Origin: Leptospirales bacterium | Lineage (GTDB): Bacteria > Spirochaetota > Leptospiria > Turneriellales > JAOUFE01 | Assembly (NCBI GenBank): GCA_040326155.1 | Contig: JBEQLE010000001.1 | Coordinates: forward strand, 76,959-140,958 | DNA: 64,000 bases | Direction of reading: 5' to 3' | In this document: positions 1-64,000 of the stretch, piece by piece | Layout of the letters: every line of letters begins with the position of its first letter | Position numbering within the stretch: position 1 is the stretch's first letter | Notes under the pieces: generated by a model | The model's input: only the letters and a program-made list of their open reading frames with translations | The model's database searches: none | What the model was told of the DNA's origin: nothing | Program-made: the position numbers and the translations under genes

Positions 1-2
1 TT

Positions 3-911
3 TGCGCTGGAGTCATTCGGGCTATTCATACAGTGGAACAGGCACTGAAAATTTTCGATCATCCTTTATATGTACATCACCAGATTGTTCACAATAAATA
101 TGTGGTGGAAGACCTTGAAAAAAGGGGGGTTCGGTTTATAGAAGAGCTCGATGAAATGCCCGATAATTTACCGGTAATTTTCAGTGCTCATGGGGTTTCT
201 CCCGAAGTTCATAAAAAAGCCGCCCAAAAAAATCTTCAGGTCATTGACGCCACTTGTCCGCTTGTTGCAAAAGTCCACACGGAAGCTATTCGTTATTCAA
301 AAAATGGTTACCGTATTTTTTATATCGGGCATAATAATCACCCGGAAACAAAAGGTACATATGGCGAAGCTCCCGAGGCCATCACTGTAATTGAAAATGA
401 GGCCCAGGCTGACCAGTTAATGGCTACAAAAGATAAAGCCGCCGTTTTAACCCAGACAACGCTTTCGATTTACGATACAGAAAAAGTCATTACCAGTTTA
501 AAACAAAAGTTTCCCGACCTGGCAACTCCTAAAAAAAGTGATATCTGTTTTGCTACGACAAACCGCCAGGAATCTGTTTTGACTTTGTCTAATAATTGCG
601 ATTTGGTATTCATATTAGGTTCCAAAAATTCTTCAAATTCAAATCGTTTAAAAGAAGTTGCTTTTTCTCAGAATACTCCGTCTTACCTAATTGACGGGCC
701 CGAAGATATCGAAACCGAGTGGCTATTGAATGCTCAAACTGTTGGTATTACAGCCGGGGCCTCAGCTCCTGAATTTCTCGTCACAAAAACTATTGAGTTT
801 TTAAAAGAGAAGTTTGGTTTTAAAAATGTCGAATATCGAAATATAAAAGAGGAAAATATATCATTTCAACTTCCCGAAGAATTGCAAAAATTATTGACAA
901 AAGCACAATGA
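3..911 (+). CDS. ispH: 4-hydroxy-3-methylbut-2-enyl diphosphate reductase (5'-partial, starts before window)
   Basis: Frame open from position 3 (CAGVIRA); motifs IVHN, FSAHG, DATCPLV, HPE, TQTT, DICFATTNRQ, SSNS, TAGASAPE. Confidence 0.97.
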   Translation, partial: CAGVIRAIHTVEQALKIFDHPLYVHHQIVHNKYVVEDLEKRGVRFIEELDEMPDNLPVIFSAHGVSPEVHKKAAQKNLQVIDATCPLVAKVHTEAIRYSKNGYRIFYIGHNNHPETKGTYGEAPEAITVIENEAQADQLMATKDKAAVLTQTTLSIYDTEKVITSLKQKFPDLATPKKSDICFATTNRQESVLTLSNNCDLVFILGSKNSSNSNRLKEVAFSQNTPSYLIDGPEDIETEWLLNAQTVGITAGASAPEFLVTKTIEFLKEKFGFKNVEYRNIKEENISFQLPEELQKLLTKAQ

Positions 912-932
912 TATAATGACATTACAAATGAA

Positions 933-2834
933 ATGCTAAAGAACATTAAAAACACTTTCTTCTTTAGTCTGTTAATTCTGGCTTTGAACCCATTTTCGTT
1001 GAGCGCAGCTTATAACACGGAAGATCTCGAAAGTTCCGAAGTTTTGCAGAGTTTGACGCTCAAAGCAATTCAGTTTTATCACCAGAAGAAATACGACCAG
1101 ACGGCCCTTATTATGGATCGTATTCTGAAAGTATATCCGGATGATAAAACAGCTTACGAATATTATATTAAAGCCAACGATCAATTGATACGAGCCTTAA
1201 TTCTGGGAAAGCAAGCCGTTATACTGGTGAATAACGGACAACTGCTCGAAGCGCAAGCCCGTATCGAAGAAGCCGGTCGCATTGCCCCCCACTCCCCGGC
1301 TATAAACAAGCTGGCAGAATATATTAAAAATAAATCTGAAGATTTAAAACCACTCTCACATCTGGACGAACAGCAACGTAAAAGCTTTGAAATTCTTTTA
1401 AAAAAAGCTACGAAAGAACTCAATGAAGGACGTAACGAAGAAGCGCTTTTATTATTTCGAGACGCTTTAAAAATAGCACCGGAGTCTCCCCGCGCGGTTC
1501 GCGGTTATAACCTCGCCCTGCTACGCTCCCGTTCGGAAAACTATTCGGAGCAAACCAAAAGGTTGTTTCAAAAGGCTGACGCGTTTCGCAAAGCAATACA
1601 ATACATTAAAGCTAAAGGTGTATATGAAGAAATTCTAGCATATGACCCGGCAAATATAAGGGCTGAAACGGGTTTAAAAGAGATGGAAAAACTTATTGCC
1701 GAACTTTCTCAGGCTGCTGAAAAATCGCAACTTGCTCAGCAATATTACGACGAAGCTCGTGACCACCTTGACGGTAAAGAGTTCGAGAATGCCATCGAAA
1801 AATACGAACTTGGAAAAGCGACTCTCGCCCCGTATAAAAACTGGGACCAGTTAATTATCAATGCAAAAAAACAAAAAAAAGATTTTGAAAATAAAGACAG
1901 GGCGGAAAAAAGCGCCATGCTTGATAAATCTTTGAATAATGCCTTTGTATTAATTACAACAGAAAGATATAAAGAGGCAGTTAAAGAACTAAATACAGTT
2001 GTTATTATTTCTAAAGAGCTGGAGTTAGAAACATTTGAAACACAAGCTATTGAGCTTTTGAAAAAGACACAAGAGAGTATGCGCAAACAGGAAGACGAGA
2101 CTATTACCATAATTCATCCATATTATGACGCCATAAATACCCAGAAAATTCTCGGCCTTGAAGCTTATAAACGGAAAAAATATAAACTTGCTCAGGAATA
2201 TTTCTCTTCCATACTCGAACTTTTTCCTAAAAACCGGTTTGCCAATATCTACAATATTAAATGCACCATTGAACTCGGTATCGGTAGTAAAACCCAGGTA
2301 ATGAACGATCTAATTTCAGGTATCAATGTAAACTTGAAAAGCGGTGACAAATTCGAAGCAAAGCGTCTTTACAATATAGCCAAAGAGATTGAGCCAGGTA
2401 ATGCCGAATTAAAAGCACTTTCTCCAAAGTTTGATAAAAAAAGAATAATAAACGATCTGCTAAATAGAGACGAATCTATTACCGATACACAGATCGAAAA
2501 TATGTATAAAAACGCCTTAAATTTAAGCCGTTCCAAACCCAAAGAATCTATAGCAGTATTAAACCGAATTGTGAAAGCTGACCCCGCAAACACCAAGGCG
2601 CGTAAACTACTTTTACAACTTCAAAACATAGCAAAATCCAGGTCATCCACTTATGAGGCTCCCAGAATAAACTCACGCGCCCAACAATACTATGCCGACG
2701 GAATTCGTCACTACAATAATGGTAGAATAAGGGACGCTAGAAGTTCATTTATTAAAGCTCTGAGAATTGAACCATCTTATACCAAAGCAAGAAAAGCCCG
2801 TGAAAAATGCGACAAATATCTTGGTATAAAATAA
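933..2834 (+). CDS. Exported tetratricopeptide-repeat protein
   Basis: N-terminal hydrophobic signal peptide; many A..L...P.N/S TPR-like repeats. Confidence 0.8.
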   Translation: MLKNIKNTFFFSLLILALNPFSLSAAYNTEDLESSEVLQSLTLKAIQFYHQKKYDQTALIMDRILKVYPDDKTAYEYYIKANDQLIRALILGKQAVILVNNGQLLEAQARIEEAGRIAPHSPAINKLAEYIKNKSEDLKPLSHLDEQQRKSFEILLKKATKELNEGRNEEALLLFRDALKIAPESPRAVRGYNLALLRSRSENYSEQTKRLFQKADAFRKAIQYIKAKGVYEEILAYDPANIRAETGLKEMEKLIAELSQAAEKSQLAQQYYDEARDHLDGKEFENAIEKYELGKATLAPYKNWDQLIINAKKQKKDFENKDRAEKSAMLDKSLNNAFVLITTERYKEAVKELNTVVIISKELELETFETQAIELLKKTQESMRKQEDETITIIHPYYDAINTQKILGLEAYKRKKYKLAQEYFSSILELFPKNRFANIYNIKCTIELGIGSKTQVMNDLISGINVNLKSGDKFEAKRLYNIAKEIEPGNAELKALSPKFDKKRIINDLLNRDESITDTQIENMYKNALNLSRSKPKESIAVLNRIVKADPANTKARKLLLQLQNIAKSRSSTYEAPRINSRAQQYYADGIRHYNNGRIRDARSSFIKALRIEPSYTKARKAREKCDKYLGIK

Positions 2835-2841
2835 CATGATT

Positions 2842-5712
2842 TTATAATCTTTTAATGTATTTACTTTCAGGAAAACTCTCACGCAGACGTTCGCGGTAAA
2901 GTTCATACTCTCTTACCTTTCCCGCTTTCTTAAAAGAGAGTGAACTTTTATACAAAGCTCTTTCGAAAAGATCGGAAATACCCGAATAAAGATATACAAT
3001 TTTCGTGTAATCTCTCGCTGCTTTCAAATAGGCTTTTCGCAATAAGTGAATTTCACCAAGATAATAAAATGACCACGCCGCCAGAAATTCGTCGCGTCCC
3101 TGAGAAACCTGACGAAAATAATCAAAAGCGACATCGTATTTTTTTTGATAATAATGCGCAAGTCCGGAATAATACCGGGCAACAATCGAATGGTCTTGTT
3201 CGTCCAGTAGAGGCTTTAATAACTTTATTGCTTTGTTATATTCCTTTTGCATTAACCAGATTTTTGCTTCAACAATAGTTAATTGACCAATTGTATTTTT
3301 ATCATTGGAAGAATTCTTTTTTTGCTTGCCAATCAACTCAAGGGCCATTTCAACATTCCCACTCGAAGCATAAATTTCAGTCATGGTTTTTACCAGGCGA
3401 ATACGGTAAGGCTCCATGTCTTCGGCGTTAGAATTCAAAAGTTTTTCACAAATACCCAGGGCTTCTTTGTATTGTCCTGTTGACGAATACATCGAAACAC
3501 GAGCAAATTGAGCCTCCATTTTATCACCGGTAGTTTTCGCATTACGTATCATTTTACGATACAATGCATCTGCCTTGGAGACCTCTCCCCGCTTACGAAA
3601 ATATACACTTATAATACGTAAAATTTCTGCTCTGTATAACGATGCAGATTTTTTCTTGGCAAGCTCATAATACACATTTTCAGCATGCTGTGGCTGTTTT
3701 ACCTGCAAATAAGATTTCGCAAGAAGATAATAAACCTCTTCGACTGAAACCGATTCAGGGTATTGTTTTAAAAAATTTCTATACTGATCAATAGCCCCCC
3801 AGAAGTCCCCCTGCAATGCAAGTATCTTTGCATAATCAAGCAAAGACCTTTCTTTAAAAGGATTGTCTTCAGGCGACTCTTTATGACATTTTAAAAACAG
3901 TCCTTCAGCCTTTTTGTAGTTTCCCGTTAAATGCAGGCTTTTCGCCTGAAAATAAAGAGCATCGGGAGCGCGTTTACCTGACGGAAATTTTTCAAGATAT
4001 GTAATAAACTCTTTTTCAGCCTGTGCATAATCATTCAATCGAAAGTAGACCCATGCAATTTGAAAATAAGCCTCTTCAGCTTCCGGCTCTTCAGGATATA
4101 ATTTAATTACATTTTGATAGTATTTTATGGCATCGTCGAAATCTCTAAGATTATAACGACACGAAGCGATGGCGCTTAACACCCATGCTTTTTCACTATC
4201 ATTAGAAGCGAATTTTTCATATTTTCGAAACTGGTCAGATGCGCGTTCGTATTGTTTCAACTCAAGATAAGACCACCCTACCCCCATAGCCGAGGCAAAA
4301 AATCTTCTGTGCCCTTTGTATTGGCGAAGAACAATATTATAATATTGTAGTGCTTTGGTATAATCGGTTAAAGCGTAATAAATTTCTCCATACATAAAGT
4401 ATGCATCCCCTTTCCATTGCGAATGGGGATATTTTTTGACCAGTCGATCAAGAGTGTTCAAAGCAGTGTCATACATCCCTACTTTATATAAACTCTGGGA
4501 ACGCATAAACATTGTCTCAGGCGCCGATTCATCGGTCGGGTATTCTTCATAAAAAATCTGATAAACTCTGGCAGCCTTTTCAAACTGTTTTTCAATTAAT
4601 AAAAGATTACCCATTTTCAGTAAAACAACTTTTCTGGCTTTTCCTTTCAACTTAAAAGAGTCAAGCAACATCTGGTAAATTCTCAAAGCCTCATCTGTTT
4701 TACCAAAACTCCGGTAGCTGTCAGCCATTAACTCAAGCGCCTGAATATAAAATTCACTGTCCTGATAACGTTCGACCACAAGACGATAATCGGCGGCCGC
4801 TAGGGCATAATTTTCCCGAATCTGGTGTATCTGCCCTCTTCGAAAATAAGCTGAGCCAAGCTCTGACCACTTCTTATAGTTTGCAATAATGTCGTTTAAA
4901 ACTTCAAATGTTTTTTCGGGGCCTTCTGTTTTATAATAACACAAAGCAAGGTGATACTTGGCATCGGGTACAATATCGCCTTGCGTATGCTGTTCTAAAA
5001 TATAAAGAAATTGCGCTTTAGCATCTTCGTATTTATTTTCAGCAAAATATGTTTTGCCTATCCATAATTGAGCTTCTTTAGTGTCAATATCTTGATATCG
5101 TAATATAACCGATTGAAACTGTTTTCTTGCTTTGGAATAATCACGATTATTGTAATGGGCGATACCAAGTTGCAATGCAATTTCAGGCGAGATATTGCTC
5201 TTTGGATATTTATTTAATGCGTCTCTAAACGTAAAAACCGCATCATCATATCGCTCCGTTAATATGTACATATAACCGATTGTGTATATGGCATAAGCGG
5301 CCCTTTTACTTTCAGGAAAATCTTTAATGAATTTATAATGAGTAGAGAGCGCTTGTCGGTAATCTTTTAAATAATAAAAGCATTCACCCTCCCAATAACG
5401 AGCCTTAACCTCATAAGATGAATTGGGATAATCTCGCAACAAAACTCGAAACTCAAACAAGGCCGACTTATAATCGGCTTCGTAATAGTATGTCAATGCA
5501 ATGTAGTATTGAGAGTCATCGCCAAACTCACCTCGGGAATCTTTGTTCAAGATTTCCTGAAATAAAAGCCTGGCCGAATAAAAGCTTTTTTGTTGAAAAG
5601 CTTTTATTCCAGCCTGGTAGGTTCGTAAGGATGAAATTGTATTGTCTGCCGCAAGAGAAGAGACAAAAGCCACTCCCAGAAAAGCAAGTAAAAGTGTTTG
5701 TTTACGAAGCAT
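2842..5712 (-). CDS. Large exported TPR protein (BamD/CpoB-type repeats)
   Basis: Signal peptide; many repeats of the type A.Y..G..YY...Y..A...F......YP.S. Confidence 0.85.
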   Translation of the reverse strand: MLRKQTLLLAFLGVAFVSSLAADNTISSLRTYQAGIKAFQQKSFYSARLLFQEILNKDSRGEFGDDSQYYIALTYYYEADYKSALFEFRVLLRDYPNSSYEVKARYWEGECFYYLKDYRQALSTHYKFIKDFPESKRAAYAIYTIGYMYILTERYDDAVFTFRDALNKYPKSNISPEIALQLGIAHYNNRDYSKARKQFQSVILRYQDIDTKEAQLWIGKTYFAENKYEDAKAQFLYILEQHTQGDIVPDAKYHLALCYYKTEGPEKTFEVLNDIIANYKKWSELGSAYFRRGQIHQIRENYALAAADYRLVVERYQDSEFYIQALELMADSYRSFGKTDEALRIYQMLLDSFKLKGKARKVVLLKMGNLLLIEKQFEKAARVYQIFYEEYPTDESAPETMFMRSQSLYKVGMYDTALNTLDRLVKKYPHSQWKGDAYFMYGEIYYALTDYTKALQYYNIVLRQYKGHRRFFASAMGVGWSYLELKQYERASDQFRKYEKFASNDSEKAWVLSAIASCRYNLRDFDDAIKYYQNVIKLYPEEPEAEEAYFQIAWVYFRLNDYAQAEKEFITYLEKFPSGKRAPDALYFQAKSLHLTGNYKKAEGLFLKCHKESPEDNPFKERSLLDYAKILALQGDFWGAIDQYRNFLKQYPESVSVEEVYYLLAKSYLQVKQPQHAENVYYELAKKKSASLYRAEILRIISVYFRKRGEVSKADALYRKMIRNAKTTGDKMEAQFARVSMYSSTGQYKEALGICEKLLNSNAEDMEPYRIRLVKTMTEIYASSGNVEMALELIGKQKKNSSNDKNTIGQLTIVEAKIWLMQKEYNKAIKLLKPLLDEQDHSIVARYYSGLAHYYQKKYDVAFDYFRQVSQGRDEFLAAWSFYYLGEIHLLRKAYLKAARDYTKIVYLYSGISDLFERALYKSSLSFKKAGKVREYELYRERLRESFPESKYIKRL

Positions 5713-5717
5713 TGATT

Positions 5718-7067
5718 CTATAATACATATTTGGAAAGGTCCTCATTTGTTATGATCGCGTCGAGCTGTTCGCGAACATATTTATCATCGATTATAATTT
5801 CCTTTCCTTTGTAATCTTCAGAATGAAACGAGATTTCTTCGAGCAACTTTTCCATGATCGTATGCAAACGTCGAGCTCCGATATTTTCCGATTTTGTATT
5901 CATCTCTGTTGCAATTTTTGCAACTTCCCCCAGACCGGAACGTTCAAACTTTAAAGCAATATCTTCGGTCGACAAAAGGGCCTGGTACTGCTTAGTTAAA
6001 GCGTTCTTCGGATTTTGCAATATCGCATTATAATCCGCTTCGGTAAGAGACTTAAGTTCTACACGAATAGGGAATCGCCCTTGAAGCTCAGGAATTAAAT
6101 CGGATACCGAAGAGACATGAAAAGCGCCGGCGGCTATAAACAAGATGTGATCGGTTTTGACCGTCCCATGCCGAGTGTTCACACTCGAACCTTCTACCAG
6201 AGGTAAAATATCGCGTTGCACTCCTTCGCGTGAAATGTCCGCTGAACTTTTGGAAGCTCGTGAACTGATTTTATCGATCTCGTCAAAAAATACGATTCCG
6301 TTTTGTTCTACACCTTCAATTGCCTCAGCTTTAATTTTATCATGATCAAGTAAATTATCCATTTCTTCTTCAAATAGTACTTTTCTCGCTTCCGAAATTG
6401 GAACTTTTTTATTAGACTTTTTCTTGGGCATCATATCGCCCAACAGGCTTTGCATCTGGTTTTCAAGATCTTCCATCCCGGGCATTGCCATAATCTGCAT
6501 ACTTGGATTTTGCGATGTAGTCGTCGCCCTGACCTCAATTTCACGATCTTCAAGATTACCGGCATGCAGTTTTTTTCGAAACATTTCGCGAATATTCTGA
6601 TCTTCTTCACTTAGCGCGTCTTTAGAGCTGTCTCCGCCTGAAACAAGAATATCCAGAATGCGCTCTTCCACTTTTTGTTCACTCACCTTCTGGTATTTTT
6701 CTTCGTGTTTTTTACGATACATCTTAATCGACATACTTACAAGATCGCGAATCATGCTCTCAACATCGCGCCCCACATACCCGACTTCGGTAAATTTCGT
6801 CGCTTCCACTTTTACAAAAGGAGCATCGACGAGCCGTGCCAGGCGTCTGGCAATTTCTGTTTTCCCAACACCGGTTGGACCAATCATTATTATATTTTTT
6901 GGATGAATCTCCTCTTGAATCGGATCGTCACCCAGTGCCATTCTTCTCACCCTGTTTCGAAGAGCAACGGCGACCGCTCTTTTAGCATCATCCTGGCCAA
7001 TTATAAACTCATCTAATTTTTTTACTATTTCTTTAGGTTTTAATCCATCTAACATATTTTTAACCAA
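5718..7067 (-). CDS. hslU: ATP-dependent protease ATPase subunit HslU
   Basis: [54 protein letters not shown]. Confidence 0.98.
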
Positions 7068-7605
7068 TTTCCTCTATTATAATTTCTTGATTCGTATACA
7101 CACAAATATCTGCAGCAATGTACAACGACTTTTCAACGATTTCTTTTGCATTCAGTTTGGTATTTGCTATTAAAGCTTTCGCTGCCGCTGCCGCGTAGTT
7201 ACCACCAGAACCAATTGCCAGTACGCCGTCTTGAGGTTCAATAACATCTCCATTTCCTGAAATTAATAGCATTTTTTTGCCATCAGAAACAATCATCATT
7301 GCTTCAAGACGACGCAACATACGATCGGTACGCCAGTCTTTAGCAAGCTCAACAGCCGAACGCATTAAATTTCCAGAATAAGCTTGAAGCTTCTTTTCGA
7401 AAAGTTCAAGCAAAGTAAAAGCGTCAGCAGTAGAACCGGCAAACCCCGCTATAATTTTATTCTCATATATTTTCCGCACTTTTATAGCATTGCCTTTCAC
7501 CACGGTTTGACCGAGCGAAACTTGCCCGTCTCCCGCCATGGCAATTTTTCCATCTTTTTCTATGCAACAGATGGTAGTGCCATGCATTTTATTTGAATCA
7601 CTCAT
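7060..7605 (-). CDS. hslV: ATP-dependent protease peptidase subunit HslV
   Basis: HGTTI (N-terminal Thr nucleophile), [28 protein letters not shown]. Confidence 0.98.
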
Positions 7606-8570
7606 AATTTATTTCCTTTTTTAGCATGCGGATGACAGTTTCGAAACGTATTTTGTATTCTTTCTTTTGCTACATGCGTATAGTTTTGTGTAGTTGAAAC
7701 ACTCGAATGGCCCAACATCTCCTGGACAACCCGAATATCAGCTCCGGAATTCAACATATCCGTGGCAAACGTATGTCGAAGCGTATGTGGACTAACGTCT
7801 TCGTTGGCCAATAGCAGAGACTTCCGTTTCTTTAAAATATAAGCAGCGCCTCTTCTGGAGAGTCTACCACCGCGATAATTTATAAACAAAGCGGTTTTGT
7901 CCATGTTTTCCCGGTCAACACCTTTTAAAACATTTTTTAAAACAATAGTGCGCGCTTCCAGATAAAGCTCAAGAGCCTCTTTGGCTTTTACACCAACAAA
8001 AACAACTCTCTGTTTTCCGCCTTTGCCTTCAATCACTAAATTTTCTTTTATACTGCCATTCATTTCAATAACTTCTTCAGCATTTAACGGCAACATTTCG
8101 GAAATTCTCATTCCACTGGAATACAGAGTTTCCAGAATTGCTCTGTCCCGAATTTGTATCCAGGGCAGCTGGTCGGTTCCATCTTCCAAATAACGCTCCA
8201 TTTCTACAGGCCGCAATGGTTTCGGCAAAGAACGATTATATTTTGGCGAACGTAATTTCTTTAACGTGTTTTTTTCAATAATGTCATTTCGTTCGCAATA
8301 CGAGTAAAACGATTTTAGACTGGCGGTTTTCCTGGCCTGAGAACTTTTCGATATTCCCTTCTCACTACGAAGTTCGCTTAAAAATGCATACACACTTTGT
8401 TGTTCCACCGTAACCCAGTCAATTTTCTCTCGTTCAATGTACGTTACCCACTGTGTTAAATCATTACGATAGGCATCAAGTGTATTCACCGAATAATGTT
8501 TTTCAAATTCGAGGTAGCTAAAAAATGAATTCAGCTGTGTATCTATTTGCAAATCCATATTCTCTGGCAA
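7602..8570 (-). CDS. xerC: Tyrosine recombinase XerC (start may be at 8558)
   Basis: [46 protein letters not shown]; conserved position between topA and hslV. Confidence 0.9.
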
Positions 8571-8571
8571 C

Positions 8572-10692
8572 TCAGTCAGTTTTTTGCTCCATTACAAATT
8601 TACAAGCGGGATTTTGACAAGTGAGCGTTATTCCGCTTTTTTTAACTTTTTGTCCCATAATGGATTCGCATTGCGGACAACTCTGCTGCGAGGGTTTGTC
8701 GAGCATTGTAAATTCACATCCGCTGGAAGCATAGTTTTCACAACCGTAAAACTTACGCCCTTTTTTCGAAGCTTTAGAAACAACATTACCAGCACACAAT
8801 GGACATTTACCGAGTGGAATACTTTCGGTATATCGACATCCCCCTGCGAAATTTGCACAGCCTATAAAATAGCCATTTTTTCCAAGCTTTTTTTGCAGGG
8901 CATTACCACAGTCAGGACAGTCTCGACCGATGGGTATGCGAATAATATGTGACATATCCGGCATACTTTCCCCGGCAGCTTTCAGAACATCCTGAAAGGG
9001 AAAGAAAAAATCACCAAGCATTTTTTTCCAGGCAATTGTCCCCTTGGCGACATCATCCAAAGTCTCTTCCAGGTTTGCTGTAAACTCCAGATCTACAATA
9101 TCAGCAAAATGGTCTTGCAAAAGACCGCTGACAAGCATACCAAGCTGGGTGGGTAAAATTTGTCTGCCTTTTCTTTCGATATAAGATCTTTTATCGAGAG
9201 TCGCCATAGTCGGAACATACGTTGCAGGACGTCCAATACCTGACTCTTCCATTTTACGAATAAGAGAGGCCTCTGTATAACGCGGCGGTGGCTGGGTAAA
9301 TTTTTGCATTTTTTCAAAAGTGTGAATTTCCAGAGCCAGCCCCGGTTCAAATTTTGGTATATGCTCTTTTTTATTTTCCCCAGATGGAAAAACAGCGCGA
9401 TAACCGGGAAAAGTCTGTCTACCTGAAGAGAACCGAAACAGATACATTTCATCATTCGATAAAACTTCAATGGTTACCAGTTCATCTACACCCGTAGTCA
9501 TTTGCGAACCGACAAAACGCTTCCAGATTAAATCGTACAGCTTGAACTGATCTCGGCTTAAATATTGCGAAATTGAAGCCGGGGTTCGCATTACATCGGT
9601 CGGGCGAATTGCTTCGTGAGCGTCCTGGGCCGATTTTTTTGACGCATATATATTTGCTTTTTCGGGAAGGTATTCAGACGAAAATTTTTCTTTAATATAA
9701 CTTCTAGCCATTCCCAGACCGGCTTCTGAAATTCTTGTCGAATCTGTTCTCATATAGGTGATTAAACCGGTTGGTCCGCCTTCACCCAGATCGACACCTT
9801 CGTATAGACTCTGAGCAACAGACATAGTTTTCTGAGCACGGTAACCCAGCCGGGTCGATGCGTCTTGTTGCAAACGACTGGTAATATAGGGCGTAGGAGG
9901 CTTGCTCTTTCTTTCGGATATTTTTCGAACAGTAGTCGAGAATGACTGTTTTAAACAGGTTTCTTCAATATGCTGCGCTGTATCTCCATTGGTGATGTTT
10001 ACTTTTTCGCCGCCAACCTGAACAAGCTTAAAAATTACGGCTTTATCTTTTGCCTTAGCCAGGTCGTGCTCAAAAGTACTTTCTACTTCCCAGAATTCAA
10101 CGGGTTTAAAATCTTTAATCTCATTTTCTCTGACAGTAATAATTTTTAAAGCCGCCGACTGAACACGCCCGGCAGAAAACCTTTTAGAGCTAAATTTTTC
10201 TTGCAAAATAGGAGAAATACTGTAACCAACCAGACGATCGAGCAATCTACGAGCCTGCTGAGAATTCACCATCAACATGTCGATTTCTCTAGGATGGCTG
10301 ATGGCATCTTTTACGGCCTCTTCGGTAATTTCATTAAATTCAATTCTTTGAATATTATCGTTCACGGCTGAGAGGGCCCGTTCAAGGTGCCAACTGATCG
10401 CTTCACCTTCCCGGTCAGGGTCAGTCGCAAGTAAGACATTTACGGAAGATTTTGCAGCTTTTTTCAATTCGGCTAAATCTTTTCCTTTACCGCGTATAGT
10501 TATGTATTGCGCTTCAAAATTATTTTCAATATCAATACCCATTTTACTTTTAGGCAGGTCAATTAAGTGCCCTTTTGAGGACTCAATTCTATAGTCCGGT
10601 CCCAGAAACTTTGCCAGAGAACGAATTTTTGTCGGGGACTCAACAACAATTAACGTTTTAGTTTTTTTTGATTTCTTAGTTTTAGTAGCCAT
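8572..10692 (-). CDS. topA: DNA topoisomerase I
   Basis: VESPTK, ATDPDREGE, SAGRVQS, LITYMRTDS, QDAHEAIRP, GIGRPATY; C-terminal Zn ribbons. Confidence 0.98.
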   Translation of the reverse strand: MATKTKKSKKTKTLIVVESPTKIRSLAKFLGPDYRIESSKGHLIDLPKSKMGIDIENNFEAQYITIRGKGKDLAELKKAAKSSVNVLLATDPDREGEAISWHLERALSAVNDNIQRIEFNEITEEAVKDAISHPREIDMLMVNSQQARRLLDRLVGYSISPILQEKFSSKRFSAGRVQSAALKIITVRENEIKDFKPVEFWEVESTFEHDLAKAKDKAVIFKLVQVGGEKVNITNGDTAQHIEETCLKQSFSTTVRKISERKSKPPTPYITSRLQQDASTRLGYRAQKTMSVAQSLYEGVDLGEGGPTGLITYMRTDSTRISEAGLGMARSYIKEKFSSEYLPEKANIYASKKSAQDAHEAIRPTDVMRTPASISQYLSRDQFKLYDLIWKRFVGSQMTTGVDELVTIEVLSNDEMYLFRFSSGRQTFPGYRAVFPSGENKKEHIPKFEPGLALEIHTFEKMQKFTQPPPRYTEASLIRKMEESGIGRPATYVPTMATLDKRSYIERKGRQILPTQLGMLVSGLLQDHFADIVDLEFTANLEETLDDVAKGTIAWKKMLGDFFFPFQDVLKAAGESMPDMSHIIRIPIGRDCPDCGNALQKKLGKNGYFIGCANFAGGCRYTESIPLGKCPLCAGNVVSKASKKGRKFYGCENYASSGCEFTMLDKPSQQSCPQCESIMGQKVKKSGITLTCQNPACKFVMEQKTD

Positions 10693-10729
10693 AATCTATT
10701 TTATACTATCGGACAAAGACGATATTCTT

Positions 10730-11752
10730 TCATTCAAGTTCTTTCTGATTTAAATAAAAAATCCGAAAATTTAAACTTTCGTCGCCTTTTTTCCAAACCG
10801 CCTTTTTATTTTTTTCCAACTCATGAATTTTTTCCATAGCAGCCTCTTGGACAATTAACCCTTTCTTCGGCGCTTTCGTAGCTATTGCCTGAGCTACTCT
10901 CAACCCCTCAAATGATATATCTTTATCTTTGTGTAATATCGCTCCCGCTTGAATCTCTCTTTCTAGAAATGGATGCGTTCCGGTAAAGTAAACTTTCAAT
11001 AACCTGTCGAATACTTTTTTTGACAAGTATCCCCTGTAAAAGTGAGGACCTGCCTCCAGGTATAAAAACATCTTCCGTAGTTTCCGTCCTTCTTTTGTTG
11101 AAAACGCATTTTCCGGGTCGTAAGGGTTGCAAACCACATAAAGTGCAATTAGATCGGAGTTTCCTGTTACGGACCCCAGGTATCGAAAGCCAAAATACAA
11201 AAGAAACAAAAACACAACAGCTAAATTTGCATATAGATAATCACTGCTTTGCCATATACCGGTATAAAATTTTTTCATTTCGGGCATCGTATATTGAAAC
11301 TGCCACCGTACTAGATTACTTTCATTTTTTGTGTGGCAAATTAAACAAGGCTTAGCAGGATGTTCCGTATAGGTAATAAGTTCTGGAGAGAGCTTTTCAT
11401 AACCGGTTTTTACACTTTCACCGTTTTCCAGTTTATTCGGTACAAAACGCGCTTTTGTTTGAATACAATCTTTTGATGCACCCTCATCATCGTTTAACCC
11501 GGCACATTGAAACAGAGGTTTCCACACATAAGGCTCGGCTGCTGAAAGTTTCAAGTTGACCAGCTCTCTTTTTCGAATTTCAAGAGCTCGATAATAGAAA
11601 AAACCACTTTTATCGCGTGATTCTTTTTTATAGAGCAGAAAAACAACAGCGTTCAGAAGAATAAACACCCCAACCAGAAAAGCCAGAAACGTTTTTGGCC
11701 AGAAGGAAGGGTGAAATAACCAATTTTTCCAAACTCTGGTCGCAGCCCACAC
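10730..11752 (-). CDS. Two-TM membrane protein with CxxCH heme motif and possible degenerate cyclase-like C-terminus
   Basis: TM segment, CLICH at 11333-11347, second TM segment, cytoplasmic tail. Confidence 0.55.
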   Translation of the reverse strand: MWAATRVWKNWLFHPSFWPKTFLAFLVGVFILLNAVVFLLYKKESRDKSGFFYYRALEIRKRELVNLKLSAAEPYVWKPLFQCAGLNDDEGASKDCIQTKARFVPNKLENGESVKTGYEKLSPELITYTEHPAKPCLICHTKNESNLVRWQFQYTMPEMKKFYTGIWQSSDYLYANLAVVFLFLLYFGFRYLGSVTGNSDLIALYVVCNPYDPENAFSTKEGRKLRKMFLYLEAGPHFYRGYLSKKVFDRLLKVYFTGTHPFLEREIQAGAILHKDKDISFEGLRVAQAIATKAPKKGLIVQEAAMEKIHELEKNKKAVWKKGDESLNFRIFYLNQKELE

Positions 11753-11755
11753 TAG

Positions 11756-12778
11756 TTATGTTCCTTTCAGAAAAATCTCTAATTCCTTTGCATGGCCATA
11801 TTTCTGAAGCTTAAGGAGGGTCTTTTTCTCAATCTGGCGAACTCGTTCTTTAGATAAACTGAATTCTTTTCCGGCCTGGGTCAACGAAAGTCTTGGTTTA
11901 TTATTCAATCCAAAACGAAACTCAATAATTGCTTTCTCTGACTTGGTAAGTTCTTCGAGTATGGAGTTAATGGCCTCATGCAGGGCAATATTCATCACCT
12001 GTGTTTCAGGCGATTCGTATTTATCGTCTTCGATCGTTGACATCTGCGTATTTTCAGAGTCGGTTCCAAGAGGCGCATCTAACGATACATAGTCAGCAGA
12101 GACTAGTTTCAACCACTTTATTTCGTCTTCAGGAATATCAATACGATCTGCAATCTGAGCAATAGTAGGTTCAACACCCAACTCATGTTCGAGCTCTTTT
12201 TGAACCTTCTCAATTCGATTTAAATCGATGGTTCGATTCATGGGTAGACGTATAATGGACGCTTTTTGATTTATAGCGAGTATAATGGCCTGGCGAATCC
12301 ACCAGACTGCGTAACTGATAAAATGAAATCCCATATTAGGGTCAAACCTTTCAGATGCTTTTATTAAACCCATATTTCCTTCGTTAATTAAATCAAGAAG
12401 AGAAATACCATATTTCTGGTACTTTTTTGCCACTTGCACCACAAAACGCAAGTTTGCAACAATCAAGCGCTCTTTGGCTTTTTCATTACCCGCAATCGCT
12501 TGTCTGGCATAAGTATCTTCTTCTTCGCGACTCAATAAGGGTATTTTATTAATTTCTTCAAGATACCATTGAATACTGGATTCAGTATAAGGGTGTTTAT
12601 TTTTTACTGCTTTTTTCCTGGTTTTAGTCGTTTTTTTAGGCTTTCCAGTATCTTCTTTTTCCTTTATATCTTCTTCAGATACTTCAGACAACCCTTCTAC
12701 CTTCGAAACAACATCTTTCTTTTTGACTTTTTTAGAGCCGGTTGTCTCTTTAGTAACATTTTTGCTGCTTTTTTTCAT
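11756..12778 (-). CDS. RNA polymerase sigma-70 factor, RpoD/RpoS-like (no region 1.1; Lys-rich N-terminus)
   Basis: YLEEI..IPLL, ANLRFV, DLINEGNMGL, FISYAVWWIRQ, SLD, ERVRQIE. Confidence 0.93.
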   Translation of the reverse strand: MKKSSKNVTKETTGSKKVKKKDVVSKVEGLSEVSEEDIKEKEDTGKPKKTTKTRKKAVKNKHPYTESSIQWYLEEINKIPLLSREEEDTYARQAIAGNEKAKERLIVANLRFVVQVAKKYQKYGISLLDLINEGNMGLIKASERFDPNMGFHFISYAVWWIRQAIILAINQKASIIRLPMNRTIDLNRIEKVQKELEHELGVEPTIAQIADRIDIPEDEIKWLKLVSADYVSLDAPLGTDSENTQMSTIEDDKYESPETQVMNIALHEAINSILEELTKSEKAIIEFRFGLNNKPRLSLTQAGKEFSLSKERVRQIEKKTLLKLQKYGHAKELEIFLKGT

Positions 12779-12991
12779 TATATTATACCGGAAACTTGAC
12801 TATACACAATCCAGAACACCAGTTTCGCCTATGGGCGTATGATGTAAAGGTATTCTATCGTATCTGTATTCTATTCTCAATTAGACGAAAATAACGCATA
12901 ATAACCGTGAATATAAGATAATAAATGGAACACCGGTTTTCCGTTCCTGCTTTACACCCTGTCTATTTGGCGTAATAAAGTTTCAATAGTA

Positions 12992-14080
12992 ATGCACATG
13001 GAAATTATAAATAACAAACCGATCTATGGTATAGGAATTGAATCAAGTTGCGACGAAACAGGTATTGCAATTAGCCAAAACGGGAATAAAATTCTTGCCA
13101 ACCCGGTATACACGCAGATTGACTTTCATGCCCAATACGGGGGTGTCGTTCCTGAATCGGCCAGCCGTCTGCACCTTGAAAAAATTGCGCCGATGCTCCA
13201 GGAGAGTTTTTCTACAGCAGGCATTACACCGGACCAACTCTCGTATGTAGCAGTTACCGTTCGTCCGGGTCTGGTTGGTTCCCTGCTTGTGGGGTATTAC
13301 ACAGCCCGCGCGCTTGCCGATTTTTACGAAATTCCGCTTATACCCATCCATCATCTCGAAGCCCATCTATATGCCATTGAAATTGCTGGAATTCCAGTCC
13401 AATACCCCTTTCTGGGTCTGCTTCTTTCAGGCGGTAATTCGGCAATATACAAAGTCGAGGGGCTCTCCAATATAACTACCATGGGAGACACACTTGACGA
13501 CGCCGCAGGCGAAGCTCTCGATAAAGCGGCCGCGCTGCTGAATCTAAGTTATCCGGGAGGGCCGGTCATTGAAAAACTGGCCCGATCGTTTGCGAACAAA
13601 GGTGAAGAAAAATTTGACGTCCTCAGAGAAAAAGGTGGGGTAAGAAACCTGGCTCGTAACCCTTTGCCAAAAATACTGGCAACCCAACCCTCCGACAAAT
13701 ATGAGTTCTCGTTCAGCGGTATTAAAACAGCCCTTTACTATTTGCTGGAAAAAAAAGAGAAAACGTATACACCAGAACACCTTGCCTGGGCTTTTCAAGA
13801 AAGAGTTTTTGAGATCGTACTGCGAAACGTCACAAATGCCCTCACCAATAAAAAATTTCCCCGACTGGTCGCCGCCGGCGGCGTGCTTGCCAACCAGACG
13901 CTAAAAAAACAACTCGCTGAAGCGGCGCAAAAAACCAACACTGAATTTATTTCCCCCCCACCCGAACTTTGCACCGACAACGGAGCTATGATCGCTGCGC
14001 TCGGTTTTCGCTATTTCCAAAATGGTAATTTTGAAAACCTGAGCCAGGAAGTGACTTCGTCTAAAAAGTGGGGTGTTTAA
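12992..14080 (+). CDS. tsaD: tRNA N6-adenosine threonylcarbamoyltransferase
   Basis: GIESSCDET, GGVVPE, HHLEAH, DDAAGEA.DK, FSFSG.K, CTDNGAMIA. Confidence 0.97.
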   Translation: MHMEIINNKPIYGIGIESSCDETGIAISQNGNKILANPVYTQIDFHAQYGGVVPESASRLHLEKIAPMLQESFSTAGITPDQLSYVAVTVRPGLVGSLLVGYYTARALADFYEIPLIPIHHLEAHLYAIEIAGIPVQYPFLGLLLSGGNSAIYKVEGLSNITTMGDTLDDAAGEALDKAAALLNLSYPGGPVIEKLARSFANKGEEKFDVLREKGGVRNLARNPLPKILATQPSDKYEFSFSGIKTALYYLLEKKEKTYTPEHLAWAFQERVFEIVLRNVTNALTNKKFPRLVAAGGVLANQTLKKQLAEAAQKTNTEFISPPPELCTDNGAMIAALGFRYFQNGNFENLSQEVTSSKKWGV

Positions 14081-14091
14081 TTGACTGGACC

Positions 14092-14940
14092 TCATGAACC
14101 CGCCAACGCATCAATGAGTTTGGCGCAACCACCGTTTTTTATATATTCCGTATGCTCATCGATTGTCTTAAAGTTTTTTCCGGTTATTTCAGAACATAGC
14201 ATTTCATAGTCGGTCACGCCCTGAAATGTTTTTAATATACGATCTGCTTCAGGGTTACGAAACCCTGATTTTATTTTGTTTTGTTCTTTCAGTGTTTTTA
14301 GAGAGCGCATCCATATTGCAGCGCTGAGAGCGCCACAGGCATTACCGTTTAAACCAAGGCCTCCGGCAAAACCGGCAACCATAACTATTTCCTCATCGCT
14401 GGCGCCCATTTTTCTGGCAACTTCAGAAGCGCAACTTATACAGGTTTTGGGTAAATTTGACTTTTGCGTAGACAACCCTTTCGTCGCCGCCTCGATGGCT
14501 TCGGGGGCCCACTTCTCTGACAATTTATAACATCCCAGAGCTTTTCCGGTCACTAAATATTTTGCTATACTCAAAGGATTTTTAAAATCGGCTTCGGTTA
14601 TATCGGAGCACTCAACGGTTTTGGTCCTTTTAGAAAAAGATTCAACTATGTGTTGGGTCGCGGTTAAGGCCAACCCGATTGCCGAGTTAAGACTATCGCT
14701 TCTTCGAAAGGCTTCGGCTCCTGCGGCTAAGGTAGCTCCCCATAACATACCGCATTGGTACCCTTGCCTCAATATTCCACCCGCTAAATGGTCTGAAGCG
14801 CTTTCTGCTTGTTCCTGAACATGCCCAAATTCCCGATTTAATATGTGGAAAAATGCGTGAGAGCAAGTTCCTTTTTTCAGAAATATTTTCTTTGCGTCAT
14901 TTTTTATTCTAATTTTATTTGTTTCCATTTTTTCCCTCAT
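14092..14940 (-). CDS. C-GCAxxG-C-C family putative redox protein, two tandem domains
   Basis: TCS/SCA, QCGMLWG/ACGALSA and ECSDIT/LCSEIT each occur twice. Confidence 0.8.
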   Translation of the reverse strand: MREKMETNKIRIKNDAKKIFLKKGTCSHAFFHILNREFGHVQEQAESASDHLAGGILRQGYQCGMLWGATLAAGAEAFRRSDSLNSAIGLALTATQHIVESFSKRTKTVECSDITEADFKNPLSIAKYLVTGKALGCYKLSEKWAPEAIEAATKGLSTQKSNLPKTCISCASEVARKMGASDEEIVMVAGFAGGLGLNGNACGALSAAIWMRSLKTLKEQNKIKSGFRNPEADRILKTFQGVTDYEMLCSEITGKNFKTIDEHTEYIKNGGCAKLIDALAGS

Positions 14941-14958
14941 TCATCAATCATCAATCAT

Positions 14959-15969
14959 TTAATCAGTCACTGTAATTACGACATGGCCTTTTTTCTTTCC
15001 CGCTTCGGCGTACGCGTGAGCTTCGGCAGTTTGCTCCAATGTAAAACATTTGTCAATAACGGTCTTAATCTTTCCCTGTTCCACCAGCTCTTTAATATAC
15101 ACCAGATCTTCTTGCTTATAGCTAGACATCGCACAAATAACTTTCTTACTACCAAAAAACTTTGTTCGTAACATTTGAAATATCGGTTTTGTTTTAAAAC
15201 TTGCCAGCAAATATATTCCATTTTTCTTTAAAGATTTGTTACAAGCCGAAAAGGAGCTCTTGCCCAGCACATCGAGAATGATATCATAGGTCTGCCCGTT
15301 GGAAGTAAAATCTTCTTTCGTGTAATCTACGACATAATCTGCTCCGAGCGATTTTATATAGTCTAACCTTGCAGTGCTGCACACCCCGGTAACTTCAGCT
15401 CCAAAAGATTTAGCCAACTGGAGAGCGTAACTTCCAATACTTCCGGAAGCTCCATTAATTAAAATTTTAGAATTTTCCCATTCTATATTTTTAGAATCGA
15501 GTTTTCTAAGTACATTCAGGGCCGTTAATGCCCCATAGGGGACCGTACATGCCTCTTCAAAAGTCATATTACCCGGCTTTAAAGCCACCAGACCGTCAGC
15601 CTTCATGCATATGTATTCTGCATTGGCGCCAAACTTCGCTTCGGGGTATGCAAAAACGAGATCGCCTTCTTTAAAATTTTTGACATCTTTGCCTACGGCT
15701 TTCACCTGCCCTGCCAATTCACTTCCGAGAATATTTATTTTGGGTTTCCAGACACCAAACACAAGGCGCACCATAGGCAACAAAAATAGAGGCATGTTAA
15801 ATTGACTGGAGGTTATATTTCCAAAATTCCGTGCGAGCATATCGCCATAATTGACAGGCGTAGCATGCACCTTAATTAAAACTTCATTATCTTTCGGAAC
15901 CGGTTGTTCCACCTCTTCAAGCTTTAGAACCTCCGGGCCTCCGTATTCTGTGTATACAATTGCTTTCAT
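14959..15969 (-). CDS. NAD(P)-dependent medium-chain dehydrogenase/reductase (quinone reductase-like)
   Basis: MKAIVY..YGGPEVL, INGASGSIG, LGAD.V.DY, G+VVI. Confidence 0.92.
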   Translation of the reverse strand: MKAIVYTEYGGPEVLKLEEVEQPVPKDNEVLIKVHATPVNYGDMLARNFGNITSSQFNMPLFLLPMVRLVFGVWKPKINILGSELAGQVKAVGKDVKNFKEGDLVFAYPEAKFGANAEYICMKADGLVALKPGNMTFEEACTVPYGALTALNVLRKLDSKNIEWENSKILINGASGSIGSYALQLAKSFGAEVTGVCSTARLDYIKSLGADYVVDYTKEDFTSNGQTYDIILDVLGKSSFSACNKSLKKNGIYLLASFKTKPIFQMLRTKFFGSKKVICAMSSYKQEDLVYIKELVEQGKIKTVIDKCFTLEQTAEAHAYAEAGKKKGHVVITVTD

Positions 15970-16003
15970 TTTATACTCCTTAAGTTACAAAATTTTTAAA
16001 ACT

Positions 16004-16231
16004 TCAATTGACTTTCTCTTCTAAATTATAAGAGAAAACCTCTTCCAACGGTATGCCAAACACATGAGAAATGCGAAAGGCTAAATCAAGAGAGGGCGAA
16101 TATTTTCCTTTTTCGATGGCTACAATTGTTTGCCGTGACACTCCTGCATTTTCCGCCAGTAGTTGCTGGGTCATTTCATCATGGTTAAAACGTAATTTTC
16201 GAATGTTATTACTGACAAGATATTTACTCAT
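16004..16231 (-). CDS. XRE-family HTH transcriptional regulator
   Basis: MTQQLLAE..GVSRQTIVAIEKGKYSPSL. Confidence 0.92.
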   Translation of the reverse strand: MSKYLVSNNIRKLRFNHDEMTQQLLAENAGVSRQTIVAIEKGKYSPSLDLAFRISHVFGIPLEEVFSYNLEEKVN

Positions 16232-16232
16232 C

Positions 16233-16691
16233 TTAGACTCCTCTACGATACAAATAGAGTTTTATAATTTCACCCAGTCCATTGCCAAAAAACATAGAGT
16301 ACATAATGAACAAGAAAACCATAAAAGGCGCAATTCCCAGAGCGAGTGCCCCCATGGAGCCGACAAATCCGACACCAAAGGCTATAAAAGAGACCTGCAT
16401 TCCTTTAAGTTCAATCAGTTTGTCGCGCTCATCCGTAACCGATTGTACTTTTTCTTTGGTTATTATCGCATAAAAAATATTGAATAGAATGGAAACGGCG
16501 ATGGTAACTAAGATACTGGCGCAAATCAATACAAAAATAGATTTTCCCACAAGGGCGGCCGCACCGGCTCCATCGAAACGCCCTTCCTGGTACATATTAA
16601 ACATGTACATTCCATAGAGTCCAAATACTATTATAGAGCTGATTAAATTTGCGATTGTATTTCTTTCTTGATATGACATTCCGTCCTCCAT
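16233..16691 (-). CDS. Membrane protein (DUF2178-like); probable start 16679
   Basis: Four hydrophobic segments, DERD..I motif, typical partner of an XRE gene; GGAGG RBS before MSYQE. Confidence 0.7.
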   Translation of the reverse strand: MEDGMSYQERNTIANLISSIIVFGLYGMYMFNMYQEGRFDGAGAAALVGKSIFVLICASILVTIAVSILFNIFYAIITKEKVQSVTDERDKLIELKGMQVSFIAFGVGFVGSMGALALGIAPFMVFLFIMYSMFFGNGLGEIIKLYLYRRGV

Positions 16692-16693
16692 TT

Positions 16694-16772
16694 GTCTGGT
16701 ATTCTTTACTTTTAGTCTAGTTTGACAGACAGAATGTAATATAAATTATACTATGTGTCAAGTTTTCTTTAC
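16694..16772 (-). promoter_or_regulatory. Sigma-70 promoter (TTGACA-N17-TACATT) with three 16-bp GT..AC operator-like boxes
   Basis: -35 at 16756-16761, -10 at 16733-16738; boxes at 16694-16709, 16736-16751 and 16757-16772. Confidence 0.6.
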
Positions 16773-16977
16773 ATTTGTATTAAAAAACGAAAACATACTT
16801 TCTTTTCAAGCCCCTTCTTGCCTTCCTTATAAAAACTCTTTTCTTACTGATTTTAAGAAATTCAATTTGGAAAATCAGGGGCCTGTATTTCTATAATAAA
16901 AAACTTCATTTACACACAATAGCGTTAAACAATACTTTCCATCGTCGGGAAGTTGCATTTTCTGGCGTTAACTTAAT

Positions 16978-17262
16978 ATGGTTTTTATAATATCAATAAT
17001 AACATCTGCCGTTTTAACTTTGTTCTTTGGTTTAAGAGGCCAGTTCGCAAAAAAAGAGACACAAGTCTATCTGGTAAGAAGTTATATTCTTGGAATAATC
17101 TTAATTCCTATCGTTGGCGGCCTTCAAGGCAGTTTTCATTCAGACGCTTTCAGCATACCCTGGTGGTTTTTTGGGTTAATCAACTTTTTCGCAATAAGTC
17201 TAATGGCTGTTATCGCAATCGTAATTTTGAAAATCTTTAGTTCCGCGCAAAAAGAACAATAG
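16978..17262 (+). CDS. Small hypothetical membrane protein
   Basis: 94-aa ORF with three hydrophobic segments. Confidence 0.55.
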   Translation: MVFIISIITSAVLTLFFGLRGQFAKKETQVYLVRSYILGIILIPIVGGLQGSFHSDAFSIPWWFFGLINFFAISLMAVIAIVILKIFSSAQKEQ

Positions 17263-17532
17263 CCGACACTCTTCCATTCTCGTTTAAATTATTTATCCAC
17301 TAAAAACGTGATTTCTGGCGGCTTATTTCCTGTTTTGCCCGCTCCATATCGTATGGGGTGGCGGAGAATCTTTTTTAGTATACTAAAAAAATTCGCAGAC
17401 AGGGGAAAGAGGAAAGTCGCGCAGAGTAAAGTATTTTTGTTTGCAAAACAAAAATGCGCATCCCCGCTTTCCCCATTTATGCTTGTTGGTTTTCATCATC
17501 GTTTATCGCAAAAAGAGAAAGTAACTGGATCA

Positions 17533-17662
17533 AATTTCAGATCTTTAAAAAAATCAGGCCGACGACGTCCCCGGTAGAATCGGGTTGTTAAGGTATTTTA
17601 TTCCACATGTTCGTACTGCGGAATTCGACCGCGCATCGAACCGTGAAAATAGTCGGGGTACA
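17533..17662. repeat. ~130-bp direct repeat, copy 1 (left border of tail locus)
   Basis: Matches 44669-44799 with 5 substitutions and 1 indel (aligned by eye). Confidence 0.95.
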
Positions 17663-17697
17663 TTTCGAAACTAACTTATATAATTTTTATAAATAAC

Positions 17698-17725
17698 TTG
17701 ACACACTTCATGAGTGTGGTATATT
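17698..17725 (+). promoter_or_regulatory. Sigma-70 promoter of the tail operon with embedded palindromic operator
   Basis: TTGACA (17698-17703), N16, TGn-TATATT (17717-17725); CACACT-N5-AGTGTG at 17702-17718. Confidence 0.65.
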
Positions 17726-17791
17726 CGTTTTAGAAAATATTTACTTATCATATTCTCCCACCTATAAAATTCGCTTTTAAGGAAGGGTTAT

Positions 17792-18823
17792 ATGCCAGAG
17801 ATTATATTACCGGGAACATATGTTTCCGTTCGCGATGAGGGTTTGATAAGCGCCGGTGGTGTGATATCAGGGAATATCGGGGTGGTCGGGACAGCTGCTT
17901 CAGGTACTGTTAACAAAGTAGAAATACTGGGTTCTCTTACGGAAGCCGGAGAAGTTTTTGGGGCCAAAAAAAGTGGTCTCAATTTACTTGATACATTAGA
18001 ATTGATTTATGGAAACGGCGGCCGCACGGTTTATGCGATACGCGCCAACAGTGATACTCCGGAAGATTACAAGGCGGCACTTGCGCCGCTCGAAAAAGAG
18101 ATCGTTAACATCGTTCTTTTGGCGGGTCAAGATTCCTCCCAGGTTGAGATGGTCGCCGCGCTACAGGGGCACATTGCCTCTACTTCACAGATTAAAAGAG
18201 AACGCATTGGTTTGATCGGATGCGCTACCGCAGACGATGTCGAAACTATAGCGGCTCACCCGCTCAACAGTGAACGCGTGATTTTTGCCGGCCCCGGCAT
18301 CAAGATCGGGGGAGTTGATTATTCCGGCGCATATACGGCGGCGGCCCTGGCCGGTCTGCTTTCTTCTTTACCCGTACAGGCAAGCCCGACCAACAAAACG
18401 TTAAACGTACAAGGACTGACTGAAGAATTTACTTCATCAGAATTAGAGAAGCTCGTTATGAGCCGGGTTCTAGCCGTAGAAAAACGTAAGGGCTATCGTG
18501 TAGTCAAAGGGATTACCACTGCAACCAATAGCGCATGGCATCAGATCACAACTCGGCGTATTATCGACTATGCAACTTACGGAGTACGCTCTTGTTGCGA
18601 CCCTTATATTGGAAAACTGAATAACGACCGCGTGCGTAGCGCAATGAAAGCGACCATTGATTCCTTCTTAACGGGGATGGCAGCTGACGAAGCTTTAGTC
18701 AGCTATGAATTGGAAGTTGGCGCCACCAGAGCGCAGGAAATTGCCGGTGAGTGTATCGTCACTATGACACTACGTCCGACATTCAGTATTGATTTCATCA
18801 AAGTAACCATGTACCTCGGGTGA
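17792..18823 (+). CDS. Contractile tail sheath protein (short form)
   Basis: LPGTY.., G.A..G, SPTNK, ITT, I.TRRI.D, YIGK.N, C-terminal L.P.FSIDFI.V; typical of phage sheath domains. Confidence 0.9.
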   Translation: MPEIILPGTYVSVRDEGLISAGGVISGNIGVVGTAASGTVNKVEILGSLTEAGEVFGAKKSGLNLLDTLELIYGNGGRTVYAIRANSDTPEDYKAALAPLEKEIVNIVLLAGQDSSQVEMVAALQGHIASTSQIKRERIGLIGCATADDVETIAAHPLNSERVIFAGPGIKIGGVDYSGAYTAAALAGLLSSLPVQASPTNKTLNVQGLTEEFTSSELEKLVMSRVLAVEKRKGYRVVKGITTATNSAWHQITTRRIIDYATYGVRSCCDPYIGKLNNDRVRSAMKATIDSFLTGMAADEALVSYELEVGATRAQEIAGECIVTMTLRPTFSIDFIKVTMYLG

Positions 18824-18847
18824 TGGAAAAGGGATAAGGAGTAACAT

Positions 18848-19357
18848 ATGCCAAACAATAATGTTTTTCGAGGGTCGGACGCAACACTTGTGCTGGCCGT
18901 GGATGACAGCGCAACGGTAGAGGGAGGCCTTGCCGATGGCTTAATAAGCGAATATGATTTTTCCAATATCGTCGGGCGCTTGCAAGATGTAAGAGTGAAA
19001 GTACTCAATGAGGTGCGTCCTTACCATGAGATTGGAAAAAGATACCCGACTGAATTGAGACCGGGTAATATTGACGTTACGGGTTCGGCTCGCCGCGCTC
19101 ATATTAACGGAGCGATGTTAAAACTGCTTTTAGGGGATGGCGCAAAAAGTCCTCCTCCGGGGGGAGTGATGGCACAACCGGCTTTCAGTATGGTTTTAAA
19201 TTTACAAAACCCCGCGTTACCGGACAACACCAGTAAACTGGTCCTTTTTGGAGTGAAGTTTGAAAGTTGGAACTTTGAACTACCAGAAGATGATTTTGTA
19301 ATGGAGTCGGTTACGTTTCGGGCTATTCGTATTGCAGGTGAAGAAGCCAGCGCATGA
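18848..19357 (+). CDS. Tail tube protein
   Basis: Directly after sheath; 169 aa; VGRLQ.V, YHEIG, ESVTFRA pattern of tube proteins. Confidence 0.8.
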   Translation: MPNNNVFRGSDATLVLAVDDSATVEGGLADGLISEYDFSNIVGRLQDVRVKVLNEVRPYHEIGKRYPTELRPGNIDVTGSARRAHINGAMLKLLLGDGAKSPPPGGVMAQPAFSMVLNLQNPALPDNTSKLVLFGVKFESWNFELPEDDFVMESVTFRAIRIAGEEASA

Positions 19358-19728
19358 GTCAGGTCGATTTAAAATTAACTCCGGAGGAGATGTTGGCCGG
19401 ATCACAATTTAACTATGATCTGACAATTCCTGAGGAGATTTTAAAACCGGCAATGAATTCTGAATCGTCTGCTGACATTTCATCGGGCAAAGACAGTAAA
19501 TTGCACAATACGGTTACGATTGTTCCGCTATCGATTTCCCGATTTCAGTTGATTATGAAGGCGGCAAAAAATGACCCGGCAATGATACCTTTATTAATGA
19601 TTAAAGAATCATTGCGTGAACCATCTCTGAGTCTCAAACAAATAGAACAATTGCATATGGGGCTGGTTCGCTTTTTAATACAAAATATTCGTGAAATCAG
19701 CGGTTTGTTAGAAAAAAAAAATATATAA
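19354..19728 (+). CDS. Tail assembly chaperone (gpG/gpE-like)
   Basis: Lies after tube; ends on an A10 slippery run (19712-19721). Confidence 0.7.
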   Translation: MSQVDLKLTPEEMLAGSQFNYDLTIPEEILKPAMNSESSADISSGKDSKLHNTVTIVPLSISRFQLIMKAAKNDPAMIPLLMIKESLREPSLSLKQIEQLHMGLVRFLIQNIREISGLLEKKNI

Positions 19729-19874
19729 CAGAACTAGACCGCTCGTTCCTTGCGCAATCTTCGTATCGGTTAGCCAAAGAGTTTGGCTGGACCCCCTCTC
19801 AGGTAAGGAAAATGACTTTTTTACAGGTTAAATTATTCTTGCAGATGTTGGATAAAGACAAAGGAGTGGAGTAA
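19713..19874 (+). CDS. -1 frame extension of the tail chaperone (gpT/gpE'-like); not in ORF track
   Basis: KKKYITELDRSFLAQSSYRLAKEFGWTPSQVRKMTFLQVKLFLQMLDKDKGVE*; no own start near 5' end; stops just before next ATG (19876). Confidence 0.75.
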   Translation, partial: KKKYITELDRSFLAQSSYRLAKEFGWTPSQVRKMTFLQVKLFLQMLDKDKGVE

Positions 19875-19875
19875 C

Positions 19876-21060
19876 ATGACTTCTTACGGTAAAACTCTTT
19901 TCCTCGAATTTACCAGATTACAACGCGAGTTAGAAATCCAAAGTGAAGCACCCGAATTTCTAAATATTGGTAGGGAATTTCTTGACCCTTTTCATGACCT
20001 GTCCAACACCGAAACTGTTGTGCGAGAGGCGATTGATCTTTCACATTTTTTAACCTCCGGTTTTTTTCCTCATTCATCCGCTGATTTTCCTTTTATCGAT
20101 ACAGACCTCCGGCATCCTGATGATTTTCACGAAGATTTTGAATATTCGGAAAATTTACCACACCAAGAATCAGAAGCGCAAAAAGGATATGATACAAACC
20201 AAACTCTTAATGAGCAAAACACCAAACAATCGCCTTCACCCGAACAAAATTCAAAAAAGCCGAATACGGAACAAAAAACTGAAAGCGAAATAAATTTTTT
20301 ATCAAATCAAAACCCCGATAGGGAAACCATCGAACCAAATCGGGAACCGCAAACTTCCCAAGAGCCGAATGAGCAAAACACCAAACAACGGTCTTCACAA
20401 GATACAGCTTCAAGCGAGCGCACTTCACCGACAAAATCTACGCAGGTCTATCGATCAAAAAAAACGGCCACAGGAACATTACAAAATGGAAATGTCGATT
20501 CGTTGCGACAGCTCGGTATTGAAATTTCTCAAGATGTCCGCAATGATATAAAAGGAATACAACCAATTAATGACAGTGGAAATTTTACTAACCAAATCCA
20601 GATTTTGGAAAATCAAAATGCCTCCGCTGAAAGATCACCATCCGGAAATAACGTCGGGGAAACGTTGGGCCAACACTCTCAACAACCAACGTCTCAGGAA
20701 AGTTCTCCGCTAAGCAATTATATATCAGAGAAAAACGATTTTCCTGCGCCGCTGGGTTCTTTGCGGGAATTGGCAAAGAATATATCAGAAGGAGCTATCG
20801 TTTCTTCCGATGGAATTCTTTTTGCACAAGAAGAACTCACCAAGCCAAAACCGGAGACAAGTCAAAACGAAAACGAACACTCTATCTCCGGGACCGGGCA
20901 AGTTTCTACGGGAACACCGGAGCAGTTAAAGCATTTCGATTTGGAAAACAGCCGAGAATTTGACGTTAAGGATGGCCAGGGAATCGACAAGGAAGAGATG
21001 CTCGATTTAATTAAAAACGAGTTAGAATTACAATATTTGAGGTTATACGGCGAGGATTGA
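19876..21060 (+). CDS. Low-complexity protein in tape-measure position
   Basis: Follows chaperone; S/Q/N/E-rich disordered core with a 21-nt duplication (20209-20229/20368-20388); helical C-terminus L..EL..QY.RLYG. Confidence 0.5.
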   Translation: MTSYGKTLFLEFTRLQRELEIQSEAPEFLNIGREFLDPFHDLSNTETVVREAIDLSHFLTSGFFPHSSADFPFIDTDLRHPDDFHEDFEYSENLPHQESEAQKGYDTNQTLNEQNTKQSPSPEQNSKKPNTEQKTESEINFLSNQNPDRETIEPNREPQTSQEPNEQNTKQRSSQDTASSERTSPTKSTQVYRSKKTATGTLQNGNVDSLRQLGIEISQDVRNDIKGIQPINDSGNFTNQIQILENQNASAERSPSGNNVGETLGQHSQQPTSQESSPLSNYISEKNDFPAPLGSLRELAKNISEGAIVSSDGILFAQEELTKPKPETSQNENEHSISGTGQVSTGTPEQLKHFDLENSREFDVKDGQGIDKEEMLDLIKNELELQYLRLYGED

Positions 21061-21100
21061 TTTAGGTCCTCTATGTTTAAAAAGGTAAAACAGGTAAGAT

Positions 21101-21853
21101 ATGGCTATAGAGTTGGCAGAAATTGAGTTAAAGCGGGTTCACCGAATCGTAACGCAAGAACCCACTGCCTTTGTGCGCCATGCCATTCCGGGCATGGATG
21201 GCGACATGGTCCAGAACCTGGGGCGCGGAAGCGTTCGCCTTTTAATCGAAGGGATTTTTTATGGGCCGGAAGCTGCCAACGATCTGGAAAAACTACGCGG
21301 CCTTTATCGCAAAGCGCAACCCGTTGAGTTTCTAGCTGAGATCACAGGGCAATCCTATTTTGGCGAGGTCACACTGGAGGATTACCGGGTTTGGCAGTTG
21401 GCTTCGGAGCCCGACCAGTACAGTTACACTCTTACGATTGCCGAATACTTAAAACCGCCCGAACCGGAGACGGTCGAAGTTCCCGTAGCAACCGAAGTCG
21501 AAAGTCAAATCAAAGATCTGGCGTCGAAGGCGATGGATCTGGTGAGTTTACCGAAATTGGAAAACCCTTTGCCCGCCCTGGAAAAAGCGTTGGCCGATAT
21601 ACAAAAAGGGATCGAACTACTTGCGCTTTCTCCGAACTCGATTATCGAAAGCCTGCGTCCTGTTTTTGGTTTGGTCGAACCCAAAGCTGTCGAGATGAGC
21701 GCAGTTGATGAGGCTGGGAATCCGGTTCCCGACATGCCTTTATATTTTATCGACGAGGCAGGCGAAAAACACAAAGCGCAACTCGAAAACGGCAAGCTTG
21801 AAATGAAAGAGCTACCTCCGGGAAGTTATCGCGTCGTGGTGGGTAAGGAATAA
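21101..21853 (+). CDS. Tube-initiator/baseplate protein (Mu gp43 N-terminus-like) with C-terminal transthyretin/carboxypeptidase-regulatory-like domain
   Basis: H.IPG.DG..VQNLGR...L...G.F.G; C-terminal D..G.P......G......LPPG.Y.V. Confidence 0.6.
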   Translation: MAIELAEIELKRVHRIVTQEPTAFVRHAIPGMDGDMVQNLGRGSVRLLIEGIFYGPEAANDLEKLRGLYRKAQPVEFLAEITGQSYFGEVTLEDYRVWQLASEPDQYSYTLTIAEYLKPPEPETVEVPVATEVESQIKDLASKAMDLVSLPKLENPLPALEKALADIQKGIELLALSPNSIIESLRPVFGLVEPKAVEMSAVDEAGNPVPDMPLYFIDEAGEKHKAQLENGKLEMKELPPGSYRVVVGKE

Positions 21854-21855
21854 CG

Positions 21856-22545
21856 ATGGCTGTCGCACAAAATTTCGCGGTCATGGATATGATTGTTCCC
21901 GGCGGTGTATATAAAACCTTTCACGAATTCACCGCTTATGCAGATTTTACCAACTGGGTTGCCGAAGCAGATAAACAAAATATTTCTGAAGGCTACCCCT
22001 ACGGTAAAATTGACGATCCGGATAAGCCGCACAATCTGTATGTTTACTCCAAGAACTTTGCCGGCACAATTAGTGTTGGTTCAACTTTTACGGTAAAGCA
22101 GGTTGTCTATCACGCCAAAGCCGCTTTAAAGCGCGGCACAACTCTCCATGGCCCCTACCAGTGTATTTTGGTAGAGTTTGATTACGGCGGCGCCAAAACC
22201 CAGGGCTATATCTGGCCGGTCTACAACGGTTGGGTAGCCGAAATTGTCCCGGAAGGTTTATCTTTAATTATCGAAGAGGGGCAACTTGCAAATTTCCAGG
22301 CTATTTTTAAACAAAATTCCGACGGTAGCTATTCGCTCATAGACTTTGCGTTTTTCATAGAGATTGAAGACGACACTTTAGAAATCCATGTGATCGACCC
22401 CGGCGGAACACCGCTTTCATCGGCCACCATGATCTTAACCGGAGTCGACATTGCGCTTGAAAAAACGATTACAATTACGGATGGAACCGGTACACAAAGC
22501 GGATTAACACCGGGGACGTATCTGATTAAGAAGGGGGGTGTGTAA
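21856..22545 (+). CDS. Hypothetical protein: N-terminal domain shared with the 34075 protein plus C-terminal TTR-like domain
   Basis: QVVYHA..YQCILV..QGYIWPVYNG; C-terminal D..G.PL..A.......G....GL.PG.Y. Confidence 0.6.
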   Translation: MAVAQNFAVMDMIVPGGVYKTFHEFTAYADFTNWVAEADKQNISEGYPYGKIDDPDKPHNLYVYSKNFAGTISVGSTFTVKQVVYHAKAALKRGTTLHGPYQCILVEFDYGGAKTQGYIWPVYNGWVAEIVPEGLSLIIEEGQLANFQAIFKQNSDGSYSLIDFAFFIEIEDDTLEIHVIDPGGTPLSSATMILTGVDIALEKTITITDGTGTQSGLTPGTYLIKKGGV

Positions 22546-22548
22546 CCC

Positions 22549-25500
22549 ATGATTCCCATACTTGAACAAATTCCCGACCCCGAAGAGGTACAGTTTCAGC
22601 TTTCGGAGATGGCGCGTACGGTCGATGAGATTGTCGCCCGGGCGGAAGAAATTGCCTCGGGTGATTTTTCTTTACTTTTTGAAGGGGCGTCTTCTTTGCC
22701 TTTTCCGAAACCGGAAAATTTGACTGGGCCGATGCTCGAAAGTCTGAATGCCATAGTAAAAAATATTCCCGATAAAAAGACTCTGCTGGTGGAGCAATAT
22801 AAATACCGGGAACAAATTCGTTCGCAAGTAGAAACATTACTCGCTTTTGACCCTGCCGAGGCCCAGAGTTTATTTGAGTTGATTACCCCAAAGTTTGCTT
22901 CGCTTGACAAGTGGATTGAAAAAGCTGATTTTTTTAAAAGTTCGTATGACCCGAATGGATCGCCCGATTTTTTGAAAAACCATATCCGAAATCTTCATGT
23001 AATTTCGTCGGACTCCGGTTTGCATAATAAGTTTAAGGCGGCCAATGCCATAGCCCCTGATCTTATGGCGAATGTTCGGGAACCAGTCTCTTTTTTACGA
23101 CGCTCTGTCTGGTTCGACCCGTTGCGACTGTCTCTGGAAACAATGCGTGACGCTGATTTTAACGACGCGGCTCTTTTGCCCAGCCACCGGCAGAAACTGG
23201 AGCAGATAAAAACCCTTCTTTCGGAAACCGCTCTCGGCCTGGAAACTCGCTTTAATGAAATAAAAAGCGCGGTGTCCGCACTACCCGCTTTGAATGAACT
23301 CGAAGCGTTGGACGATGCAACTCCCGAAAACGATCTCGATTCTTTTCTTGAAGTCCTTCCCGAACTGCATGAACTACGCGACGGTCTATTTTGTTTGTGC
23401 CTTGGCGCAAATTTAAAAAGCGCCCCTGTAAATTTCTATTTATTATATGAAAACTTTATTTTCAAAAACCAGGAGCTCCCAAAGGAGATATCAAGGGCCG
23501 GTACGGAAACCCTCAAGTTTTTAAAAAAGGTCCCGATCGCGAAGTCGGCTGCGCTCGCAGATTCGGCCATTTCTACCTGGAAAGAAGCAGCTGCGATATT
23601 GACCGACGAAACAAACGATCTTAAAAAAGATATTCTCGGGGCAACTACACAACTTACGTCACTGGCTTCCGAGTTTTCTTTGTCTGAGATCGGCTCTGCA
23701 ATGGACGAAGCCGTTAAAGCATTGCGCCAGTCCGTCTCAGAAATTGAACCGCGAGTAGACGAGGTTGCGAAGCAAATCGAAAACATGATCGAAGAGATAT
23801 CGCCTGAAATTTCGGCGCTGGATCTTTCGAATATACAGTCGTTAATTCGTGAACTGCTGGAAACTTGCGAGGGCATATTTTCCGACCCGGAACTTGGAAA
23901 GGTGATCGACGTTGCCGGTGAGGCCAATAAACAAGTAGAAAAGGTTTTGAACCAGGTTCCGCTTGCCGCCCTTTTTGAACAACTCCATACGGCGCTCGAC
24001 GATGTTGGAAAAAAACTCAACGGGGTCGATACGAAATCGCTAAGCGCTTCGGTCCGATTGCTGGTCGATGTGGCGCTTACAAGTATACACTCGGTCGACC
24101 TTCCCAAGCAACTTGGCAAAGTGATCAAAGAACAGTTCTCGGCGATCTTTATGGAAGCCGCCAAAGCTCTGTACCCCTTTCGTGAAATGTACAAACTGAT
24201 TTCCGATACCGTGGACAATTGCGGGCCGGAGCGTTTACTCGAAGGCGACCTTCTTTCCTCATTTCAGAGTCTACAAAAAATTATCGAAAGTATTGATCCG
24301 CAAAATGCATTGGCGCCTTTAAAGAAGGTTCAAGTCAAGTTAAACAAAGAGCTGGAGCTTTTGGACCCCGCAAAACTTCTCGTTAACATTAAAGAACAGT
24401 TGAGTAAAATCACAACCCGACTTTCGGAACTTTCACCGGATCTGATCTCGGAAGAGCTGCAAAAGATCACCTTCGGAGATTCTTTAGAAGATGAACCCAA
24501 CGTAATTTTTTCAGAACGCGTCGGTTCATTTGATGATTTAATTGCGACACTCGAGAGCGCCCTCGCCGGATTTCCCGAAGAGTCTTTGTTTGATGATGCG
24601 ATTTCGAATCTCGAAAATATACCCGAAACTTTAGAAGATCTTAAAAACAGGATGCTCAATTTTCTTTCGGGTGAGCAGGTAACCACCTCCGATTTTAAAT
24701 TTTTAAAAGATCAAGCGTTAGAGCTCGGGGCCGCAACGATTACTCCTGAGATCTCTTTTTGCAACGAGACAACCGCTCTTTTAAATGAATGTGATCTCCC
24801 GGCGGCGAGCGCGGCGCTCGGCGATCTATTGGCCGAGATATTAACAAAAATTGAATCGGCTACATTGCCAGCGCTTGACACCGGAGAAGTCGACACGTCC
24901 GGGGCTGCAGAGCTTGCCGCCCTCGGCCAGGATGTCGCGGCGATTGACCCGACGCAAATATTTCAAAAAGCAAACGCAGCTTCCATCGATAATCCGGAAT
25001 GGGAACAACGCCGAAAAAGATATAAACAAAGGTATGATACCTGTGTTAAAATATGGGAGGCGACGCGCGCAAAAATCGCAAATTTATCGACCGATACTCT
25101 CGGTGGTTCTCTTGATAATCTTACCGGGCAAATGCAAATGCTGTGGCCGCCATTTTCCTCCAAAGAAAATGTAGCGTATAAGGCTTACTTAAAATCTACG
25201 CGGGAAATTTGCAAAACTTTTCAACACACGCATCAGGAATTACAAAGCTATCTTTTCGGGTTAAAAGAGTTTCGCCGTTTGAGCCAAGACGCGCTAACTT
25301 TGTATAACCCGACCGAGTTTGACTTTACTCAAGAGGCCGAAGCCTGGAACGCACTTTTAGAGCAGGTTCAATCTAACGTAAACAGTAAAGAGGTCGAAAA
25401 ACGGATTCTCAATTTACGAAAAGAGATCGATAAAGAGATACTGAAAATCTATCCAGCCGAGAAACTCGAAAATCTCGACACAATCTTTGATTTGAAAATC

Positions 25501-25728
25501 AACAACCCTCTTCAAAAGTCCGACCCCCAGGCGAGTCTCATTAAACCGCTTTTGCCTCTTTATGAAAAGTTATGCCAGGCTAAAGAAAAAATAAATATCG
25601 ACGTCATGCTAAAACCAACCATGGACAAACTCGCTTTGATGGAATCAGACATTCAGTCGGGGATTAAACGAACGTTGGAACTTGTGTTAAAAATTCCGCA
25701 GGTCGAAAAAGAAGGGGATGTTGCATGA
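22549..25728 (+). CDS. Large alpha-helical tail-locus protein (1059 aa)
   Basis: Amphipathic helical repeats (L..LDP..L); overlaps start of hub gene. Confidence 0.6.
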   Translation: MIPILEQIPDPEEVQFQLSEMARTVDEIVARAEEIASGDFSLLFEGASSLPFPKPENLTGPMLESLNAIVKNIPDKKTLLVEQYKYREQIRSQVETLLAFDPAEAQSLFELITPKFASLDKWIEKADFFKSSYDPNGSPDFLKNHIRNLHVISSDSGLHNKFKAANAIAPDLMANVREPVSFLRRSVWFDPLRLSLETMRDADFNDAALLPSHRQKLEQIKTLLSETALGLETRFNEIKSAVSALPALNELEALDDATPENDLDSFLEVLPELHELRDGLFCLCLGANLKSAPVNFYLLYENFIFKNQELPKEISRAGTETLKFLKKVPIAKSAALADSAISTWKEAAAILTDETNDLKKDILGATTQLTSLASEFSLSEIGSAMDEAVKALRQSVSEIEPRVDEVAKQIENMIEEISPEISALDLSNIQSLIRELLETCEGIFSDPELGKVIDVAGEANKQVEKVLNQVPLAALFEQLHTALDDVGKKLNGVDTKSLSASVRLLVDVALTSIHSVDLPKQLGKVIKEQFSAIFMEAAKALYPFREMYKLISDTVDNCGPERLLEGDLLSSFQSLQKIIESIDPQNALAPLKKVQVKLNKELELLDPAKLLVNIKEQLSKITTRLSELSPDLISEELQKITFGDSLEDEPNVIFSERVGSFDDLIATLESALAGFPEESLFDDAISNLENIPETLEDLKNRMLNFLSGEQVTTSDFKFLKDQALELGAATITPEISFCNETTALLNECDLPAASAALGDLLAEILTKIESATLPALDTGEVDTSGAAELAALGQDVAAIDPTQIFQKANAASIDNPEWEQRRKRYKQRYDTCVKIWEATRAKIANLSTDTLGGSLDNLTGQMQMLWPPFSSKENVAYKAYLKSTREICKTFQHTHQELQSYLFGLKEFRRLSQDALTLYNPTEFDFTQEAEAWNALLEQVQSNVNSKEVEKRILNLRKEIDKEILKIYPAEKLENLDTIFDLKINNPLQKSDPQASLIKPLLPLYEKLCQAKEKINIDVMLKPTMDKLALMESDIQSGIKRTLELVLKIPQVEKEGDVA

Positions 25729-26681
25729 CGCGCAAGGTCGCTTATAAAGTCCGTATTGACGATCTGGAATTTACCTCCGGGGTAACATCGATTCGATGCG
25801 AGTCCGGTTTAACGGGCGGGGTCAATTTTTGTGAGCTCCGTTTTGCACCGGGAGGGGAGGATTTATTTACTAAGGCCGGCAAAAATAACAGCGTTTGCGT
25901 TGAACTTGGCTATGATGAACTTTTCACCGTGTTCACCGGCAGCGCCGTTCGCATGTCAAAAACGCATGAAACTATACAAGTCGTTGCACTATCGTGTTTC
26001 TCTACGATTCTACAAACCCATGCCAATCTCACGTACGAAGGTTTTCATGCCGGAGAGATGATCTCCGATGTTCTAGAAAAATATAAAATTTCCGAAGAAA
26101 AAATAGAAACAGGTATTTCATATCCGACGTACTATTTTTCAGATCGATCGTCTCTTTTTTCACAGATCAAAACGCTGGCACTTTATTCGGGTTTTGACTT
26201 TTACGCAACGGTCACAGATCAAGCGGTTCTGGCAAAATATAAAGCCTCTAAAGTTCACAAGATCCATTACGGAAAAGAAATTATCTCTTATGAAGTGCGC
26301 TCTGACCGGGAACAACCGCAAGGCGTGGCCGTATACGGAATGAGTCCTGCAGGGTCCTTCGGATCAGACGCCTACTCCTGGATCTCACACAAAGAGGTGA
26401 TAGGCCGTGCGGGAGATCCGGAATCGGAAAATACCTCTTTGGTAGAGCCTTCCTTGCGTGATGACGCTTCGGTGGAAAAAGCCGCAAAGGCGGTGGCTGA
26501 TAAGAAAGCCATGGTGGATTTTGGTGAGCTTAAAATACCAGGGCGCTCGTCCATTCAACTCGGGGAAGCCGTAGCCATTATCGGACTGAACGGCGGTGAA
26601 GGCCATAAAATCAAATCGATAAAACATCATGTGAGCCGTGAAAAAGGTTTTGTCACAACACTAAACTGGGAGGGAAAATAG
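25725..26681 (+). CDS. Baseplate hub (Mu gp44/P2 gpD/VgrG-N-like)
   Basis: V.LGY...LFTVFTG, S....I..LA...GF.F, G...I.LG..V...G......I..I.H......GF.T. Confidence 0.8.
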   Translation: MTRKVAYKVRIDDLEFTSGVTSIRCESGLTGGVNFCELRFAPGGEDLFTKAGKNNSVCVELGYDELFTVFTGSAVRMSKTHETIQVVALSCFSTILQTHANLTYEGFHAGEMISDVLEKYKISEEKIETGISYPTYYFSDRSSLFSQIKTLALYSGFDFYATVTDQAVLAKYKASKVHKIHYGKEIISYEVRSDREQPQGVAVYGMSPAGSFGSDAYSWISHKEVIGRAGDPESENTSLVEPSLRDDASVEKAAKAVADKKAMVDFGELKIPGRSSIQLGEAVAIIGLNGGEGHKIKSIKHHVSREKGFVTTLNWEGK

Positions 26682-26682
26682 A

Positions 26683-27453
26683 ATGATTGAAGTCATGCAG
26701 AAAGTGGCCGCCAAAGAAGCGCAAAAAATCTATACCACAGAAATCGGAGTTGTTTCGGCTATTTTTCCCCATGAGGCGGCAGACGACATGGACAACTACC
26801 AGTGTTCGATCACTTTGCAAAACAAAAAGACCCCGGAAGGAAAGGACTTCGAGTTGCGTAAAGTTCCGGTGGCGTCGCAGCATGTGGGACTGGTGATGAT
26901 TCCCGATGTCGGAGATTTGGTGGTGGTGGCTTTTATTAACGGCAACGTCAACGCGCCGATTATTCTGGCGCGGCTTTATGATGAAAAAAATCGCCCCCCG
27001 GAAAACAGTGCCGGACAATTGGTTTTAAAACATTTAAAAAATACTTTAATTGAACTCGACTCCGGAACAAAAATTGAAATCGACCCCAAGGGCAACGTGG
27101 CGATTGACTCCACGGGTAACATTAGTGTTACTTCACAAGGGCAGGTTTCATTGCAATCGGAAAAAGATTTTTCGATCAACTCAAAAGGGATGGTCTCGGT
27201 TGATGCGACGAAAAAAGCCACGATCAAATCTGCGGACGACGTCGTGATTGAATCAAACGGTAAAAAAGTAATCATCAATAAAGGCGATGCGGGAAAGGGA
27301 GCTGCCAGGTTCGATGATGATATTGAAATTTATGTCGACCCCAAAGAGATCATGGTCGCCTGTCCGTTTACGGGAAGTCCGGTTCCGTTAGTGCCAATCA
27401 TTTTAAAAGGAAAAATCGTTTCTGCGAGTGAGACGGTGCAAGTCGGAGATTGA
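26683..27453 (+). CDS. Baseplate spike (gpV/gp5 OB-fold) with PAAR-like C-terminal tip
   Basis: P.VGDLVVVAFING....PIILARLY, beta-helix repeats, GAARFDD...CPFTG...GKIVSASETVQVG. Confidence 0.88.
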   Translation: MIEVMQKVAAKEAQKIYTTEIGVVSAIFPHEAADDMDNYQCSITLQNKKTPEGKDFELRKVPVASQHVGLVMIPDVGDLVVVAFINGNVNAPIILARLYDEKNRPPENSAGQLVLKHLKNTLIELDSGTKIEIDPKGNVAIDSTGNISVTSQGQVSLQSEKDFSINSKGMVSVDATKKATIKSADDVVIESNGKKVIINKGDAGKGAARFDDDIEIYVDPKEIMVACPFTGSPVPLVPIILKGKIVSASETVQVGD

Positions 27454-27471
27454 AAAATTGAAGGATTATAA

Positions 27472-27894
27472 ATGAGCGATACCTATTTTACGGATTTTAA
27501 AATGAACAACCGCGACTTTGGCGATGTCGTTTCGAGCAGAGATCAAGCGGACATTGCCATCTCGAAAGGGGATCTACTTGCCGTATCGGGTAGAGAAAAT
27601 TTGACGCAGGCCTTAATCCACCGGTTGATGACTCGCAAAGGAGATTTGAAAGAGTTGGGGCATCCCGAATACGGTTCCCGTTTGCATGAACTACAGGGGC
27701 AGCCAAATAATGAACGCACCCAGTCTTTGGCGCGACTCTACATACATGAGGCTCTTGGTCGAGAAAAAAGAGTCGAAGAAATTGAGAGGGTGGAAGTTAC
27801 CGCCTCGACCGCCAATACAATGACAATCCGGATCCGAATTATGCCGAAAGGAGGAGAGAGTTTGACTTTGAATATGTCGCAGACTCTGGCTTAA
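27472..27894 (+). CDS. GPW/gp25 baseplate wedge protein
   Basis: G.ENL.QAL..RL.T.KG.L..LGHPEYGSRL..L.G; E.RV. Confidence 0.9.
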   Translation: MSDTYFTDFKMNNRDFGDVVSSRDQADIAISKGDLLAVSGRENLTQALIHRLMTRKGDLKELGHPEYGSRLHELQGQPNNERTQSLARLYIHEALGREKRVEEIERVEVTASTANTMTIRIRIMPKGGESLTLNMSQTLA

Positions 27895-27895
27895 T

Positions 27896-29062
27896 ATGTT
27901 TACACCGAAAAAATATACGGAAATTTTAAATGATCTGAAAGATCGTACCGAGATTCTTTCTGATTTTGAACCGGGCAGCGTGGCGCGCACTCTGTATGAA
28001 TCGTTTTCTTTTGAGATCGCGGCTCTTTATGAAAAGATGAATTTTGTTTATCTTTCGGCTTATATTGACACGGCCTCGGGAGTTCAACTTGAAAATGTCG
28101 TTTCGATATTGGGTATAAAACGGGGCCTTCCCGATTTTGCGGAAGGTTACCTTACGTTGACAAAGGACGAAGACAAAGATGACATTGAACTTACTCCGGG
28201 CACGATGGTTTCTACCGAAGAAACTCCTGAGTCACCGCGCAAAATGTTTCGGATTATTGAACAAAAAATATTCTCGAAAGGGCAAAGCGAGATCAGTATA
28301 AAAATCCAGGCTCTTCTGCCGGGAGCAGAACAAATTGCGGACCCCGAAACCATCATTGTGATGCCTCGCCCCATATCGGGTATCAAAACGATTTGGAATC
28401 CGAAGGCGATTATCTTCAGCGGAAAAAAACTCGAGACCGATGAGCAGTTGCGCGAGCGCGCAAAAAACTGTATTTTAGCCGCAGGAAAAGCCACTTCATT
28501 TTCCATAGAAAATGCGGTGCTTGCCCTGGGTGGAGTAAGAGACGTAAAGGTGAAAGAAAATTTTATAGAGGATGCGGCCAACCCCGGGCAAACGCAAGGG
28601 ACCGGAATCATCGAGGTATTTGTCGATAGCGCAGACTTAAGTCATGAAGACCCCGAAGTGGTAGCGCGAGAAAGAGATCGCATTTTTGAGGCTATTAATC
28701 CGGTCAAAGCCGCGGGCATCTATGTAAAACTTTCTTCGGCGGTGAAGGTATTATTGCATATCACGTTCTCTCTGGAAATTCGTCATGAACTAAAACTCAA
28801 CCAGGTGGAGATGACCGCCATAGAAAAACAGGTGAGCGATGCTATTACGGGTTATATCGGGGAATTAAAAATGGGCGATACCTTTTTATCGTCCCAGGTC
28901 ACAAAAAGAATTTTATCGATCGACGAGATTTCGGATTTTGAAATTATAAAAATTGTATCGGAAAAGGTCGGGATAAAAACAACGCTGCCGGCGTCGACCC
29001 GGCGTATTGAAGCCGAGGCGCTTGAAAAATTTGCACCGGGAGATATGGGCAGCCTTGTTTAA
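27896..29062 (+). CDS. Baseplate J/gp47 family protein
   Basis: DFEPGSVARTL.E, IDTASG..LE, ETDEQLRER, AT..SI..A, KAAGI.V. Confidence 0.92.
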   Translation: MFTPKKYTEILNDLKDRTEILSDFEPGSVARTLYESFSFEIAALYEKMNFVYLSAYIDTASGVQLENVVSILGIKRGLPDFAEGYLTLTKDEDKDDIELTPGTMVSTEETPESPRKMFRIIEQKIFSKGQSEISIKIQALLPGAEQIADPETIIVMPRPISGIKTIWNPKAIIFSGKKLETDEQLRERAKNCILAAGKATSFSIENAVLALGGVRDVKVKENFIEDAANPGQTQGTGIIEVFVDSADLSHEDPEVVARERDRIFEAINPVKAAGIYVKLSSAVKVLLHITFSLEIRHELKLNQVEMTAIEKQVSDAITGYIGELKMGDTFLSSQVTKRILSIDEISDFEIIKIVSEKVGIKTTLPASTRRIEAEALEKFAPGDMGSLV

Positions 29063-29070
29063 AAGGCTGC
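29049..29070. other. Intra-operon hairpin overlapping the baseplate J stop codon
   Basis: GCAGCCTT-N6-AAGGCTGC, perfect 8-bp stem. Confidence 0.4.
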
Positions 29071-29107
29071 GGAAAAAGACTACGGAAATGGAAACGGTTT
29101 AGAAAAG

Positions 29108-30427
29108 ATGTCTAAAGAAAAACAAATCATCGGCAGAATGCCGCACTTTTACAGTGACGAAGGGGACCTGATGTCTCTGGTATCTGTTTTTGCGCACACG
29201 CTTGAAGAGGCTGATGCGGATTTATTAAAAGTCATGCGGGGCCACTGGGTTGATACGGCTAACAACGAAGGCTCCAAAGGATTAAATACATCAACGAAAG
29301 GGGACCTCGACAAGATCGCGTCTTTTTATCTGGAAAATCTGGGTTCGACGAGTTTGTTAAAACAGGTCAACCGCCCACCGGAAGACGCCGGGTTGGAAAG
29401 CGACGCCATTCACCGGGGTCGCCTTAAGGGTTTAATCGATATTTTAAAAGAAGGCGCCTCAACCCAAAAAGGGATTGTGGAAATTATTGCGGCCAACCTC
29501 GGAATTTTCGGGAACTCTCCCGAGGCCGTAAAATCGAGGCAGTCGATCAAGATCATCGAGTTTGATCCTACACCTGAAATTATTTTTCACAATCAGCTTA
29601 AATTCTCACAAGAGTTCTCTGCGAATAACCAAAATCCGGAAAGCTCTCGTGCGCAATTTGTCATCGGTATCGATACGGTAAGCGCGACCCCGGTTTCACT
29701 ATCGCGTTTACAGGTTATGAACCTCGATGTAACCGGGGAAAACTATAGCATTAACAAAATCGGCGATACGCCGTCGGGTGTTTTGGAATACCGCGGGTCT
29801 CTTGCCAAAGGTGATCAGCTGTCGATCTTTCCGGATGGTAGTGCTCTTTTAAACGGCAGAAAAGTTCCCGTAACGGGCGACCTTGAACTTGCCCCTGGGA
29901 CATCTCGCTTTCGTATTGAAGCGATGGTGGGTTATTCCCGTGGAACTCTCGATCAAACGTTGTACGACTTCTCGTTGTATGAAGATGAAAAGTTCAACGA
30001 GTTGAGCGCTGAACTAAAAGAGATTTATTCGATTGATGTGGAAGTCACTTTAATGAAATTAACACCGGGCGCTTTTCGCGCCGACATCCCGTGGGATATT
30101 CCGGGGTTCAGCGAGAAGCTCGATATTCTTGAAGACGATCCGCGCAGCCAGATTATTGATATCATCCAAAAAGTGAGGGCCGCAGGTGTTCGTTCATCTG
30201 TATCCTTTATAAAAACGTTTCATGAATTTCATGAGATGAAAGATCTGTTCAAAGGACATGGCCGCCGAAACCCACTTATCGAAGACCATGTGCTCAAGGA
30301 AGACTTGCAGATCGCGAGCGTTCACAAACCCGTTCCGGGCGGGGAAGACATCGAGTTGGCTGATAGTTTAACCACCTCGGGTGTGTTTGATTATACGAGT
30401 TTTGATTCATTAAACAGGTTTACGTAA
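29108..30427 (+). CDS. Baseplate wedge protein (P2 gpI-like N-terminus)
   Basis: MP.FY, W+DTA...DLD.IA, ESD...R.RL, AST..GI, RAAGV; directly after J. Confidence 0.65.
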   Translation: MSKEKQIIGRMPHFYSDEGDLMSLVSVFAHTLEEADADLLKVMRGHWVDTANNEGSKGLNTSTKGDLDKIASFYLENLGSTSLLKQVNRPPEDAGLESDAIHRGRLKGLIDILKEGASTQKGIVEIIAANLGIFGNSPEAVKSRQSIKIIEFDPTPEIIFHNQLKFSQEFSANNQNPESSRAQFVIGIDTVSATPVSLSRLQVMNLDVTGENYSINKIGDTPSGVLEYRGSLAKGDQLSIFPDGSALLNGRKVPVTGDLELAPGTSRFRIEAMVGYSRGTLDQTLYDFSLYEDEKFNELSAELKEIYSIDVEVTLMKLTPGAFRADIPWDIPGFSEKLDILEDDPRSQIIDIIQKVRAAGVRSSVSFIKTFHEFHEMKDLFKGHGRRNPLIEDHVLKEDLQIASVHKPVPGGEDIELADSLTTSGVFDYTSFDSLNRFT

Positions 30428-30445
30428 AAGAAAAAAGGAGAAAAT

Positions 30446-30919
30446 ATGAAATCTACGGAAATATTAAATATGCAGGGAGCTTTAACGCTAGAGCTTTTTG
30501 ATCGGAAAAATCAGCCGGTGCAAAAAACCAAACAGGGTAATCATATCGTTCTTTCCGGAAGAGACCTGGTGATGAAACTTTTTATCAATGAGCAAATTGA
30601 CCCGATCAGCCATATTGCGGTGGGCACGGGTTCGGGGGCGGTGACCGGGACGGATGTTAAACTCGAAAAGGAATTCTTCAGAAAGGCTTTTGATACGATC
30701 GACCCGAGCGTTCATCTTTCAACGACCGATGACAATCGGCGGAAAGTAATTCTGACCACGGAACTCGATTACGCGGAATCAAACGGTCCGCTGACCGAAG
30801 CGGGAATTTTTACGAACGCCGGGGCCAACCTCGGGACGATGTACAATCGTGTGGTTTTTCCGCCGATTAACAAGACCTTGGATTTTAAACTGACCCTCAT
30901 CTGGGAGATTTTATTTTAA
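30446..30919 (+). CDS. Tail-fibre attachment/gpH N-terminal-like protein
   Basis: N.IV.SG, HIAVGTG, D..L..E..RK, NG.LTEAGIF, MYNRVVF..INK...F.L...W.I.F. Confidence 0.75.
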   Translation: MKSTEILNMQGALTLELFDRKNQPVQKTKQGNHIVLSGRDLVMKLFINEQIDPISHIAVGTGSGAVTGTDVKLEKEFFRKAFDTIDPSVHLSTTDDNRRKVILTTELDYAESNGPLTEAGIFTNAGANLGTMYNRVVFPPINKTLDFKLTLIWEILF

Positions 30920-30939
30920 GAATACAAGAATGGAGATTT

Positions 30940-30976
30940 GACAGGATTAACATGATTAACAGGATTTAGAATTGGG
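30940..30976. repeat. Short intergenic repeat built from 9-nt units (ACAGGATTA/ACATGATTA), copy 1
   Basis: Near-identical to 49390-49426. Confidence 0.8.
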
Positions 30977-31008
30977 AAGAGTAATTGAAAGGAACAAGGA
31001 GCAAACAA

Positions 31009-34000
31009 ATGGCATTAAACGATAAAACCAAAAACCCGGGCGACTTAATTAAGTCGCAGGACTGGAACGACACCGTAGACGAGGTCAACCGCCTGGGCAC
31101 CGATAAACTCAACCGAAGCGGTGACATTATTCGCGGCGACCTGCGCGTTGACGGAGAACTCACCGTCACAAGACAATTGCAGATCGGAGACGCAAGCCAT
31201 GTGAAAGCATTCAGTGAAACAGGCCTGGGCGAATTAAAAATCGCACTTGGTAGATTTGGCATCGGTACTATGATTCAACTCGAAGTTAAAATTGCCGGAA
31301 GTCATGCGGATACAGCGGGGATGTACCATGTCGTTTGCAACTGGAACGAGCGTCCTTCTATATTGTATCAGAGCGCCGGAAACAAAATGTGGAGATTTAC
31401 TTTATTTGGGTATCGCCAAAACGAAGAGGTCAAAGACGCCTCGGGTGCAACGCCTACCAGCGGGGCAGCCTATCTTTGGGCTCGCTGGCTACCAGCAGAT
31501 GGCAAACCTGCTAATGCGAATAATACGCTCCATATCAAAGTTGTCTCTGTCACTGAATTTGACGAAACCGATACCGGCGTCTGGGCGACAGCGGTAAAGT
31601 ATCCGGTCTCAAAAGTTTTGAGCGTTCATGTACGAAGTAGTAATGTGGGTATCGGAACCGACGCTCCGAAATCTAAACTTGAAGTAGCGGGAGACATTCG
31701 GGGCAATAACCTGTTAGTGGGCAATAGTATTTATCGCGATGGCTCTATTGAGCTGAGCGGTGCGACTCCTTACATCGATTTTCATCACGCCGAGGGCGTT
31801 ACCGATTATAACATGCGGATCATCAATAATGCGCCGGGAGAATTGACTGTTGCAGGCGGTATGTTACGAGTGACTCAGGGAAAAGAACTTACTCCTATCG
31901 TTGGAACAGGCTCTTTGGTTATTGGATCGGATACATCACTCAATATGGGCTTTGATAATAACGAGATCATGGCTCGTAAAAATGGTCTTCCCTCGCCGCT
32001 TAACCTGAATATCAACGAAGCCGCCAATTCGCCGGTCATCATCGGTACATTGTCAGTACTTAAAAATGGCACCATAGCCGGGGCAGCAAAAGTTGGCAGC
32101 CTAAGTGTGACGGGTAACGTTGGAATTGGGGTGGATGTGCCTACATCAAAACTGGAAGTAGCGGGAGATATTGAATTAAGTGGTAAGATTAAATCAGGAG
32201 CCAATACTATTCGCGATGCTGGTGGAGGTTGGCTTCGTACATACAACAAAACCGGTTGGGTTAGCCAGACATACGGTGGCGGTTGGTATATGGCAGACTC
32301 TTCATGGATTAGAAGTTATGGCAATAAAAATATATTTCATAATAAGGGGGTAATGCGTACCGATGGAACTTTACAAATTGGCCCTTCGGGAGGAACTCTC
32401 AGTATTGCAAATGGAGGGGATTTCGCTTACCGAAGCAATGTTCTTTTTGCAAATACATCAGGCGATGTGGGAATAGGGACGACTGGCCCCAAAGGTAAAC
32501 TTCATATCAGAAACGCTGATGGAGCCGATGTGTATTCAGGTTTACGGTTTTATCCGGCTGATGCATCATCGGCGGGGAGAAATAGTTATCATCGCATTAC
32601 TGGTTTTCGTAAAAGCGGATTGTGGATTTCGGGTAGCGCGAATGGTACTGCACATACCAAATCTAATATATTGTTAAAAGATGAGGGTATCTTTTTTGGT
32701 ACAAGTGATGGTACAACCGACCCCGAAGCAAACTTGAAGTTGTCCATTTTAAACAATGGTAATGTGGGGATTGGGACGGAGGCATTGGAGGGCAAACTTA
32801 CGATAAATAGCGGTAACGGTAGTTGGATATTCTTAAAACAAAACAGGGCAACTTCCGGGGGCGGCGGCTTTTCTATACATAACCCTTGGCGTAATAATGA
32901 CCCAGTCGACAGAAACAGATTTGAAATTGCATATAAGTCTAATACAGGGGTTTGGAAGTGGTCACTACTTCAAGTTCGTGCCGATGGATCTGTTTATGCC
33001 GGGTCTACTCATGTTACTTCGGATAGATCAAAAAAGAAAGATATTCTACCGATAAAAAAGGCTTTGGATGATTTGATAAAATTAAAACCGGTTAGCTTTT
33101 CCTGGAAAAACTCAGGTCTGGCTAAAAAAGAAGAACTTGGATTTATAGCTCAGGATGTTGAACAAATCTATCCTGAATTGATTGGCGACAATGGTTACGG
33201 GGTAAAGCATCTAAATTATAATGGTTTAATGGCGCCAGTTGTACAGTCCATAAAAGAACAGCAAACACAAATTGAATTGTTGACAACTCAAAATTACGAA
33301 CAACAAAAATTAATAGATAGTAATAAACCAACATTACAGGGCGCTGATTTCGCAGAGTATTTTAAATCAACAGACGGAAGCTCCATTGATGTTGGTCTAT
33401 CAGTAGTTTTAGAGAAAGACAAAATCAGGAAAGCGAAAAAAGAAGAAGTGCCGGTTGGTATCATTTCGAATAAGCCTGTAGTCCTTGGCGGTTCACATAT
33501 GGAGTGGCCGGGTAAGATCCTTCAGGATCCCTTCGGCAACGAAATTCTCGAAGAATACAAAGAAGAGATCATGGCGCAAAAAACAGAAAAAGTCAAGCGC
33601 GAGCGACAAAAAGTAAAAACCAAGACTATCGAAGAAGATGTGATCGAAACGGTTGAGAAAACCATCAAAGGCAAAAAGGTTATGGTTGAAGTGACCAAAA
33701 AAGAGAAGCGCGAGATCGATGAGCCGCAATTCAAAGAGGTCGAAATCTACGACGAAAAAACAAAAGAGATCATTCGCACCGAGCAGGTTCCGATCATGGA
33801 AACCTTTGAGGTCGAAGAGTTGGTCTACGATGAAAATGGCGGACCGGTCATGGTGGGCACGGGTAAATTTGAGAAGAAGACTCGGCCGAAACTGAACCCT
33901 AAGTATGATCCAAAGCGTGAGTATGTTCCGCGTGACCAGCGACCTGAGTGGAATGTTGTTGGGCTGGTTGGGCAGATACCGCTTCGTAAGGGGCAGCCGA

Positions 34001-34065
34001 CTGCGCCGGGCTGGGTGAAGATGAAGGATTTGGATAAGGATGTGGAATTGTGGCTGGTGAAGTGA
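31009..34065 (+). CDS. Tail fibre/adhesin 1 with S74 and peptidase G2 chaperone domains
   Basis: AAGGAG RBS before MALNDK; PGD.I..QDWN anchor; four NVGIG/DVGIG repeats; SDRSKK..GFIAQ; ADFAEYF..PEWNVVGLVGQ. Confidence 0.85.
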   Translation: MALNDKTKNPGDLIKSQDWNDTVDEVNRLGTDKLNRSGDIIRGDLRVDGELTVTRQLQIGDASHVKAFSETGLGELKIALGRFGIGTMIQLEVKIAGSHADTAGMYHVVCNWNERPSILYQSAGNKMWRFTLFGYRQNEEVKDASGATPTSGAAYLWARWLPADGKPANANNTLHIKVVSVTEFDETDTGVWATAVKYPVSKVLSVHVRSSNVGIGTDAPKSKLEVAGDIRGNNLLVGNSIYRDGSIELSGATPYIDFHHAEGVTDYNMRIINNAPGELTVAGGMLRVTQGKELTPIVGTGSLVIGSDTSLNMGFDNNEIMARKNGLPSPLNLNINEAANSPVIIGTLSVLKNGTIAGAAKVGSLSVTGNVGIGVDVPTSKLEVAGDIELSGKIKSGANTIRDAGGGWLRTYNKTGWVSQTYGGGWYMADSSWIRSYGNKNIFHNKGVMRTDGTLQIGPSGGTLSIANGGDFAYRSNVLFANTSGDVGIGTTGPKGKLHIRNADGADVYSGLRFYPADASSAGRNSYHRITGFRKSGLWISGSANGTAHTKSNILLKDEGIFFGTSDGTTDPEANLKLSILNNGNVGIGTEALEGKLTINSGNGSWIFLKQNRATSGGGGFSIHNPWRNNDPVDRNRFEIAYKSNTGVWKWSLLQVRADGSVYAGSTHVTSDRSKKKDILPIKKALDDLIKLKPVSFSWKNSGLAKKEELGFIAQDVEQIYPELIGDNGYGVKHLNYNGLMAPVVQSIKEQQTQIELLTTQNYEQQKLIDSNKPTLQGADFAEYFKSTDGSSIDVGLSVVLEKDKIRKAKKEEVPVGIISNKPVVLGGSHMEWPGKILQDPFGNEILEEYKEEIMAQKTEKVKRERQKVKTKTIEEDVIETVEKTIKGKKVMVEVTKKEKREIDEPQFKEVEIYDEKTKEIIRTEQVPIMETFEVEELVYDENGGPVMVGTGKFEKKTRPKLNPKYDPKREYVPRDQRPEWNVVGLVGQIPLRKGQPTAPGWVKMKDLDKDVELWLVK

Positions 34066-34074
34066 GGGGGTTAT

Positions 34075-37000
34075 ATGATTGATAAAGGTCTTCTAAAAGA
34101 AGGGAAAGTATTTATCGTCCTGGGAAAAGACGGATTATTTAATAATCCGGAATATACGACATATTATAATTTCAACTGGCGCGTGCATAAAACGGGACAA
34201 CCCCTATTCGAATCCGGCTTTTATGAAGAGAGTGAACAACCGGTCCCTTTGCCTCCGTATACAATGCCGGAACATCGAATTGGAGATCTGGAGCCAAACG
34301 ATGTCATAATTCTTGATCAGGTTTTATTTCATGCCGAAAAGACGAATCGACAAAATGTGGCAGATACGGCGCACCAATGCCTACTTGTCACAGTAAAACA
34401 AGCTAAGAATAATCAGCTCATAGGTAAACAAGGGTTTATCTGGTCTGTTTATAACGGAAAACATTATATCACCCCATGTATAGGATCCGTTTCTTCTCAG
34501 GGAGGAAAGCCGGATCTGAAAATAACGAGTGGCCCGGGTAATATTACCAGTGTAAAGAAAAACGTCAATGAATCTATACCGGAAAGTAAAACTCCTAACT
34601 TCGATGAAGGTTACGTAATTGATCTTATTTGGTCCGATGGTAAACCAGGTTCAATACAAGGGTTAATTTTATATCCTGCTCTTTTGACGCCGGAAATACT
34701 CACTCCGAAATCAGAATCATTATCATTTGTATTGCTTACATTGGGGGGTTCTACTCAGCCCACAAGTAAACAGATCAAAGATCAGTTGAAAATTAGCTAT
34801 GGCTTATATTTTAAAGAGCCTGCATTGATTTTATCGGGTCTCCAGGAGGTTGATATTAATGTAGATGAAATTGCAAATACGCAAGCCCTGATAAGTACCA
34901 ATGATTTTAAAGGAGTTATCGATAGTCGAGTTGACTATAAGTCTAAAACGCAAGAGGACAACTGTTATAGGGTAACTATTCAAAAGAGCGTTTTTCAAAA
35001 TGGAGATCCATCTAAACCTTTATTTAAGAAAAATAAATTAAAACAAAAAAACTCAAATGATGAGGCGATTAACACAACATTAAAAAAATATAAAACAGAT
35101 AAAATCCCCGGATCGGGTAAACACTGTTTTCAGTTTGAGGAGGATGATATTAATTTTACAAAATCTGATTTAACTCGCCCAATTCGCTCACACCATCCTG
35201 TATTTATATTAGGGAAAAAAGAACGGCATAAAACTAATGGATATAATTTTGCTCAAATGAGTGATATACATATAAGCTCTCGCGAGCACACGCTGAGGAA
35301 ATCGCAAGCAAAAGTTATTGAGGGAGTTTCTGATGATATTTCATGCCCAGTTGGATCGATGGTCAATATCGCATCGAAAAATATGAAATCATTTTTAGAT
35401 ATATCAGGTTGCTCAGACGAAACTGATATAATACTTATTTCCGGGGATGTGATTGACCATATACCAAATGCACGGGTGGATAGTAGCGAAACAGTTTCAG
35501 AGATTTGGGAGAACCTTAAACTTGAAGATAGCCCTTCACTTGGCGATTGGAGCCCGGATGATAATTACCAACTTTTCTGGGATCATATTGCCTTTTATTC
35601 GTTCATAGTTTACTTTTATGAAAGATTTAAAAAACCTTCATATTATGTGACCGGGAACCATGATGTCTATGGCGCTCCCTATGGAATAACTCCTGTATTA
35701 TTTTCTGAAGGCAATTTAGATTCAAATAAAAAAGAAAATCACCCTCTGTTGAACGAGGGTATTCCTGCTGACCATAACCTTACTTTTTATGAAGCACAAT
35801 TGATCTTTGGCGATACATCCAAATCTGTATATGAAAATAGCTCTGGAATAACGCTGAAATACCTGGACTGGATTCACAGTTGTTACACACCTTTTAAGGA
35901 TTATTTGATTGAGTGGGATAAGCAAAATATAATCGCCCTTGGCTGGGGCGATAAGGAAGACCTTATGTTAGACTCTCAAGGTTGGATGGGGCATTTGCCA
36001 AGATCGGAAGACCCATTCACTGAAATTCAATTTAACTTATTGAAAGAAATAAATAATAACTCGAATAATACGAAAAAACATATTCTATTAAGTCATTTTA
36101 CCTTTATCTCTTATCATGAGATGATTCCGGATCATCATTTAGATGGCGGCGGCGTTTTAAAAAGTGAGTATCAAATGCCAAACCAGTACCAAATCAACTT
36201 AAATAAAGATTATAATTGGTATGATATGGGAACTTTTGAGGAGGAACGTTTAGCTTCATATAAATATGCTAAAGAGAGATTGCACGTAATTGTCACAGGC
36301 CATTCGCACCGCAGAGCAGCCTATACATTTGGGGATATAAATATAGATGGAACAAAAATTGAAACCAGGATGCACCCTTTGAGTGAGAGTAAATATTTTG
36401 ATTTAGATGATGTTACAAAAACCTCCAGGACTCCTGTTGTTGTGGTGTCTGATTCGACAGGGCCGTTGCCCCGTCTCAATAGGGATGGGGAATTTTTTGG
36501 TTGGGGTAGCGATCAGGCAGCCGGATTGCTTCTTCATTTTTTAGATAATGACAAACTAAAGGTAGATACACTCAAAGTAGGCCCTAAACCACGCTTTTGT
36601 GTCACGCTTGACTACCAAACGGCCTTGCGTGAGGCGAGTATAGAAAAGTATCATGATATGTTCAACTCCAGTATATATGAGGACGAACACAATGCGTTTA
36701 CTAAGATCATACCCGGACAATTTTTCGTAAAAGAGATAGATTTGCAGACACCTTTTCCAAATAATAGCATCCTTTTTCTAAATCAAGTAGGAATGAAGGG
36801 AATTCCTCAGACAAACCTGGGAACATTTATTCAGTCAGATTCAAATACAGTTGCTGCAAAAACCAAAAAAATTGTAGATATATTTAATTCTATAGTTTCC
36901 GATGACACCCGATTCCAGGCAGTAATGAATTCTTTTGTGAGTAATGATAGCTTAACTGAAGCTGGGTCGGATTATTTGGCCGGTTTAAACCTGGCAATTC

Positions 37001-37716
37001 AAAACGCTCAAAACAGTGACCAAGTGAGCTCTTTGCGTAAGTCATTCCTTCATAACTTGTTTCCAAAACTGACAAAGAATACAGATCCTTGGCTGCGTAT
37101 TGATAAAGAGAAAGCCCACCCTGTTGCCGTTTTTTTTGTATACAAAGATGCCCCTGGCACGCTCTATTGTAATTTAGATTCATCTTTAATGGAAGAAGTA
37201 AGTATTGAATCTATAAAATTTTACACTCACGAAATGGTTGTTAATAATGCAGTAACAAACACAAATTTAGTCGAAGTATGTACGAGCGAAGTCGAAGTGT
37301 ACAAAATTACAAAAAAAAGCATAATTTCTGGAATTGAAAACTCTGTCAGTGTCTCTACTTATAAATGTAAAATAGACGACTCTCATCAAGCAAACTTGAA
37401 CAGAATCTTGGGAAATGACGATCAGTTTGAAGAGGTATTTGCTTCCATAAAATTCTGTGGTAAAGAGAGCTCTATATTTAAAGATATATATTGCTTTAAT
37501 ACACCATGGAATTTTCTAATATTAAGGAGAAAACCTTTTGGTTATTTAGATTATGATATTGATGTTCAAAAGATTATGGACATTGAAGCCTATAAAGTAA
37601 GCGGAGAGTCGAAAGGTAAAGATGCTTATATACTTATTCCATATGTAGACCCACACTTTCTTCCCAACTATGAGTTGCGGCAAGAACTTTATCCTCAAAA
37701 ATACTCTGAAGAGTGA
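34075..37716 (+). CDS. Calcineurin-like metallophosphoesterase protein (1213 aa), candidate cargo/effector
   Basis: DIH, GDVID, GNHD, SH and GHSH motifs in canonical order; visibly more AT-rich than the structural genes; no signal peptide. Confidence 0.8.
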   Translation: MIDKGLLKEGKVFIVLGKDGLFNNPEYTTYYNFNWRVHKTGQPLFESGFYEESEQPVPLPPYTMPEHRIGDLEPNDVIILDQVLFHAEKTNRQNVADTAHQCLLVTVKQAKNNQLIGKQGFIWSVYNGKHYITPCIGSVSSQGGKPDLKITSGPGNITSVKKNVNESIPESKTPNFDEGYVIDLIWSDGKPGSIQGLILYPALLTPEILTPKSESLSFVLLTLGGSTQPTSKQIKDQLKISYGLYFKEPALILSGLQEVDINVDEIANTQALISTNDFKGVIDSRVDYKSKTQEDNCYRVTIQKSVFQNGDPSKPLFKKNKLKQKNSNDEAINTTLKKYKTDKIPGSGKHCFQFEEDDINFTKSDLTRPIRSHHPVFILGKKERHKTNGYNFAQMSDIHISSREHTLRKSQAKVIEGVSDDISCPVGSMVNIASKNMKSFLDISGCSDETDIILISGDVIDHIPNARVDSSETVSEIWENLKLEDSPSLGDWSPDDNYQLFWDHIAFYSFIVYFYERFKKPSYYVTGNHDVYGAPYGITPVLFSEGNLDSNKKENHPLLNEGIPADHNLTFYEAQLIFGDTSKSVYENSSGITLKYLDWIHSCYTPFKDYLIEWDKQNIIALGWGDKEDLMLDSQGWMGHLPRSEDPFTEIQFNLLKEINNNSNNTKKHILLSHFTFISYHEMIPDHHLDGGGVLKSEYQMPNQYQINLNKDYNWYDMGTFEEERLASYKYAKERLHVIVTGHSHRRAAYTFGDINIDGTKIETRMHPLSESKYFDLDDVTKTSRTPVVVVSDSTGPLPRLNRDGEFFGWGSDQAAGLLLHFLDNDKLKVDTLKVGPKPRFCVTLDYQTALREASIEKYHDMFNSSIYEDEHNAFTKIIPGQFFVKEIDLQTPFPNNSILFLNQVGMKGIPQTNLGTFIQSDSNTVAAKTKKIVDIFNSIVSDDTRFQAVMNSFVSNDSLTEAGSDYLAGLNLAIQNAQNSDQVSSLRKSFLHNLFPKLTKNTDPWLRIDKEKAHPVAVFFVYKDAPGTLYCNLDSSLMEEVSIESIKFYTHEMVVNNAVTNTNLVEVCTSEVEVYKITKKSIISGIENSVSVSTYKCKIDDSHQANLNRILGNDDQFEEVFASIKFCGKESSIFKDIYCFNTPWNFLILRRKPFGYLDYDIDVQKIMDIEAYKVSGESKGKDAYILIPYVDPHFLPNYELRQELYPQKYSEE

Positions 37717-37920
37717 CCCACAAGGGGATAATCGATATTATTGAATCTATTGAGAACTTGTTGTAAACCTACTTAGCTCAGATTGATCCGGGAGGATACT
37801 TGACCTTAGCAAAAAATATGGAAGCTCTATGCGAGCAAAGCGTATAACTCGTCAAGAACCGCTTGTTTTTCTTCAACTATTCCTCCCTGTACATTAACTC
37901 GAGAATAAAACACCCACTAA

Positions 37921-37992
37921 TTATCCCCAAAATTATATAAAAATACTTTACGCTTCCCAGAAACACTATACATATGGATATATATAAAGAGC
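37921..37992 (+). promoter_or_regulatory. Duplicated upstream element, copy 1 (before fibre 2)
   Basis: TTATCCCC.AAATTATATAAAA(A)TACTTTAC...CACTATACATATGGATATATATAAA also at 42234-42303. Confidence 0.7.
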
Positions 37993-38111
37993 GTTAAAGC
38001 TACGACATTTGATTTCCCGCCTGCCGACATAGAACGTAGTTAGGAAATCCCTATCTATTTTTTCCTTATCTTGCGTAGTCAGTGCCGTGCAAATGACAAA
38101 AGAGGGAACAA

Positions 38112-41075
38112 ATGGCATTAATCGATAAACAGAAAAATCCTGGCGACATGATCAAGTCGCAAGACTGGAACGACACCGTAGATGAAATCAACCGACTTGA
38201 TAAAGATAAGGTAAATAAAACGGGCGATCTGATTACGGGGGGTCTATCGGTAGGCGGTAAACTCACCGTGAAAGATCAATTTCAAATCGGCGATGCGAGT
38301 CACATAAAATCATTCACTCAAAAGGGCGCAGGCGAATTACAAATAGGGCTGGGTAAATTTCGCATCGGTACGATGATACAGATCGAAGCGAGAATCGCCG
38401 GAGCCAATGCCGAGACAGCTGGGCTCTACCATATCGTCTGCGACTGGAATGAACGGCCTTCGATTTTATACCAGAGCGTTGGTGACAAAATGGAGCGATT
38501 AGCGTTCTTTGGCTACCGCCAGAATGAAGAAACCCTGGACGCTTCGAGTCTGGCCATACCCAGCGGCGCTGTTTACCTCTGGGCAAGATGGCTACCTGAC
38601 GACGCCAAACCCGTCGATCAAAATAACACGTTGTATTTAAAAGCCGCCTCTGTTACCGAATTTGACGAGCTTGATATTGGCGTTTGGGAGACGGCAGTGA
38701 AATATCCGGTGGGGAAAGTTTTGACTGTCGATTCGCGAAGCGGAAATGTGGGGATTGGGACAGATGCTCCGGTCACGAAGCTACATGTAACCGGTGCCAC
38801 TACGCTTGAGTACCTTAGAGTATTACCATCTTCGACAAGTGAAGGCGGAGAAGTACAACTCTTGGGTGCCGGTACGAATCCACCTTGGCACCTCGACGTA
38901 TATGACAACCGATTTCGAATTCACAGTGGAGGTGAGAAACTCAATATTCTTTCGAATGGAAATGTCGGGATAGGGACGAGTTCTCCTACAAACAAATTAA
39001 TGATCACCGGAATTACACCACAGTCAAACGATGGCATCGTCGTTCAATCAACAGACAATCGCACTATTTCATTATTACCGAGTAGAGGGGCCGGAGGTCA
39101 CAACCCTTTAGTTTCTGCCGGAGATACATCGATTATATATTCAGCAGGTGCACCAAATACAGGTGCCTTCGTTATTGGACAATGGAGTTCCACAACGAAT
39201 GGTTTGAAAATTGCAGCAAATGGGAATGTTGGGATTGGGACTGGCACACCGAAAAACAAACTTCATCTATGCGGAGTTACCGATGGAGCGATCATCTCGG
39301 ATCCAAATGATCGTCCAGGTCTTGTAATTACAGGCCAATACCCTCAAATCGATTTATTCAGTGCAATGAACAATGGAGCTCATGGGCCTACGATTCGTCT
39401 GGGTGGGTATAATGACGACAGTAAAACTACGTTTAAACATTGGGTCATTGGCACGTCAGGGAGAAACTGTAGGCATCTCGATATTGGATTTTCCGCCAAT
39501 AACGACCCAAATCCACATGCGGGAATTCGCAATTACAATGGCAGTACGAAAATGACATTTCTGGAAAATGGGAATGTGGGAATTGGGACGCTGGAGCCGG
39601 GAGCGAAATTGCAAATCAAGGGGAATCAGATTATTGAACGAGAAGCTGGTCACTTGCTTTTAGATCGCCAAGCTAGTGAAACGACAGGCGGTAATAAGAT
39701 ATTTCTGGAGTTGCGACAAATGGATGCTAATCCTGCAAAAGTACCAGCTATTTTTCCGTCTATTAGGTTTCACCATGCTTACAAGTTTTGGCATAGGCTG
39801 GAGGGGCGCCCGGATGGATTACACGTAAAAGATGGTCACGAATTAAATGATGTTTATAGACCTTTCCATGCTTCTGAACTGACTATCCATGGAAATAATA
39901 TACGAACAACTGGCCGAATGCATTTAGACGGACCTGAATTATGTTATATTTTAAACAAAAGTGGTGTAATCATCGGTAAAGAGTGGGGTGGAAATGGTAA
40001 CCTTTCGGTACAAGGTGTTTTTAGTAATTCCGATCGGCGTTTGAAAAAAAACATTAAAAAAATAAATTCATCATTAGAGAAACTAACGAAATTACAGGGT
40101 GTTTCCTATTACTGGAAAAACCCGGAACGTTTGCCCACTCTTCAAATCGGACTAATTTCTCAGGAAGTTGAAGAATACTTTCCAGAATTGATCAGCCTGG
40201 GTAGAGAAGGAGTAAAGTATATAAACTATTCAGGCTTAATCGCGCCCTTAATTGAGTCTACGAAAGAACAGCAAAAACAAATTGAAACGTTATCGGCACA
40301 AAACGAAAACCAGCAAAAAACTATCGACCACTATCACAAATCATTAAAAGGCGCAGATTTTGCTGAGTACTTTAAATCGTTAGACGGAAAAAGTATGGCT
40401 CCGGGTGTTTCTGTTGTCATGGATAATGGGAAGATCCGCGTAGCGAAGAAAGGGGAAGTACCATTTGGCGTTACTTCGGAGAATCCACGAATGTTGGGCG
40501 GTCTCCATTCTGAGTGGCCTGGCAAAATTTTACAAGATACTTTCGGCAACGACATCCTCGAAGAATACAAAGAAGAGATCATGGCGCAAAAAACCGAAAA
40601 GGTAAAACGCCAACGCCAAAAAGTAAAAACTAAAACCATCGAAAAAGATGTGATTGAAACGGTCGAGAAAACCGTCAAAGGCAAGAAGGTCATGGTTGAG
40701 GTGACCAAAAAAGAGACGCGCGAGATTGACGAACCACAGTTCAAAGAAGTTGAAATCTACGACGAAAAAACCAAAGAGGTCATTCGCACTGAGCAGGTTC
40801 CGGTTATGGAAACCTACGAGGTCGAGGAACTTGTCTACAATGAAAACGGTGAGTCGGTCATGGTCGGCACAGGTAAATTTGAGAAGAAGACACGTCCGAA
40901 ACTGAACCCCAAATATGATCCAAAGCGTGAGTATGTTCCGCGTGATCAACGTCCTGAGTGGAATGTTGTTGGGCTGGTTGGGCAGATTCCGCTTCGTAAG
41001 GGGCAGCCGACTGCGCCGGGCTGGGTGAAGATGAAGGATCTTGATGAGGATGTTGAGTTGTGGTTGGTGAAGTGA
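38112..41075 (+). CDS. Tail fibre/adhesin 2 with S74 and peptidase G2 chaperone domains
   Basis: N- and C-termini paralogous to fibre 1, different middle; four GNVGIGT repeats; SDRRLKKNI; ADFAEYF. Confidence 0.85.
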   Translation: MALIDKQKNPGDMIKSQDWNDTVDEINRLDKDKVNKTGDLITGGLSVGGKLTVKDQFQIGDASHIKSFTQKGAGELQIGLGKFRIGTMIQIEARIAGANAETAGLYHIVCDWNERPSILYQSVGDKMERLAFFGYRQNEETLDASSLAIPSGAVYLWARWLPDDAKPVDQNNTLYLKAASVTEFDELDIGVWETAVKYPVGKVLTVDSRSGNVGIGTDAPVTKLHVTGATTLEYLRVLPSSTSEGGEVQLLGAGTNPPWHLDVYDNRFRIHSGGEKLNILSNGNVGIGTSSPTNKLMITGITPQSNDGIVVQSTDNRTISLLPSRGAGGHNPLVSAGDTSIIYSAGAPNTGAFVIGQWSSTTNGLKIAANGNVGIGTGTPKNKLHLCGVTDGAIISDPNDRPGLVITGQYPQIDLFSAMNNGAHGPTIRLGGYNDDSKTTFKHWVIGTSGRNCRHLDIGFSANNDPNPHAGIRNYNGSTKMTFLENGNVGIGTLEPGAKLQIKGNQIIEREAGHLLLDRQASETTGGNKIFLELRQMDANPAKVPAIFPSIRFHHAYKFWHRLEGRPDGLHVKDGHELNDVYRPFHASELTIHGNNIRTTGRMHLDGPELCYILNKSGVIIGKEWGGNGNLSVQGVFSNSDRRLKKNIKKINSSLEKLTKLQGVSYYWKNPERLPTLQIGLISQEVEEYFPELISLGREGVKYINYSGLIAPLIESTKEQQKQIETLSAQNENQQKTIDHYHKSLKGADFAEYFKSLDGKSMAPGVSVVMDNGKIRVAKKGEVPFGVTSENPRMLGGLHSEWPGKILQDTFGNDILEEYKEEIMAQKTEKVKRQRQKVKTKTIEKDVIETVEKTVKGKKVMVEVTKKETREIDEPQFKEVEIYDEKTKEVIRTEQVPVMETYEVEELVYNENGESVMVGTGKFEKKTRPKLNPKYDPKREYVPRDQRPEWNVVGLVGQIPLRKGQPTAPGWVKMKDLDEDVELWLVK

Positions 41076-41116
41076 TTTTATTTCACAATTATCCCCTTAC
41101 GGACATAAGGTGGGTG

Positions 41117-41656
41117 TTAAACAAGAGAACCATATATCGGTGTTACATCAATAGCATTTAACATAAGTTCAAGCATTTGAGAATTTAAATGTCGATATGT
41201 AAAATAATATCGCAGATTTTTTTCAAATTTATTAAATTTGCCCCAATCAACTCCAACAATTGGACTGTTCGTATCATAGGACATTGTAATCATTAAGCTG
41301 ATAGCAAAGTTTTCATTAACCCATTTAATTTGAGGATATTTGATTAAAGTGTCTTTATCGATATCCTTTATTAATTGAATCGGCTTTCTTCTCGATACCC
41401 AATATGCTGTATAAGCGGCAACTTTTTTTGGATTTGCTCTTTCAATGCCGTGAAAATCTTTTAGTCGAGTAATATCAGAAAAGTAATCTAATAAAATTTC
41501 ATCTATTAAATATTCATTAACTACTGCAAAATTATCAATATTTGCAGATTTAATGTAATGCCTTGCTTTTCCATAAATAAAAAGAAATCTATTTTTCAGG
41601 CATTCTTCGCCAAAGTCTTTTATTAGATTCTCATAAGAACGATCACTGTTTTCCAT
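41117..41656 (-). CDS. Hypothetical protein (DI.R.K.FH...N..K.AAY.AYW..RRKPIQ motif)
   Basis: 179-aa AT-rich ORF overlapping a small upstream gene. Confidence 0.65.
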   Translation of the reverse strand: MENSDRSYENLIKDFGEECLKNRFLFIYGKARHYIKSANIDNFAVVNEYLIDEILLDYFSDITRLKDFHGIERANPKKVAAYTAYWVSRRKPIQLIKDIDKDTLIKYPQIKWVNENFAISLMITMSYDTNSPIVGVDWGKFNKFEKNLRYYFTYRHLNSQMLELMLNAIDVTPIYGSLV

Positions 41657-41849
41657 CGTCGGTAAGTAATGTTTTGAATTGGTCAGATTTTACAAAATTG
41701 TCAAAACTATTTGATGCTTTTTCAATTGGGTATTCTGGTGAGTTATTTAATTGAACTTGTTTTTTAAAGGTTTTATCTTTAATTCGATCAATAAATCTTT
41801 TACTTGCATCGATTGTTGATTTATCGAAATGTTTTTCGAAATCGCTCAC
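41643..41849 (-). CDS. Small hypothetical protein, first gene of the antisense pair
   Basis: 68 aa, GTG start with GGGGG RBS-like run; overlaps 41117-41656. Confidence 0.5.
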   Translation of the reverse strand: MSDFEKHFDKSTIDASKRFIDRIKDKTFKKQVQLNNSPEYPIEKASNSFDNFVKSDQFKTLLTDDGKQ

Positions 41850-42233
41850 GTTTTACCCCCGCAAAAAGAATAAGTAATCTTAAAATAAATTACCATTTAA
41901 TAAGCCATTATTTTTATGTAGTGTGCAGATAGTCAACAAAAAAATGGTTTATAGTATCGTTTCTGGCCAAAATGAACTTTATGAATATTTTTAAATCCAG
42001 AGTCGACATGATGCGATATGACCAATTCCGGGCACATAGTCTTTACATTGGTAGCGGCGTCATTTAGCCCCAAATAAATACGTTATCCAAAACAGACTGA
42101 AAAGATTTGGTATGAAATGCTCCATTACTAGCGCAAAAACCATCGCAAAACTTCGAACCATTTCTTATAAAACAAATGGGATTACACATGGGACGTTGAG
42201 TAACCATCAAATTTTACCCGCAACAACCAATAT

Positions 42234-42303
42234 TTATCCCCTAAATTATATAAAATACTTTACACTTGTTAAAAGCACTATACATATGGATATATATAAA
42301 AGC
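42234..42303 (+). promoter_or_regulatory. Duplicated upstream element, copy 2 (before fibre 3)
   Basis: Matches 37921-37992. Confidence 0.7.
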
Positions 42304-42421
42304 ATCCAAGCCTGCGCTATTTAACCTAATCCGTTACCGGTATTCGCTCCGGTTGGGGAATTTCCTACCTGTTTTTTGCCGACCCCGGCAGGCCCGGATA
42401 AAACGATAACCGAGGGAACAA

Positions 42422-43177
42422 ATGGCATTAATCGATAAACAGAAAAATCCTGGCGATATGATCAAGTCGCAAGACTGGAACGACACCGTAGATGAAATCA
42501 ACCGGCTCGACAACGATAAGGTGAATAAAGCGGGCGATCTGATTACGGGGGGTCTATCGGTAGGCGGTAAACTCACCGTGAAAGATCAATTTCAAATCGG
42601 CGACGCGAGTCATATAAAAGCGTTCAGCGAAACAGGCGCAGGCGAATTAAAAATCGGGCTGGGTAAATTTCGCATCGGTACGATGATACAGATCGAAGCG
42701 CGGATCGCCGGAGCCAATGCCGAGACAGCGGGTCTCTACCACATCGTCTGCGACTGGAACGAGCGGCCTTCGATTTTATACCAGAGCGTCGGTGACAAAA
42801 TGGGGAGATTAGCGTTCTTTGGCTACCGCCAAAATGAAGAGACCCTGGACGCTTCGAATCTGGCGATACCCAGCGGCGCCGTCTACCTCTGGGCAAGATG
42901 GCTACCCGACGAGACCAAACCTGTCGATCAAAGTAACACGTTGTATTTGAAGGCCGCCTCCGTTACCGAGTTTGATGAGCTCGATACCGGCGTCTGGGAA
43001 ACCGCTTTGAAGTATCCTGTAGGGAAAGTTTTGACTATCGATTCGCGAAGCGGGAATGTCGGGATTGGGACGGATGCTCCGGGGGTAAAAGTGTACAAAG
43101 ATGTAAAATTACCCATCTACACCCACCAACAAAAACAAATCACCCTACTCCCGTTCTATCCACACGATTACTGGTAA
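42422..43177 (+). pseudogene. Truncated tail fibre 3 (anchor domain only)
   Basis: 42412-43082 is colinear with 38102-38772; homology ends right after the first GNVGIGTDAP, then ~30 unrelated codons. Confidence 0.75.
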
Positions 43178-43179
43178 GA

Positions 43180-43731
43180 TCACGTAATCCCCGAAACCAT
43201 TCCCCCCGGGCTGCCCACGAAAGGCGCATGAGCGCCCGGCACCGGCGTTGTTGGCTTTTGCAATTTTACCCAGTCAATGACACAACCCGCAAGTTGCAGC
43301 ATCGATTCCTCTCTGTCATTGGTATCATTATCCAGGTCAATTGCTATTGAGAGGTTGAGGTTTGTGATTGTGGGTGAATAGGCCATCGGCATGGGAGAAG
43401 TCGCAAAACCTACATCGGTGATGTTGTACATGGCCGCACTTAGTCCTGTGACCAACTCGCCTATCATGTGATCCATCGCCTCTTTCCGAATTTCGGCTTT
43501 TGATGCGGTTAAACTCATCGCCAGGTTTTGAATTTTTCCTTTGGCGGTGGTTATTGTGTCTGGGGTGCCTGCCGGATTTAACGCGACCCAGCTAAAACTT
43601 ACCTCCGCATTATCAGCGATATATTTAGCAATAGCCTCGCCCAGTTTTGACAGCGCACCCTCTGGAGCAACCCCATCAGTCGCCGCCAGAAGCGCTTTTT
43701 GTAAACCCTCAGCACTTAAAGCCATAACCAC
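43180..43731 (-). CDS. Hypothetical tail-associated protein (probable start 43725)
   Basis: MAL....L.......L..AI..Y....A.V pattern, recalled from small proteins next to phage baseplate spikes. Confidence 0.5.
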   Translation of the reverse strand: MVMALSAEGLQKALLAATDGVAPEGALSKLGEAIAKYIADNAEVSFSWVALNPAGTPDTITTAKGKIQNLAMSLTASKAEIRKEAMDHMIGELVTGLSAAMYNITDVGFATSPMPMAYSPTITNLNLSIAIDLDNDTNDREESMLQLAGCVIDWVKLQKPTTPVPGAHAPFVGSPGGMVSGIT

Positions 43732-43807
43732 TTCCTTAGATTTTTCATAGACATGTTACACCGTATTGTTATAAAGACAATCATAACGTTTAAGAAACAA
43801 TAGAATG

Positions 43808-43826
43808 TACAAAACATTGTTTTGTA
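43808..43826. promoter_or_regulatory. 19-bp perfect palindrome between divergent genes (operator candidate)
   Basis: TACAAAACA-T-TGTTTTGTA. Confidence 0.5.
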
Positions 43827-43916
43827 AAGGAAAAAATAAAGCATAAAGGCGCGAAAGAGATTCGCTGCTGATTATATTAATTATTTATAAAATTTAAATG
43901 TAGGTAGGTAAGAACA

Positions 43917-44111
43917 ATGAAAAAACAATTAGAACAAAGACTGGAAACACTCAAAAGTGAATTTTCTGACGGCCAAAAACAACTAATGGAACTTCAAAAT
44001 CAGGAGACATCACTAAAAGAAACTCTACTACGAATTAGCGGCGCCATACAAGTTCTTGAAGAAGAGATAAATGGACCTGAACCGGCCTCGACGAATTTAA
44101 ATGATAAATAA
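43917..44111 (+). CDS. Small coiled-coil protein
   Basis: Heptad pattern ending LLRISGAIQVLEE; overlaps next gene. Confidence 0.7.
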   Translation: MKKQLEQRLETLKSEFSDGQKQLMELQNQETSLKETLLRISGAIQVLEEEINGPEPASTNLNDK

Positions 44112-44619
44112 ACTCATTCAATCCATCATTCTTCTGCTGGAGCAAAACTTGAGCGCGATTTTGGACACTCCGGTAGATCAAACAAATCCATCACTCACGG
44201 TTTTACCGGGCAAGTTTTCTTTTGTTCCCGGGGCCAATCAAGATCGTCTGCAAGCACGCGCTCAGCAATTAGCGTCCGAGCGAGATTTCAACCAGGAATT
44301 TTTTGTAAAAATTCTGGCTCCGGACGTAGCGAAAAGTGAAGAAATAGCCGCGCTTGCCATTAACATTATTATCACAGAAAAAGAGTTCCTGCTTGGGCAG
44401 GTAAACCGCGAAAACAAAGCAACATACCAAACCGGTAAGTACGTATCAGAAATCGATATAACCGAATTTCAGTTTCTCGAAGGCGCACTAGATAACTCCG
44501 GTGCCGTAATTAATTTCGTCATGAAATTTCAAGCCGGCGGACGTTTAACTCTAGCCAAAGAAGCCGGACCGGCTGAAGTTATTGAAAAAGTAGTTCTAAA
44601 TGAGCCTAACGTACAATAA
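44101..44619 (+). CDS. Possible tail terminator/cap (Pvc16/Afp16-like) or hypothetical protein
   Basis: MI..L...I..LL...L start, alpha/beta pattern, terminal position in the locus; weak support. Confidence 0.4.
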   Translation: MINKLIQSIILLLEQNLSAILDTPVDQTNPSLTVLPGKFSFVPGANQDRLQARAQQLASERDFNQEFFVKILAPDVAKSEEIAALAINIIITEKEFLLGQVNRENKATYQTGKYVSEIDITEFQFLEGALDNSGAVINFVMKFQAGGRLTLAKEAGPAEVIEKVVLNEPNVQ

Positions 44620-44668
44620 GTCTTGACCGCACTCTACCCACCGCTTCCACGGTGTTTTGGCCCGGGTG

Positions 44669-44799
44669 AATTTCCAGATCCTTAAAAAAATCAGGCCGAC
44701 GACGTCCCAGGTAGAATCGGGTTGTTAAGGTATTTTATTCCACATGTTCGTACTGCGGAATGCGACCGCGCTTCCAACCGTGAAAATAGTCGGGGTACA
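44669..44799. repeat. ~130-bp direct repeat, copy 2 (right border of tail locus)
   Basis: Matches 17533-17662. Confidence 0.95.
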
Positions 44800-44865
44800 A
44801 GAGTCCAATTCAATATATTGCAGAATTAATTGCGTAAACGTGTCCGGTTTTTCGGGGTCATATCA
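44793..44865 (+). mobile_element. IS3-family 3' remnant (last transposase codons plus right inverted repeat)
   Basis: GYKSPIQYIAELIA* (44793-44837), then GTGTCCGGTTTTTCGGGGTCATATCA (44840-44865). Confidence 0.7.
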
Positions 44866-44984
44866 GGTGCTTGACAGGAAAGCCATGAGTAGCGCAATGC
44901 ATTAATAAAATTGACGGATTGTCCATATCTTGTACTGGTGTGACGTATCAAGTTATTTTGCATCTAGAAGTTGAAAAATTACCA

Positions 44985-47804
44985 ATGAATTACACGAATC
45001 AAAACCCTGAACAAATTGCCCGTGATCGAATTGATAAAATGTTAAGCAATGCTGGTTGGGAGGTGCAATCGAAAGATAAAGTGAATTTTGCAGCCGGGCC
45101 TGGTATTGCAGTTCGTGAATACCAGACAGATGTAGGTCCGGCAGATTATGTATTATTTGTAAATAGAAAACCCATTGGTATTATTGAAGCAAAAAGGGAA
45201 GAAGAGGGTCATCGGTTAACTGTCGTTGCTGATCAGTCTGTTGAGTATGCAACCAGTAAGTTAAAACATCTAAATAATGAACCCCTGCCTTTTGTATATG
45301 AAAGTACAGGAACCTTAACAAGTTTTACCGATTATCGTGATCCAAAAGCGAGAGGTCGAAGTGTGTTCTCTTTTCATCGACCGGAAACATTTGATGAATG
45401 GTTAAAGAAAGAAAAATCACTACGGGCCAGACTTCTTGAAATACCAGGGCTAAAGCATACTGGCTTACGACCGGCCCAAATTCGAGCTATCGATAATCTG
45501 GAAGAATCATTTAAGCATAACCGTCCCAGAGCTTTAATTCAAATGGCCACAGGCGCAGGTAAGACATTTACCGCATCAACATTTATATACAGACTTCTAA
45601 AATTTGCAGATGCGAAAAGAGTCTTGTTTTTGGTCGATACAAAAAACCTTGGTGAACAAGCTGAACAAGAGTTTATGAAGTATCAGCCCATCGATGACAA
45701 CCGTAAATTTACAGAACTCTATAATGTACAAAGATTGAATTCGAGCTACATTGCATCCGATTCTCAGGTTTGTATAAGTACCATACAAAGAGTATATTCT
45801 ATTTTAAAAAGTGAAGAGCTTGATGAAAAACTCGAAGAGGAAAACCCTAACGAAAGTAGTTGGAAACCTAAAGAACCGGTTCCCGTTGCCTATAACCCGA
45901 AAGTACCGATAGAGCAGTTTGACTTTATTGTGATCGATGAGTGTCATCGCTCTATTTATAACCTGTGGAAACAAGTACTCGATTACTTCGATGGATTCCT
46001 GATCGGTTTAACAGCTACGCCCGACAAACGAACCTTTGGTTTTTTCAATGAAAATGTTGTCAGTGAATATACCTATGAAGAGTCTGTGGCAGACGGGGTC
46101 AATGTACCCTACGATGTTTATACCATTGAAACCCAGATCACAGAAAAGGGTGCCAGTCTTAAAGCCAAAGAGTTTGTAGACAAAAGAGAGAAACTTACTC
46201 GCAAAAATAGATGGGAACAACTTGAAGAAGATCTAACTTATACACCAAATGAGCTCGATAAAAAAGTTGTCAATGTCAGCCAAATACGAAACATTATTAA
46301 AGCGTATAAAAAAGCCCTACGAACGGAAATATTCCCGAACAGACTTGATTCCAACGGACAGTATGAAGTTCCAAAGACTTTGATCTTTGCCAAGACCGAT
46401 AGCCACGCAGACGATATTATAAAAATCGTTAGAGAAGAGTTTGGTGAAGGCAATGATTTCTGTAAGAAAGTAACGTATAAAGTTGAGGAAGATCCAAAAT
46501 CGATCTTAAACAAGTTTCGTAATTCATATTACCCTAGAATTGCTGTAACCGTAGATATGATCGCAACCGGCACAGATGTAAAACCACTGGAGTGTCTTTT
46601 GTTCATGCGAGACGTAAAAAGTACAAACTACTTTGAGCAAATGAAAGGCAGAGGTACACGCACAATCAACAGTGAAGATTTGAAAATGGTCTCAAAAACC
46701 GCCCATGCGAAAACTCACTTTGTTATTGTCGATGCCGTGGGGGCCATGAAATCTAAAAAGACAGACAGTCGACCGCTCGAAAGAAAAAAGGGCATTCCCT
46801 TAAAAGATCTTCTAAACGCCGTGACTATTGGGGCACAAGATGAAGATCTCTATTTGTCTCTGGCCAATCGCTTGATACGACTCAACAAACAACTCACCGA
46901 AGCAGAACAAGAAAAAATACTCGAGCATACCGGGGGTAAAAGCCTGGGCGAAATGGCCCGTGGTTTATTGCATGCCTATGACCCTGATATCATTGAAAAA
47001 ACCGCGCAGGATATTATCCCTTCTGAGAATACCACAATTTCAAATGTTGAAGATAAAACGCCACCAACTCTTGAACAAATGAGTGCTGAGGTAGTGGAGC
47101 AGGCACAGCAAACTCTTTTAGAAAACGCTGCTTCTCTATTTAACGGAGAGGTCAATGAGTATCTCGAAAATGTTCGCAGAATACATGAGCAGATTATGGA
47201 TAACATTAATCTCGACACCGTCAAAAAAGCCGAATGGGACTCTGTCTCTGCTGACAAAGCCAAAGAAATTGTCAAAGACTTTACCGAGTATATTGAACAA
47301 CATAAAGACGAAATTAAGGCACTCACGATATTTTACAACCAGCCTTATAATCGCCGAGAAATTACCTTCAAAATGATTCAAGAAATTATGGAAAAACTCA
47401 AAATGGACAAGCCCACCCTGGCCCCCGATTATGTATGGGAAGCTTATGCTACATTAGAGAGTACCAAAAGCAAAAAACCAGTAAATGAACTCACAGCTCT
47501 GGTGTCGCTTATACGAAAAGTATGCGGCATAGATAAAGAGCTGACATCCTATGATAAAACCATAGACAAGAACTTTCAAAAATGGGTTTTCCGGAAACAA
47601 GCTGGCGACCTGAAATTTACCGAAGAACAGATGAACTGGCTTAGAATGCTCAAAGATCACATGACCCATAGTTTTCATGTCGAAGTCGATGATTTAGACT
47701 ACACACCTTTTGATGCCCAGGGGGGGAAAGGTAAGATGTGGCAGTTGTTTGGGGAAGACATGGATAAGATTATGGCAGAGCTGAATGAAGCTTTGGTTGC
47801 GTAG
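44985..47804 (+). CDS. hsdR: Type I restriction enzyme R subunit (EcoEI/EcoAI-like C-terminus)
   Basis: PADYVL..IIEAK, MATGAGKT, IDECHR, GLTATP, VDMIATGTDV, QMKGRGTR. Confidence 0.95.
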   Translation: MNYTNQNPEQIARDRIDKMLSNAGWEVQSKDKVNFAAGPGIAVREYQTDVGPADYVLFVNRKPIGIIEAKREEEGHRLTVVADQSVEYATSKLKHLNNEPLPFVYESTGTLTSFTDYRDPKARGRSVFSFHRPETFDEWLKKEKSLRARLLEIPGLKHTGLRPAQIRAIDNLEESFKHNRPRALIQMATGAGKTFTASTFIYRLLKFADAKRVLFLVDTKNLGEQAEQEFMKYQPIDDNRKFTELYNVQRLNSSYIASDSQVCISTIQRVYSILKSEELDEKLEEENPNESSWKPKEPVPVAYNPKVPIEQFDFIVIDECHRSIYNLWKQVLDYFDGFLIGLTATPDKRTFGFFNENVVSEYTYEESVADGVNVPYDVYTIETQITEKGASLKAKEFVDKREKLTRKNRWEQLEEDLTYTPNELDKKVVNVSQIRNIIKAYKKALRTEIFPNRLDSNGQYEVPKTLIFAKTDSHADDIIKIVREEFGEGNDFCKKVTYKVEEDPKSILNKFRNSYYPRIAVTVDMIATGTDVKPLECLLFMRDVKSTNYFEQMKGRGTRTINSEDLKMVSKTAHAKTHFVIVDAVGAMKSKKTDSRPLERKKGIPLKDLLNAVTIGAQDEDLYLSLANRLIRLNKQLTEAEQEKILEHTGGKSLGEMARGLLHAYDPDIIEKTAQDIIPSENTTISNVEDKTPPTLEQMSAEVVEQAQQTLLENAASLFNGEVNEYLENVRRIHEQIMDNINLDTVKKAEWDSVSADKAKEIVKDFTEYIEQHKDEIKALTIFYNQPYNRREITFKMIQEIMEKLKMDKPTLAPDYVWEAYATLESTKSKKPVNELTALVSLIRKVCGIDKELTSYDKTIDKNFQKWVFRKQAGDLKFTEEQMNWLRMLKDHMTHSFHVEVDDLDYTPFDAQGGKGKMWQLFGEDMDKIMAELNEALVA

Positions 47805-47930
47805 AATCAATTACTAAATAATACAAATTCACAATTCACAACTATTAACTCGTAATTCATACTTAACCTCTATGGTAAATTGTTGTTGACATATTGTGTC
47901 GTTATGTCGAATTTATATTTGTGGCTATAA

Positions 47931-48233
47931 ATGAAAGTGGTCTTTTCAAATAAGAAACTGGAAAAACTCTACGAAACGGGCAGTAGCTCAAAGTACAAGG
48001 TAAACCAACAAATTATAGAGAGTTTTTTTGAGGCGATCTCTATTTTAGAAGCCGCCAGAGATATCCATGATTTATGGAAACGCCCATCATTGAAATTTAA
48101 AAAATATAAAACATGGTATTCTCTTCGAGTTACTCTGAAATGGCGACTAGAAATAAATATCAAATGGGAAAACCAGGAAAAGACAATAGGGCAGATACAA
48201 ATTAAAGAGCTGAGTAACCATTATGGTGACTAA
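47931..48233 (+). CDS. higB: HigB/RelE-family toxin
   Basis: M.V.F.NK.LE.LY..G, DL...PSL.F, YSLRV...WRL, ELS.HY; upstream of a HigA-like gene. Confidence 0.85.
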   Translation: MKVVFSNKKLEKLYETGSSSKYKVNQQIIESFFEAISILEAARDIHDLWKRPSLKFKKYKTWYSLRVTLKWRLEINIKWENQEKTIGQIQIKELSNHYGD

Positions 48234-48268
48234 TGTAGTGACGAAATAAGGTAATAAGGCAGTAAAAG

Positions 48269-49381
48269 ATGAACAAAAAATTGAAACCTTTTCTAAATAT
48301 TGGCCCTGGGCAAATTATTAAAAGAGAAATGGAAGCCCTGAATTGGTCGCAAATAGATTTATCTGAAATTATCTCCATGGCTCCGAAATCGATTAGCCAG
48401 ATGATAAACAACAAGCAATCGATAACCGTTGAAACAGCTTTTCTTTTGTCAAAGGCCTTTGATTCAAGCCCTGAATTTTGGATGAACCTGGAGCAAAATT
48501 ACAGGTTACGATTAAAAGAAGACGGCCAGAGAGAGAGTGAGACAAGCACGAAAGCAGAGATTAGAAGACATGTACCTTTATTAGAAATGAAAAAAAAAGG
48601 GTGGGTCAGTTTTGATTCAACTGCAAAGTCACAGGTGCAAGCTTACTGTAATTTCTGGCAACAAAAAAAACCAGACTTTTCATCTTATGATAAACAAGCG
48701 CCAGCCTTCCATGCTCGCAAATCGAAAGCTGATCCAGAGTATACAAAAAACTATTCCATCACCTGGTTACAAAAAGCGCATATCGAAGTGAGTTTGCTGG
48801 CCGATAAAGCAGCCGCGTATAATGCCACTCGGTTAGAAAAACTGGCAGTTGAAATACCCACCTATAGTTTAAAACCCGATGGCGTAAAAACTTTTATTCA
48901 AGATTTATACAAAACAGGCGTGCATTTTTTTATATTGAGTCATCTGCCCAAAACCTACCTGGATGGAGCAGCCTTTCAGGTTAAAAATAAAAAGTGCATC
49001 GTCTATACAGCCCGACACAACAGGGTAGATAACTTCTGGTTCACCATCGCTCACGAAATTGCCCATATTTTAAAACATGTAAAAACAGAGAAAGACTGCT
49101 TTCTCGATAATCTCGACGAAGAGTCGGCAGACAGACGAGAGAAAGAGGCCGACGCCTTAGCCGAAAAATGGATGCTCACAAAAGAAATACTAAAACTGGC
49201 GAAGCCCCACGCCAAATATCTTTCTCATACTAAATTACTAGAGATCTCAGCCACATTGAACATCGAACCATCCATCATTGTCGGCGCCTTGCAACACCAC
49301 GGCATCATCGAAGCTCGCAAACTAAACAAGTATAAACAAGAAGTGAAAAAGTTGATTCCGAAGAAGTACCACCGAGGGTGA
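48269..49381 (+). CDS. higA: HigA antitoxin fused to an ImmA/IrrE metallopeptidase domain
   Basis: PG..I..E.EA..WSQ, FWMNLE..Y; DGA, R.DNFWFTIAHEIAH, E.EAD..A. Confidence 0.88.
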   Translation: MNKKLKPFLNIGPGQIIKREMEALNWSQIDLSEIISMAPKSISQMINNKQSITVETAFLLSKAFDSSPEFWMNLEQNYRLRLKEDGQRESETSTKAEIRRHVPLLEMKKKGWVSFDSTAKSQVQAYCNFWQQKKPDFSSYDKQAPAFHARKSKADPEYTKNYSITWLQKAHIEVSLLADKAAAYNATRLEKLAVEIPTYSLKPDGVKTFIQDLYKTGVHFFILSHLPKTYLDGAAFQVKNKKCIVYTARHNRVDNFWFTIAHEIAHILKHVKTEKDCFLDNLDEESADRREKEADALAEKWMLTKEILKLAKPHAKYLSHTKLLEISATLNIEPSIIVGALQHHGIIEARKLNKYKQEVKKLIPKKYHRG

Positions 49382-49389
49382 AGAGGCTA

Positions 49390-49426
49390 GACAGGATTTA
49401 CATGATTAACAGGATTAAGATTTGGG
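49390..49426. repeat. 9-nt-unit intergenic repeat, copy 2
   Basis: GACAGGATTTACATGATTAACAGGATTAAGATTTGGG. Confidence 0.8.
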
Positions 49427-49456
49427 TGTTTAAATTTCAAAAAATGGAGAATTCAT

Positions 49457-49633
49457 ATGGCAGATAAAAAATCGGGCAAAGATTGGACAAAAGGTGATAT
49501 TGCTCTTTTAAAAAAAATGAAAAATCAAAATACCGATACTGATATTATTGCGAAGAAACTGGAGCGAAGTAAAAATGCAGTTTATATTAAGGTCTCTGAA
49601 CTCGGTTTATCATTAATGCCAAAAGATAAGTGA
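49457..49633 (+). CDS. 58-aa Myb/HTH-like small protein; not in ORF track
   Basis: GGAGA RBS; MADKKSGKDWTKGDIALLKKMKNQNTDTDIIAKKLERSKNAVYIKVSELGLSLMPKDK. Confidence 0.7.
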   Translation: MADKKSGKDWTKGDIALLKKMKNQNTDTDIIAKKLERSKNAVYIKVSELGLSLMPKDK

Positions 49634-49658
49634 TTACTGCTTTGTATTAAGATTAAAT

Positions 49659-51119
49659 ATGCAGGATTGGGTTGAAGCAGAATTCGGTGATGTCATAGAC
49701 GTCATTAGTGGTAAAAACCAAAAAGCCGTAGAAAACCCAAATGGGAAGTATCCTATTTATGGTAGTGGCGGAATATTTGGTTACGCAAATCAATATCTTT
49801 GCGAAGCTGGAACAACCGTAATTGGGAGAAAAGGAACGATAAATAGCCCCATTTACGTGAATCAAAAATTCTGGAATGTTGACACAGCATTTGGGATATA
49901 CCCTTTGTCAAACCAGATCCAGTCTAAGTATATTTACTACTTTTGTGTTGGCTTTAATTTCAAGAAATTAGATAAAAGTACTACCATACCAAGTTTAGCG
50001 AAGAGGGATATTCTAAAAATCATAACCAAAATCCCACCACTCCCCGAACAACGAGCGATTGTTTCTAAAATAGAACAACTTTTCAGCGAGTTGGACAATG
50101 CCATAACCAATTTTAAAAAAGCGCAGGCGCAGTTGAAGGTGTATCGTCAGGCGGTTTTGAAAAAAGCCTTTGAGGGTGAGTTGACGAAAGAGTGGCGATC
50201 TCATCAAACCGATTTACCAACGGCAGAAGAATTGCTCGAACAAATAAAAGTAGAACGAGAAGCGCATTATCAGAAGCAACTTGAAGAGTGGGAAGTTGCT
50301 GTAAAGAAATGGGAAGCAGATAAAAGACCGAAGGATGTAAAAGAGAAAAAACCTACAAAGCCAAGTCTGTCGAAAGAGCTGCCACCTTTGACGAAAGACG
50401 AATTGGGTAAGTTGCCTGAATTGCCTAGTGGGTGGTCGTGGGTGAAACTGGGTGAAGTTAATAGCGTTAAAGGTGGCAAACGACTGCCGCCGAAACATTC
50501 TTTTTCTATGGAAACAACAGACTATATTTATATCATGGCTGGCAATTTAAAAGGTGGGACAGTTAAAAACAAACTCACGTATATTGAAAAAAATACATAT
50601 GAGGCACTATGGCATTATAGAGTAAATGGCGGTGATGTTTACATTACTATTGTGGGGGCTTGTATAGGTGATGCAGGAGTTATTCCAAAGGAATTTCATT
50701 TATCTATTTTGACTGAGAATGCCGCAAAAATAATCACTCCAATATCATTGTACAATAAGTATTTATCACTTTGGTTAAATTCCATTATAGCACAAACAAG
50801 AATAAAAGGAAGTGTGTTTTCTATGACCCTTGGCAAATTAGCTCTCAACAGAGTTGAACGATTAGAAATACCAATCACTTCAGTAGAAGAACAAAACGCC
50901 ATCGTCGTCGAAATAGAATCCCGCCTTTCTGTCTGCGATAAAGCCGAAGAGACCCTGGCAGAAAATCTGGTCAAAGCTGAAGCCTTGCGACAGAGTATTC
51001 TCAAAAAAGCGTTTGAGGGCAAGTTGCTTACCGAGGGTGAACTCGAAGCTTGCCGTAATGAACCCGACTGGGAACCTGCGGAGAAATTGTTGGAGCGGAT
51101 ACGGGCGGAGAAGGGATAA
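49659..51119 (+). CDS. hsdS: Type I R-M specificity subunit
   Basis: Two TRDs; PPLPEQRAIV.KI, RQAVLKKAFEG.L, LP.GW.W..LG, EPA..LL.RI. Confidence 0.93.
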   Translation: MQDWVEAEFGDVIDVISGKNQKAVENPNGKYPIYGSGGIFGYANQYLCEAGTTVIGRKGTINSPIYVNQKFWNVDTAFGIYPLSNQIQSKYIYYFCVGFNFKKLDKSTTIPSLAKRDILKIITKIPPLPEQRAIVSKIEQLFSELDNAITNFKKAQAQLKVYRQAVLKKAFEGELTKEWRSHQTDLPTAEELLEQIKVEREAHYQKQLEEWEVAVKKWEADKRPKDVKEKKPTKPSLSKELPPLTKDELGKLPELPSGWSWVKLGEVNSVKGGKRLPPKHSFSMETTDYIYIMAGNLKGGTVKNKLTYIEKNTYEALWHYRVNGGDVYITIVGACIGDAGVIPKEFHLSILTENAAKIITPISLYNKYLSLWLNSIIAQTRIKGSVFSMTLGKLALNRVERLEIPITSVEEQNAIVVEIESRLSVCDKAEETLAENLVKAEALRQSILKKAFEGKLLTEGELEACRNEPDWEPAEKLLERIRAEKG

Positions 51120-51121
51120 TC

Positions 51122-51781
51122 GTGAATGTATTTTTGAATTCATATCACCCTTTATGTAAAACGAAAAAAGGAAGACAAGCGGCTAAATGCTGTGATTATC
51201 CATTATTTGTTGATGGTTCTATTCGCCGGGAGCCAGATTTTGAAAACCTAAACCCGGCAATAACGAATTTGTGCCGGCCAAATAAACTCATCAAAAGGCT
51301 TGAAAAAGGAAGCCTCGTTGTGTATATGACTACCATATTTAATTCATACAAACAAAATAAACATTGGCGACTGGTAGCTGTACTGGAAGTTGAAACAATA
51401 GTGGATTCTCATAAAGACGCAGAAAAATGGTATTTAGATCATCACAAAGAAGATGTGTCTCAGAATATTATATGCGATAGCACCGAAGCCTTATCAATTG
51501 AAAGTACCTCTCAAATACCAAATAAGCATTATCTTAAAAACGGCAAAATAGATCAAAATAAATGGGATAAACTCTACCAAAACAGAGCTCGGAATTACCC
51601 TAAAGTAGCCATATGTAATATCTGGAATAATATTATGGAGTTAAGTGAGCCAAAAACAATTACTCGTGATGATATGATCGAAATTTTCGATAAACAACCA
51701 GGAACGCAAAACCCACGTAAGTTCAAAAGTGATGAGTGGCAAAAATTTCAGAAGATTGTTATCAAAGGGAAAGGCTCGTGA
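51122..51781 (+). CDS. Uncharacterised protein between hsdS and hsdM (possibly Nmad2-like)
   Basis: DGS.RREPDF...P.IT.LCRP....RL..G..VVY.T; closely coupled to hsdS. Confidence 0.5.
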   Translation: MNVFLNSYHPLCKTKKGRQAAKCCDYPLFVDGSIRREPDFENLNPAITNLCRPNKLIKRLEKGSLVVYMTTIFNSYKQNKHWRLVAVLEVETIVDSHKDAEKWYLDHHKEDVSQNIICDSTEALSIESTSQIPNKHYLKNGKIDQNKWDKLYQNRARNYPKVAICNIWNNIMELSEPKTITRDDMIEIFDKQPGTQNPRKFKSDEWQKFQKIVIKGKGS

Positions 51782-51864
51782 ATATATTATTTTTACCTTA
51801 CTCGATGAAAAAAAATGAGGATGTCGTCCCACAGTTTGAGCGTTTGGTAAAAAAGCCGGTGGTT

Positions 51865-52016
51865 ATAAATTGCATGATAAATTGCACGATAAATTGCATG
51901 ATAAATAGAAAATTCGTGTTAACTCGAGAATAATGAAAAATACAATAAATAACTACAACAACAGTTTAGGCATTAAAAGTTGCATGATAAGTTGCGTGAT
52001 AACTTGCATGATAAAT
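51865..52016 (+). repeat. Two clusters of 12-nt tandem repeats (TTGCATGATAAA-like, encoding LHDK)
   Basis: About three units at 51865-51906 and three at 51980-52016. Confidence 0.85.
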
Positions 52017-52027
52017 CGGAGACCCGC

Positions 52028-53506
52028 ATGACACAAGAATCTATAATATCAAAAGTCTGGAATCTGGCGCACGTGCTTCGAGATGACGGAGTAGGTTATG
52101 GCGACTACTTGGAGCAAATTACATTTCTACTATTTTTAAAAATGGCAGATGAGTTTAGTAAGCCACCGCATAATCGAAAAACGAATATTCCTGACGAGTA
52201 CAACTGGGAGAGTCTGGTAAGCCGACGTGGCGCAGACCTGGAGTCTCATTACACAACTCTACTTCGAGAATTAGGGCAGGCATCGGGTACACTCGGGCAG
52301 ATCTTTACCAAAGCTCAAAATAAGATACAAGACCCGGCCAAACTATTGAAGGTCATCGATATGATTAACAAAGAGCAGTGGTCTATTATGGGCGCCGACC
52401 TCAAAGGTAAAATTTACGAAGGGCTGTTAGAGAAAAATGCAGAAGATGTGAAAAGTGGCGCCGGTCAATATTTTACACCCAGGGCATTGATTAAAGTCAT
52501 GGTTGAATGTATAAGGCCAGAACCTAAGAAAACAATTGTCGACCCGGCCTGTGGCACGGGCGGTTTTTTTCTGGCCTCTTATGATTACATGGTAGATAAA
52601 CATGACTTAAATAAAGATCAGAAGTTATTTTTAAAAAACAAATCATTTCACGGTAATGAAATTGTAGCCAGTACCAGACGCATGTGTTTGATGAATATGT
52701 TTTTGCATAACATAGGAGAGATCGATGGTGAATCTTTTATTTCTCCGGCTGATGCTTTGATCTCTGATGCAGGCGTTCGTTATGACTATGTTTTGACAAA
52801 CCCACCGTTTGGTAAAAAAAGCAGTATGTCTTTTACCAACGAAGAAGGCGAGCAAGAAAAACAAGACTTGACCTATAATCGTCAAGACTTCTGGGCAACG
52901 ACTTCGAACAAGCAGTTGAACTTTTTACAACATATTCGAACGCAAATGAAAACTACCGGTCAAGCCGCTGTTGTATTGCCAGACAATGTTTTGTTTGAAG
53001 GGGGCGCGGGTGAAACTGTCCGTAAAGAGTTACTCAAAACGACAGAACTGCATACGATTCTAAGACTACCTACGGGCATCTTTTATGCCAATGGTGTAAA
53101 AGCAAATGTGCTATTTTTCGATAACCACCCGGCATCAAAAGACCCATGGACACAAGAAGTCTGGATATACGATTATCGAACCAACATACATCATACGCTG
53201 AAGAAAAAACCTCTTCGAGAAGAAAATCTGAATGAGTTCATTAGATGTTATAATTCTGAAAATAGGCACAAGCGAAAACAAACCTGGTCAGAAAAAAAAC
53301 CGGAAGGTAGATTCAGGAAGTTTACCTACGATGAAATTATAGCCCGCGATAAAACCAACCTGGATATCTTCTGGTTGAAAGATAAAAGCCTGGCAGATCT
53401 TGATAACCTGCCCGATCCGGATGTATTAGCCAATGAGATTATTGAGAATATTGAAGCTGGTTTAGAGAGTTTTCGGGAAATAGCGGGTGTTTTGAATGGT
53501 GAGTAA
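52028..53506 (+). CDS. hsdM: Type I R-M N6-adenine methyltransferase subunit
   Basis: LRDDGV.YGDYLEQ, GQYFTPR, DPACGTGGF, NPPFG; start taken at MTQES (ORF-track extension is the repeat). Confidence 0.95.
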   Translation: MTQESIISKVWNLAHVLRDDGVGYGDYLEQITFLLFLKMADEFSKPPHNRKTNIPDEYNWESLVSRRGADLESHYTTLLRELGQASGTLGQIFTKAQNKIQDPAKLLKVIDMINKEQWSIMGADLKGKIYEGLLEKNAEDVKSGAGQYFTPRALIKVMVECIRPEPKKTIVDPACGTGGFFLASYDYMVDKHDLNKDQKLFLKNKSFHGNEIVASTRRMCLMNMFLHNIGEIDGESFISPADALISDAGVRYDYVLTNPPFGKKSSMSFTNEEGEQEKQDLTYNRQDFWATTSNKQLNFLQHIRTQMKTTGQAAVVLPDNVLFEGGAGETVRKELLKTTELHTILRLPTGIFYANGVKANVLFFDNHPASKDPWTQEVWIYDYRTNIHHTLKKKPLREENLNEFIRCYNSENRHKRKQTWSEKKPEGRFRKFTYDEIIARDKTNLDIFWLKDKSLADLDNLPDPDVLANEIIENIEAGLESFREIAGVLNGE

Positions 53507-53523
53507 TTAAACCAACACCAAGC

Positions 53524-53769
53524 TCACTTCAACCCTCCGGTAAAATATTCCAGCGGCTTCTTATAAATCTTCGCAAAATCGGCTAGCTCGATCACATCAA
53601 GACGCCTTTGCTTCGATTCCAGTTTTGAAATGTAATCCTGGCGCCAGCCAAGTTTTTTACCAGCTTCTTCCTGGGTAAGACCGGCTTCTAGTCTAGCCTG
53701 AATCAATTTATCAATTAAAAGACCATACTCCTTTTGGTGAATCGTATTATATTTTTTCACTTTACACAT
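53524..53769 (-). CDS. XRE-family HTH regulator
   Basis: R..AGLTQ.E....LG..Q..ISK.E...RRLDV.E. Confidence 0.88.
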   Translation of the reverse strand: MCKVKKYNTIHQKEYGLLIDKLIQARLEAGLTQEEAGKKLGWRQDYISKLESKQRRLDVIELADFAKIYKKPLEYFTGGLK

Positions 53770-54036
53770 AATATGCGATTATTGAATATATGCAAAATTC
53801 GCATGATTAATAATGACGAGAAAAATATGATCGAGTGCTGAGTGCATTCGAGTTCTATATCTAGTTCTATAGCAAAAAGATTTCCACAGAAGTGTTGTCC
53901 CAAAACGTTATAGGCTTTCTCTACATCTATAATATTATAATCCGTTTCGTGTATTACATTTATATGAAAAAAAAAGAAACCACGCTTTTTTTTCGGAAAA
54001 CTGTAAAAAAAACAGCTTTCTGCCTATTACCTTTAC

Positions 54037-56604
54037 ATGAGATACATTATTCAAACGTTTATAATTACGGCTTTCTGTTTTTCCTGTGCGAACTCCCCTT
54101 TTCCCTCCGGTGACTATGTAAAGTTACATGCAATACCCGGCGAAGGCGATCCTCTTGTCAGTCTAATAAAATTGGCCGGTGGCGTTCAAAAAAACCTGCG
54201 ATGCGCTTTATCTGATATCGAAATACCGTTACCGTATTTTGATTATCAAAAGGCCGATACCAACCCTGGGCTTGTTACGTACTCAAAAAAACAAATTGAT
54301 TTAATCAATTTTATAAAAAAACTGATTCGCCTTATTCAAGATAACATCCATGTTCAAATCGTTACGGGTGTTCGCCCCGAATGTGCAAGCTCCGGTTTTC
54401 TCGCTTTGCAATACCCTTTTTTACTCGACCCACCCGGCCCGAACCCTGTTAATTTTCGCCAGGTCTATGAGCACTGTATAACAGATTCCACCTCTATGTT
54501 TCCCGATCCCGACACAATGCCGGGGGTTTTACCGGAAAATTCTCCGTGGGTAAACCAACCATCCCCTTTTCAAGAAAACCAAAACCTCTACTTCGTAAAC
54601 AGTACCGGGGTTATGCGTCACAATTATTGTGTAGCCGACGAAAATCAGATATGGATATCATCAACACCGCCGGCAGTCGACAAAGCTCCCGCCCTTGCTA
54701 TTGAAGTTCATTCTGGCGGCCTTGGTAATTTTCTCAACCGGGAAACAGACCGCCTTATTGCCGGGTTAACCGGTAAATGGAAACCGCCGGGCGACCTGAA
54801 AAACAGTTTTAAAATTAGCGATGTTACTTTGAGCTTGTTTTTGAACCCTCAGAGCGACCCTCTCGATAAAATTGCCAATTCAATAAGCCGAACGGAGAAA
54901 ACCCGCTTTTTAGCTTCGCGTTTTGACTCGACTGTAGGTAATATAGACTTTTTAAGTAAGCTTTCTGCAATTGCTGAAAAAGAGAAGTTATCGGGACTAT
55001 TTTATTTTCAGCCTGCCTTTGTTCCAGAATCTATTTATATGAATCTGTTTTCTGAAACCGCCTGCCCTGGCTCACCGCGCTGCCCGGACAATGCATACAT
55101 TATACATACTTCTGCCCGGTCTCCCTTTACCGCTTTTTTAAATGAAAATTCGAAACAGAATAATTTTTTATTATTCACCGATGAGATTTCAACCAAAACA
55201 AAATATAACGATTCTCTACTTCTGGTTGTCGAAAATGATCGTTTTTACGAAAAAGTTTTATCATGGTATAATCGAATTCTTCTACGCTCCTACCATCCCG
55301 CTTCTGAGCCAGGTCGAGTCAACCCCGGAGAAATTATTGTAAACGAAATTCTCTGGCAGGGTTCTATTGACAATTCACTGAGTCGAAAAACCACAGATGA
55401 ATTTATGGAGTTAAAAAACCTGGCCGGGCGCAGTGTCGATCTGACCGGCTGGAGTTTTGCCTGCACTACAGACGGTATCTCCGCTTCCACGTTTTACTCC
55501 TTCCCGGTCGGAAGCCGCATTGAAAAAGACGGGTTTTTAACCATCTCGGCGACAACCGATAAGAGCGTGCCGTCTCCCGATCTTGTCAGTTCAGATTTAG
55601 CCATTCGAAACTCCACCCTGGAGTGTATACTTACAGACGGCGACCGGACCGATTCGAATCTACTGAACCATTACGCAGATTCTCGCATCAATGGAACGAT
55701 TGTCGACCGTGTATTGTCAACCGAGGGACCGCCCTTAAATGAATACTCTTCACACTATTTTTCAAGAACAGGTTTTAACTCTTTAAAATATAACATGGAA
55801 TCTGACGGAGCAAGATCGATCGAAAGAGTCGCCCCCGATGGAAGTCTGTTTTCAAGCTGGCAAACCAACGCTGCGCACTTTTCTGAAAACCGGTTCGTCG
55901 ACCTCGCTTATGCTCTGCGTACTTTTGCCACTCCTGGAAGTCCAAACACAACATACATTGCAGACAATTATTCCGGTATATACATTTCTGAAATTCACTG
56001 GATGGGAAGTTATGACCAGTTCGGAACCAGCACGGCTGACGATGAATTCATTGAAATCCATAATAGTTCGACCGAACCCATAAACATTGGTGGGCTGGTT
56101 TTTGGATGTTCCAGTTCTGCGACTGGCGATACGGGCAAACCTCTTTTTGGCATCCCCTATAATACACTGTTACAACCCGGTGAAAAATACCTTATAAACC
56201 GTTCGATTAACGGAGCCTTCAACACGGCCAACTATTATGTAAACGATTTCTCTTTGTCTAATTTGAACCGTTTTTGCATATTAACAGACGGTGACCCCAC
56301 CGCGCTGGTTTTCGAAGGCAGTGACGGAGTTGACGCCAATGCAAACTTGAATGGTCATTTTGATCATTCCGCTTTTCGGGGTAATATTATTGATCGAGTT
56401 GGAAACTACGCAGACACACTTGCAAACCAGGGAATCGGATTAAACGATACCGTATTAAAAATTCGGCGAAGCGCTGAACGACTGTTCCCACCGGGCGACG
56501 GGTCCAACCCTTTAAATTGGCTTTTAAACCCATACGACGCAATTGCCAATATCTATATACCTGAAATATATAAATACAACACTTTTGCATCACCGGGATA
56601 TTAA
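54037..56604 (+). CDS. Lipoprotein with two lamin-tail domains
   Basis: Lipobox-like FCFSC; twice I.EI.W.GS...DEF.E..N......G..F, each unit ending TFA(T/S)PG. Confidence 0.78.
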   Translation: MRYIIQTFIITAFCFSCANSPFPSGDYVKLHAIPGEGDPLVSLIKLAGGVQKNLRCALSDIEIPLPYFDYQKADTNPGLVTYSKKQIDLINFIKKLIRLIQDNIHVQIVTGVRPECASSGFLALQYPFLLDPPGPNPVNFRQVYEHCITDSTSMFPDPDTMPGVLPENSPWVNQPSPFQENQNLYFVNSTGVMRHNYCVADENQIWISSTPPAVDKAPALAIEVHSGGLGNFLNRETDRLIAGLTGKWKPPGDLKNSFKISDVTLSLFLNPQSDPLDKIANSISRTEKTRFLASRFDSTVGNIDFLSKLSAIAEKEKLSGLFYFQPAFVPESIYMNLFSETACPGSPRCPDNAYIIHTSARSPFTAFLNENSKQNNFLLFTDEISTKTKYNDSLLLVVENDRFYEKVLSWYNRILLRSYHPASEPGRVNPGEIIVNEILWQGSIDNSLSRKTTDEFMELKNLAGRSVDLTGWSFACTTDGISASTFYSFPVGSRIEKDGFLTISATTDKSVPSPDLVSSDLAIRNSTLECILTDGDRTDSNLLNHYADSRINGTIVDRVLSTEGPPLNEYSSHYFSRTGFNSLKYNMESDGARSIERVAPDGSLFSSWQTNAAHFSENRFVDLAYALRTFATPGSPNTTYIADNYSGIYISEIHWMGSYDQFGTSTADDEFIEIHNSSTEPINIGGLVFGCSSSATGDTGKPLFGIPYNTLLQPGEKYLINRSINGAFNTANYYVNDFSLSNLNRFCILTDGDPTALVFEGSDGVDANANLNGHFDHSAFRGNIIDRVGNYADTLANQGIGLNDTVLKIRRSAERLFPPGDGSNPLNWLLNPYDAIANIYIPEIYKYNTFASPGY

Positions 56605-57058
56605 CAAACATTATTAGAACCCGGCAACGCAAATCGATTCCTGGAACCTTTATCGCTACGTACAAAAATTATTATATGAAATTGCAGGTGATTGGTTCTT
56701 CTATTGTATGGGATATTAAAAAATGAGGAATTAAAACAATTATCGTGCAGATTTTTGAAATAACTGATATATACTATATTTGAAAGCATTAATTCGCATT
56801 TTCGAATCCCATTATAAAGGTTTATATTAACATTCGATTGCCAAGAAATTCAATTTCCTGGTACATAACCAAATTAGTAATGCAGTCAAGTGGAAATTAA
56901 ACTTAACATATTTATTCCAGATCCACTCCGTTATTAATTACATTTCACAGAAAACATTGCTCCAATGTATCTATGATTTGCCGTATCTTAGCGAATATGG
57001 GAAAATTTATTAAAAAAATAGTTGCCATTCCTGATCATATTTGACTATGCTGGTGATA

Positions 57059-57253
57059 ATGAAAGTAACATTGGATATTCCCAAAGAAAAATTCAGCCTT
57101 ATTGAAGTAACTGCTCAAGAATTGGGATTAGAAGCAAAACAGTTGATGCAATCACTTCTAAATGATCAAATTTCTTCTAGCAAAGAGGATTTTGAACGTA
57201 CAGCTAATTATGTTATTGAAAAAAATAAAGACCTATATGATCGACTTGCATGA
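57059..57253 (+). CDS. Antitoxin partner of Doc
   Basis: C-terminal F.....YV..KN..LY.RLA; ATGA overlap with doc. Confidence 0.75.
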   Translation: MKVTLDIPKEKFSLIEVTAQELGLEAKQLMQSLLNDQISSSKEDFERTANYVIEKNKDLYDRLA

Positions 57254-57642
57254 ATTATCGTTACCTATCCCTATCTGAAATATTAGTTTTATACAGAAAG
57301 GTGATAGAACAATCTGGTGGTAGTGCTGGAGTACGTGATTTGCCCTTGCTAGAGTCAGCTATTGCTCAACCACGAATGACATTTGGTGGCCAAGATTTAT
57401 ACCCAACTGTAGTTGATAAAGCCTCCATATTATGTTATTCATTAATCCAAAATCACCCATTTATTGATGGCAACAAAAGAATCGGTCATGCGGCTATGGA
57501 AACTTTTTTGGTTCTGAACGGTTTTGAATTAAAAGCTGAAATTGCCGAACAAGAAGATATAATCCTAAAACTTGCCAGTAGCCAAATTAATAAAGAATAT
57601 TTTTCTGAATGGCTTAGTCAACATATTATCCAACACAATTAA
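57250..57642 (+). CDS. doc: Death-on-curing (Doc/Fic) toxin
   Basis: GVRD..LLESA..QP, LYP....KA, NHPFIDGNKRIG. Confidence 0.93.
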   Translation: MNYRYLSLSEILVLYRKVIEQSGGSAGVRDLPLLESAIAQPRMTFGGQDLYPTVVDKASILCYSLIQNHPFIDGNKRIGHAAMETFLVLNGFELKAEIAEQEDIILKLASSQINKEYFSEWLSQHIIQHN

Positions 57643-57757
57643 CCCTGACCTGCAACGTCGTATAATAAATTTTAATCTGCTGCGCCCCGACTTCGCGGTC
57701 GTTCGGGTTTCGCTAGCGCTCAACCACATTTTGAGACTTCCTTCGCTTAACCGCAAA

Positions 57758-57792
57758 GCGAGCACCAAACTTGAGGTTAGTTTGGTGCTCGC
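57758..57792. terminator. 14-bp perfect hairpin between convergent genes
   Basis: GCGAGCACCAAACT-TGAGGTT-AGTTTGGTGCTCGC; no U-tract, so could be REP-like rather than a terminator. Confidence 0.5.
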
Positions 57793-57860
57793 ATAGCTGA
57801 CGAAAAGGGCATGGAAATGTCATAGCGGTAATGAAATAGTAAGTAATCTCTTTAAATAAT

Positions 57861-58517
57861 CTACTTTCTTTTGGTGTTAGAATCAAATTTGTAAAATGTA
57901 ACTGTAATTGTTAAAGCAAAAATTACGAATATCGGGGTATTTACCAACCATAATATTGGCCCCACTGAATACAAAAGAGCCCTTATTCCTTTATTAAAAT
58001 GCTTGGACTGTCTTTTTATTTGTTCCATTTGAAAATGAACATCGCTTTTGTCATATATTGCAGCAGGAATACTGAAGTTCATATTGTATAGTATGCGTAT
58101 CATGCCGGTAAAATTAAATGCAGAATAGAGCAGCATAAATATGGAGATGAACACTTTGAATATGTTGAAATGGTCCCCCATTTTATTCAGCAATTCCAAA
58201 ACATCCATATCCCGTATCAGCGTAAGTGAATCCAGATACATTTCATTCGAAGAAATCAAGGAACCGATTCCCCCCAAAAGCAACATATTAAGGGAAATAA
58301 GAAACGTTCCCGTCATAATCAGGTTTCGAATGGTTTGAATTACAATGATTGGTTCTTCCCGGTCAATGGCAAGGGTTAGCCAGTTTTTTCTCAATTCATT
58401 ATTAACCGTTTCTCTTGTTTTCTTTGCGCCACCGTAAGAGACCCTGAAATAATAATATTGGTAACCAAAAAAACAGGCAAAATATAAACCAAGGGGTAAA
58501 AGAAAATTGAGGAGCAT
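57861..58517 (-). CDS. DUF599 family membrane protein
   Basis: R..W, IQT.RN..M..TF..S, F..G.R..YS.. W. Confidence 0.8.
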   Translation of the reverse strand: MLLNFLLPLGLYFACFFGYQYYYFRVSYGGAKKTRETVNNELRKNWLTLAIDREEPIIVIQTIRNLIMTGTFLISLNMLLLGGIGSLISSNEMYLDSLTLIRDMDVLELLNKMGDHFNIFKVFISIFMLLYSAFNFTGMIRILYNMNFSIPAAIYDKSDVHFQMEQIKRQSKHFNKGIRALLYSVGPILWLVNTPIFVIFALTITVTFYKFDSNTKRK

Positions 58518-58719
58518 GTCTCTAATATAATTTTGTATAATACACTGAACACTGTTTTAATAAAATAAATAATAGACAAAACGAGTTTCATCTTTTCATC
58601 TGCCCGAGGCAAACTACAGCGAACTAAGGCCGTTAGCAGAAAGGATAGGCGCCTGTGTTGTATAATTTCCCGCTAGATGAATTTTCCTTCCCTGATTCTA
58701 ATAATTAAAGTTAGTTTTA

Positions 58720-59361
58720 TTATTTGTCTAACCCGGTTTTTAAGATTTCCTGATAGGCTTTCAAGGGGATAAATTCGCATCCGAAAGTTTCGAGATGGGG
58801 GTTGTGCAACTGGGCATCAATTAATGTAAAACCCTTTTTTATCAATTCTTGGACCAGATAATAGAATGCGACTTTGGAGGCGTCCGTGACTTTGTGAAAC
58901 ATCGACTCGCCGCAAAAGACCGTTCCAACGACGACACCGTAAAGTCCCCCGACCAGCTCGCCTTCGAACCAGGTTTCTACGCTGAAGGCATGCCCCGCTT
59001 CGTGTAGTTTTGTATAGGCTTCTATCATTTCGGGAATTATCCAGGTTTCACCTTTGCGTCTTTCGGCGCAGTTTTGTATGACTTCTTTAAACGAGGTATT
59101 GAAGGTTATGTTGAATTTTTCTTTTGCGATAACTTTTCGCAAACTTTTGGCGACTTTGAATTTTTCTGGGTATAGAACATATCTGGGGTCAGGGGAAAAC
59201 CACAAAATGGGAGGTTCTTCATACCAGGGGAAGATTCCGCTTTGGTATGCCAGCAGTAAACGTTCCGTCGAAAGATCGCCGCCTACGGCTAAAAGGCCTT
59301 CAGCTGAACCCTTTTCAACCGGTGGGAATACAATTTCATTATTTAACCAGTAAATATCCAT
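58720..59361 (-). CDS. aat: Leucyl/phenylalanyl-tRNA--protein transferase
   Basis: GLLAVGGDLS..RLL.AY..GIFPW, W.SPDPR, TWI, LVGGLYG, GESMF, DASK. Confidence 0.96.
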   Translation of the reverse strand: MDIYWLNNEIVFPPVEKGSAEGLLAVGGDLSTERLLLAYQSGIFPWYEEPPILWFSPDPRYVLYPEKFKVAKSLRKVIAKEKFNITFNTSFKEVIQNCAERRKGETWIIPEMIEAYTKLHEAGHAFSVETWFEGELVGGLYGVVVGTVFCGESMFHKVTDASKVAFYYLVQELIKKGFTLIDAQLHNPHLETFGCEFIPLKAYQEILKTGLDK

Positions 59362-59413
59362 ACAATATAATCTCTACTCTCCTATATTGAATTGGTAATA
59401 CACAACGAATAGA

Positions 59414-59432
59414 ATTAACCAAATCTTAACCA
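59414..59432 (+). promoter_or_regulatory. Pho-box-like direct repeat upstream of pstC
   Basis: ATTAACCA-AAT-CTTAACCA, 11-bp period. Confidence 0.55.
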
Positions 59433-59535
59433 TAAAAAATACGTTTTAGAAAAAATATCTTGTTAACTTGGAATTTGCATAATTACTGACCATGATTTTT
59501 TAATATCTCACTGTACTTTGATATAATAATGAACC

Positions 59536-60414
59536 ATGAATAAGAAAACATTCTGGCCAAACCTCTTTGAGAACTATATTATACGGTTCTCTGGTATATT
59601 GACTATCCTTATAATGTTATTGATAGTTGTTTTCTTAATGATTGAGGGTTTTCCTTTCTTATTTGAGTATAACTTCTTTAAATTTATATTTACCAGCGAT
59701 TGGTATCCTCTTTCTAGTAAATATGGAGCTCTACCGCTAATTTTTGGCAGCTTTTTTGTTACCTTTCTCGCGGCGATTATGGCCGTTCCGCTTTCACTGG
59801 CAACCGCACTCTTTATTTCTGAAATAGCTACGCCATCGCTTCGTACTTCGCTAAAAGTCAGCCTTGAAATACTCGCTTCTGTCCCATCGGTTGTTTTCGG
59901 CTTTTTAGGTATTTTAATACTCGGACCATTTTTTGAAAGCGCTTTTGGAATTCGAACCGGTTTAAACGCTTTTACGGCCGCTTTTTTACTCGCTTTTATG
60001 GCTATACCGACCATTGCTTCGGTGGCCGAAGAGTCTTTGCAATCTGTGCCCAAGGCCCTGCGGGAAGGTTCTTTAGCGCTTGGTGCGAATAAGTTTCAAA
60101 CTATGATGAAAATTACACTTCCGGCAGCCCAATCGGGTATTATAGCCGGTGTAATGCTCGGGGTCGGTCGGGCAATTGGTGAAACCATGACAGTCATGAT
60201 GGTAGCCGGTGGGTCGGCGCAAATTTCCCTCGGTATTTTTGAACCGGTAAGAACGATTACGGGGACCATTGCTTCTGAGATGGGTGAAGTCATTCATGGT
60301 GATGAGCACTACCATGCTCTTTTTATGCTGGGTTTTATTCTATTTCTTATAACGTTGACAATTAACACTGTAAGCTCCATGATCATTAAAAAAATAAAAG
60401 AGAATAAGGGATAA
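59536..60414 (+). CDS. pstC: Phosphate ABC transporter permease
   Basis: W.P....YG..PLI.GS, LASVPSVVFG, RAIGETM.V.M. Confidence 0.95.
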   Translation: MNKKTFWPNLFENYIIRFSGILTILIMLLIVVFLMIEGFPFLFEYNFFKFIFTSDWYPLSSKYGALPLIFGSFFVTFLAAIMAVPLSLATALFISEIATPSLRTSLKVSLEILASVPSVVFGFLGILILGPFFESAFGIRTGLNAFTAAFLLAFMAIPTIASVAEESLQSVPKALREGSLALGANKFQTMMKITLPAAQSGIIAGVMLGVGRAIGETMTVMMVAGGSAQISLGIFEPVRTITGTIASEMGEVIHGDEHYHALFMLGFILFLITLTINTVSSMIIKKIKENKG

Positions 60415-61272
60415 ATGGCTGAAGGCACTAAAAATATAAAAAGTTTAATCGGGTATGTATTTATTGGAATACTGGCCGCATCGACTATTATACCAATTCT
60501 TGGTATTCTTTTATTGATTACAGTAAAAGGTATTGGACGAGTCGATTTTATGTTTTTATTTGAAACGTCGACTTCCATGGAGACCGGTGGTATTTTTGCA
60601 CCCATATTCGGAACGATCATTCTGACAATGGTGACGATGTTGATCGCCGTACCTATTGGCATTTTGTCTGCCATTTATATGTCAGAATACGCCCGTAAAG
60701 GTCGCTTGTTTCATTTTATTGAAATGACAATAATTAACCTGGCCGGAGTCCCCTCGGTTGTTTACGGACTTTTTGGCCTGGGTATTTTTGTTTTACTTTT
60801 AAACATTGGCGTATCGATTTTAGCTGGTGCCCTGACCATGGGAGTTTTAATACTTCCATTAATTATTACAGTCTCGTACCAGGCCCTGCGCACGGTTCCC
60901 GATAGCCTGCGAGAAGCAAGTCTGGCTTTGGGCGCTACCCGGCTGCAAACTGTTTTTCGAGTTATTTTGCCGGCCTCCACGCCAGGCATACTGACCGGTA
61001 TTATATTAGCTACAGCAAGGGTTGCCGGCGAAACTGCTCCGGTTCTTTTTACCGCTGCAGCTTATTATTTACCAAGCCTGCCATCTACCGTATACGATAA
61101 AACAATGCTGCTCTCTTACCACCTTTATGCCATCAGTACGCAGGTGACCGGTGTCAGCGAAGAACAAAAATATGGTGTAACCTTTGTATTAATCTTTTTA
61201 GTCCTGGGCTTAAACGGCCTGGCAATTTTTATTCGGTCGAAAATATCGAAGAAACTCGGAGCCCTGAACTGA
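60415..61272 (+). CDS. pstA: Phosphate ABC transporter permease
   Basis: GGIF..I.GT, LAGVPSVVYGLFG, AR.AGETAP. Confidence 0.95.
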   Translation: MAEGTKNIKSLIGYVFIGILAASTIIPILGILLLITVKGIGRVDFMFLFETSTSMETGGIFAPIFGTIILTMVTMLIAVPIGILSAIYMSEYARKGRLFHFIEMTIINLAGVPSVVYGLFGLGIFVLLLNIGVSILAGALTMGVLILPLIITVSYQALRTVPDSLREASLALGATRLQTVFRVILPASTPGILTGIILATARVAGETAPVLFTAAAYYLPSLPSTVYDKTMLLSYHLYAISTQVTGVSEEQKYGVTFVLIFLVLGLNGLAIFIRSKISKKLGALN

Positions 61273-61289
61273 CCTGACGGAGAATTTGA

Positions 61290-62054
61290 ATGAGCAATAA
61301 TATAAAACTTTCAACAGAAAACCTCGACTTGTATTACGGTCAAACCCACGCCCTGAAAAATATTGGTCTTGAAATACCCGAAAAAAAAATAACCGCTTTT
61401 ATCGGCCCTTCCGGTTGCGGGAAATCGTCCCTTATGCGTTGTTTTAACCGAATGAATGATTTAATTGACGGTGTTCGTATAGAAGGTAAAGTTCTGTTAA
61501 ACGCTTCCGAAGATATTTACGACAAAAAACATGACGTAACCAGTTTGCGAAGAAGAGTCGGAATGGTTTTTCAAAAGCCAAACCCGTTTCCGAAATCTAT
61601 TTTCGATAATGTCGCCTACGGAATTCGGGTCGCCGGAGAAAAAGATAAAAGTAAAATAGAGTCCATAGTAGAAAGTTCCCTGAAACGAGTCGGCCTCTGG
61701 AACGAGGTTCATGAAAGGTTAAATAAATCGGCAATGCAACTTTCTGGCGGACAAGCCCAGAGACTCTGTATTGCGCGTTCTATTGCAACAGAACCTGATG
61801 TCATATTGATGGATGAACCGACATCGGCTCTTGACCCTATTGCCACTCAACTGGTCGAAGAGTTAACTTTTGAGCTAAAAGACCGTTACACCGTGGTTAT
61901 TGTAACCCATAATATGCAACAAGCGGCGCGTATATCCGATTTTACCAGTTTTTTCTATCTGGGCGAATTAATAGAAACCAACCCGACAAAAAAACTCTTT
62001 ACAAACCCGGATAGCGAATTAACAGAAAAGTACATTACAGGGAGATTCGGTTAA
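61290..62054 (+). CDS. pstB: Phosphate ABC transporter ATPase
   Basis: [43 protein letters not shown]. Confidence 0.97.
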
Positions 62055-62692
62055 TGCTACAAATAGAAAAATCTATTCAGGAACTTCGTGAAAACCTGGA
62101 AAAAATGACAAATGCTACAGAGGGGATGGTTTGCGATGTAAAAGAGGCTCTTGAAGCTGAAGATCGTGAAGCACTAGAAGGTTTGTTTAAAAGCGATAAA
62201 GTACTCGATAAATTTGAAATGATACTCGACCAGCAGGCTGTTGCGCTGTTGGCCCAGATTAACCCTATGGCAACTGACCTCAGGTTTGTTTTTTCAGTAA
62301 TAAAACTAACCGTTGACCTCGAAAGAATCGGGGATGAGTGTAAAAATGTCGCTCGTGAAATGCGTTCTGTAAAAGGGGCAATTGTCCCGGAACTAAAAGA
62401 GATGGCCGTTAAAACCCACGATATGATAAAAGCAGCTTTTGAAGCCCTGCTGAAGCAAGACACAAAAAAAGCACGCGAAATTTTATTGATGGATGACGAA
62501 GTCGATAAACTAGAGTATGCCATTATAGGTAAATATACCAACAATATTGGAATTGCCTTTGTAGCCAAGGCTCTCGAAAGAATAGCCGACCATGCTACAA
62601 ATATAGCTGAAAATATAGTCTTTGTCATGGAAGGTATCGACATACGCCATGAGAACTCTATTCAAAACAGATTGGAAAAAAAAACGAAATGA
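62054..62692 (+). CDS. phoU: Phosphate signalling protein PhoU
   Basis: P.A.DLR, DLERIGD, LERIADHATNIAE. Confidence 0.95.
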   Translation: MLQIEKSIQELRENLEKMTNATEGMVCDVKEALEAEDREALEGLFKSDKVLDKFEMILDQQAVALLAQINPMATDLRFVFSVIKLTVDLERIGDECKNVAREMRSVKGAIVPELKEMAVKTHDMIKAAFEALLKQDTKKAREILLMDDEVDKLEYAIIGKYTNNIGIAFVAKALERIADHATNIAENIVFVMEGIDIRHENSIQNRLEKKTK

Positions 62693-62733
62693 CACTTTAC
62701 TTCATACTGGAAATAAACCGATAATAAAGACCA

Positions 62734-63591
62734 ATGAGTGTGCGCATAACATATTACGGTGTCAGAGGATCGACTCCATCACCAGGAAAAAACTTTATCG
62801 AATTTGGTGGTCACACGACTTGTGTGTTCATCGAAACTCCAACTGACAATATTATTATTGATGCAGGAACCGGTATACGGGTTTTAGGCAATGACCTTCT
62901 GAAAAAAAAATTTGGTTCAAGTGGCGGTCACGCGAATATTCTTTTCAGCCATACCCACTGGGACCACATACAAGGTTTGCCATTTTTTGTTCCTATCTAT
63001 ATGCCTCAAAATCGTTTCGACATTTACGGGGAAACAAAAGAGATTCCTGTAACGGAAACCGGGCCAAACCAAAACTGGTCCATTCACGATGTTTTATCGA
63101 TGCAGCAAAATTTTATGTATTTTCCGGTTGGTACCAAAGACCTGGCTTCCGCTGTTGACTACCATGTGTTAAAGCCCCATGAAACGTTAGAACTCGGCGG
63201 AGTTAAAGTCGAAACCATTCGTCTTTCTCACCCGAATAGCTCTCTCGGTTTTTGCTTTTACATCGGTGATAAAAAATACGCTTTTTGTACCGACGTAGAA
63301 CATAGCCCCGAAATGATCGATACACTTGCTGAATTTGCAAAAGACGCTGAAGTAATAGCGTATGACTGCCAATATGAACCCAAAGAGTATGCTGCGACAA
63401 AAACCGGCTGGGGGCATTCAACTTATGAAGTTGGCATTCAAATCGCCCAAAAAGGGAATATTAAAAACCTGCATATGATACACCACGACCCTATGCATGA
63501 TGATACCAAACTTCTGGCAATGGAACAAGAGACGCAAAAACTATTCCCGAATGCAATTATGGTTCGCGAAGGTTTGTCAATAGAACTTTAA
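62734..63591 (+). CDS. MBL-fold metallo-hydrolase
   Basis: GVRGS, GG.T.CV, DAGTG, SHTHWDH, TD.EH, WGHS, HHDP. Confidence 0.9.
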   Translation: MSVRITYYGVRGSTPSPGKNFIEFGGHTTCVFIETPTDNIIIDAGTGIRVLGNDLLKKKFGSSGGHANILFSHTHWDHIQGLPFFVPIYMPQNRFDIYGETKEIPVTETGPNQNWSIHDVLSMQQNFMYFPVGTKDLASAVDYHVLKPHETLELGGVKVETIRLSHPNSSLGFCFYIGDKKYAFCTDVEHSPEMIDTLAEFAKDAEVIAYDCQYEPKEYAATKTGWGHSTYEVGIQIAQKGNIKNLHMIHHDPMHDDTKLLAMEQETQKLFPNAIMVREGLSIEL

Positions 63592-63605
63592 GCTGAGTTT
63601 AGCTT

Positions 63606-64000
63606 CTAAATTAAATTGAAAATACGTTCCATTTTTGCAGCCCTGGAACCTTTCACCAGCAAGTGATCTCCCGGTTTCATTTTTTCTTTTAACAAAGAAA
63701 CGCCTTTTTCAAACTGTGCCTGGTTTGTTGTAAAACAAATATCACCATCTTTTAAAACCGAAAAGTAACCATCTTTGAAAGCCTCGCAAACCGTTGCATC
63801 TGGGCAGCAAAAAAGAATAAAACGAAAATCAGACTGAGCGGCAACTCTACCGAGTTCTTTATGAGCTGAGACACTGAATTCTCCCAACTCCCCCATCATG
63901 CCAAAGGCACCGAATTTCGCACTTTGTTTAGCGACTTCATTTACAAAATCAATTCCAGCTTTAAAAGATGCGGGGTTGGCATTGTAGGAATCGTCCCATA
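63606..64000 (-). CDS. murF: UDP-MurNAc-tripeptide D-Ala-D-Ala ligase, C-terminal part (5' end outside window)
   Basis: DDSYNANPAS, M.ELG....AH, LLVKGSR...ME. Confidence 0.9.
   Translation of the reverse strand, partial: WDDSYNANPASFKAGIDFVNEVAKQSAKFGAFGMMGELGEFSVSAHKELGRVAAQSDFRFILFCCPDATVCEAFKDGYFSVLKDGDICFTTNQAQFEKGVSLLKEKMKPGDHLLVKGSRAAKMERIFNLI

Follow-up and report, generated by a model that had tools for sequence, protein, structure and literature searches.

The ERIC/IRU, BOX, RUP, Correia/NEMIS and bcr1 families are structured interspersed repeats of about 100–170 bp, whose function is unknown or debated, and most families of the ERIC/BOX type resemble MITEs in having terminal inverted repeats and target duplications. 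The attC sites are folded single strands in which the structure is conserved and the sequence is variable. According to PMC3733652, REP, BIME and REPIN elements are thought to be RNA elements and selfish DNA, and REPs tagged with GTAG have been described.

A stretch of 64,000 nucleotides from an uncultured spirochaete lineage (hereafter the window) carries a phage-tail-like locus bracketed by two direct repeats. In a preliminary description, these repeats were proposed to be boundaries through which the locus was gained or can excise, with a dispersed structured element or ncRNA as the fallback reading. The analysis reported here points with good confidence to the latter, in that the repeats appear to be members of a lineage-restricted family of structured intergenic elements rather than edges dedicated to the tail locus.

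The flanking pair and the bracketed tail locus

The left copy (17533..17662, about 130 bp) and the right copy (44669..44799) both lie on the minus strand and were recovered by alignment, BLAST and a covariance model. Alignment confirmed the 5 substitutions and one single-base indel reported before, and similarity ended at both repeat edges. Identity was 95.4% over 131 bp by BLAST (E 5e-54 in the whole genome), and an independent repeat finder delimited the pair as 17527–17662 and 44664–44799 at 93%. The spacings given previously were also correct: 35 nt separate the end of the left copy from a sigma-70-like promoter match before the sheath gene (TTGACA-16-TATATT with a TG extension, 11/12, plus strand, 17698..17725), which is outside the repeat, and 49 nt lie between the stop of the ORF at 44101–44619 and the start of the right copy. 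The left copy is the complete member of the pair; the right one is truncated at its RNA-sense 5' end by an adjoining transposase-tail fragment. This 74-bp tail of a multi-copy insertion sequence (44792..44866, plus strand) consists of the final codons of an rve/rve_2 transposase ORF and the terminal repeat, and is fused without a gap to the right copy's end, where both have the letters GGGnTACA.

The nested hairpin named in the preliminary description was present in the minimum-energy folds of the flanking copies, and the T/G substitution at 17625 / 44762 does sit in its 7-nt loop, but taken as single sequences the copies folded no better than shuffles. On the minus strand z was -1.57 for the left copy, which 12 of 200 shuffles equalled or bettered, and -0.71 for the right copy; on the plus strand the left copy had z +0.14.

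Between the repeats, on the plus strand, the tail locus (17792..44619) encodes a sheath and a tube, a 1059-aa protein whose size fits a tape measure, a DNA_circ_N protein, the baseplate components V/gp25/J, and long fibres that bear Peptidase_S74/G2 domains. It yielded no capsid, terminase or integrase domain. GC content is 42–49% over most of the locus vs 36–40% in the flanks, and both flanking copies sit exactly at the GC-defined edges. The earlier statement that no integrase lies inside was upheld by Pfam on the 21 ORFs between the repeats (from a scan of 34 ORFs, window positions 12992–56604, E <= 1e-3), which detected no resolvase or HUH domain in the locus either. NCBIfam models gave nothing on its 5 unannotated ORFs, and no tRNA gene was found in the window. 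The sole tyrosine recombinase in the window (7602–8570), one of four found in the genome, was typed as XerC/D-like: it matches XerC/XerD models, stays below the cut-off of the integron-integrase models and sits in a topA-xerC-hslV-hslU row 9 kb away from the locus.

A search of 40 relatives did not recover the sheath. For a flank protein, 3 genomes of the same family gave no match, and metagenome contigs yielded relatives 39–40% identical, on contigs of 1.5–1.8 kb. Related tail loci occur on two viral contigs without a copy of the repeat.

A repeat family with a conserved fold

The genome is a 4.26-Mb draft, 94.66% complete, and it holds about 90 copies of the repeat and not two. Iterated nhmmer rounds gave 56, then 92, 96 and finally 94 matches, and covariance model R1 gave 90 at E <= 0.01; 12 matches were visible at BLAST level. 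The core measures about 100 nt and the full unit about 115–135 bp. Under R1, the core of the left flanking copy is 17545–17645 (contig positions 94503–94603, minus strand, 92.3 bits) and that of the right copy 44682–44782 (contig positions 121640–121740, minus strand, 96.2 bits). The family is spread over at least 49 contigs in both orientations and is mostly intergenic, 61 of 72 copies having no overlap with ORFs. All four neighbour-orientation classes occur (23/22/14/11), with gene context taken from crude longest-ORF calls throughout. The 37 flanking proteins scanned were diverse, from EF-P, SmpB and TatD to Fic, HicB, SLATT and helicases. Among 35 pairs of consecutive copies on the same contig, 13 were direct vs 22 inverted, with a median spacing of 10.9 kb, and copy orientation was unbiased relative to local GC skew (39 vs 35).

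No credible match to the repeat was found in the 40 relatives searched, nor in 150 genomes of the phylum, where one match reached 28.5 bits. Laxer filters on 4 genomes gave at best 26.5 bits, where matches in the own genome reach 40–100 bits. In each of the other genomes the RNA searches scored 26–150 candidates, on a set with no same-genus genome among them. Altogether, about 190 other genomes of the phylum gave no credible copy, and the family is in this sense lineage-restricted.

Conservation within the family is structural and strand-specific, on the minus strand of the window. Its centre is helix P1, a 5-bp long-range helix (GGUNG/CNGCC) that spans about 85 nt and is canonical at all five pairs in 40 of 40 copies. 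The first two pairs and the last are GC in all 40, and the third is an almost invariant U.G wobble (UG 37, UA 3); since this wobble would be a C.A mismatch on the opposite strand, the conservation is specific to one strand. The remaining, middle pair is free to vary (CG 19, AU 13, UA 7, GC 1), its N/N' columns having a mutual information of 1.39 bit with 97% canonical pairs over 80 copies. In the left copy, the arms of P1 are 17626..17630 (5' arm, GGUCG on the minus strand) and 17557..17561 (3' arm, CGGCC on the minus strand), where 17627 is the covarying base paired with 17560 and 17628 is the U of the wobble; in the right copy, they are 44763..44767 and 44694..44698, also on the minus strand.

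Across a conserved bulge of 11 nt, CAUUCCGNANU, P1 stacks onto another helix that also covaries. One pair of this second helix was CG in 32, UG in 7 and UA in 1 of 40 copies, and the next AU in 11, GC in 9, GU in 8, UA in 1 and other in 11. The two helices between them surround a hairpin, which varies in length, and the conserved junction CCUUUAC; next comes a U-rich tail, which in the left copy extends on the minus strand beyond the 3' arm of P1 down to about 17540. The T fraction of the tail is 0.57 vs 0.30 in the genome, and 40 of 78 copies contain a run of at least four T. The covariation score of the whole structure was 0.250 vs 0.156 in shuffles (0 of 500 as high), with 76% of cells paired vs 30–47% when the partners were slid. 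A third hairpin was paired in just 52% of cells, and good support is limited to P1 and the adjoining helix. Rfam 15 cmscan on 12 copy-bearing loci (E <= 1) gave 3 weak unrelated matches, none at the repeat. With 90–94 copies across the genome and this covariation, the fallback reading of the preliminary description was borne out.

Structure and selection on one strand in every copy would also be expected if each copy were a gene for a trans-acting small RNA of about 100 nt, transcribed from a promoter of its own and terminated at P1 plus the U-tail, serving as a multi-copy regulatory RNA or as a sponge for an RNA-binding protein. The U-rich tail immediately past the closing helix fits this, as do the unbiased orientation relative to neighbouring genes, the semi-conserved motif AAnCTTyAAA that 27 of 74 copies have 27–31 nt before the core, and the -10-like hexamer that 28 of 74 copies have between -24 and -18, vs 11–12 in four control windows. 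However, the -10 signal is weak (22 in one control window) and comes with neither a conserved final T nor a -35 box, a simple terminator scan found none at either window copy, and the family is missing from all searched relatives, which is unusual for a core regulator. We regard this reading as possible but rather doubtful. A leader that controls the downstream gene in cis, for instance as a riboswitch or an attenuator, would agree with the 38 of 71 cases in which a co-oriented gene starts 26–240 nt past the U-tail. The other 33 of 71, however, are followed by a convergent gene, and no co-oriented gene follows either window copy; the neighbouring genes have no common function, there is no Rfam match, and searches of other genomes of the phylum did not recover the element. 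The leader reading is extremely unlikely and close to refuted.

Relationships among copies and origin of the pair

Pairwise identity within the family has a median of 60% over 3160 pairs. The flanking pair is the most similar of all (95.6%), and its two copies are probably the most recently diverged members of the family. In the six closest pairs, homology is confined to 131, 136, 127, 207, 125 and 118 bp; the unit is copied as a block, because close copies on different contigs have only the unit of about 118–136 bp in common. The boundaries of homology vary among close pairs, as in a unit without sharp ends. High-identity pairs are enriched for nearby direct pairs, and three of the six most similar are direct, on the same contig and 3.5–27 kb apart. 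The second of these young pairs (95%, 114 bp, spaced by 3.5 kb) encloses a stretch immediately past panC that holds Fic, HigB/HTH and small ORFs (the Fic/HigBA islet), and the third (86%) brackets the housekeeping genes metG, yidC, mnmE and glucokinase. The clustering of direct pairs and the position at the GC edges exceed what purely random placement would predict.

With these observations, the island-boundary proposal is not fully refuted. According to it, the pair would mark entry and exit of the locus: circular or linear DNA carrying the locus and one copy would have recombined with a resident copy, by a homologous Campbell-type event or a site-specific enzyme, leaving hybrid direct repeats that can delete the locus again. 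The flanking pair tops all 3160 pairs, both of its copies lie at the edges of the GC-rich block, the sheath was not recovered from the 40 searched relatives, and a second 95% direct pair brackets the Fic/HigBA islet. Against it, the copies are many and scattered, as the preliminary description had named among the findings that would speak against its proposal, and the family as a whole shows no link to island edges: its flanking genes are diverse, its consecutive copies are more often inverted than direct and its 86% pair encloses housekeeping genes. The two bracketing pairs have different repeat boundaries and hence no crossover point in common; no Y1 transposase was found in the genome, the locus yielded no integrase, resolvase or HUH domain, the only tyrosine recombinase in the window is the distant XerC/D-like one, and the related viral tail loci lack a copy. 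Entry and exit in this form is unlikely. Capture or loss of the tail locus through recombination between copies is possible, and nothing shows a dedicated excision system for it.

Copying as a unit could also be the mark of a MITE- or REP/REPIN-type remnant of a DNA transposon, mobilised by an HUH/Y1 or DDE transposase acting on folded single-stranded or double-stranded ends. The short length, intergenic position, many copies and lineage specificity of the family would fit, and GTAG stands beside a palindrome-like CGG...CCG in about half of the copies, which recalls the GTAG-tagged REPs of PMC3733652. However, in the 60-nt flanks of 70 copies the longest inverted match averaged 5.96 vs 5.72 after shuffling, and the longest direct match 5.84 vs 5.75, with a maximum of 8; terminal inverted repeats and target-site duplications are therefore not above shuffles, and the ends of homology vary between close pairs, against a MITE. 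PF01797 (Y1) and PF01385 (TnpB) gave 0 matches each in the 94.7% complete genome, in a search whose PF01797 control was positive in 6 of 14 known genomes. The local GTAG hairpin, GTAGTGCGG/CCGCACTAC, has no covariation support (71.9% of cells paired, while shuffles gave 74.7% and 498 of 500 were as high), and its outer pairs fail to form in 10–26 of 40 copies. The copies show no orientation bias to GC skew and do not form inverted doublets. Such a remnant is very improbable.

We favour instead an element selected as a folded single strand, most likely RNA, which a protein acting in trans would recognise. The whole unit would multiply through machinery other than a classical cut-and-paste transposase, as no terminal inverted repeats, target duplications or Y1, RAYT or TnpB gene were found. 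New copies would mostly land nearby, which would explain why the youngest pair is 27 kb apart. The tail locus, GC-rich and not found in the searched relatives, would have been acquired horizontally beside or between copies, and the 131-bp direct repeats of 95% identity could support its rare RecA-dependent deletion. The flanking repeats are no proof of a dedicated mobile island around the tail locus; they are ordinary family members, yet also a 131-bp deletion substrate. The invariant wobble and the single free base pair offer a testable model for finding the recognising protein.

A more speculative and improbable version makes the element a functional module of folded RNA or single-stranded DNA, in which the invariant U.G wobble, the 11-nt bulge and the CCUUUAC junction dock a copying or recombination machinery that also captures accessory DNA between copies. 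If this were true, the tail locus and the Fic/HigBA islet would be 'cassettes' between young copies, and blocks of genes would be gained and lost by a repeat-guided route that needs no integrase.

Comparison with known systems

Like island attachment sites, the repeats are direct repeats on either side of an acquired gene block, and like integron attC sites they have the structure-conserved folded strand. In contrast to either, no cognate integrase or recombinase was found in or beside the locus, and the repeats are not specific to its two edges, the 90–94 copies lying next to ordinary genes. No conserved terminal motif of the R/L-box type was seen in the repeat alignments. The one-directional arrays of an integron are absent, with 13 direct vs 22 inverted neighbours at a median spacing of 10.9 kb.

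The family resembles REP, BIME and REPIN elements (PMC3733652) in being short, intergenic and lineage-specific, with tens to hundreds of copies and the fold kept over the sequence. REPs are local palindromes of 20–40 bp that carry an unpaired tag, GTAG or CGTC, and frequently come as inverted doublets, whereas the present element has a long-range helix over about 85 nt, a bulge and inner hairpins. A REP/REPIN-RAYT system was rejected, with no RAYT gene (Y1/HUH, PF01797; 0 matches in the own genome) and no close inverted doublets, the copies being kilobases apart.

The likeness to ERIC/IRU, BOX, RUP, Correia/NEMIS and bcr1 extends to the size (about 100–130 bp), the intergenic position in either orientation, the folding at RNA level and the restriction to one lineage. 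The family differs from those of the ERIC/BOX type in having no sequence relation to them, no terminal inverted repeats or target duplications, and an unusually high internal divergence (median identity 60%) with a few invariant blocks. The family is multi-copy, intergenic, non-coding and lineage-restricted, and its fold is kept by compensatory changes, all of which characterise structured interspersed repeats in general. With about 90 copies in one uncultured spirochaete lineage, a strand-specific fold kept at a median identity of 60% and none of the known transposon hallmarks, it adds a well-defined case to the poorly understood structured repeats of bacteria: the family is new, while its kind is already known.

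The direct repeats and their family in the genome

The two direct repeats previously placed at window positions 17533-17662 (left copy) and 44669-44799 (right copy) were recovered with the 5 substitutions and 1 single-base indel that had been counted between them, and in an alignment including the flanks their similarity stopped sharply at both ends. BLAST gave 95.4% identity over 131 bp, the second copy was recovered at an E-value of 5e-54 in a search of the whole genome, and an independent repeat finder called the pair at 17527-17662 and 44664-44799. Their placement relative to the genes was also borne out: a near-consensus promoter match (TTGACA-16-TATATT, 17698-17725) ahead of the sheath gene (start 17792) lies 35 nt beyond the end of the left copy, and between the stop of ORF 44101-44619, the last on the plus strand, and the start of the right copy there are 49 nt.

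The preliminary description read the repeats as the boundaries of an island and named a dispersed structured element or non-coding RNA as the alternative. The latter is supported by the many copies and by a covarying fold. In the draft genome from which the window was taken (4.26 Mb, 171 contigs, 94.7% complete), the whole-genome copy count that had been proposed returned ten more partial matches besides the window pair, at 71-92% identity. Dozens of copies were found with more sensitive BLAST settings, and iterated nhmmer gave 56, 92, 96 and 94 matches per round, converging on 94. A covariance model (R1), constructed from 40 copies, had 90 matches at E ≤ 0.01, scoring 25 to 100 bits, and the family was spread over at least 49 contigs. 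Using crude ORF calls, 61 of 72 copies did not overlap an ORF, and all four arrangements of neighbouring genes were seen (23, 22, 14 and 11 cases). A Pfam scan of 37 neighbouring proteins revealed no common theme; they included EF-P, SmpB, TatD, FliG, a poly(A)-polymerase-family enzyme, an aminotransferase, Fic, HicB, SLATT, a PIF1 helicase, SNF2 and UvrD-type helicases and an NRPS condensation domain.

Conserved fold and its strand

Pairwise identity among 80 copies had a median of 60%, and 17 alignment columns were invariant in 40 copies. The strongest signal came from two columns about 85 nt apart, which were constantly complementary in the 80 copies (mutual information 1.39 bit, 97% canonical). 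RNAalifold, applied to the strand opposite the window's plus strand, returned a long-range helix of five pairs, GGUNG/CNGCC (P1). In 40 copies its first, second and fifth pairs were GC in all 40, the third was UG in 37 and UA in 3, and the fourth was CG in 19, AU in 13, UA in 7 and GC in 1, with no broken pair. In 37 of the 40 copies the other strand would have C.A, a mismatch, at the third pair, which identifies the window's minus strand as the one that folds. In the variable hairpin, too, the alignment reads as G.U in place of A.C, one pair being AU in 22 copies and GU in 13.

A second helix, stacked directly on the 3' side of P1 and parted from it on the 5' strand by a conserved 11-nt bulge (CAUUCCGNANU), also covaries: one pair was CG in 32 copies, UG in 7 and UA in 1, and the next was AU in 11, GC in 9, GU in 8, UA in 1 and unpaired in 11. 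The helices enclose a hairpin of about 13 to about 50 nt, its length varying with insertions in the alignments, and the nearly invariant CCUUUAC. Covariation over the whole structure scored 0.250 compared with 0.156 for shuffled alignments, none of 500 shuffles scoring as high, and sliding the partners by 1-3 columns lowered pairing from 76% to 30-47%. The strand following the closing helix is U-rich (T fraction 0.57 versus 0.30 genome-wide), with a run of at least four T in 40 of 78 copies.

The nested hairpin drawn in the preliminary description was present in minimum-energy folds, but single-sequence folding was unremarkable (left copy: z of -1.57 for the minus and +0.14 for the plus strand; right copy: -0.71 for the minus strand). 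Much of it is contained in a local 5' hairpin, GTAGTGCGG/CCGCACTAC, which was rejected as a conserved structure, lacking covariation support: 498 of 500 shuffles paired equally well. A third hairpin (columns 80-84 and 92-96 of the copy alignment) was omitted from the model with 52% of cells paired, and an AUUCC-GGAAU pairing was discarded after inspection by eye, all five changes in the same alignment breaking it. A coding role was set aside on reading the alignment, in which insertion lengths vary and one frame would contain TAG in copies with A as the free base of P1.

The tail locus and the question of an island boundary

The 27-kb tail locus between the repeats (17792-44619) encodes, by Pfam, a sheath (PF04984, PF17482) and a tube, a DNA_circ_N protein, baseplate V, gp25-like and J-like proteins, and two long proteins with Peptidase_S74 and G2 domains; a 1059-aa protein is probably the tape measure, judging from its size and position. 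As had been stated, Pfam detected no integrase inside the locus, and capsid, terminase and lysis domains were not found there either. NCBIfam added nothing for five unannotated ORFs. GC content is 42-49% over most of the locus compared with 36-40% in the flanks, the change falling at the repeats. No sheath orthologue was found in 40 relatives, where similarity was weak and N-terminal only; the closest sheath relatives found were on two viral contigs (61-69% identity), from both of which the element was absent. Given the GC shift, the distribution of the sheath and its viral relatives, the tail locus looks horizontally acquired, and the copies sit at its edges. The window contains no tRNA gene. 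In the search for an empty site, the left-flank protein encoded at 14092-14940 was not found in three genomes of the same family, and for the one at 16233-16691 the only relatives found were 39-40% identical and came from short metagenome contigs.

Within the locus, the 5' parts of three tail-fibre-type genes form direct repeats of 71-93% identity (30988-31287, 37909-38390 and 42222-42700), which for two of the genes take in about 80 bp upstream. A 251-aa ORF at 42422-43177 appears to be a fibre cassette, either a short alternative one or a remnant. GC content falls to 31% at 41000-42000, around a minus-strand ORF (41117-41656) without a family match, and this trough suggests a mosaic origin of the fibre end.

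At the right-hand edge, the sequence after the right copy differs from that after the left copy. It begins with the last 74 bp of a multi-copy insertion sequence (44792-44866), presumably IS3-like, just upstream of hsdR. This tail comprises the end of a transposase ORF (rve_2/rve integrase-core domains) and a terminal repeat; it recurs at C150:6572-6645 (97% identity) and at the ends of five contigs (C20, C135, C47, C131 and C163), where full copies interrupt the assembly. The joint between the right copy and the tail lies within eight shared letters, GGGnTACA, which fits a microhomology-mediated deletion in which the right copy lost its outer end and the insertion sequence lost most of its length. 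In the left copy a TTTCGAAA motif similar to the family's upstream one is retained. The tail and the deletion-like joint thus indicate that the right edge of the bracket was remodelled. Beyond it lies a type I restriction-modification system (hsdR, hsdS and hsdM, 44919-53506), in which a HigB-like toxin gene and an HTH-plus-Peptidase_M78 gene are inserted between hsdR and hsdS.

The copies could be linked to the gain and loss of islands rather than flanking them passively. In line with this, the window pair was the most similar of 3160 pairs compared, and a second direct pair of 95% identity (114 bp; C81 8168-8281 and 11654-11767) brackets a 3.5-kb accessory islet, which lies directly after the panC stop codon and contains Fic, a HigB-like toxin, an HTH protein and small ORFs. 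However, a third local pair in direct orientation (C106 12533-12627 and 38249-38334, 86% identical at a distance of 25.7 kb) brackets housekeeping genes, namely metG, yidC, mnmE, glucokinase and a MurG-like gene, the boundaries of the window pair and the C81 pair fall at different places in the element, and no recombinase is at hand beside the tail locus. The original reading of the repeats as island boundaries is mostly unsupported. The only tyrosine recombinase in the window (7602-8570, minus strand) was rejected as an island integrase because it is of XerC/D-like type and belongs to a conserved housekeeping row, topA - xerC/D-like - hslV - hslU (5718-10692, minus strand). Two weaker copies in the same orientation were also seen on C106, at about 34.6 and 36.7 kb.

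Homology in the six most similar pairs, some of which span different contigs, extended over 131, 136, 127, 207, 125 and 118 bp, so short that a unit of about 115-135 bp is copied as a block and not by segmental duplication; its ends were not constant from pair to pair. Since three of these six pairs are direct and on the same contig, 3.5 to 27 kb apart, recent copies tend to be local and direct. Overall, 46 same-contig pairs within 60 kb were no more alike than different-contig pairs (0.61 versus 0.60). Gene conversion was judged an unlikely source of the 95% identity, because what typical copies have in common is limited to invariant blocks no longer than 13 bases. The window pair may have arisen as a young local duplication of a family member beside newly acquired DNA, or homologous recombination between copies could have produced it. 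RecA-dependent deletion could use the pair as a substrate, and we read it as not being an attachment site in the usual sense.

Distribution and comparison with known elements

Outside this genome, R1 searches scored 26-150 candidates per genome, all genomes being from outside the genus. No credible copy was found in 40 relatives (one match of 26.5 bits), in four genomes searched with laxer filters (best same-family match 22.4 bits) or in 150 genomes of the phylum, apart from one 28.5-bit match of 54 nt in a genome of another family (G063:C83:5141-5194). This look-alike, single copy in its genome, keeps UUCGGUAGAAUUCCG...CUGCC, a helix with a U.G wobble and a bulge, without the inner domain, and may be a chance match. 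The pattern CGGTNGCATTCCG...CCTTWAC gave at least 83 single matches in unrelated phyla across 596 Gb of genomes; those listed scored at most 19.9 bits with R1 and are thus regarded as chance matches.

Rfam returned no family at the repeat in a scan of 12 copy-bearing loci. A leader or riboswitch was rejected because neighbours are unrelated, a convergent gene comes next in 33 of 71 cases and no co-oriented gene follows either window copy. A classical MITE was rejected as well, the flanks of 70 copies having no inverted (5.96 versus 5.72) or direct (5.84 versus 5.75) repeats in excess of shuffled sequence. An attC-like array was dismissed with consecutive same-contig copies in direct orientation 13 times and inverted 22 times, as was replication-strand dependence, orientation relative to local GC skew being unbiased (39 against 35). 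A dif/Xer hijack and CsrA sites were set aside, the alignments resembling them only in part. In 27 of 74 copies a motif AAnCTTyAAA precedes the core by 27-31 nt, and a -10-like hexamer occurs in 28 of 74, compared with 11-22 in control windows, weakly suggesting that copies may carry their own promoter. The search of this genome for mobilisers gave two RVT_1 matches, both on contigs without copies, four Phage_integrase matches, and none for OrfB_IS605 or Y1.

A REP/RAYT system was likewise rejected: Y1 transposase and TnpB were not found in the genome, and the copies lie kilobases apart. According to PMC3733652, REPs are 20-40-bp palindromes. In the present element the REP-like local hairpin fails, having no covariation support. 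The literature found on Leptospira and spirochete repeats comprised general REP and MITE reviews and papers on Borrelia plasmid motifs, with no family of such kind described for the lineage. The family is a new one of a known kind, the small structured interspersed repeats, and is unusual among them in its long-range helix, in which the wobble is almost invariant and just one pair is free, as well as in its very high divergence around invariant blocks.

Follow-up and report, generated by a model that had tools for sequence, protein, structure and literature searches.

The window analysed here is the whole 64,000-nt stretch of DNA from a Leptospirales bacterium, and ORF calling places a full contractile-tail gene set on its + strand, at 17792-44619 (Table 1). 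This set comprises the sheath, tube, a chaperone with a -1 frameshift site, a tape-measure candidate, tube initiator, hub and spike, together with wedge proteins (three), a fibre-proximal protein, fibres (two full-length and one truncated) and, as the last gene, the terminator. Intact, tightly spaced ORFs cover all the structural roles of such a tail.

Weaker copies of the 131-nt direct repeat that flanks the set, about 86 nt long and 71-85% identical, occur on six other contigs; an Rfam search with the repeat matched no family, and a tRNA search across the window found none. The promoter-like site ahead of the sheath gene has 11 of 12 consensus matches plus an extended -10 element and is the best within 16600-19000. 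Outside the left repeat, at a distance of 270 nt, is a 94-aa ORF with three TM segments. The G+C content of the island is 45-46%, compared with 39.6% genome-wide, and the sheath family occurs in none of 300 other genomes of the host phylum. On the strength of its G+C, the repeats and this absence among phylum relatives, the 27 kb enclosed by the repeats probably form an island gained by horizontal transfer.

Table 1. Features of the island and its borders (positions counted from the first nucleotide of the window).
Feature	Position	Strand	Basis or remark
Flanking direct repeat, left copy	17533..17662		125/131 nt identical (95%) to right copy
Promoter-like site	17698..17725	+	TTGACA, 16 nt, TG-TATATT; consensus match only
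Tail sheath, 343 aa, minimal form	17792..18823	+	Pfam and PHROG matches
Tail tube, 169 aa	18848..19357	+	Locus conservation, AF2/Foldseek
Tail assembly chaperone, 124 aa	19354..19728	+	Position, conservation in 76 loci, A10 run
-1 frame extension of chaperone, G/GT type	19695..19874	+	59-codon open frame overlapping chaperone end
Tape-measure candidate, 394 aa	19876..21060	+	Position after frameshifting chaperone
Tube initiator, Mu gp43 tube-like domain, 250 aa	21101..21853	+	DNA_circ_N, phrog_184
Locus-specific protein of baseplate module, 229 aa	21856..22545	+	No homologue in related loci
Giant helix-rich protein, 1059 aa	22549..25728	+	Weak conservation
Baseplate hub, gp27/Mu gp44-like, 318 aa	25725..26681	+	Family profile vs PDB
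Spike, gpV-like, 256 aa	26683..27453	+	Phage_base_V 1.2e-8
gp25/Mu gp46-like sheath initiator, 140 aa	27472..27894	+	PF10934, PF07409, PF04965
Baseplate J, 388 aa	27896..29062	+	PF04865 1.7e-15, phrog_6 7.7e-46
Putative third wedge protein (Mu gp48 position), 439 aa	29108..30427	+	Position, conservation
Conserved protein between wedge and fibre, 157 aa	30446..30919	+	phrog_5417 2.5e-23 (no annotated function)
Fibre 1, 1026 aa	30985..34065	+	Peptidase_S74 2.4e-13, Peptidase_G2 1.3e-32
Calcineurin-like metallophosphoesterase, candidate payload, 1213 aa	34075..37716	+	Atlas score 0.94 to Metallophos clusters
Fibre 2, 987 aa	38112..41075	+	Peptidase_S74 1.3e-15, Peptidase_G2 5.5e-30
Two ORFs, 179 and 68 aa	41117..41849	-	Low-G+C stretch
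Truncated third fibre copy, 251 aa	42422..43177	+	N-terminal copy of fibre 2
ORF, 183 aa	43180..43731	-	ORF call
Tail terminator (cap/collar), 172 aa	44101..44619	+	Locus order, AF2 and Foldseek
Flanking direct repeat, right copy	44669..44799		Partner of 17533..17662

Components of the predicted particle

One short sheath and a single tube had been proposed in the original prediction, and both are borne out. The sheath matches PF17482 (3.3e-15), PF04984 (3.6e-12), DUF2586 (1.3e-6) and phrog_279 (2e-44); it lacks the 100-220-aa insertion present in longer relatives and shares 58-74% identity with relatives in other phyla, and its PDB profile matches are to phage and pyocin sheaths, with none to Afp or PVC. 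The one tube gene has homologues in 79 related loci (median identity 69%). Its Pfam match is weak and below cut-off, its AF2 model is of moderate confidence (pLDDT 69), and its Foldseek matches are tail tubes, XkdM and Hcp, all above 1e-3 (E 4e-3 and above).

The phage-style chaperone that had been proposed is likewise borne out. Its 3' end is a slippery run of 10 A, past which the -1 frame continues for another 48 codons and stops 1 nt short of the ATG that follows; the tape-measure position comes immediately after this frameshift. Counting the window, 44 of 74 loci combine an A-run with a -1 extension of 44-60 codons. From its position, we infer that the largely disordered 394-aa protein is the tape measure. 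Its sequence is variable, with no tblastn matches in related loci; four relatives have a gene of 361-433 aa at this position, and the candidate shares a C-terminal motif, ...Y(K/L)R(F/L)YG, with its counterpart in locus L009.

In the baseplate module, the DNA_circ_N match of the tube initiator (3.5e-5) is above cut-off, phrog_184 is a baseplate hub family, and homologues occur in 59 loci; Mu gp43 is described as a tube initiator (PMC11915804). The 229-aa protein that follows has no family match and no homologue in related loci. The giant helix-rich protein is weakly conserved, at 20-25% identity, and its PDB profile matches are to helical bundles only. In 14 loci its relative has a gene of its own (1132-1225 aa), whereas in eight it forms the rear part of a fusion with the tube-initiator domain (1284-1373 aa in total); the protein is absent from loci L009, L012, L017 and L036. 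Hub and spike are separate genes, as had been recognised. The hub profile matches the tCIS protein All3320 (9gtr, 1e-6), Mu gp44 (1wru, 1.4e-4), an AlgoCIS baseplate chain (7aef) and Pvc8, and the spike matches phrog_9992 (1.1e-16) and, below cut-off, TIGR01644 (7.3e-11). Pfam and PHROG matches likewise uphold the gp25, J and wedge assignments: the three Pfam matches of the gp25-like protein are all above cut-off (phrog_975, 3.7e-23), baseplate J is the sole Baseplate_J match in the genome, and the putative third wedge protein, with a weak PHROG baseplate match, is found in nine loci at 28-42% identity. The gene proposed to encode a fibre-attachment protein is present, at the same place in nine loci, but that role is suggested by position, phrog_5417 and a weak match to tail-fibre phrog_4176 (2.2e-6).

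Three fibre alleles had been counted, of which two are full genes and the third is a truncated copy. Fibre 1, which has many tail-fibre PHROG matches, has N- and C-terminal parts in common with fibre 2, the last 360 aa of which are 72% identical to it. Residues 1-225 of the truncated copy are 92% identical to fibre 2, followed by divergence and a stop, and its upstream region is also duplicated (repeats D6 and D9). The 179-aa and 68-aa ORFs gave no informative family match, the former having a 32%-identical copy on another contig (C133), and the 183-aa ORF has no family match and no homologue in related loci. The truncated copy and the low-G+C genes inserted between the fibres point to ongoing rearrangement at the 3' end.

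The metallophosphoesterase gene, with a G+C of 36-38%, encodes visible GD/GNHD/GHSH motifs and gave no PADLOC match. Residues 26-128 of its product are homologous to residues 24-125 of the 229-aa protein of the baseplate module (pairwise E 4e-8); the enzyme is the 229-aa protein's only other match in the genome (E 1.7e-5). This shared N-terminal domain of about 105 aa is the sole link to the particle. The original description of the system as one with cargo is not sustained, and a cargo role for the enzyme is only hinted at by sequence.

The last ORF, which had been overlooked, is a tail terminator as judged from its predicted structure. Its AF2 model (pLDDT 89) has as top Foldseek matches the terminator, gateway, collar and cap proteins of P1, E217, T4, monocin, diffocin, pyocin R2, lambda (gpU) and PVC, over a range of E 2e-5 to 1e-2 and TM 0.3-0.5, with the PVC cap chain 9qgn_A at E 3.5e-3. 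The terminator family comprises 177 clusters among 1.84 billion representatives.

A headless lineage in many phyla

The sheath family numbers 1995 protein matches, and reference genomes hold 211 relatives, which come from nine other phyla (ten with the window), an archaeon included; some of these phylum labels may be wrong, since many members come from metagenome bins. The composition that had seemed atypical is the regular make-up of this large cross-phylum family, for the lineage of which we found no description in the literature. The conserved gene order starts exactly at the sheath, ORFs upstream of it matching none of the loci, and in five of five extended loci the cluster ends with the terminator, which follows the fibre gene. 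In the sheath tree, 77 family sheaths group together (SH-like support 92), and the 23 sheaths from viral contigs are set apart from the remaining entries by a branch of length 3. The best isolated phage sheath is 28.5% identical, none of the phages searched exceeds 32%, and IMG/VR holds only two close relatives, both on contigs that start at the sheath.

No capsid, portal or terminase gene had been recognised in the island, and their presence elsewhere in the assembly had been named as evidence for a split prophage. The assembly (94.66% complete, 171 contigs) gave no match to six informative families, namely TerL PF03354, PF03237 and PF04466, portal PF04860 and PF05133 and capsid PF05065, with all controls positive; Portal_Mu PF06074 also had no match, but its control was likewise silent, so that this result is uninformative. 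Head genes may sit on sequence missing from the assembly. Upstream of the sheath, head genes were found in none of 99 ORFs at 16 related loci (Pfam) and none of 117 ORFs at 28 related loci (PHROGs), and are thus absent there in 44 of 44 loci examined, whereas the same procedure applied to distant phages as a control found them in 36 of 46 ORFs and nine of ten loci. The system is headless across the assembly and across the family loci examined.

It is very unlikely that the island is a functionless, decaying Mu-like prophage whose head, replication and lysis modules were lost in this genome. One truncated fibre copy, foreign low-G+C inserts and the lack of head, integrase, regulator and lysis genes would fit such a remnant. 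However, the headless layout recurs in every related locus examined, across nine other phyla, all core ORFs are intact, and the family has kept the programmed frameshift site. In five of five loci the terminator gene has been relocated to the 3' end of the cluster, and family proteins remain 40-80% identical (dN 0.15-0.84) while dS is saturated. Of the further signs named beforehand as counting against the original reading, neither is seen: the sheath does not nest among the phages sampled, and the genes are undecayed. An intact headless set in a widespread lineage is likelier to be a cell-puncturing device than a dead virus.

Family searches also agree with the predicted absence of lysis genes and of an Afp15-type ATPase from the island: Pfam, PHROG and further searches recognised no holin, endolysin, spanin or regulator there, and no ORF in 16978-44619 belongs to an AAA family. 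In related loci, no lysis cassette was found among the neighbouring ORFs examined, and no AAA+ ATPase in 41 downstream ORFs (five loci) or 99 upstream ORFs (16 loci). This lack of a lysis cassette, together with the many filamentous or multicellular hosts in the family, among them Herpetosiphon, Nostoc, Microcoleus and Moorena, would suit a contractile system retained in its producer, cytoplasmic or membrane-anchored, and acting in stress-induced producer death or on contact, as described for the Streptomyces CIS and the thylakoid-anchored CIS of cyanobacteria; cytosolic and anchored systems are covered in a review (PMC10598620). We nevertheless regard a retained system as unlikely, because searches of the island recognised no membrane-anchor protein, the interval between the repeats has no free-standing multi-TM ORF, and two long receptor-binding-type fibres with self-cleaving chaperone domains, plus fibre duplication, are as expected for a device aimed at foreign cell surfaces.

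Overall, the acquired island probably encodes a complete, functional, headless contractile tail of a distinct Mu-like lineage spread across many phyla. Extracellular use of the predicted particle, in a tailocin-like or eCIS-like manner, is most likely; it may kill by puncture alone or also deliver the metallophosphoesterase as payload. The absence of a recognised holin, endolysin, spanin or regulator counts against this explanation, as do the disordered tape measure assigned by position, the moderate-confidence tube model, the rearranged 3' end and the incompleteness of the assembly. In a working model drawn from homology, one promoter ahead of the sheath gene would drive a long + strand operon. 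The baseplate would assemble from spike, hub, the three wedge proteins and the tube initiator, whose giant helix-rich partner is here a separate protein, while the chaperone and its -1 frameshift product would handle the tape-measure protein. Tube and minimal sheath would then polymerise, and the product of the 3'-terminal gene, the terminator, would cap them. The target range would be set by two alternative fibres, both of which carry a self-cleaving chaperone domain, and binding to a target cell would trigger sheath contraction, driving tube and spike through the envelope.

A broader reading, tentative and on balance doubtful, would make this family a third major contractile-injection lineage beside T6SS and Afp/PVC eCIS, arising from a single domestication of a Mu-like tail and passed among at least ten phyla, archaea included, without an AAA+ ATPase or lysis genes of its own. 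In this reading the tube initiator would have gained a giant helix-rich module that travels to the target or enters it, much as Mu gp43 passes into the host along with the DNA, and a metallophosphoesterase payload would have been recruited in the spirochaete via the shared N-terminal docking domain.

Comparison with known contractile systems

The island has the same families and gene order as the tail module of phage Mu (gp37, gp39-gp49) from sheath through fibre, with Mu roles taken from PMC11915804; Mu gp43 likewise joins tube-like and helix-rich domains. This agrees with the Mu-like character originally predicted, seen in the DUF2586 sheath, DNA_circ_N tube initiator, GP46/gp25 and Baseplate_J proteins and the chaperone frameshift before the tape-measure position. 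Tested as a Mu-like myophage, it has the tail families and their order, but the six informative terminase, portal and capsid families have no match in the locus or the assembly. Unlike Mu, the island has no head, transposition, regulation or lysis genes; its terminator follows the fibres, whereas that of Mu precedes the sheath; and its helix-rich part has the size of a giant protein (1059-1230 aa), for which the family usually has a separate gene.

Like the R-type tailocins, the island is a headless cluster of contractile-tail genes in the chromosome and shows fibre diversity. To our knowledge, tailocins have a range limited to related genera, unlike this family, whose members span phyla and domains. 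Multiple fibre genes are also a feature of kosakonicin. R-type tailocins of Pseudomonas syringae are said to derive from Mu-like phages (PMC4542187). According to a review (PMC10598620), holin, lysin and spanin genes are part of R-tailocin clusters, which are under PrtR/PrtN-type control, and neither such a lysis cassette of its own nor such control was recognised in the island.

In common with the Afp, PVC, MAC and AlgoCIS eCIS, the island is headless, its family is patchily distributed across bacteria and archaea, and a cap gene lies at the 3' end; some eCIS loci also lack lysis and regulatory genes (PMC10598620). Of the eight core subunit types listed in PMC6899500, four fail by sequence in the island. 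An Afp2/3/4-type sheath (PF04984, PF17482) and Afp9 gp25-like and Afp11 baseplate J proteins (PF04965, PF10934, PF04865) are present. However, the 169-aa tube lacks the match to PF06841 (T4 gp19-type) expected for the gp19/Hcp-type Afp1/5 tubes, hub and spike are separate genes rather than a fused VgrG (gp27-gp5) as in Afp8, and the island has neither the Afp15 ATPase nor the Afp16-type cap Pvc16_N (PF14065), its terminator being of different sequence. The Afp7 position is occupied by a DNA_circ_N tube initiator, and a LysM search gave no match. PAAR and eCIS_core domains are also absent from the island.

It is extremely improbable that the island is an Afp/PVC-type eCIS (the superfamily of Chen et al. 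2019) with its ATPase and cap elsewhere in the genome. The same genome does carry an eCIS_core (DUF4157) protein on contig C145 and, on contig C48, a canonical eCIS fragment with an ATPase C-terminus and Pvc16_N; the predicted lack of an Afp15-type ATPase holds for the island. Nevertheless, C48 carries its own sheath and gp19-type tube (PF06841, 2.6e-44) and is therefore a separate system; its sheath falls outside the family on a branch of length 4.33, and HHalign against its Pvc16_N protein gave a probability of 0.3% for the island. The original phrase, an intermediate between tailocin and eCIS, is apt as a description of gene content rather than as a demonstrated evolutionary position.

The Streptomyces CIS and Anabaena tCIS belong to the Afp-type superfamily. 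With these cytoplasmic or anchored systems the island and its family share the lack of a lysis cassette and frequent occurrence in filamentous bacteria, but the island differs from both in having long phage-type fibres.

The tail cluster and its parts

Probably, this is a genuine island, intact and gained by horizontal transfer, that encodes a contractile tail without a head and belongs to a widespread Mu-like lineage. A contractile tail cluster had been read here in the original prediction, and an ORF listing combined with Pfam and PHROG scans recovered its parts in order, all co-directional (see the table). NCBIfam, applied to 21 ORFs, returned just spike-related matches below the cut-off and one chance CheB match. 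The 318-aa protein is taken as the hub because its family profile matches, in the PDB, the gp27-like parts of tCIS All3320 (1e-6), an AlgoCIS baseplate chain (7aef), Pvc8 and Mu gp44 (1.4e-4). For the tube, an AF2 model of moderate quality (pLDDT 69) gave Foldseek matches to tail tubes, XkdM and Hcp, all at E 4e-3 and above, and a PDB profile search gave chance matches only.

Features of the island, its surroundings and related pieces (window positions unless a contig or locus is named; E-values follow family names)
Feature	Coordinates	Place	Details
94-aa ORF	16978-17262	270 nt left of left repeat	three predicted TM segments
Left direct repeat	17533-17662		125/131 nt identical to right copy
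Promoter-like site	17698-17725		near-consensus, extended -10
Tail cluster	17792-44619	between the repeats	+ strand
Sheath, 343 aa		first gene	PF17482 3.3e-15, PF04984 3.6e-12, DUF2586 1.3e-6, phrog_279 2e-44
Tube, 169 aa		after sheath
Chaperone, 124 aa		after tube
Open -1 frame	19695-19874	stop one base ahead of ATG of 394-aa gene
394-aa protein		after chaperone
250-aa protein		after 394-aa gene	DNA_circ_N 3.5e-5, above cut-off
229-aa, then 1059-aa protein		after 250-aa gene
Hub, 318 aa		after 1059-aa gene
Spike, gpV-type		after hub	Phage_base_V 1.2e-8
gp25/GP46-type protein		after spike
Baseplate J		after gp25/GP46-type gene	1.7e-15, phrog_6 7.7e-46
Wedge protein, 439 aa		after J
157-aa protein		after wedge gene	phrog_5417 2.5e-23
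Fibre genes		after 157-aa gene	Peptidase_S74 and Peptidase_G2 domains
Right direct repeat	44669-44799
Type I restriction-modification system	44919-53506	directly after island	HsdR, HsdS, HsdM
eCIS piece	C48:1-4293 (L099)	other contig, 4.3 kb
1720-aa protein	C145:13406-18568 (L126:1407-6569)	other contig	eCIS_core (DUF4157)
853-aa protein	C141:5719-8280 (L125)	other contig	YadA-head repeats
Caspase-domain protein	L097:4924-5733	related locus, directly behind terminator gene
Three proteins, 417-702 aa	L095:10843-16354	related locus, behind terminator	- strand, all three

A run of ten A lies at the 3' end of the chaperone gene, and, as read from the sequence, the chaperone with its -1 extension is the classical G/GT arrangement ahead of a tape-measure gene. 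Counting the window, 44 of 74 loci have the A-run together with a -1 extension 44-60 codons long, and two further loci have the run with a +1 extension; the run is absent from the more distant of the loci compared. Because of its position behind the frameshifting chaperone, the mostly disordered 394-aa protein is a tape-measure candidate. Four relatives have a gene of 361-433 aa at the same position, and the C-terminal motif of the protein is common to the related locus L009.

The 250-aa protein has the tube-like domain of Mu gp43. The 1059-aa protein is all-helical, and its relatives in 14 loci are encoded by a gene of their own (1132-1225 aa); the counterpart in 8 loci is fused directly behind the tube-initiator domain (fusions of 1284-1373 aa), which suggests that the protein is a giant helix-rich partner of the tube initiator. 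It is missing from four loci (L009, L012, L017 and L036), in which J is 710-716 aa long. Its family profile found generic helical bundles only in the PDB, and ESM Atlas gave nothing usable for it.

A possible payload is the 1213-aa protein encoded between the two full fibre genes, a calcineurin-like metallophosphoesterase (Atlas 0.94; motifs visible in the sequence) whose gene has a low G+C of 0.36-0.38. Residues 26-128 of this protein and residues 24-125 of the 229-aa protein share homology (28% identity, pairwise E 4e-8); in a six-frame search of the genome, this pairing was the only match besides the self-match (E 1.7e-5). The N-terminal domain common to the two is the sole evidence that may tie the possible payload to the particle. 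The 229-aa protein has no homologue in the related loci, and no longer protein scored against its N-domain, which is weak evidence since the method requires shared 5-mers. In addition, the 1213-aa protein is not a PADLOC family, PADLOC gave no match on nine accessory ORFs, and a Pfam scan found none of the known eCIS cargo markers in the island. The caspase-domain protein of L097 and the three proteins of L095 are possible locus-specific payloads.

Homologues of the last ORF of the cluster (172 aa) lie right behind the fibre gene in all five extended related loci, and the family comprises 177 clusters among 1.84 billion representatives. Its AF2 model is confident (pLDDT 89), and the best Foldseek matches are nearly all terminator, gateway, collar or cap proteins (E 2e-5 to 1e-2, TM 0.3 to 0.5), coming from P1, E217, T4, A-1(L), monocin, diffocin, pyocin R2, lambda gpU and PVC. 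Therefore, by position and fold, the cluster owns a terminator at its 3' end. The family profile had no match in the PDB; a kinship with Pvc16_N was rejected, as HHalign against the Pvc16_N protein of contig C48 gave no relation.

Three fibre alleles had been proposed; two full genes (1026 and 987 aa) are indeed present, but the third is a truncated copy of 251 aa that matches fibre 2 at 92% identity across 225 aa, and the region upstream of it is likewise duplicated. A Mu-like invertible fibre switch was rejected, the island being without an invertase and the Shufflon_N match within fibre 1 being read as a shared fibre repeat. Outside any tail cluster, the 853-aa protein of contig C141, whose gene adjoins that of a radical SAM protein, ends in a Peptidase_G2-type autoproteolytic domain like that of the island fibres (40% identity over about 235 aa).

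Distribution of the sheath family and its relation to phages

At E 1e-3 or better, the sheath has 1995 matches among 7999 scored candidates, the best relatives being 62-74% identical and several of them named Microcystis. Longer relatives carry a surface insertion of 100-220 aa, which the minimal sheath of the window is without. A scan of one genome per species gave 211 sheath relatives; the best 80 of these, kept for locus comparison, and the window together carry the labels of ten phyla: Cyanobacteriota, Bacteroidota, Chloroflexota, Acidobacteriota, Gemmatimonadota, Thermodesulfobacteriota, Pseudomonadota, Actinomycetota, that of a Methanotrichaceae archaeon, and Spirochaetota, which is the window. 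Single phylum labels may be wrong because many members are metagenome bins; the Chloroflexota members include the complete genome of Herpetosiphon aurantiacus DSM 785.

When the window proteins were compared with the related loci by tblastn, conservation started exactly at the sheath, with matches in 82 loci for the sheath, 79 for the tube, 76 for the chaperone, 59 for the tube initiator and 40 each for hub and spike, the counts for later genes being limited by the 10-kb flank. No window ORF upstream of the sheath matched any related locus, and the upstream ORFs of close relatives share no common family. A distant subgroup of 17 loci (L050, L053, L054, L057, L058, L060 and 11 more), with sheaths 47-57% identical to that of the window, has a conserved gene of ~370 aa immediately before the sheath, and some of these loci have a sigma-54-like or SARP-type regulator-like ORF nearby, judged by eye only. 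Two complete tandem clusters, L033 and L034, lie about 22 kb apart on one Bacteroidales contig, with sheaths about 60% identical to that of the window.

Isolated phages reach at most 28.5% identity across the whole sheath. In IMG/VR there are two close relatives, and each of their contigs starts about 385 nt ahead of the sheath; in the other 24 viral loci sheath identity is 32% or less. In a FastTree tree of 101 sheaths, the 77 rows of the family fall into a single group (SH-like support 92), the 23 viral-contig sheaths are split off from the remaining rows by a branch of length 3, and the eCIS sheath of C48 stands alone on a branch of length 4.33. The window sheath, with an end branch of 0.49, falls within a starred clade of 26 rows whose members are Bacteroidota, Cyanobacteriota, Chloroflexota, Acidobacteriota and one row labelled Pseudomonadota. 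Against the nearest loci, dN ranges from 0.15 (tube) up to 0.84 (hub); synonymous sites are saturated, so that dS could not be calculated in 17 of the 18 pairs and no dN/dS ratio is given.

Island boundaries, head genes and lysis genes

The direct repeat brackets exactly the block from sheath to terminator, leaving a 27-kb island (17663-44668) between its copies. No sequencing run was listed for 17601-27600. On six other contigs (C102, C100, C154, C53, C86 and C106) there are weaker copies, about 86 nt long and 71-85% identical, and the flanking repeat belongs to a dispersed element of ~86 nt, present at at least eight places, with the core ...GGCCGACGACGTCCC...TTCCACATGTTCG...GCGGAATGCGACCGC; the island-flanking pair are the longest and most alike among its copies. 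Eight copies gave no convincing structure in RNAalifold (-2.1), Rfam found no family in 16700-17900, ARAGORN found no gene and no tRNA in the window, and no integrase lies inside the island. The genes on either side are unremarkable. The upstream flank encodes TsaD, a sigma-70 factor, TopA, XerC and HslVU. The host is a spirochaete, with an HslU that shares 72% identity with proteins named Spirochaetia bacterium, 68% with those of Leptospiraceae and 62% with those of Turneriella. In the restriction-modification system downstream, a HigB-like toxin and an HTH-M78 protein are inserted between hsdR and hsdS, and partial hsdR copies, 80-86% identical, occur on the short contigs C49 and C61.

At E 1e-20 or better, the sheath family was found in none of 300 other genomes sampled from the spirochaete phylum, a sample without same-genus or same-family relatives, and core G+C is 0.43-0.465, as against 0.396 across the 4.26-Mb, 171-contig genome. 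This absence and this G+C difference point to the island being a discrete unit that was acquired horizontally. No plasmid in PLSDB carries the sheath.

Capsid, portal and terminase had not been recognised in the original prediction, and a search of the whole assembly (94.66% complete) agrees with this: TerL_ATPase, Terminase_6N, Terminase_3, Phage_portal, SPP1_portal and the HK97-type capsid, each positive in control genomes, had no match. Portal_Mu also had none, but its control was likewise silent. Upstream of the sheath, Pfam found head genes in 0 of 99 ORFs from 16 loci, and PHROGs in 0 of 117 ORFs of 250-850 aa from 28 further loci, a count that left out longer ORFs and seven loci. As a positive control, ten distant viral contigs treated by the same procedure had head-and-packaging matches in 9 of the 10 loci, on 36 of 46 ORFs. 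In five loci, the 41 ORFs that follow the terminator include no head, AAA+ or recognised lysis gene.

Holin and endolysin had likewise not been recognised in the original prediction; Pfam, PHROG and NCBIfam recognised no lysis gene in the island, and no free-standing small ORF with several TM segments lies inside the repeats. The 94-aa ORF separates the island from a divergent HTH/membrane gene pair and resembles a holin solely in size and topology; lying outside the repeats and matching no family, it was rejected as the holin and remains a lead only.

A second system and comparison with known systems

The sole other sheath in the genome is on contig C48, together with the C-terminus of an AAA ATPase, Pvc16_N (3.3e-33), a CarboxypepD_reg protein and a T4 gp19-type tube (2.6e-44); the sheath has 494 aa. 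By this gene content, C48 is evidently a piece of a canonical Afp/PVC-type eCIS, and a further contig, C145, encodes the 1720-aa protein with the eCIS_core domain. Apart from the J of the window, the genome has no Baseplate_J match; therefore, the rest of the second system is either unassembled or divergent. One spirochaete genome thus has two unrelated contractile systems.

Among headless phage tails, narrow-range tailocins are known, as are eCIS of the Afp/PVC type, which are being engineered for protein delivery. A full-text literature search found no description of the present sheath family or lineage, some loci of which may be listed in the supplements of eCIS surveys. According to Chen et al. 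(PMC6899500), more than 85% of eCIS loci have Afp1/5, Afp2/3/4, Afp7, Afp8, Afp9, Afp11, Afp15 and Afp16. Of this core set, the island has sheath, gp25 and J, whereas a gp19-type tube, a fused VgrG, the ATPase and Pvc16_N were not encountered and LysM had no match. R-tailocin clusters, according to the review PMC10598620, carry holin, lysin and spanin genes, unlike the island with its lack of a recognised lysis gene; the same review describes some eCIS loci without lysis and regulatory genes. Because the eCIS core set is incomplete and no lysis gene is recognised, the cluster, which would work like a tailocin or eCIS, is a member of neither defined group.

By gene content, the closest known system is the Mu tail. 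A third, compact lineage, if true, would widen the known repertoire with about 14 core genes, no ATPase and a minimal 343-aa sheath, and with members as far apart as cyanobacteria, Bacteroidota, spirochaetes and a methanogen-related archaeon. It raises the questions of how, in the absence of a lysis cassette, such particles would get out of the cell, and what role is played by the tube initiator's giant helix-rich partner. For structural studies and engineering, such a lineage would provide a small chassis.
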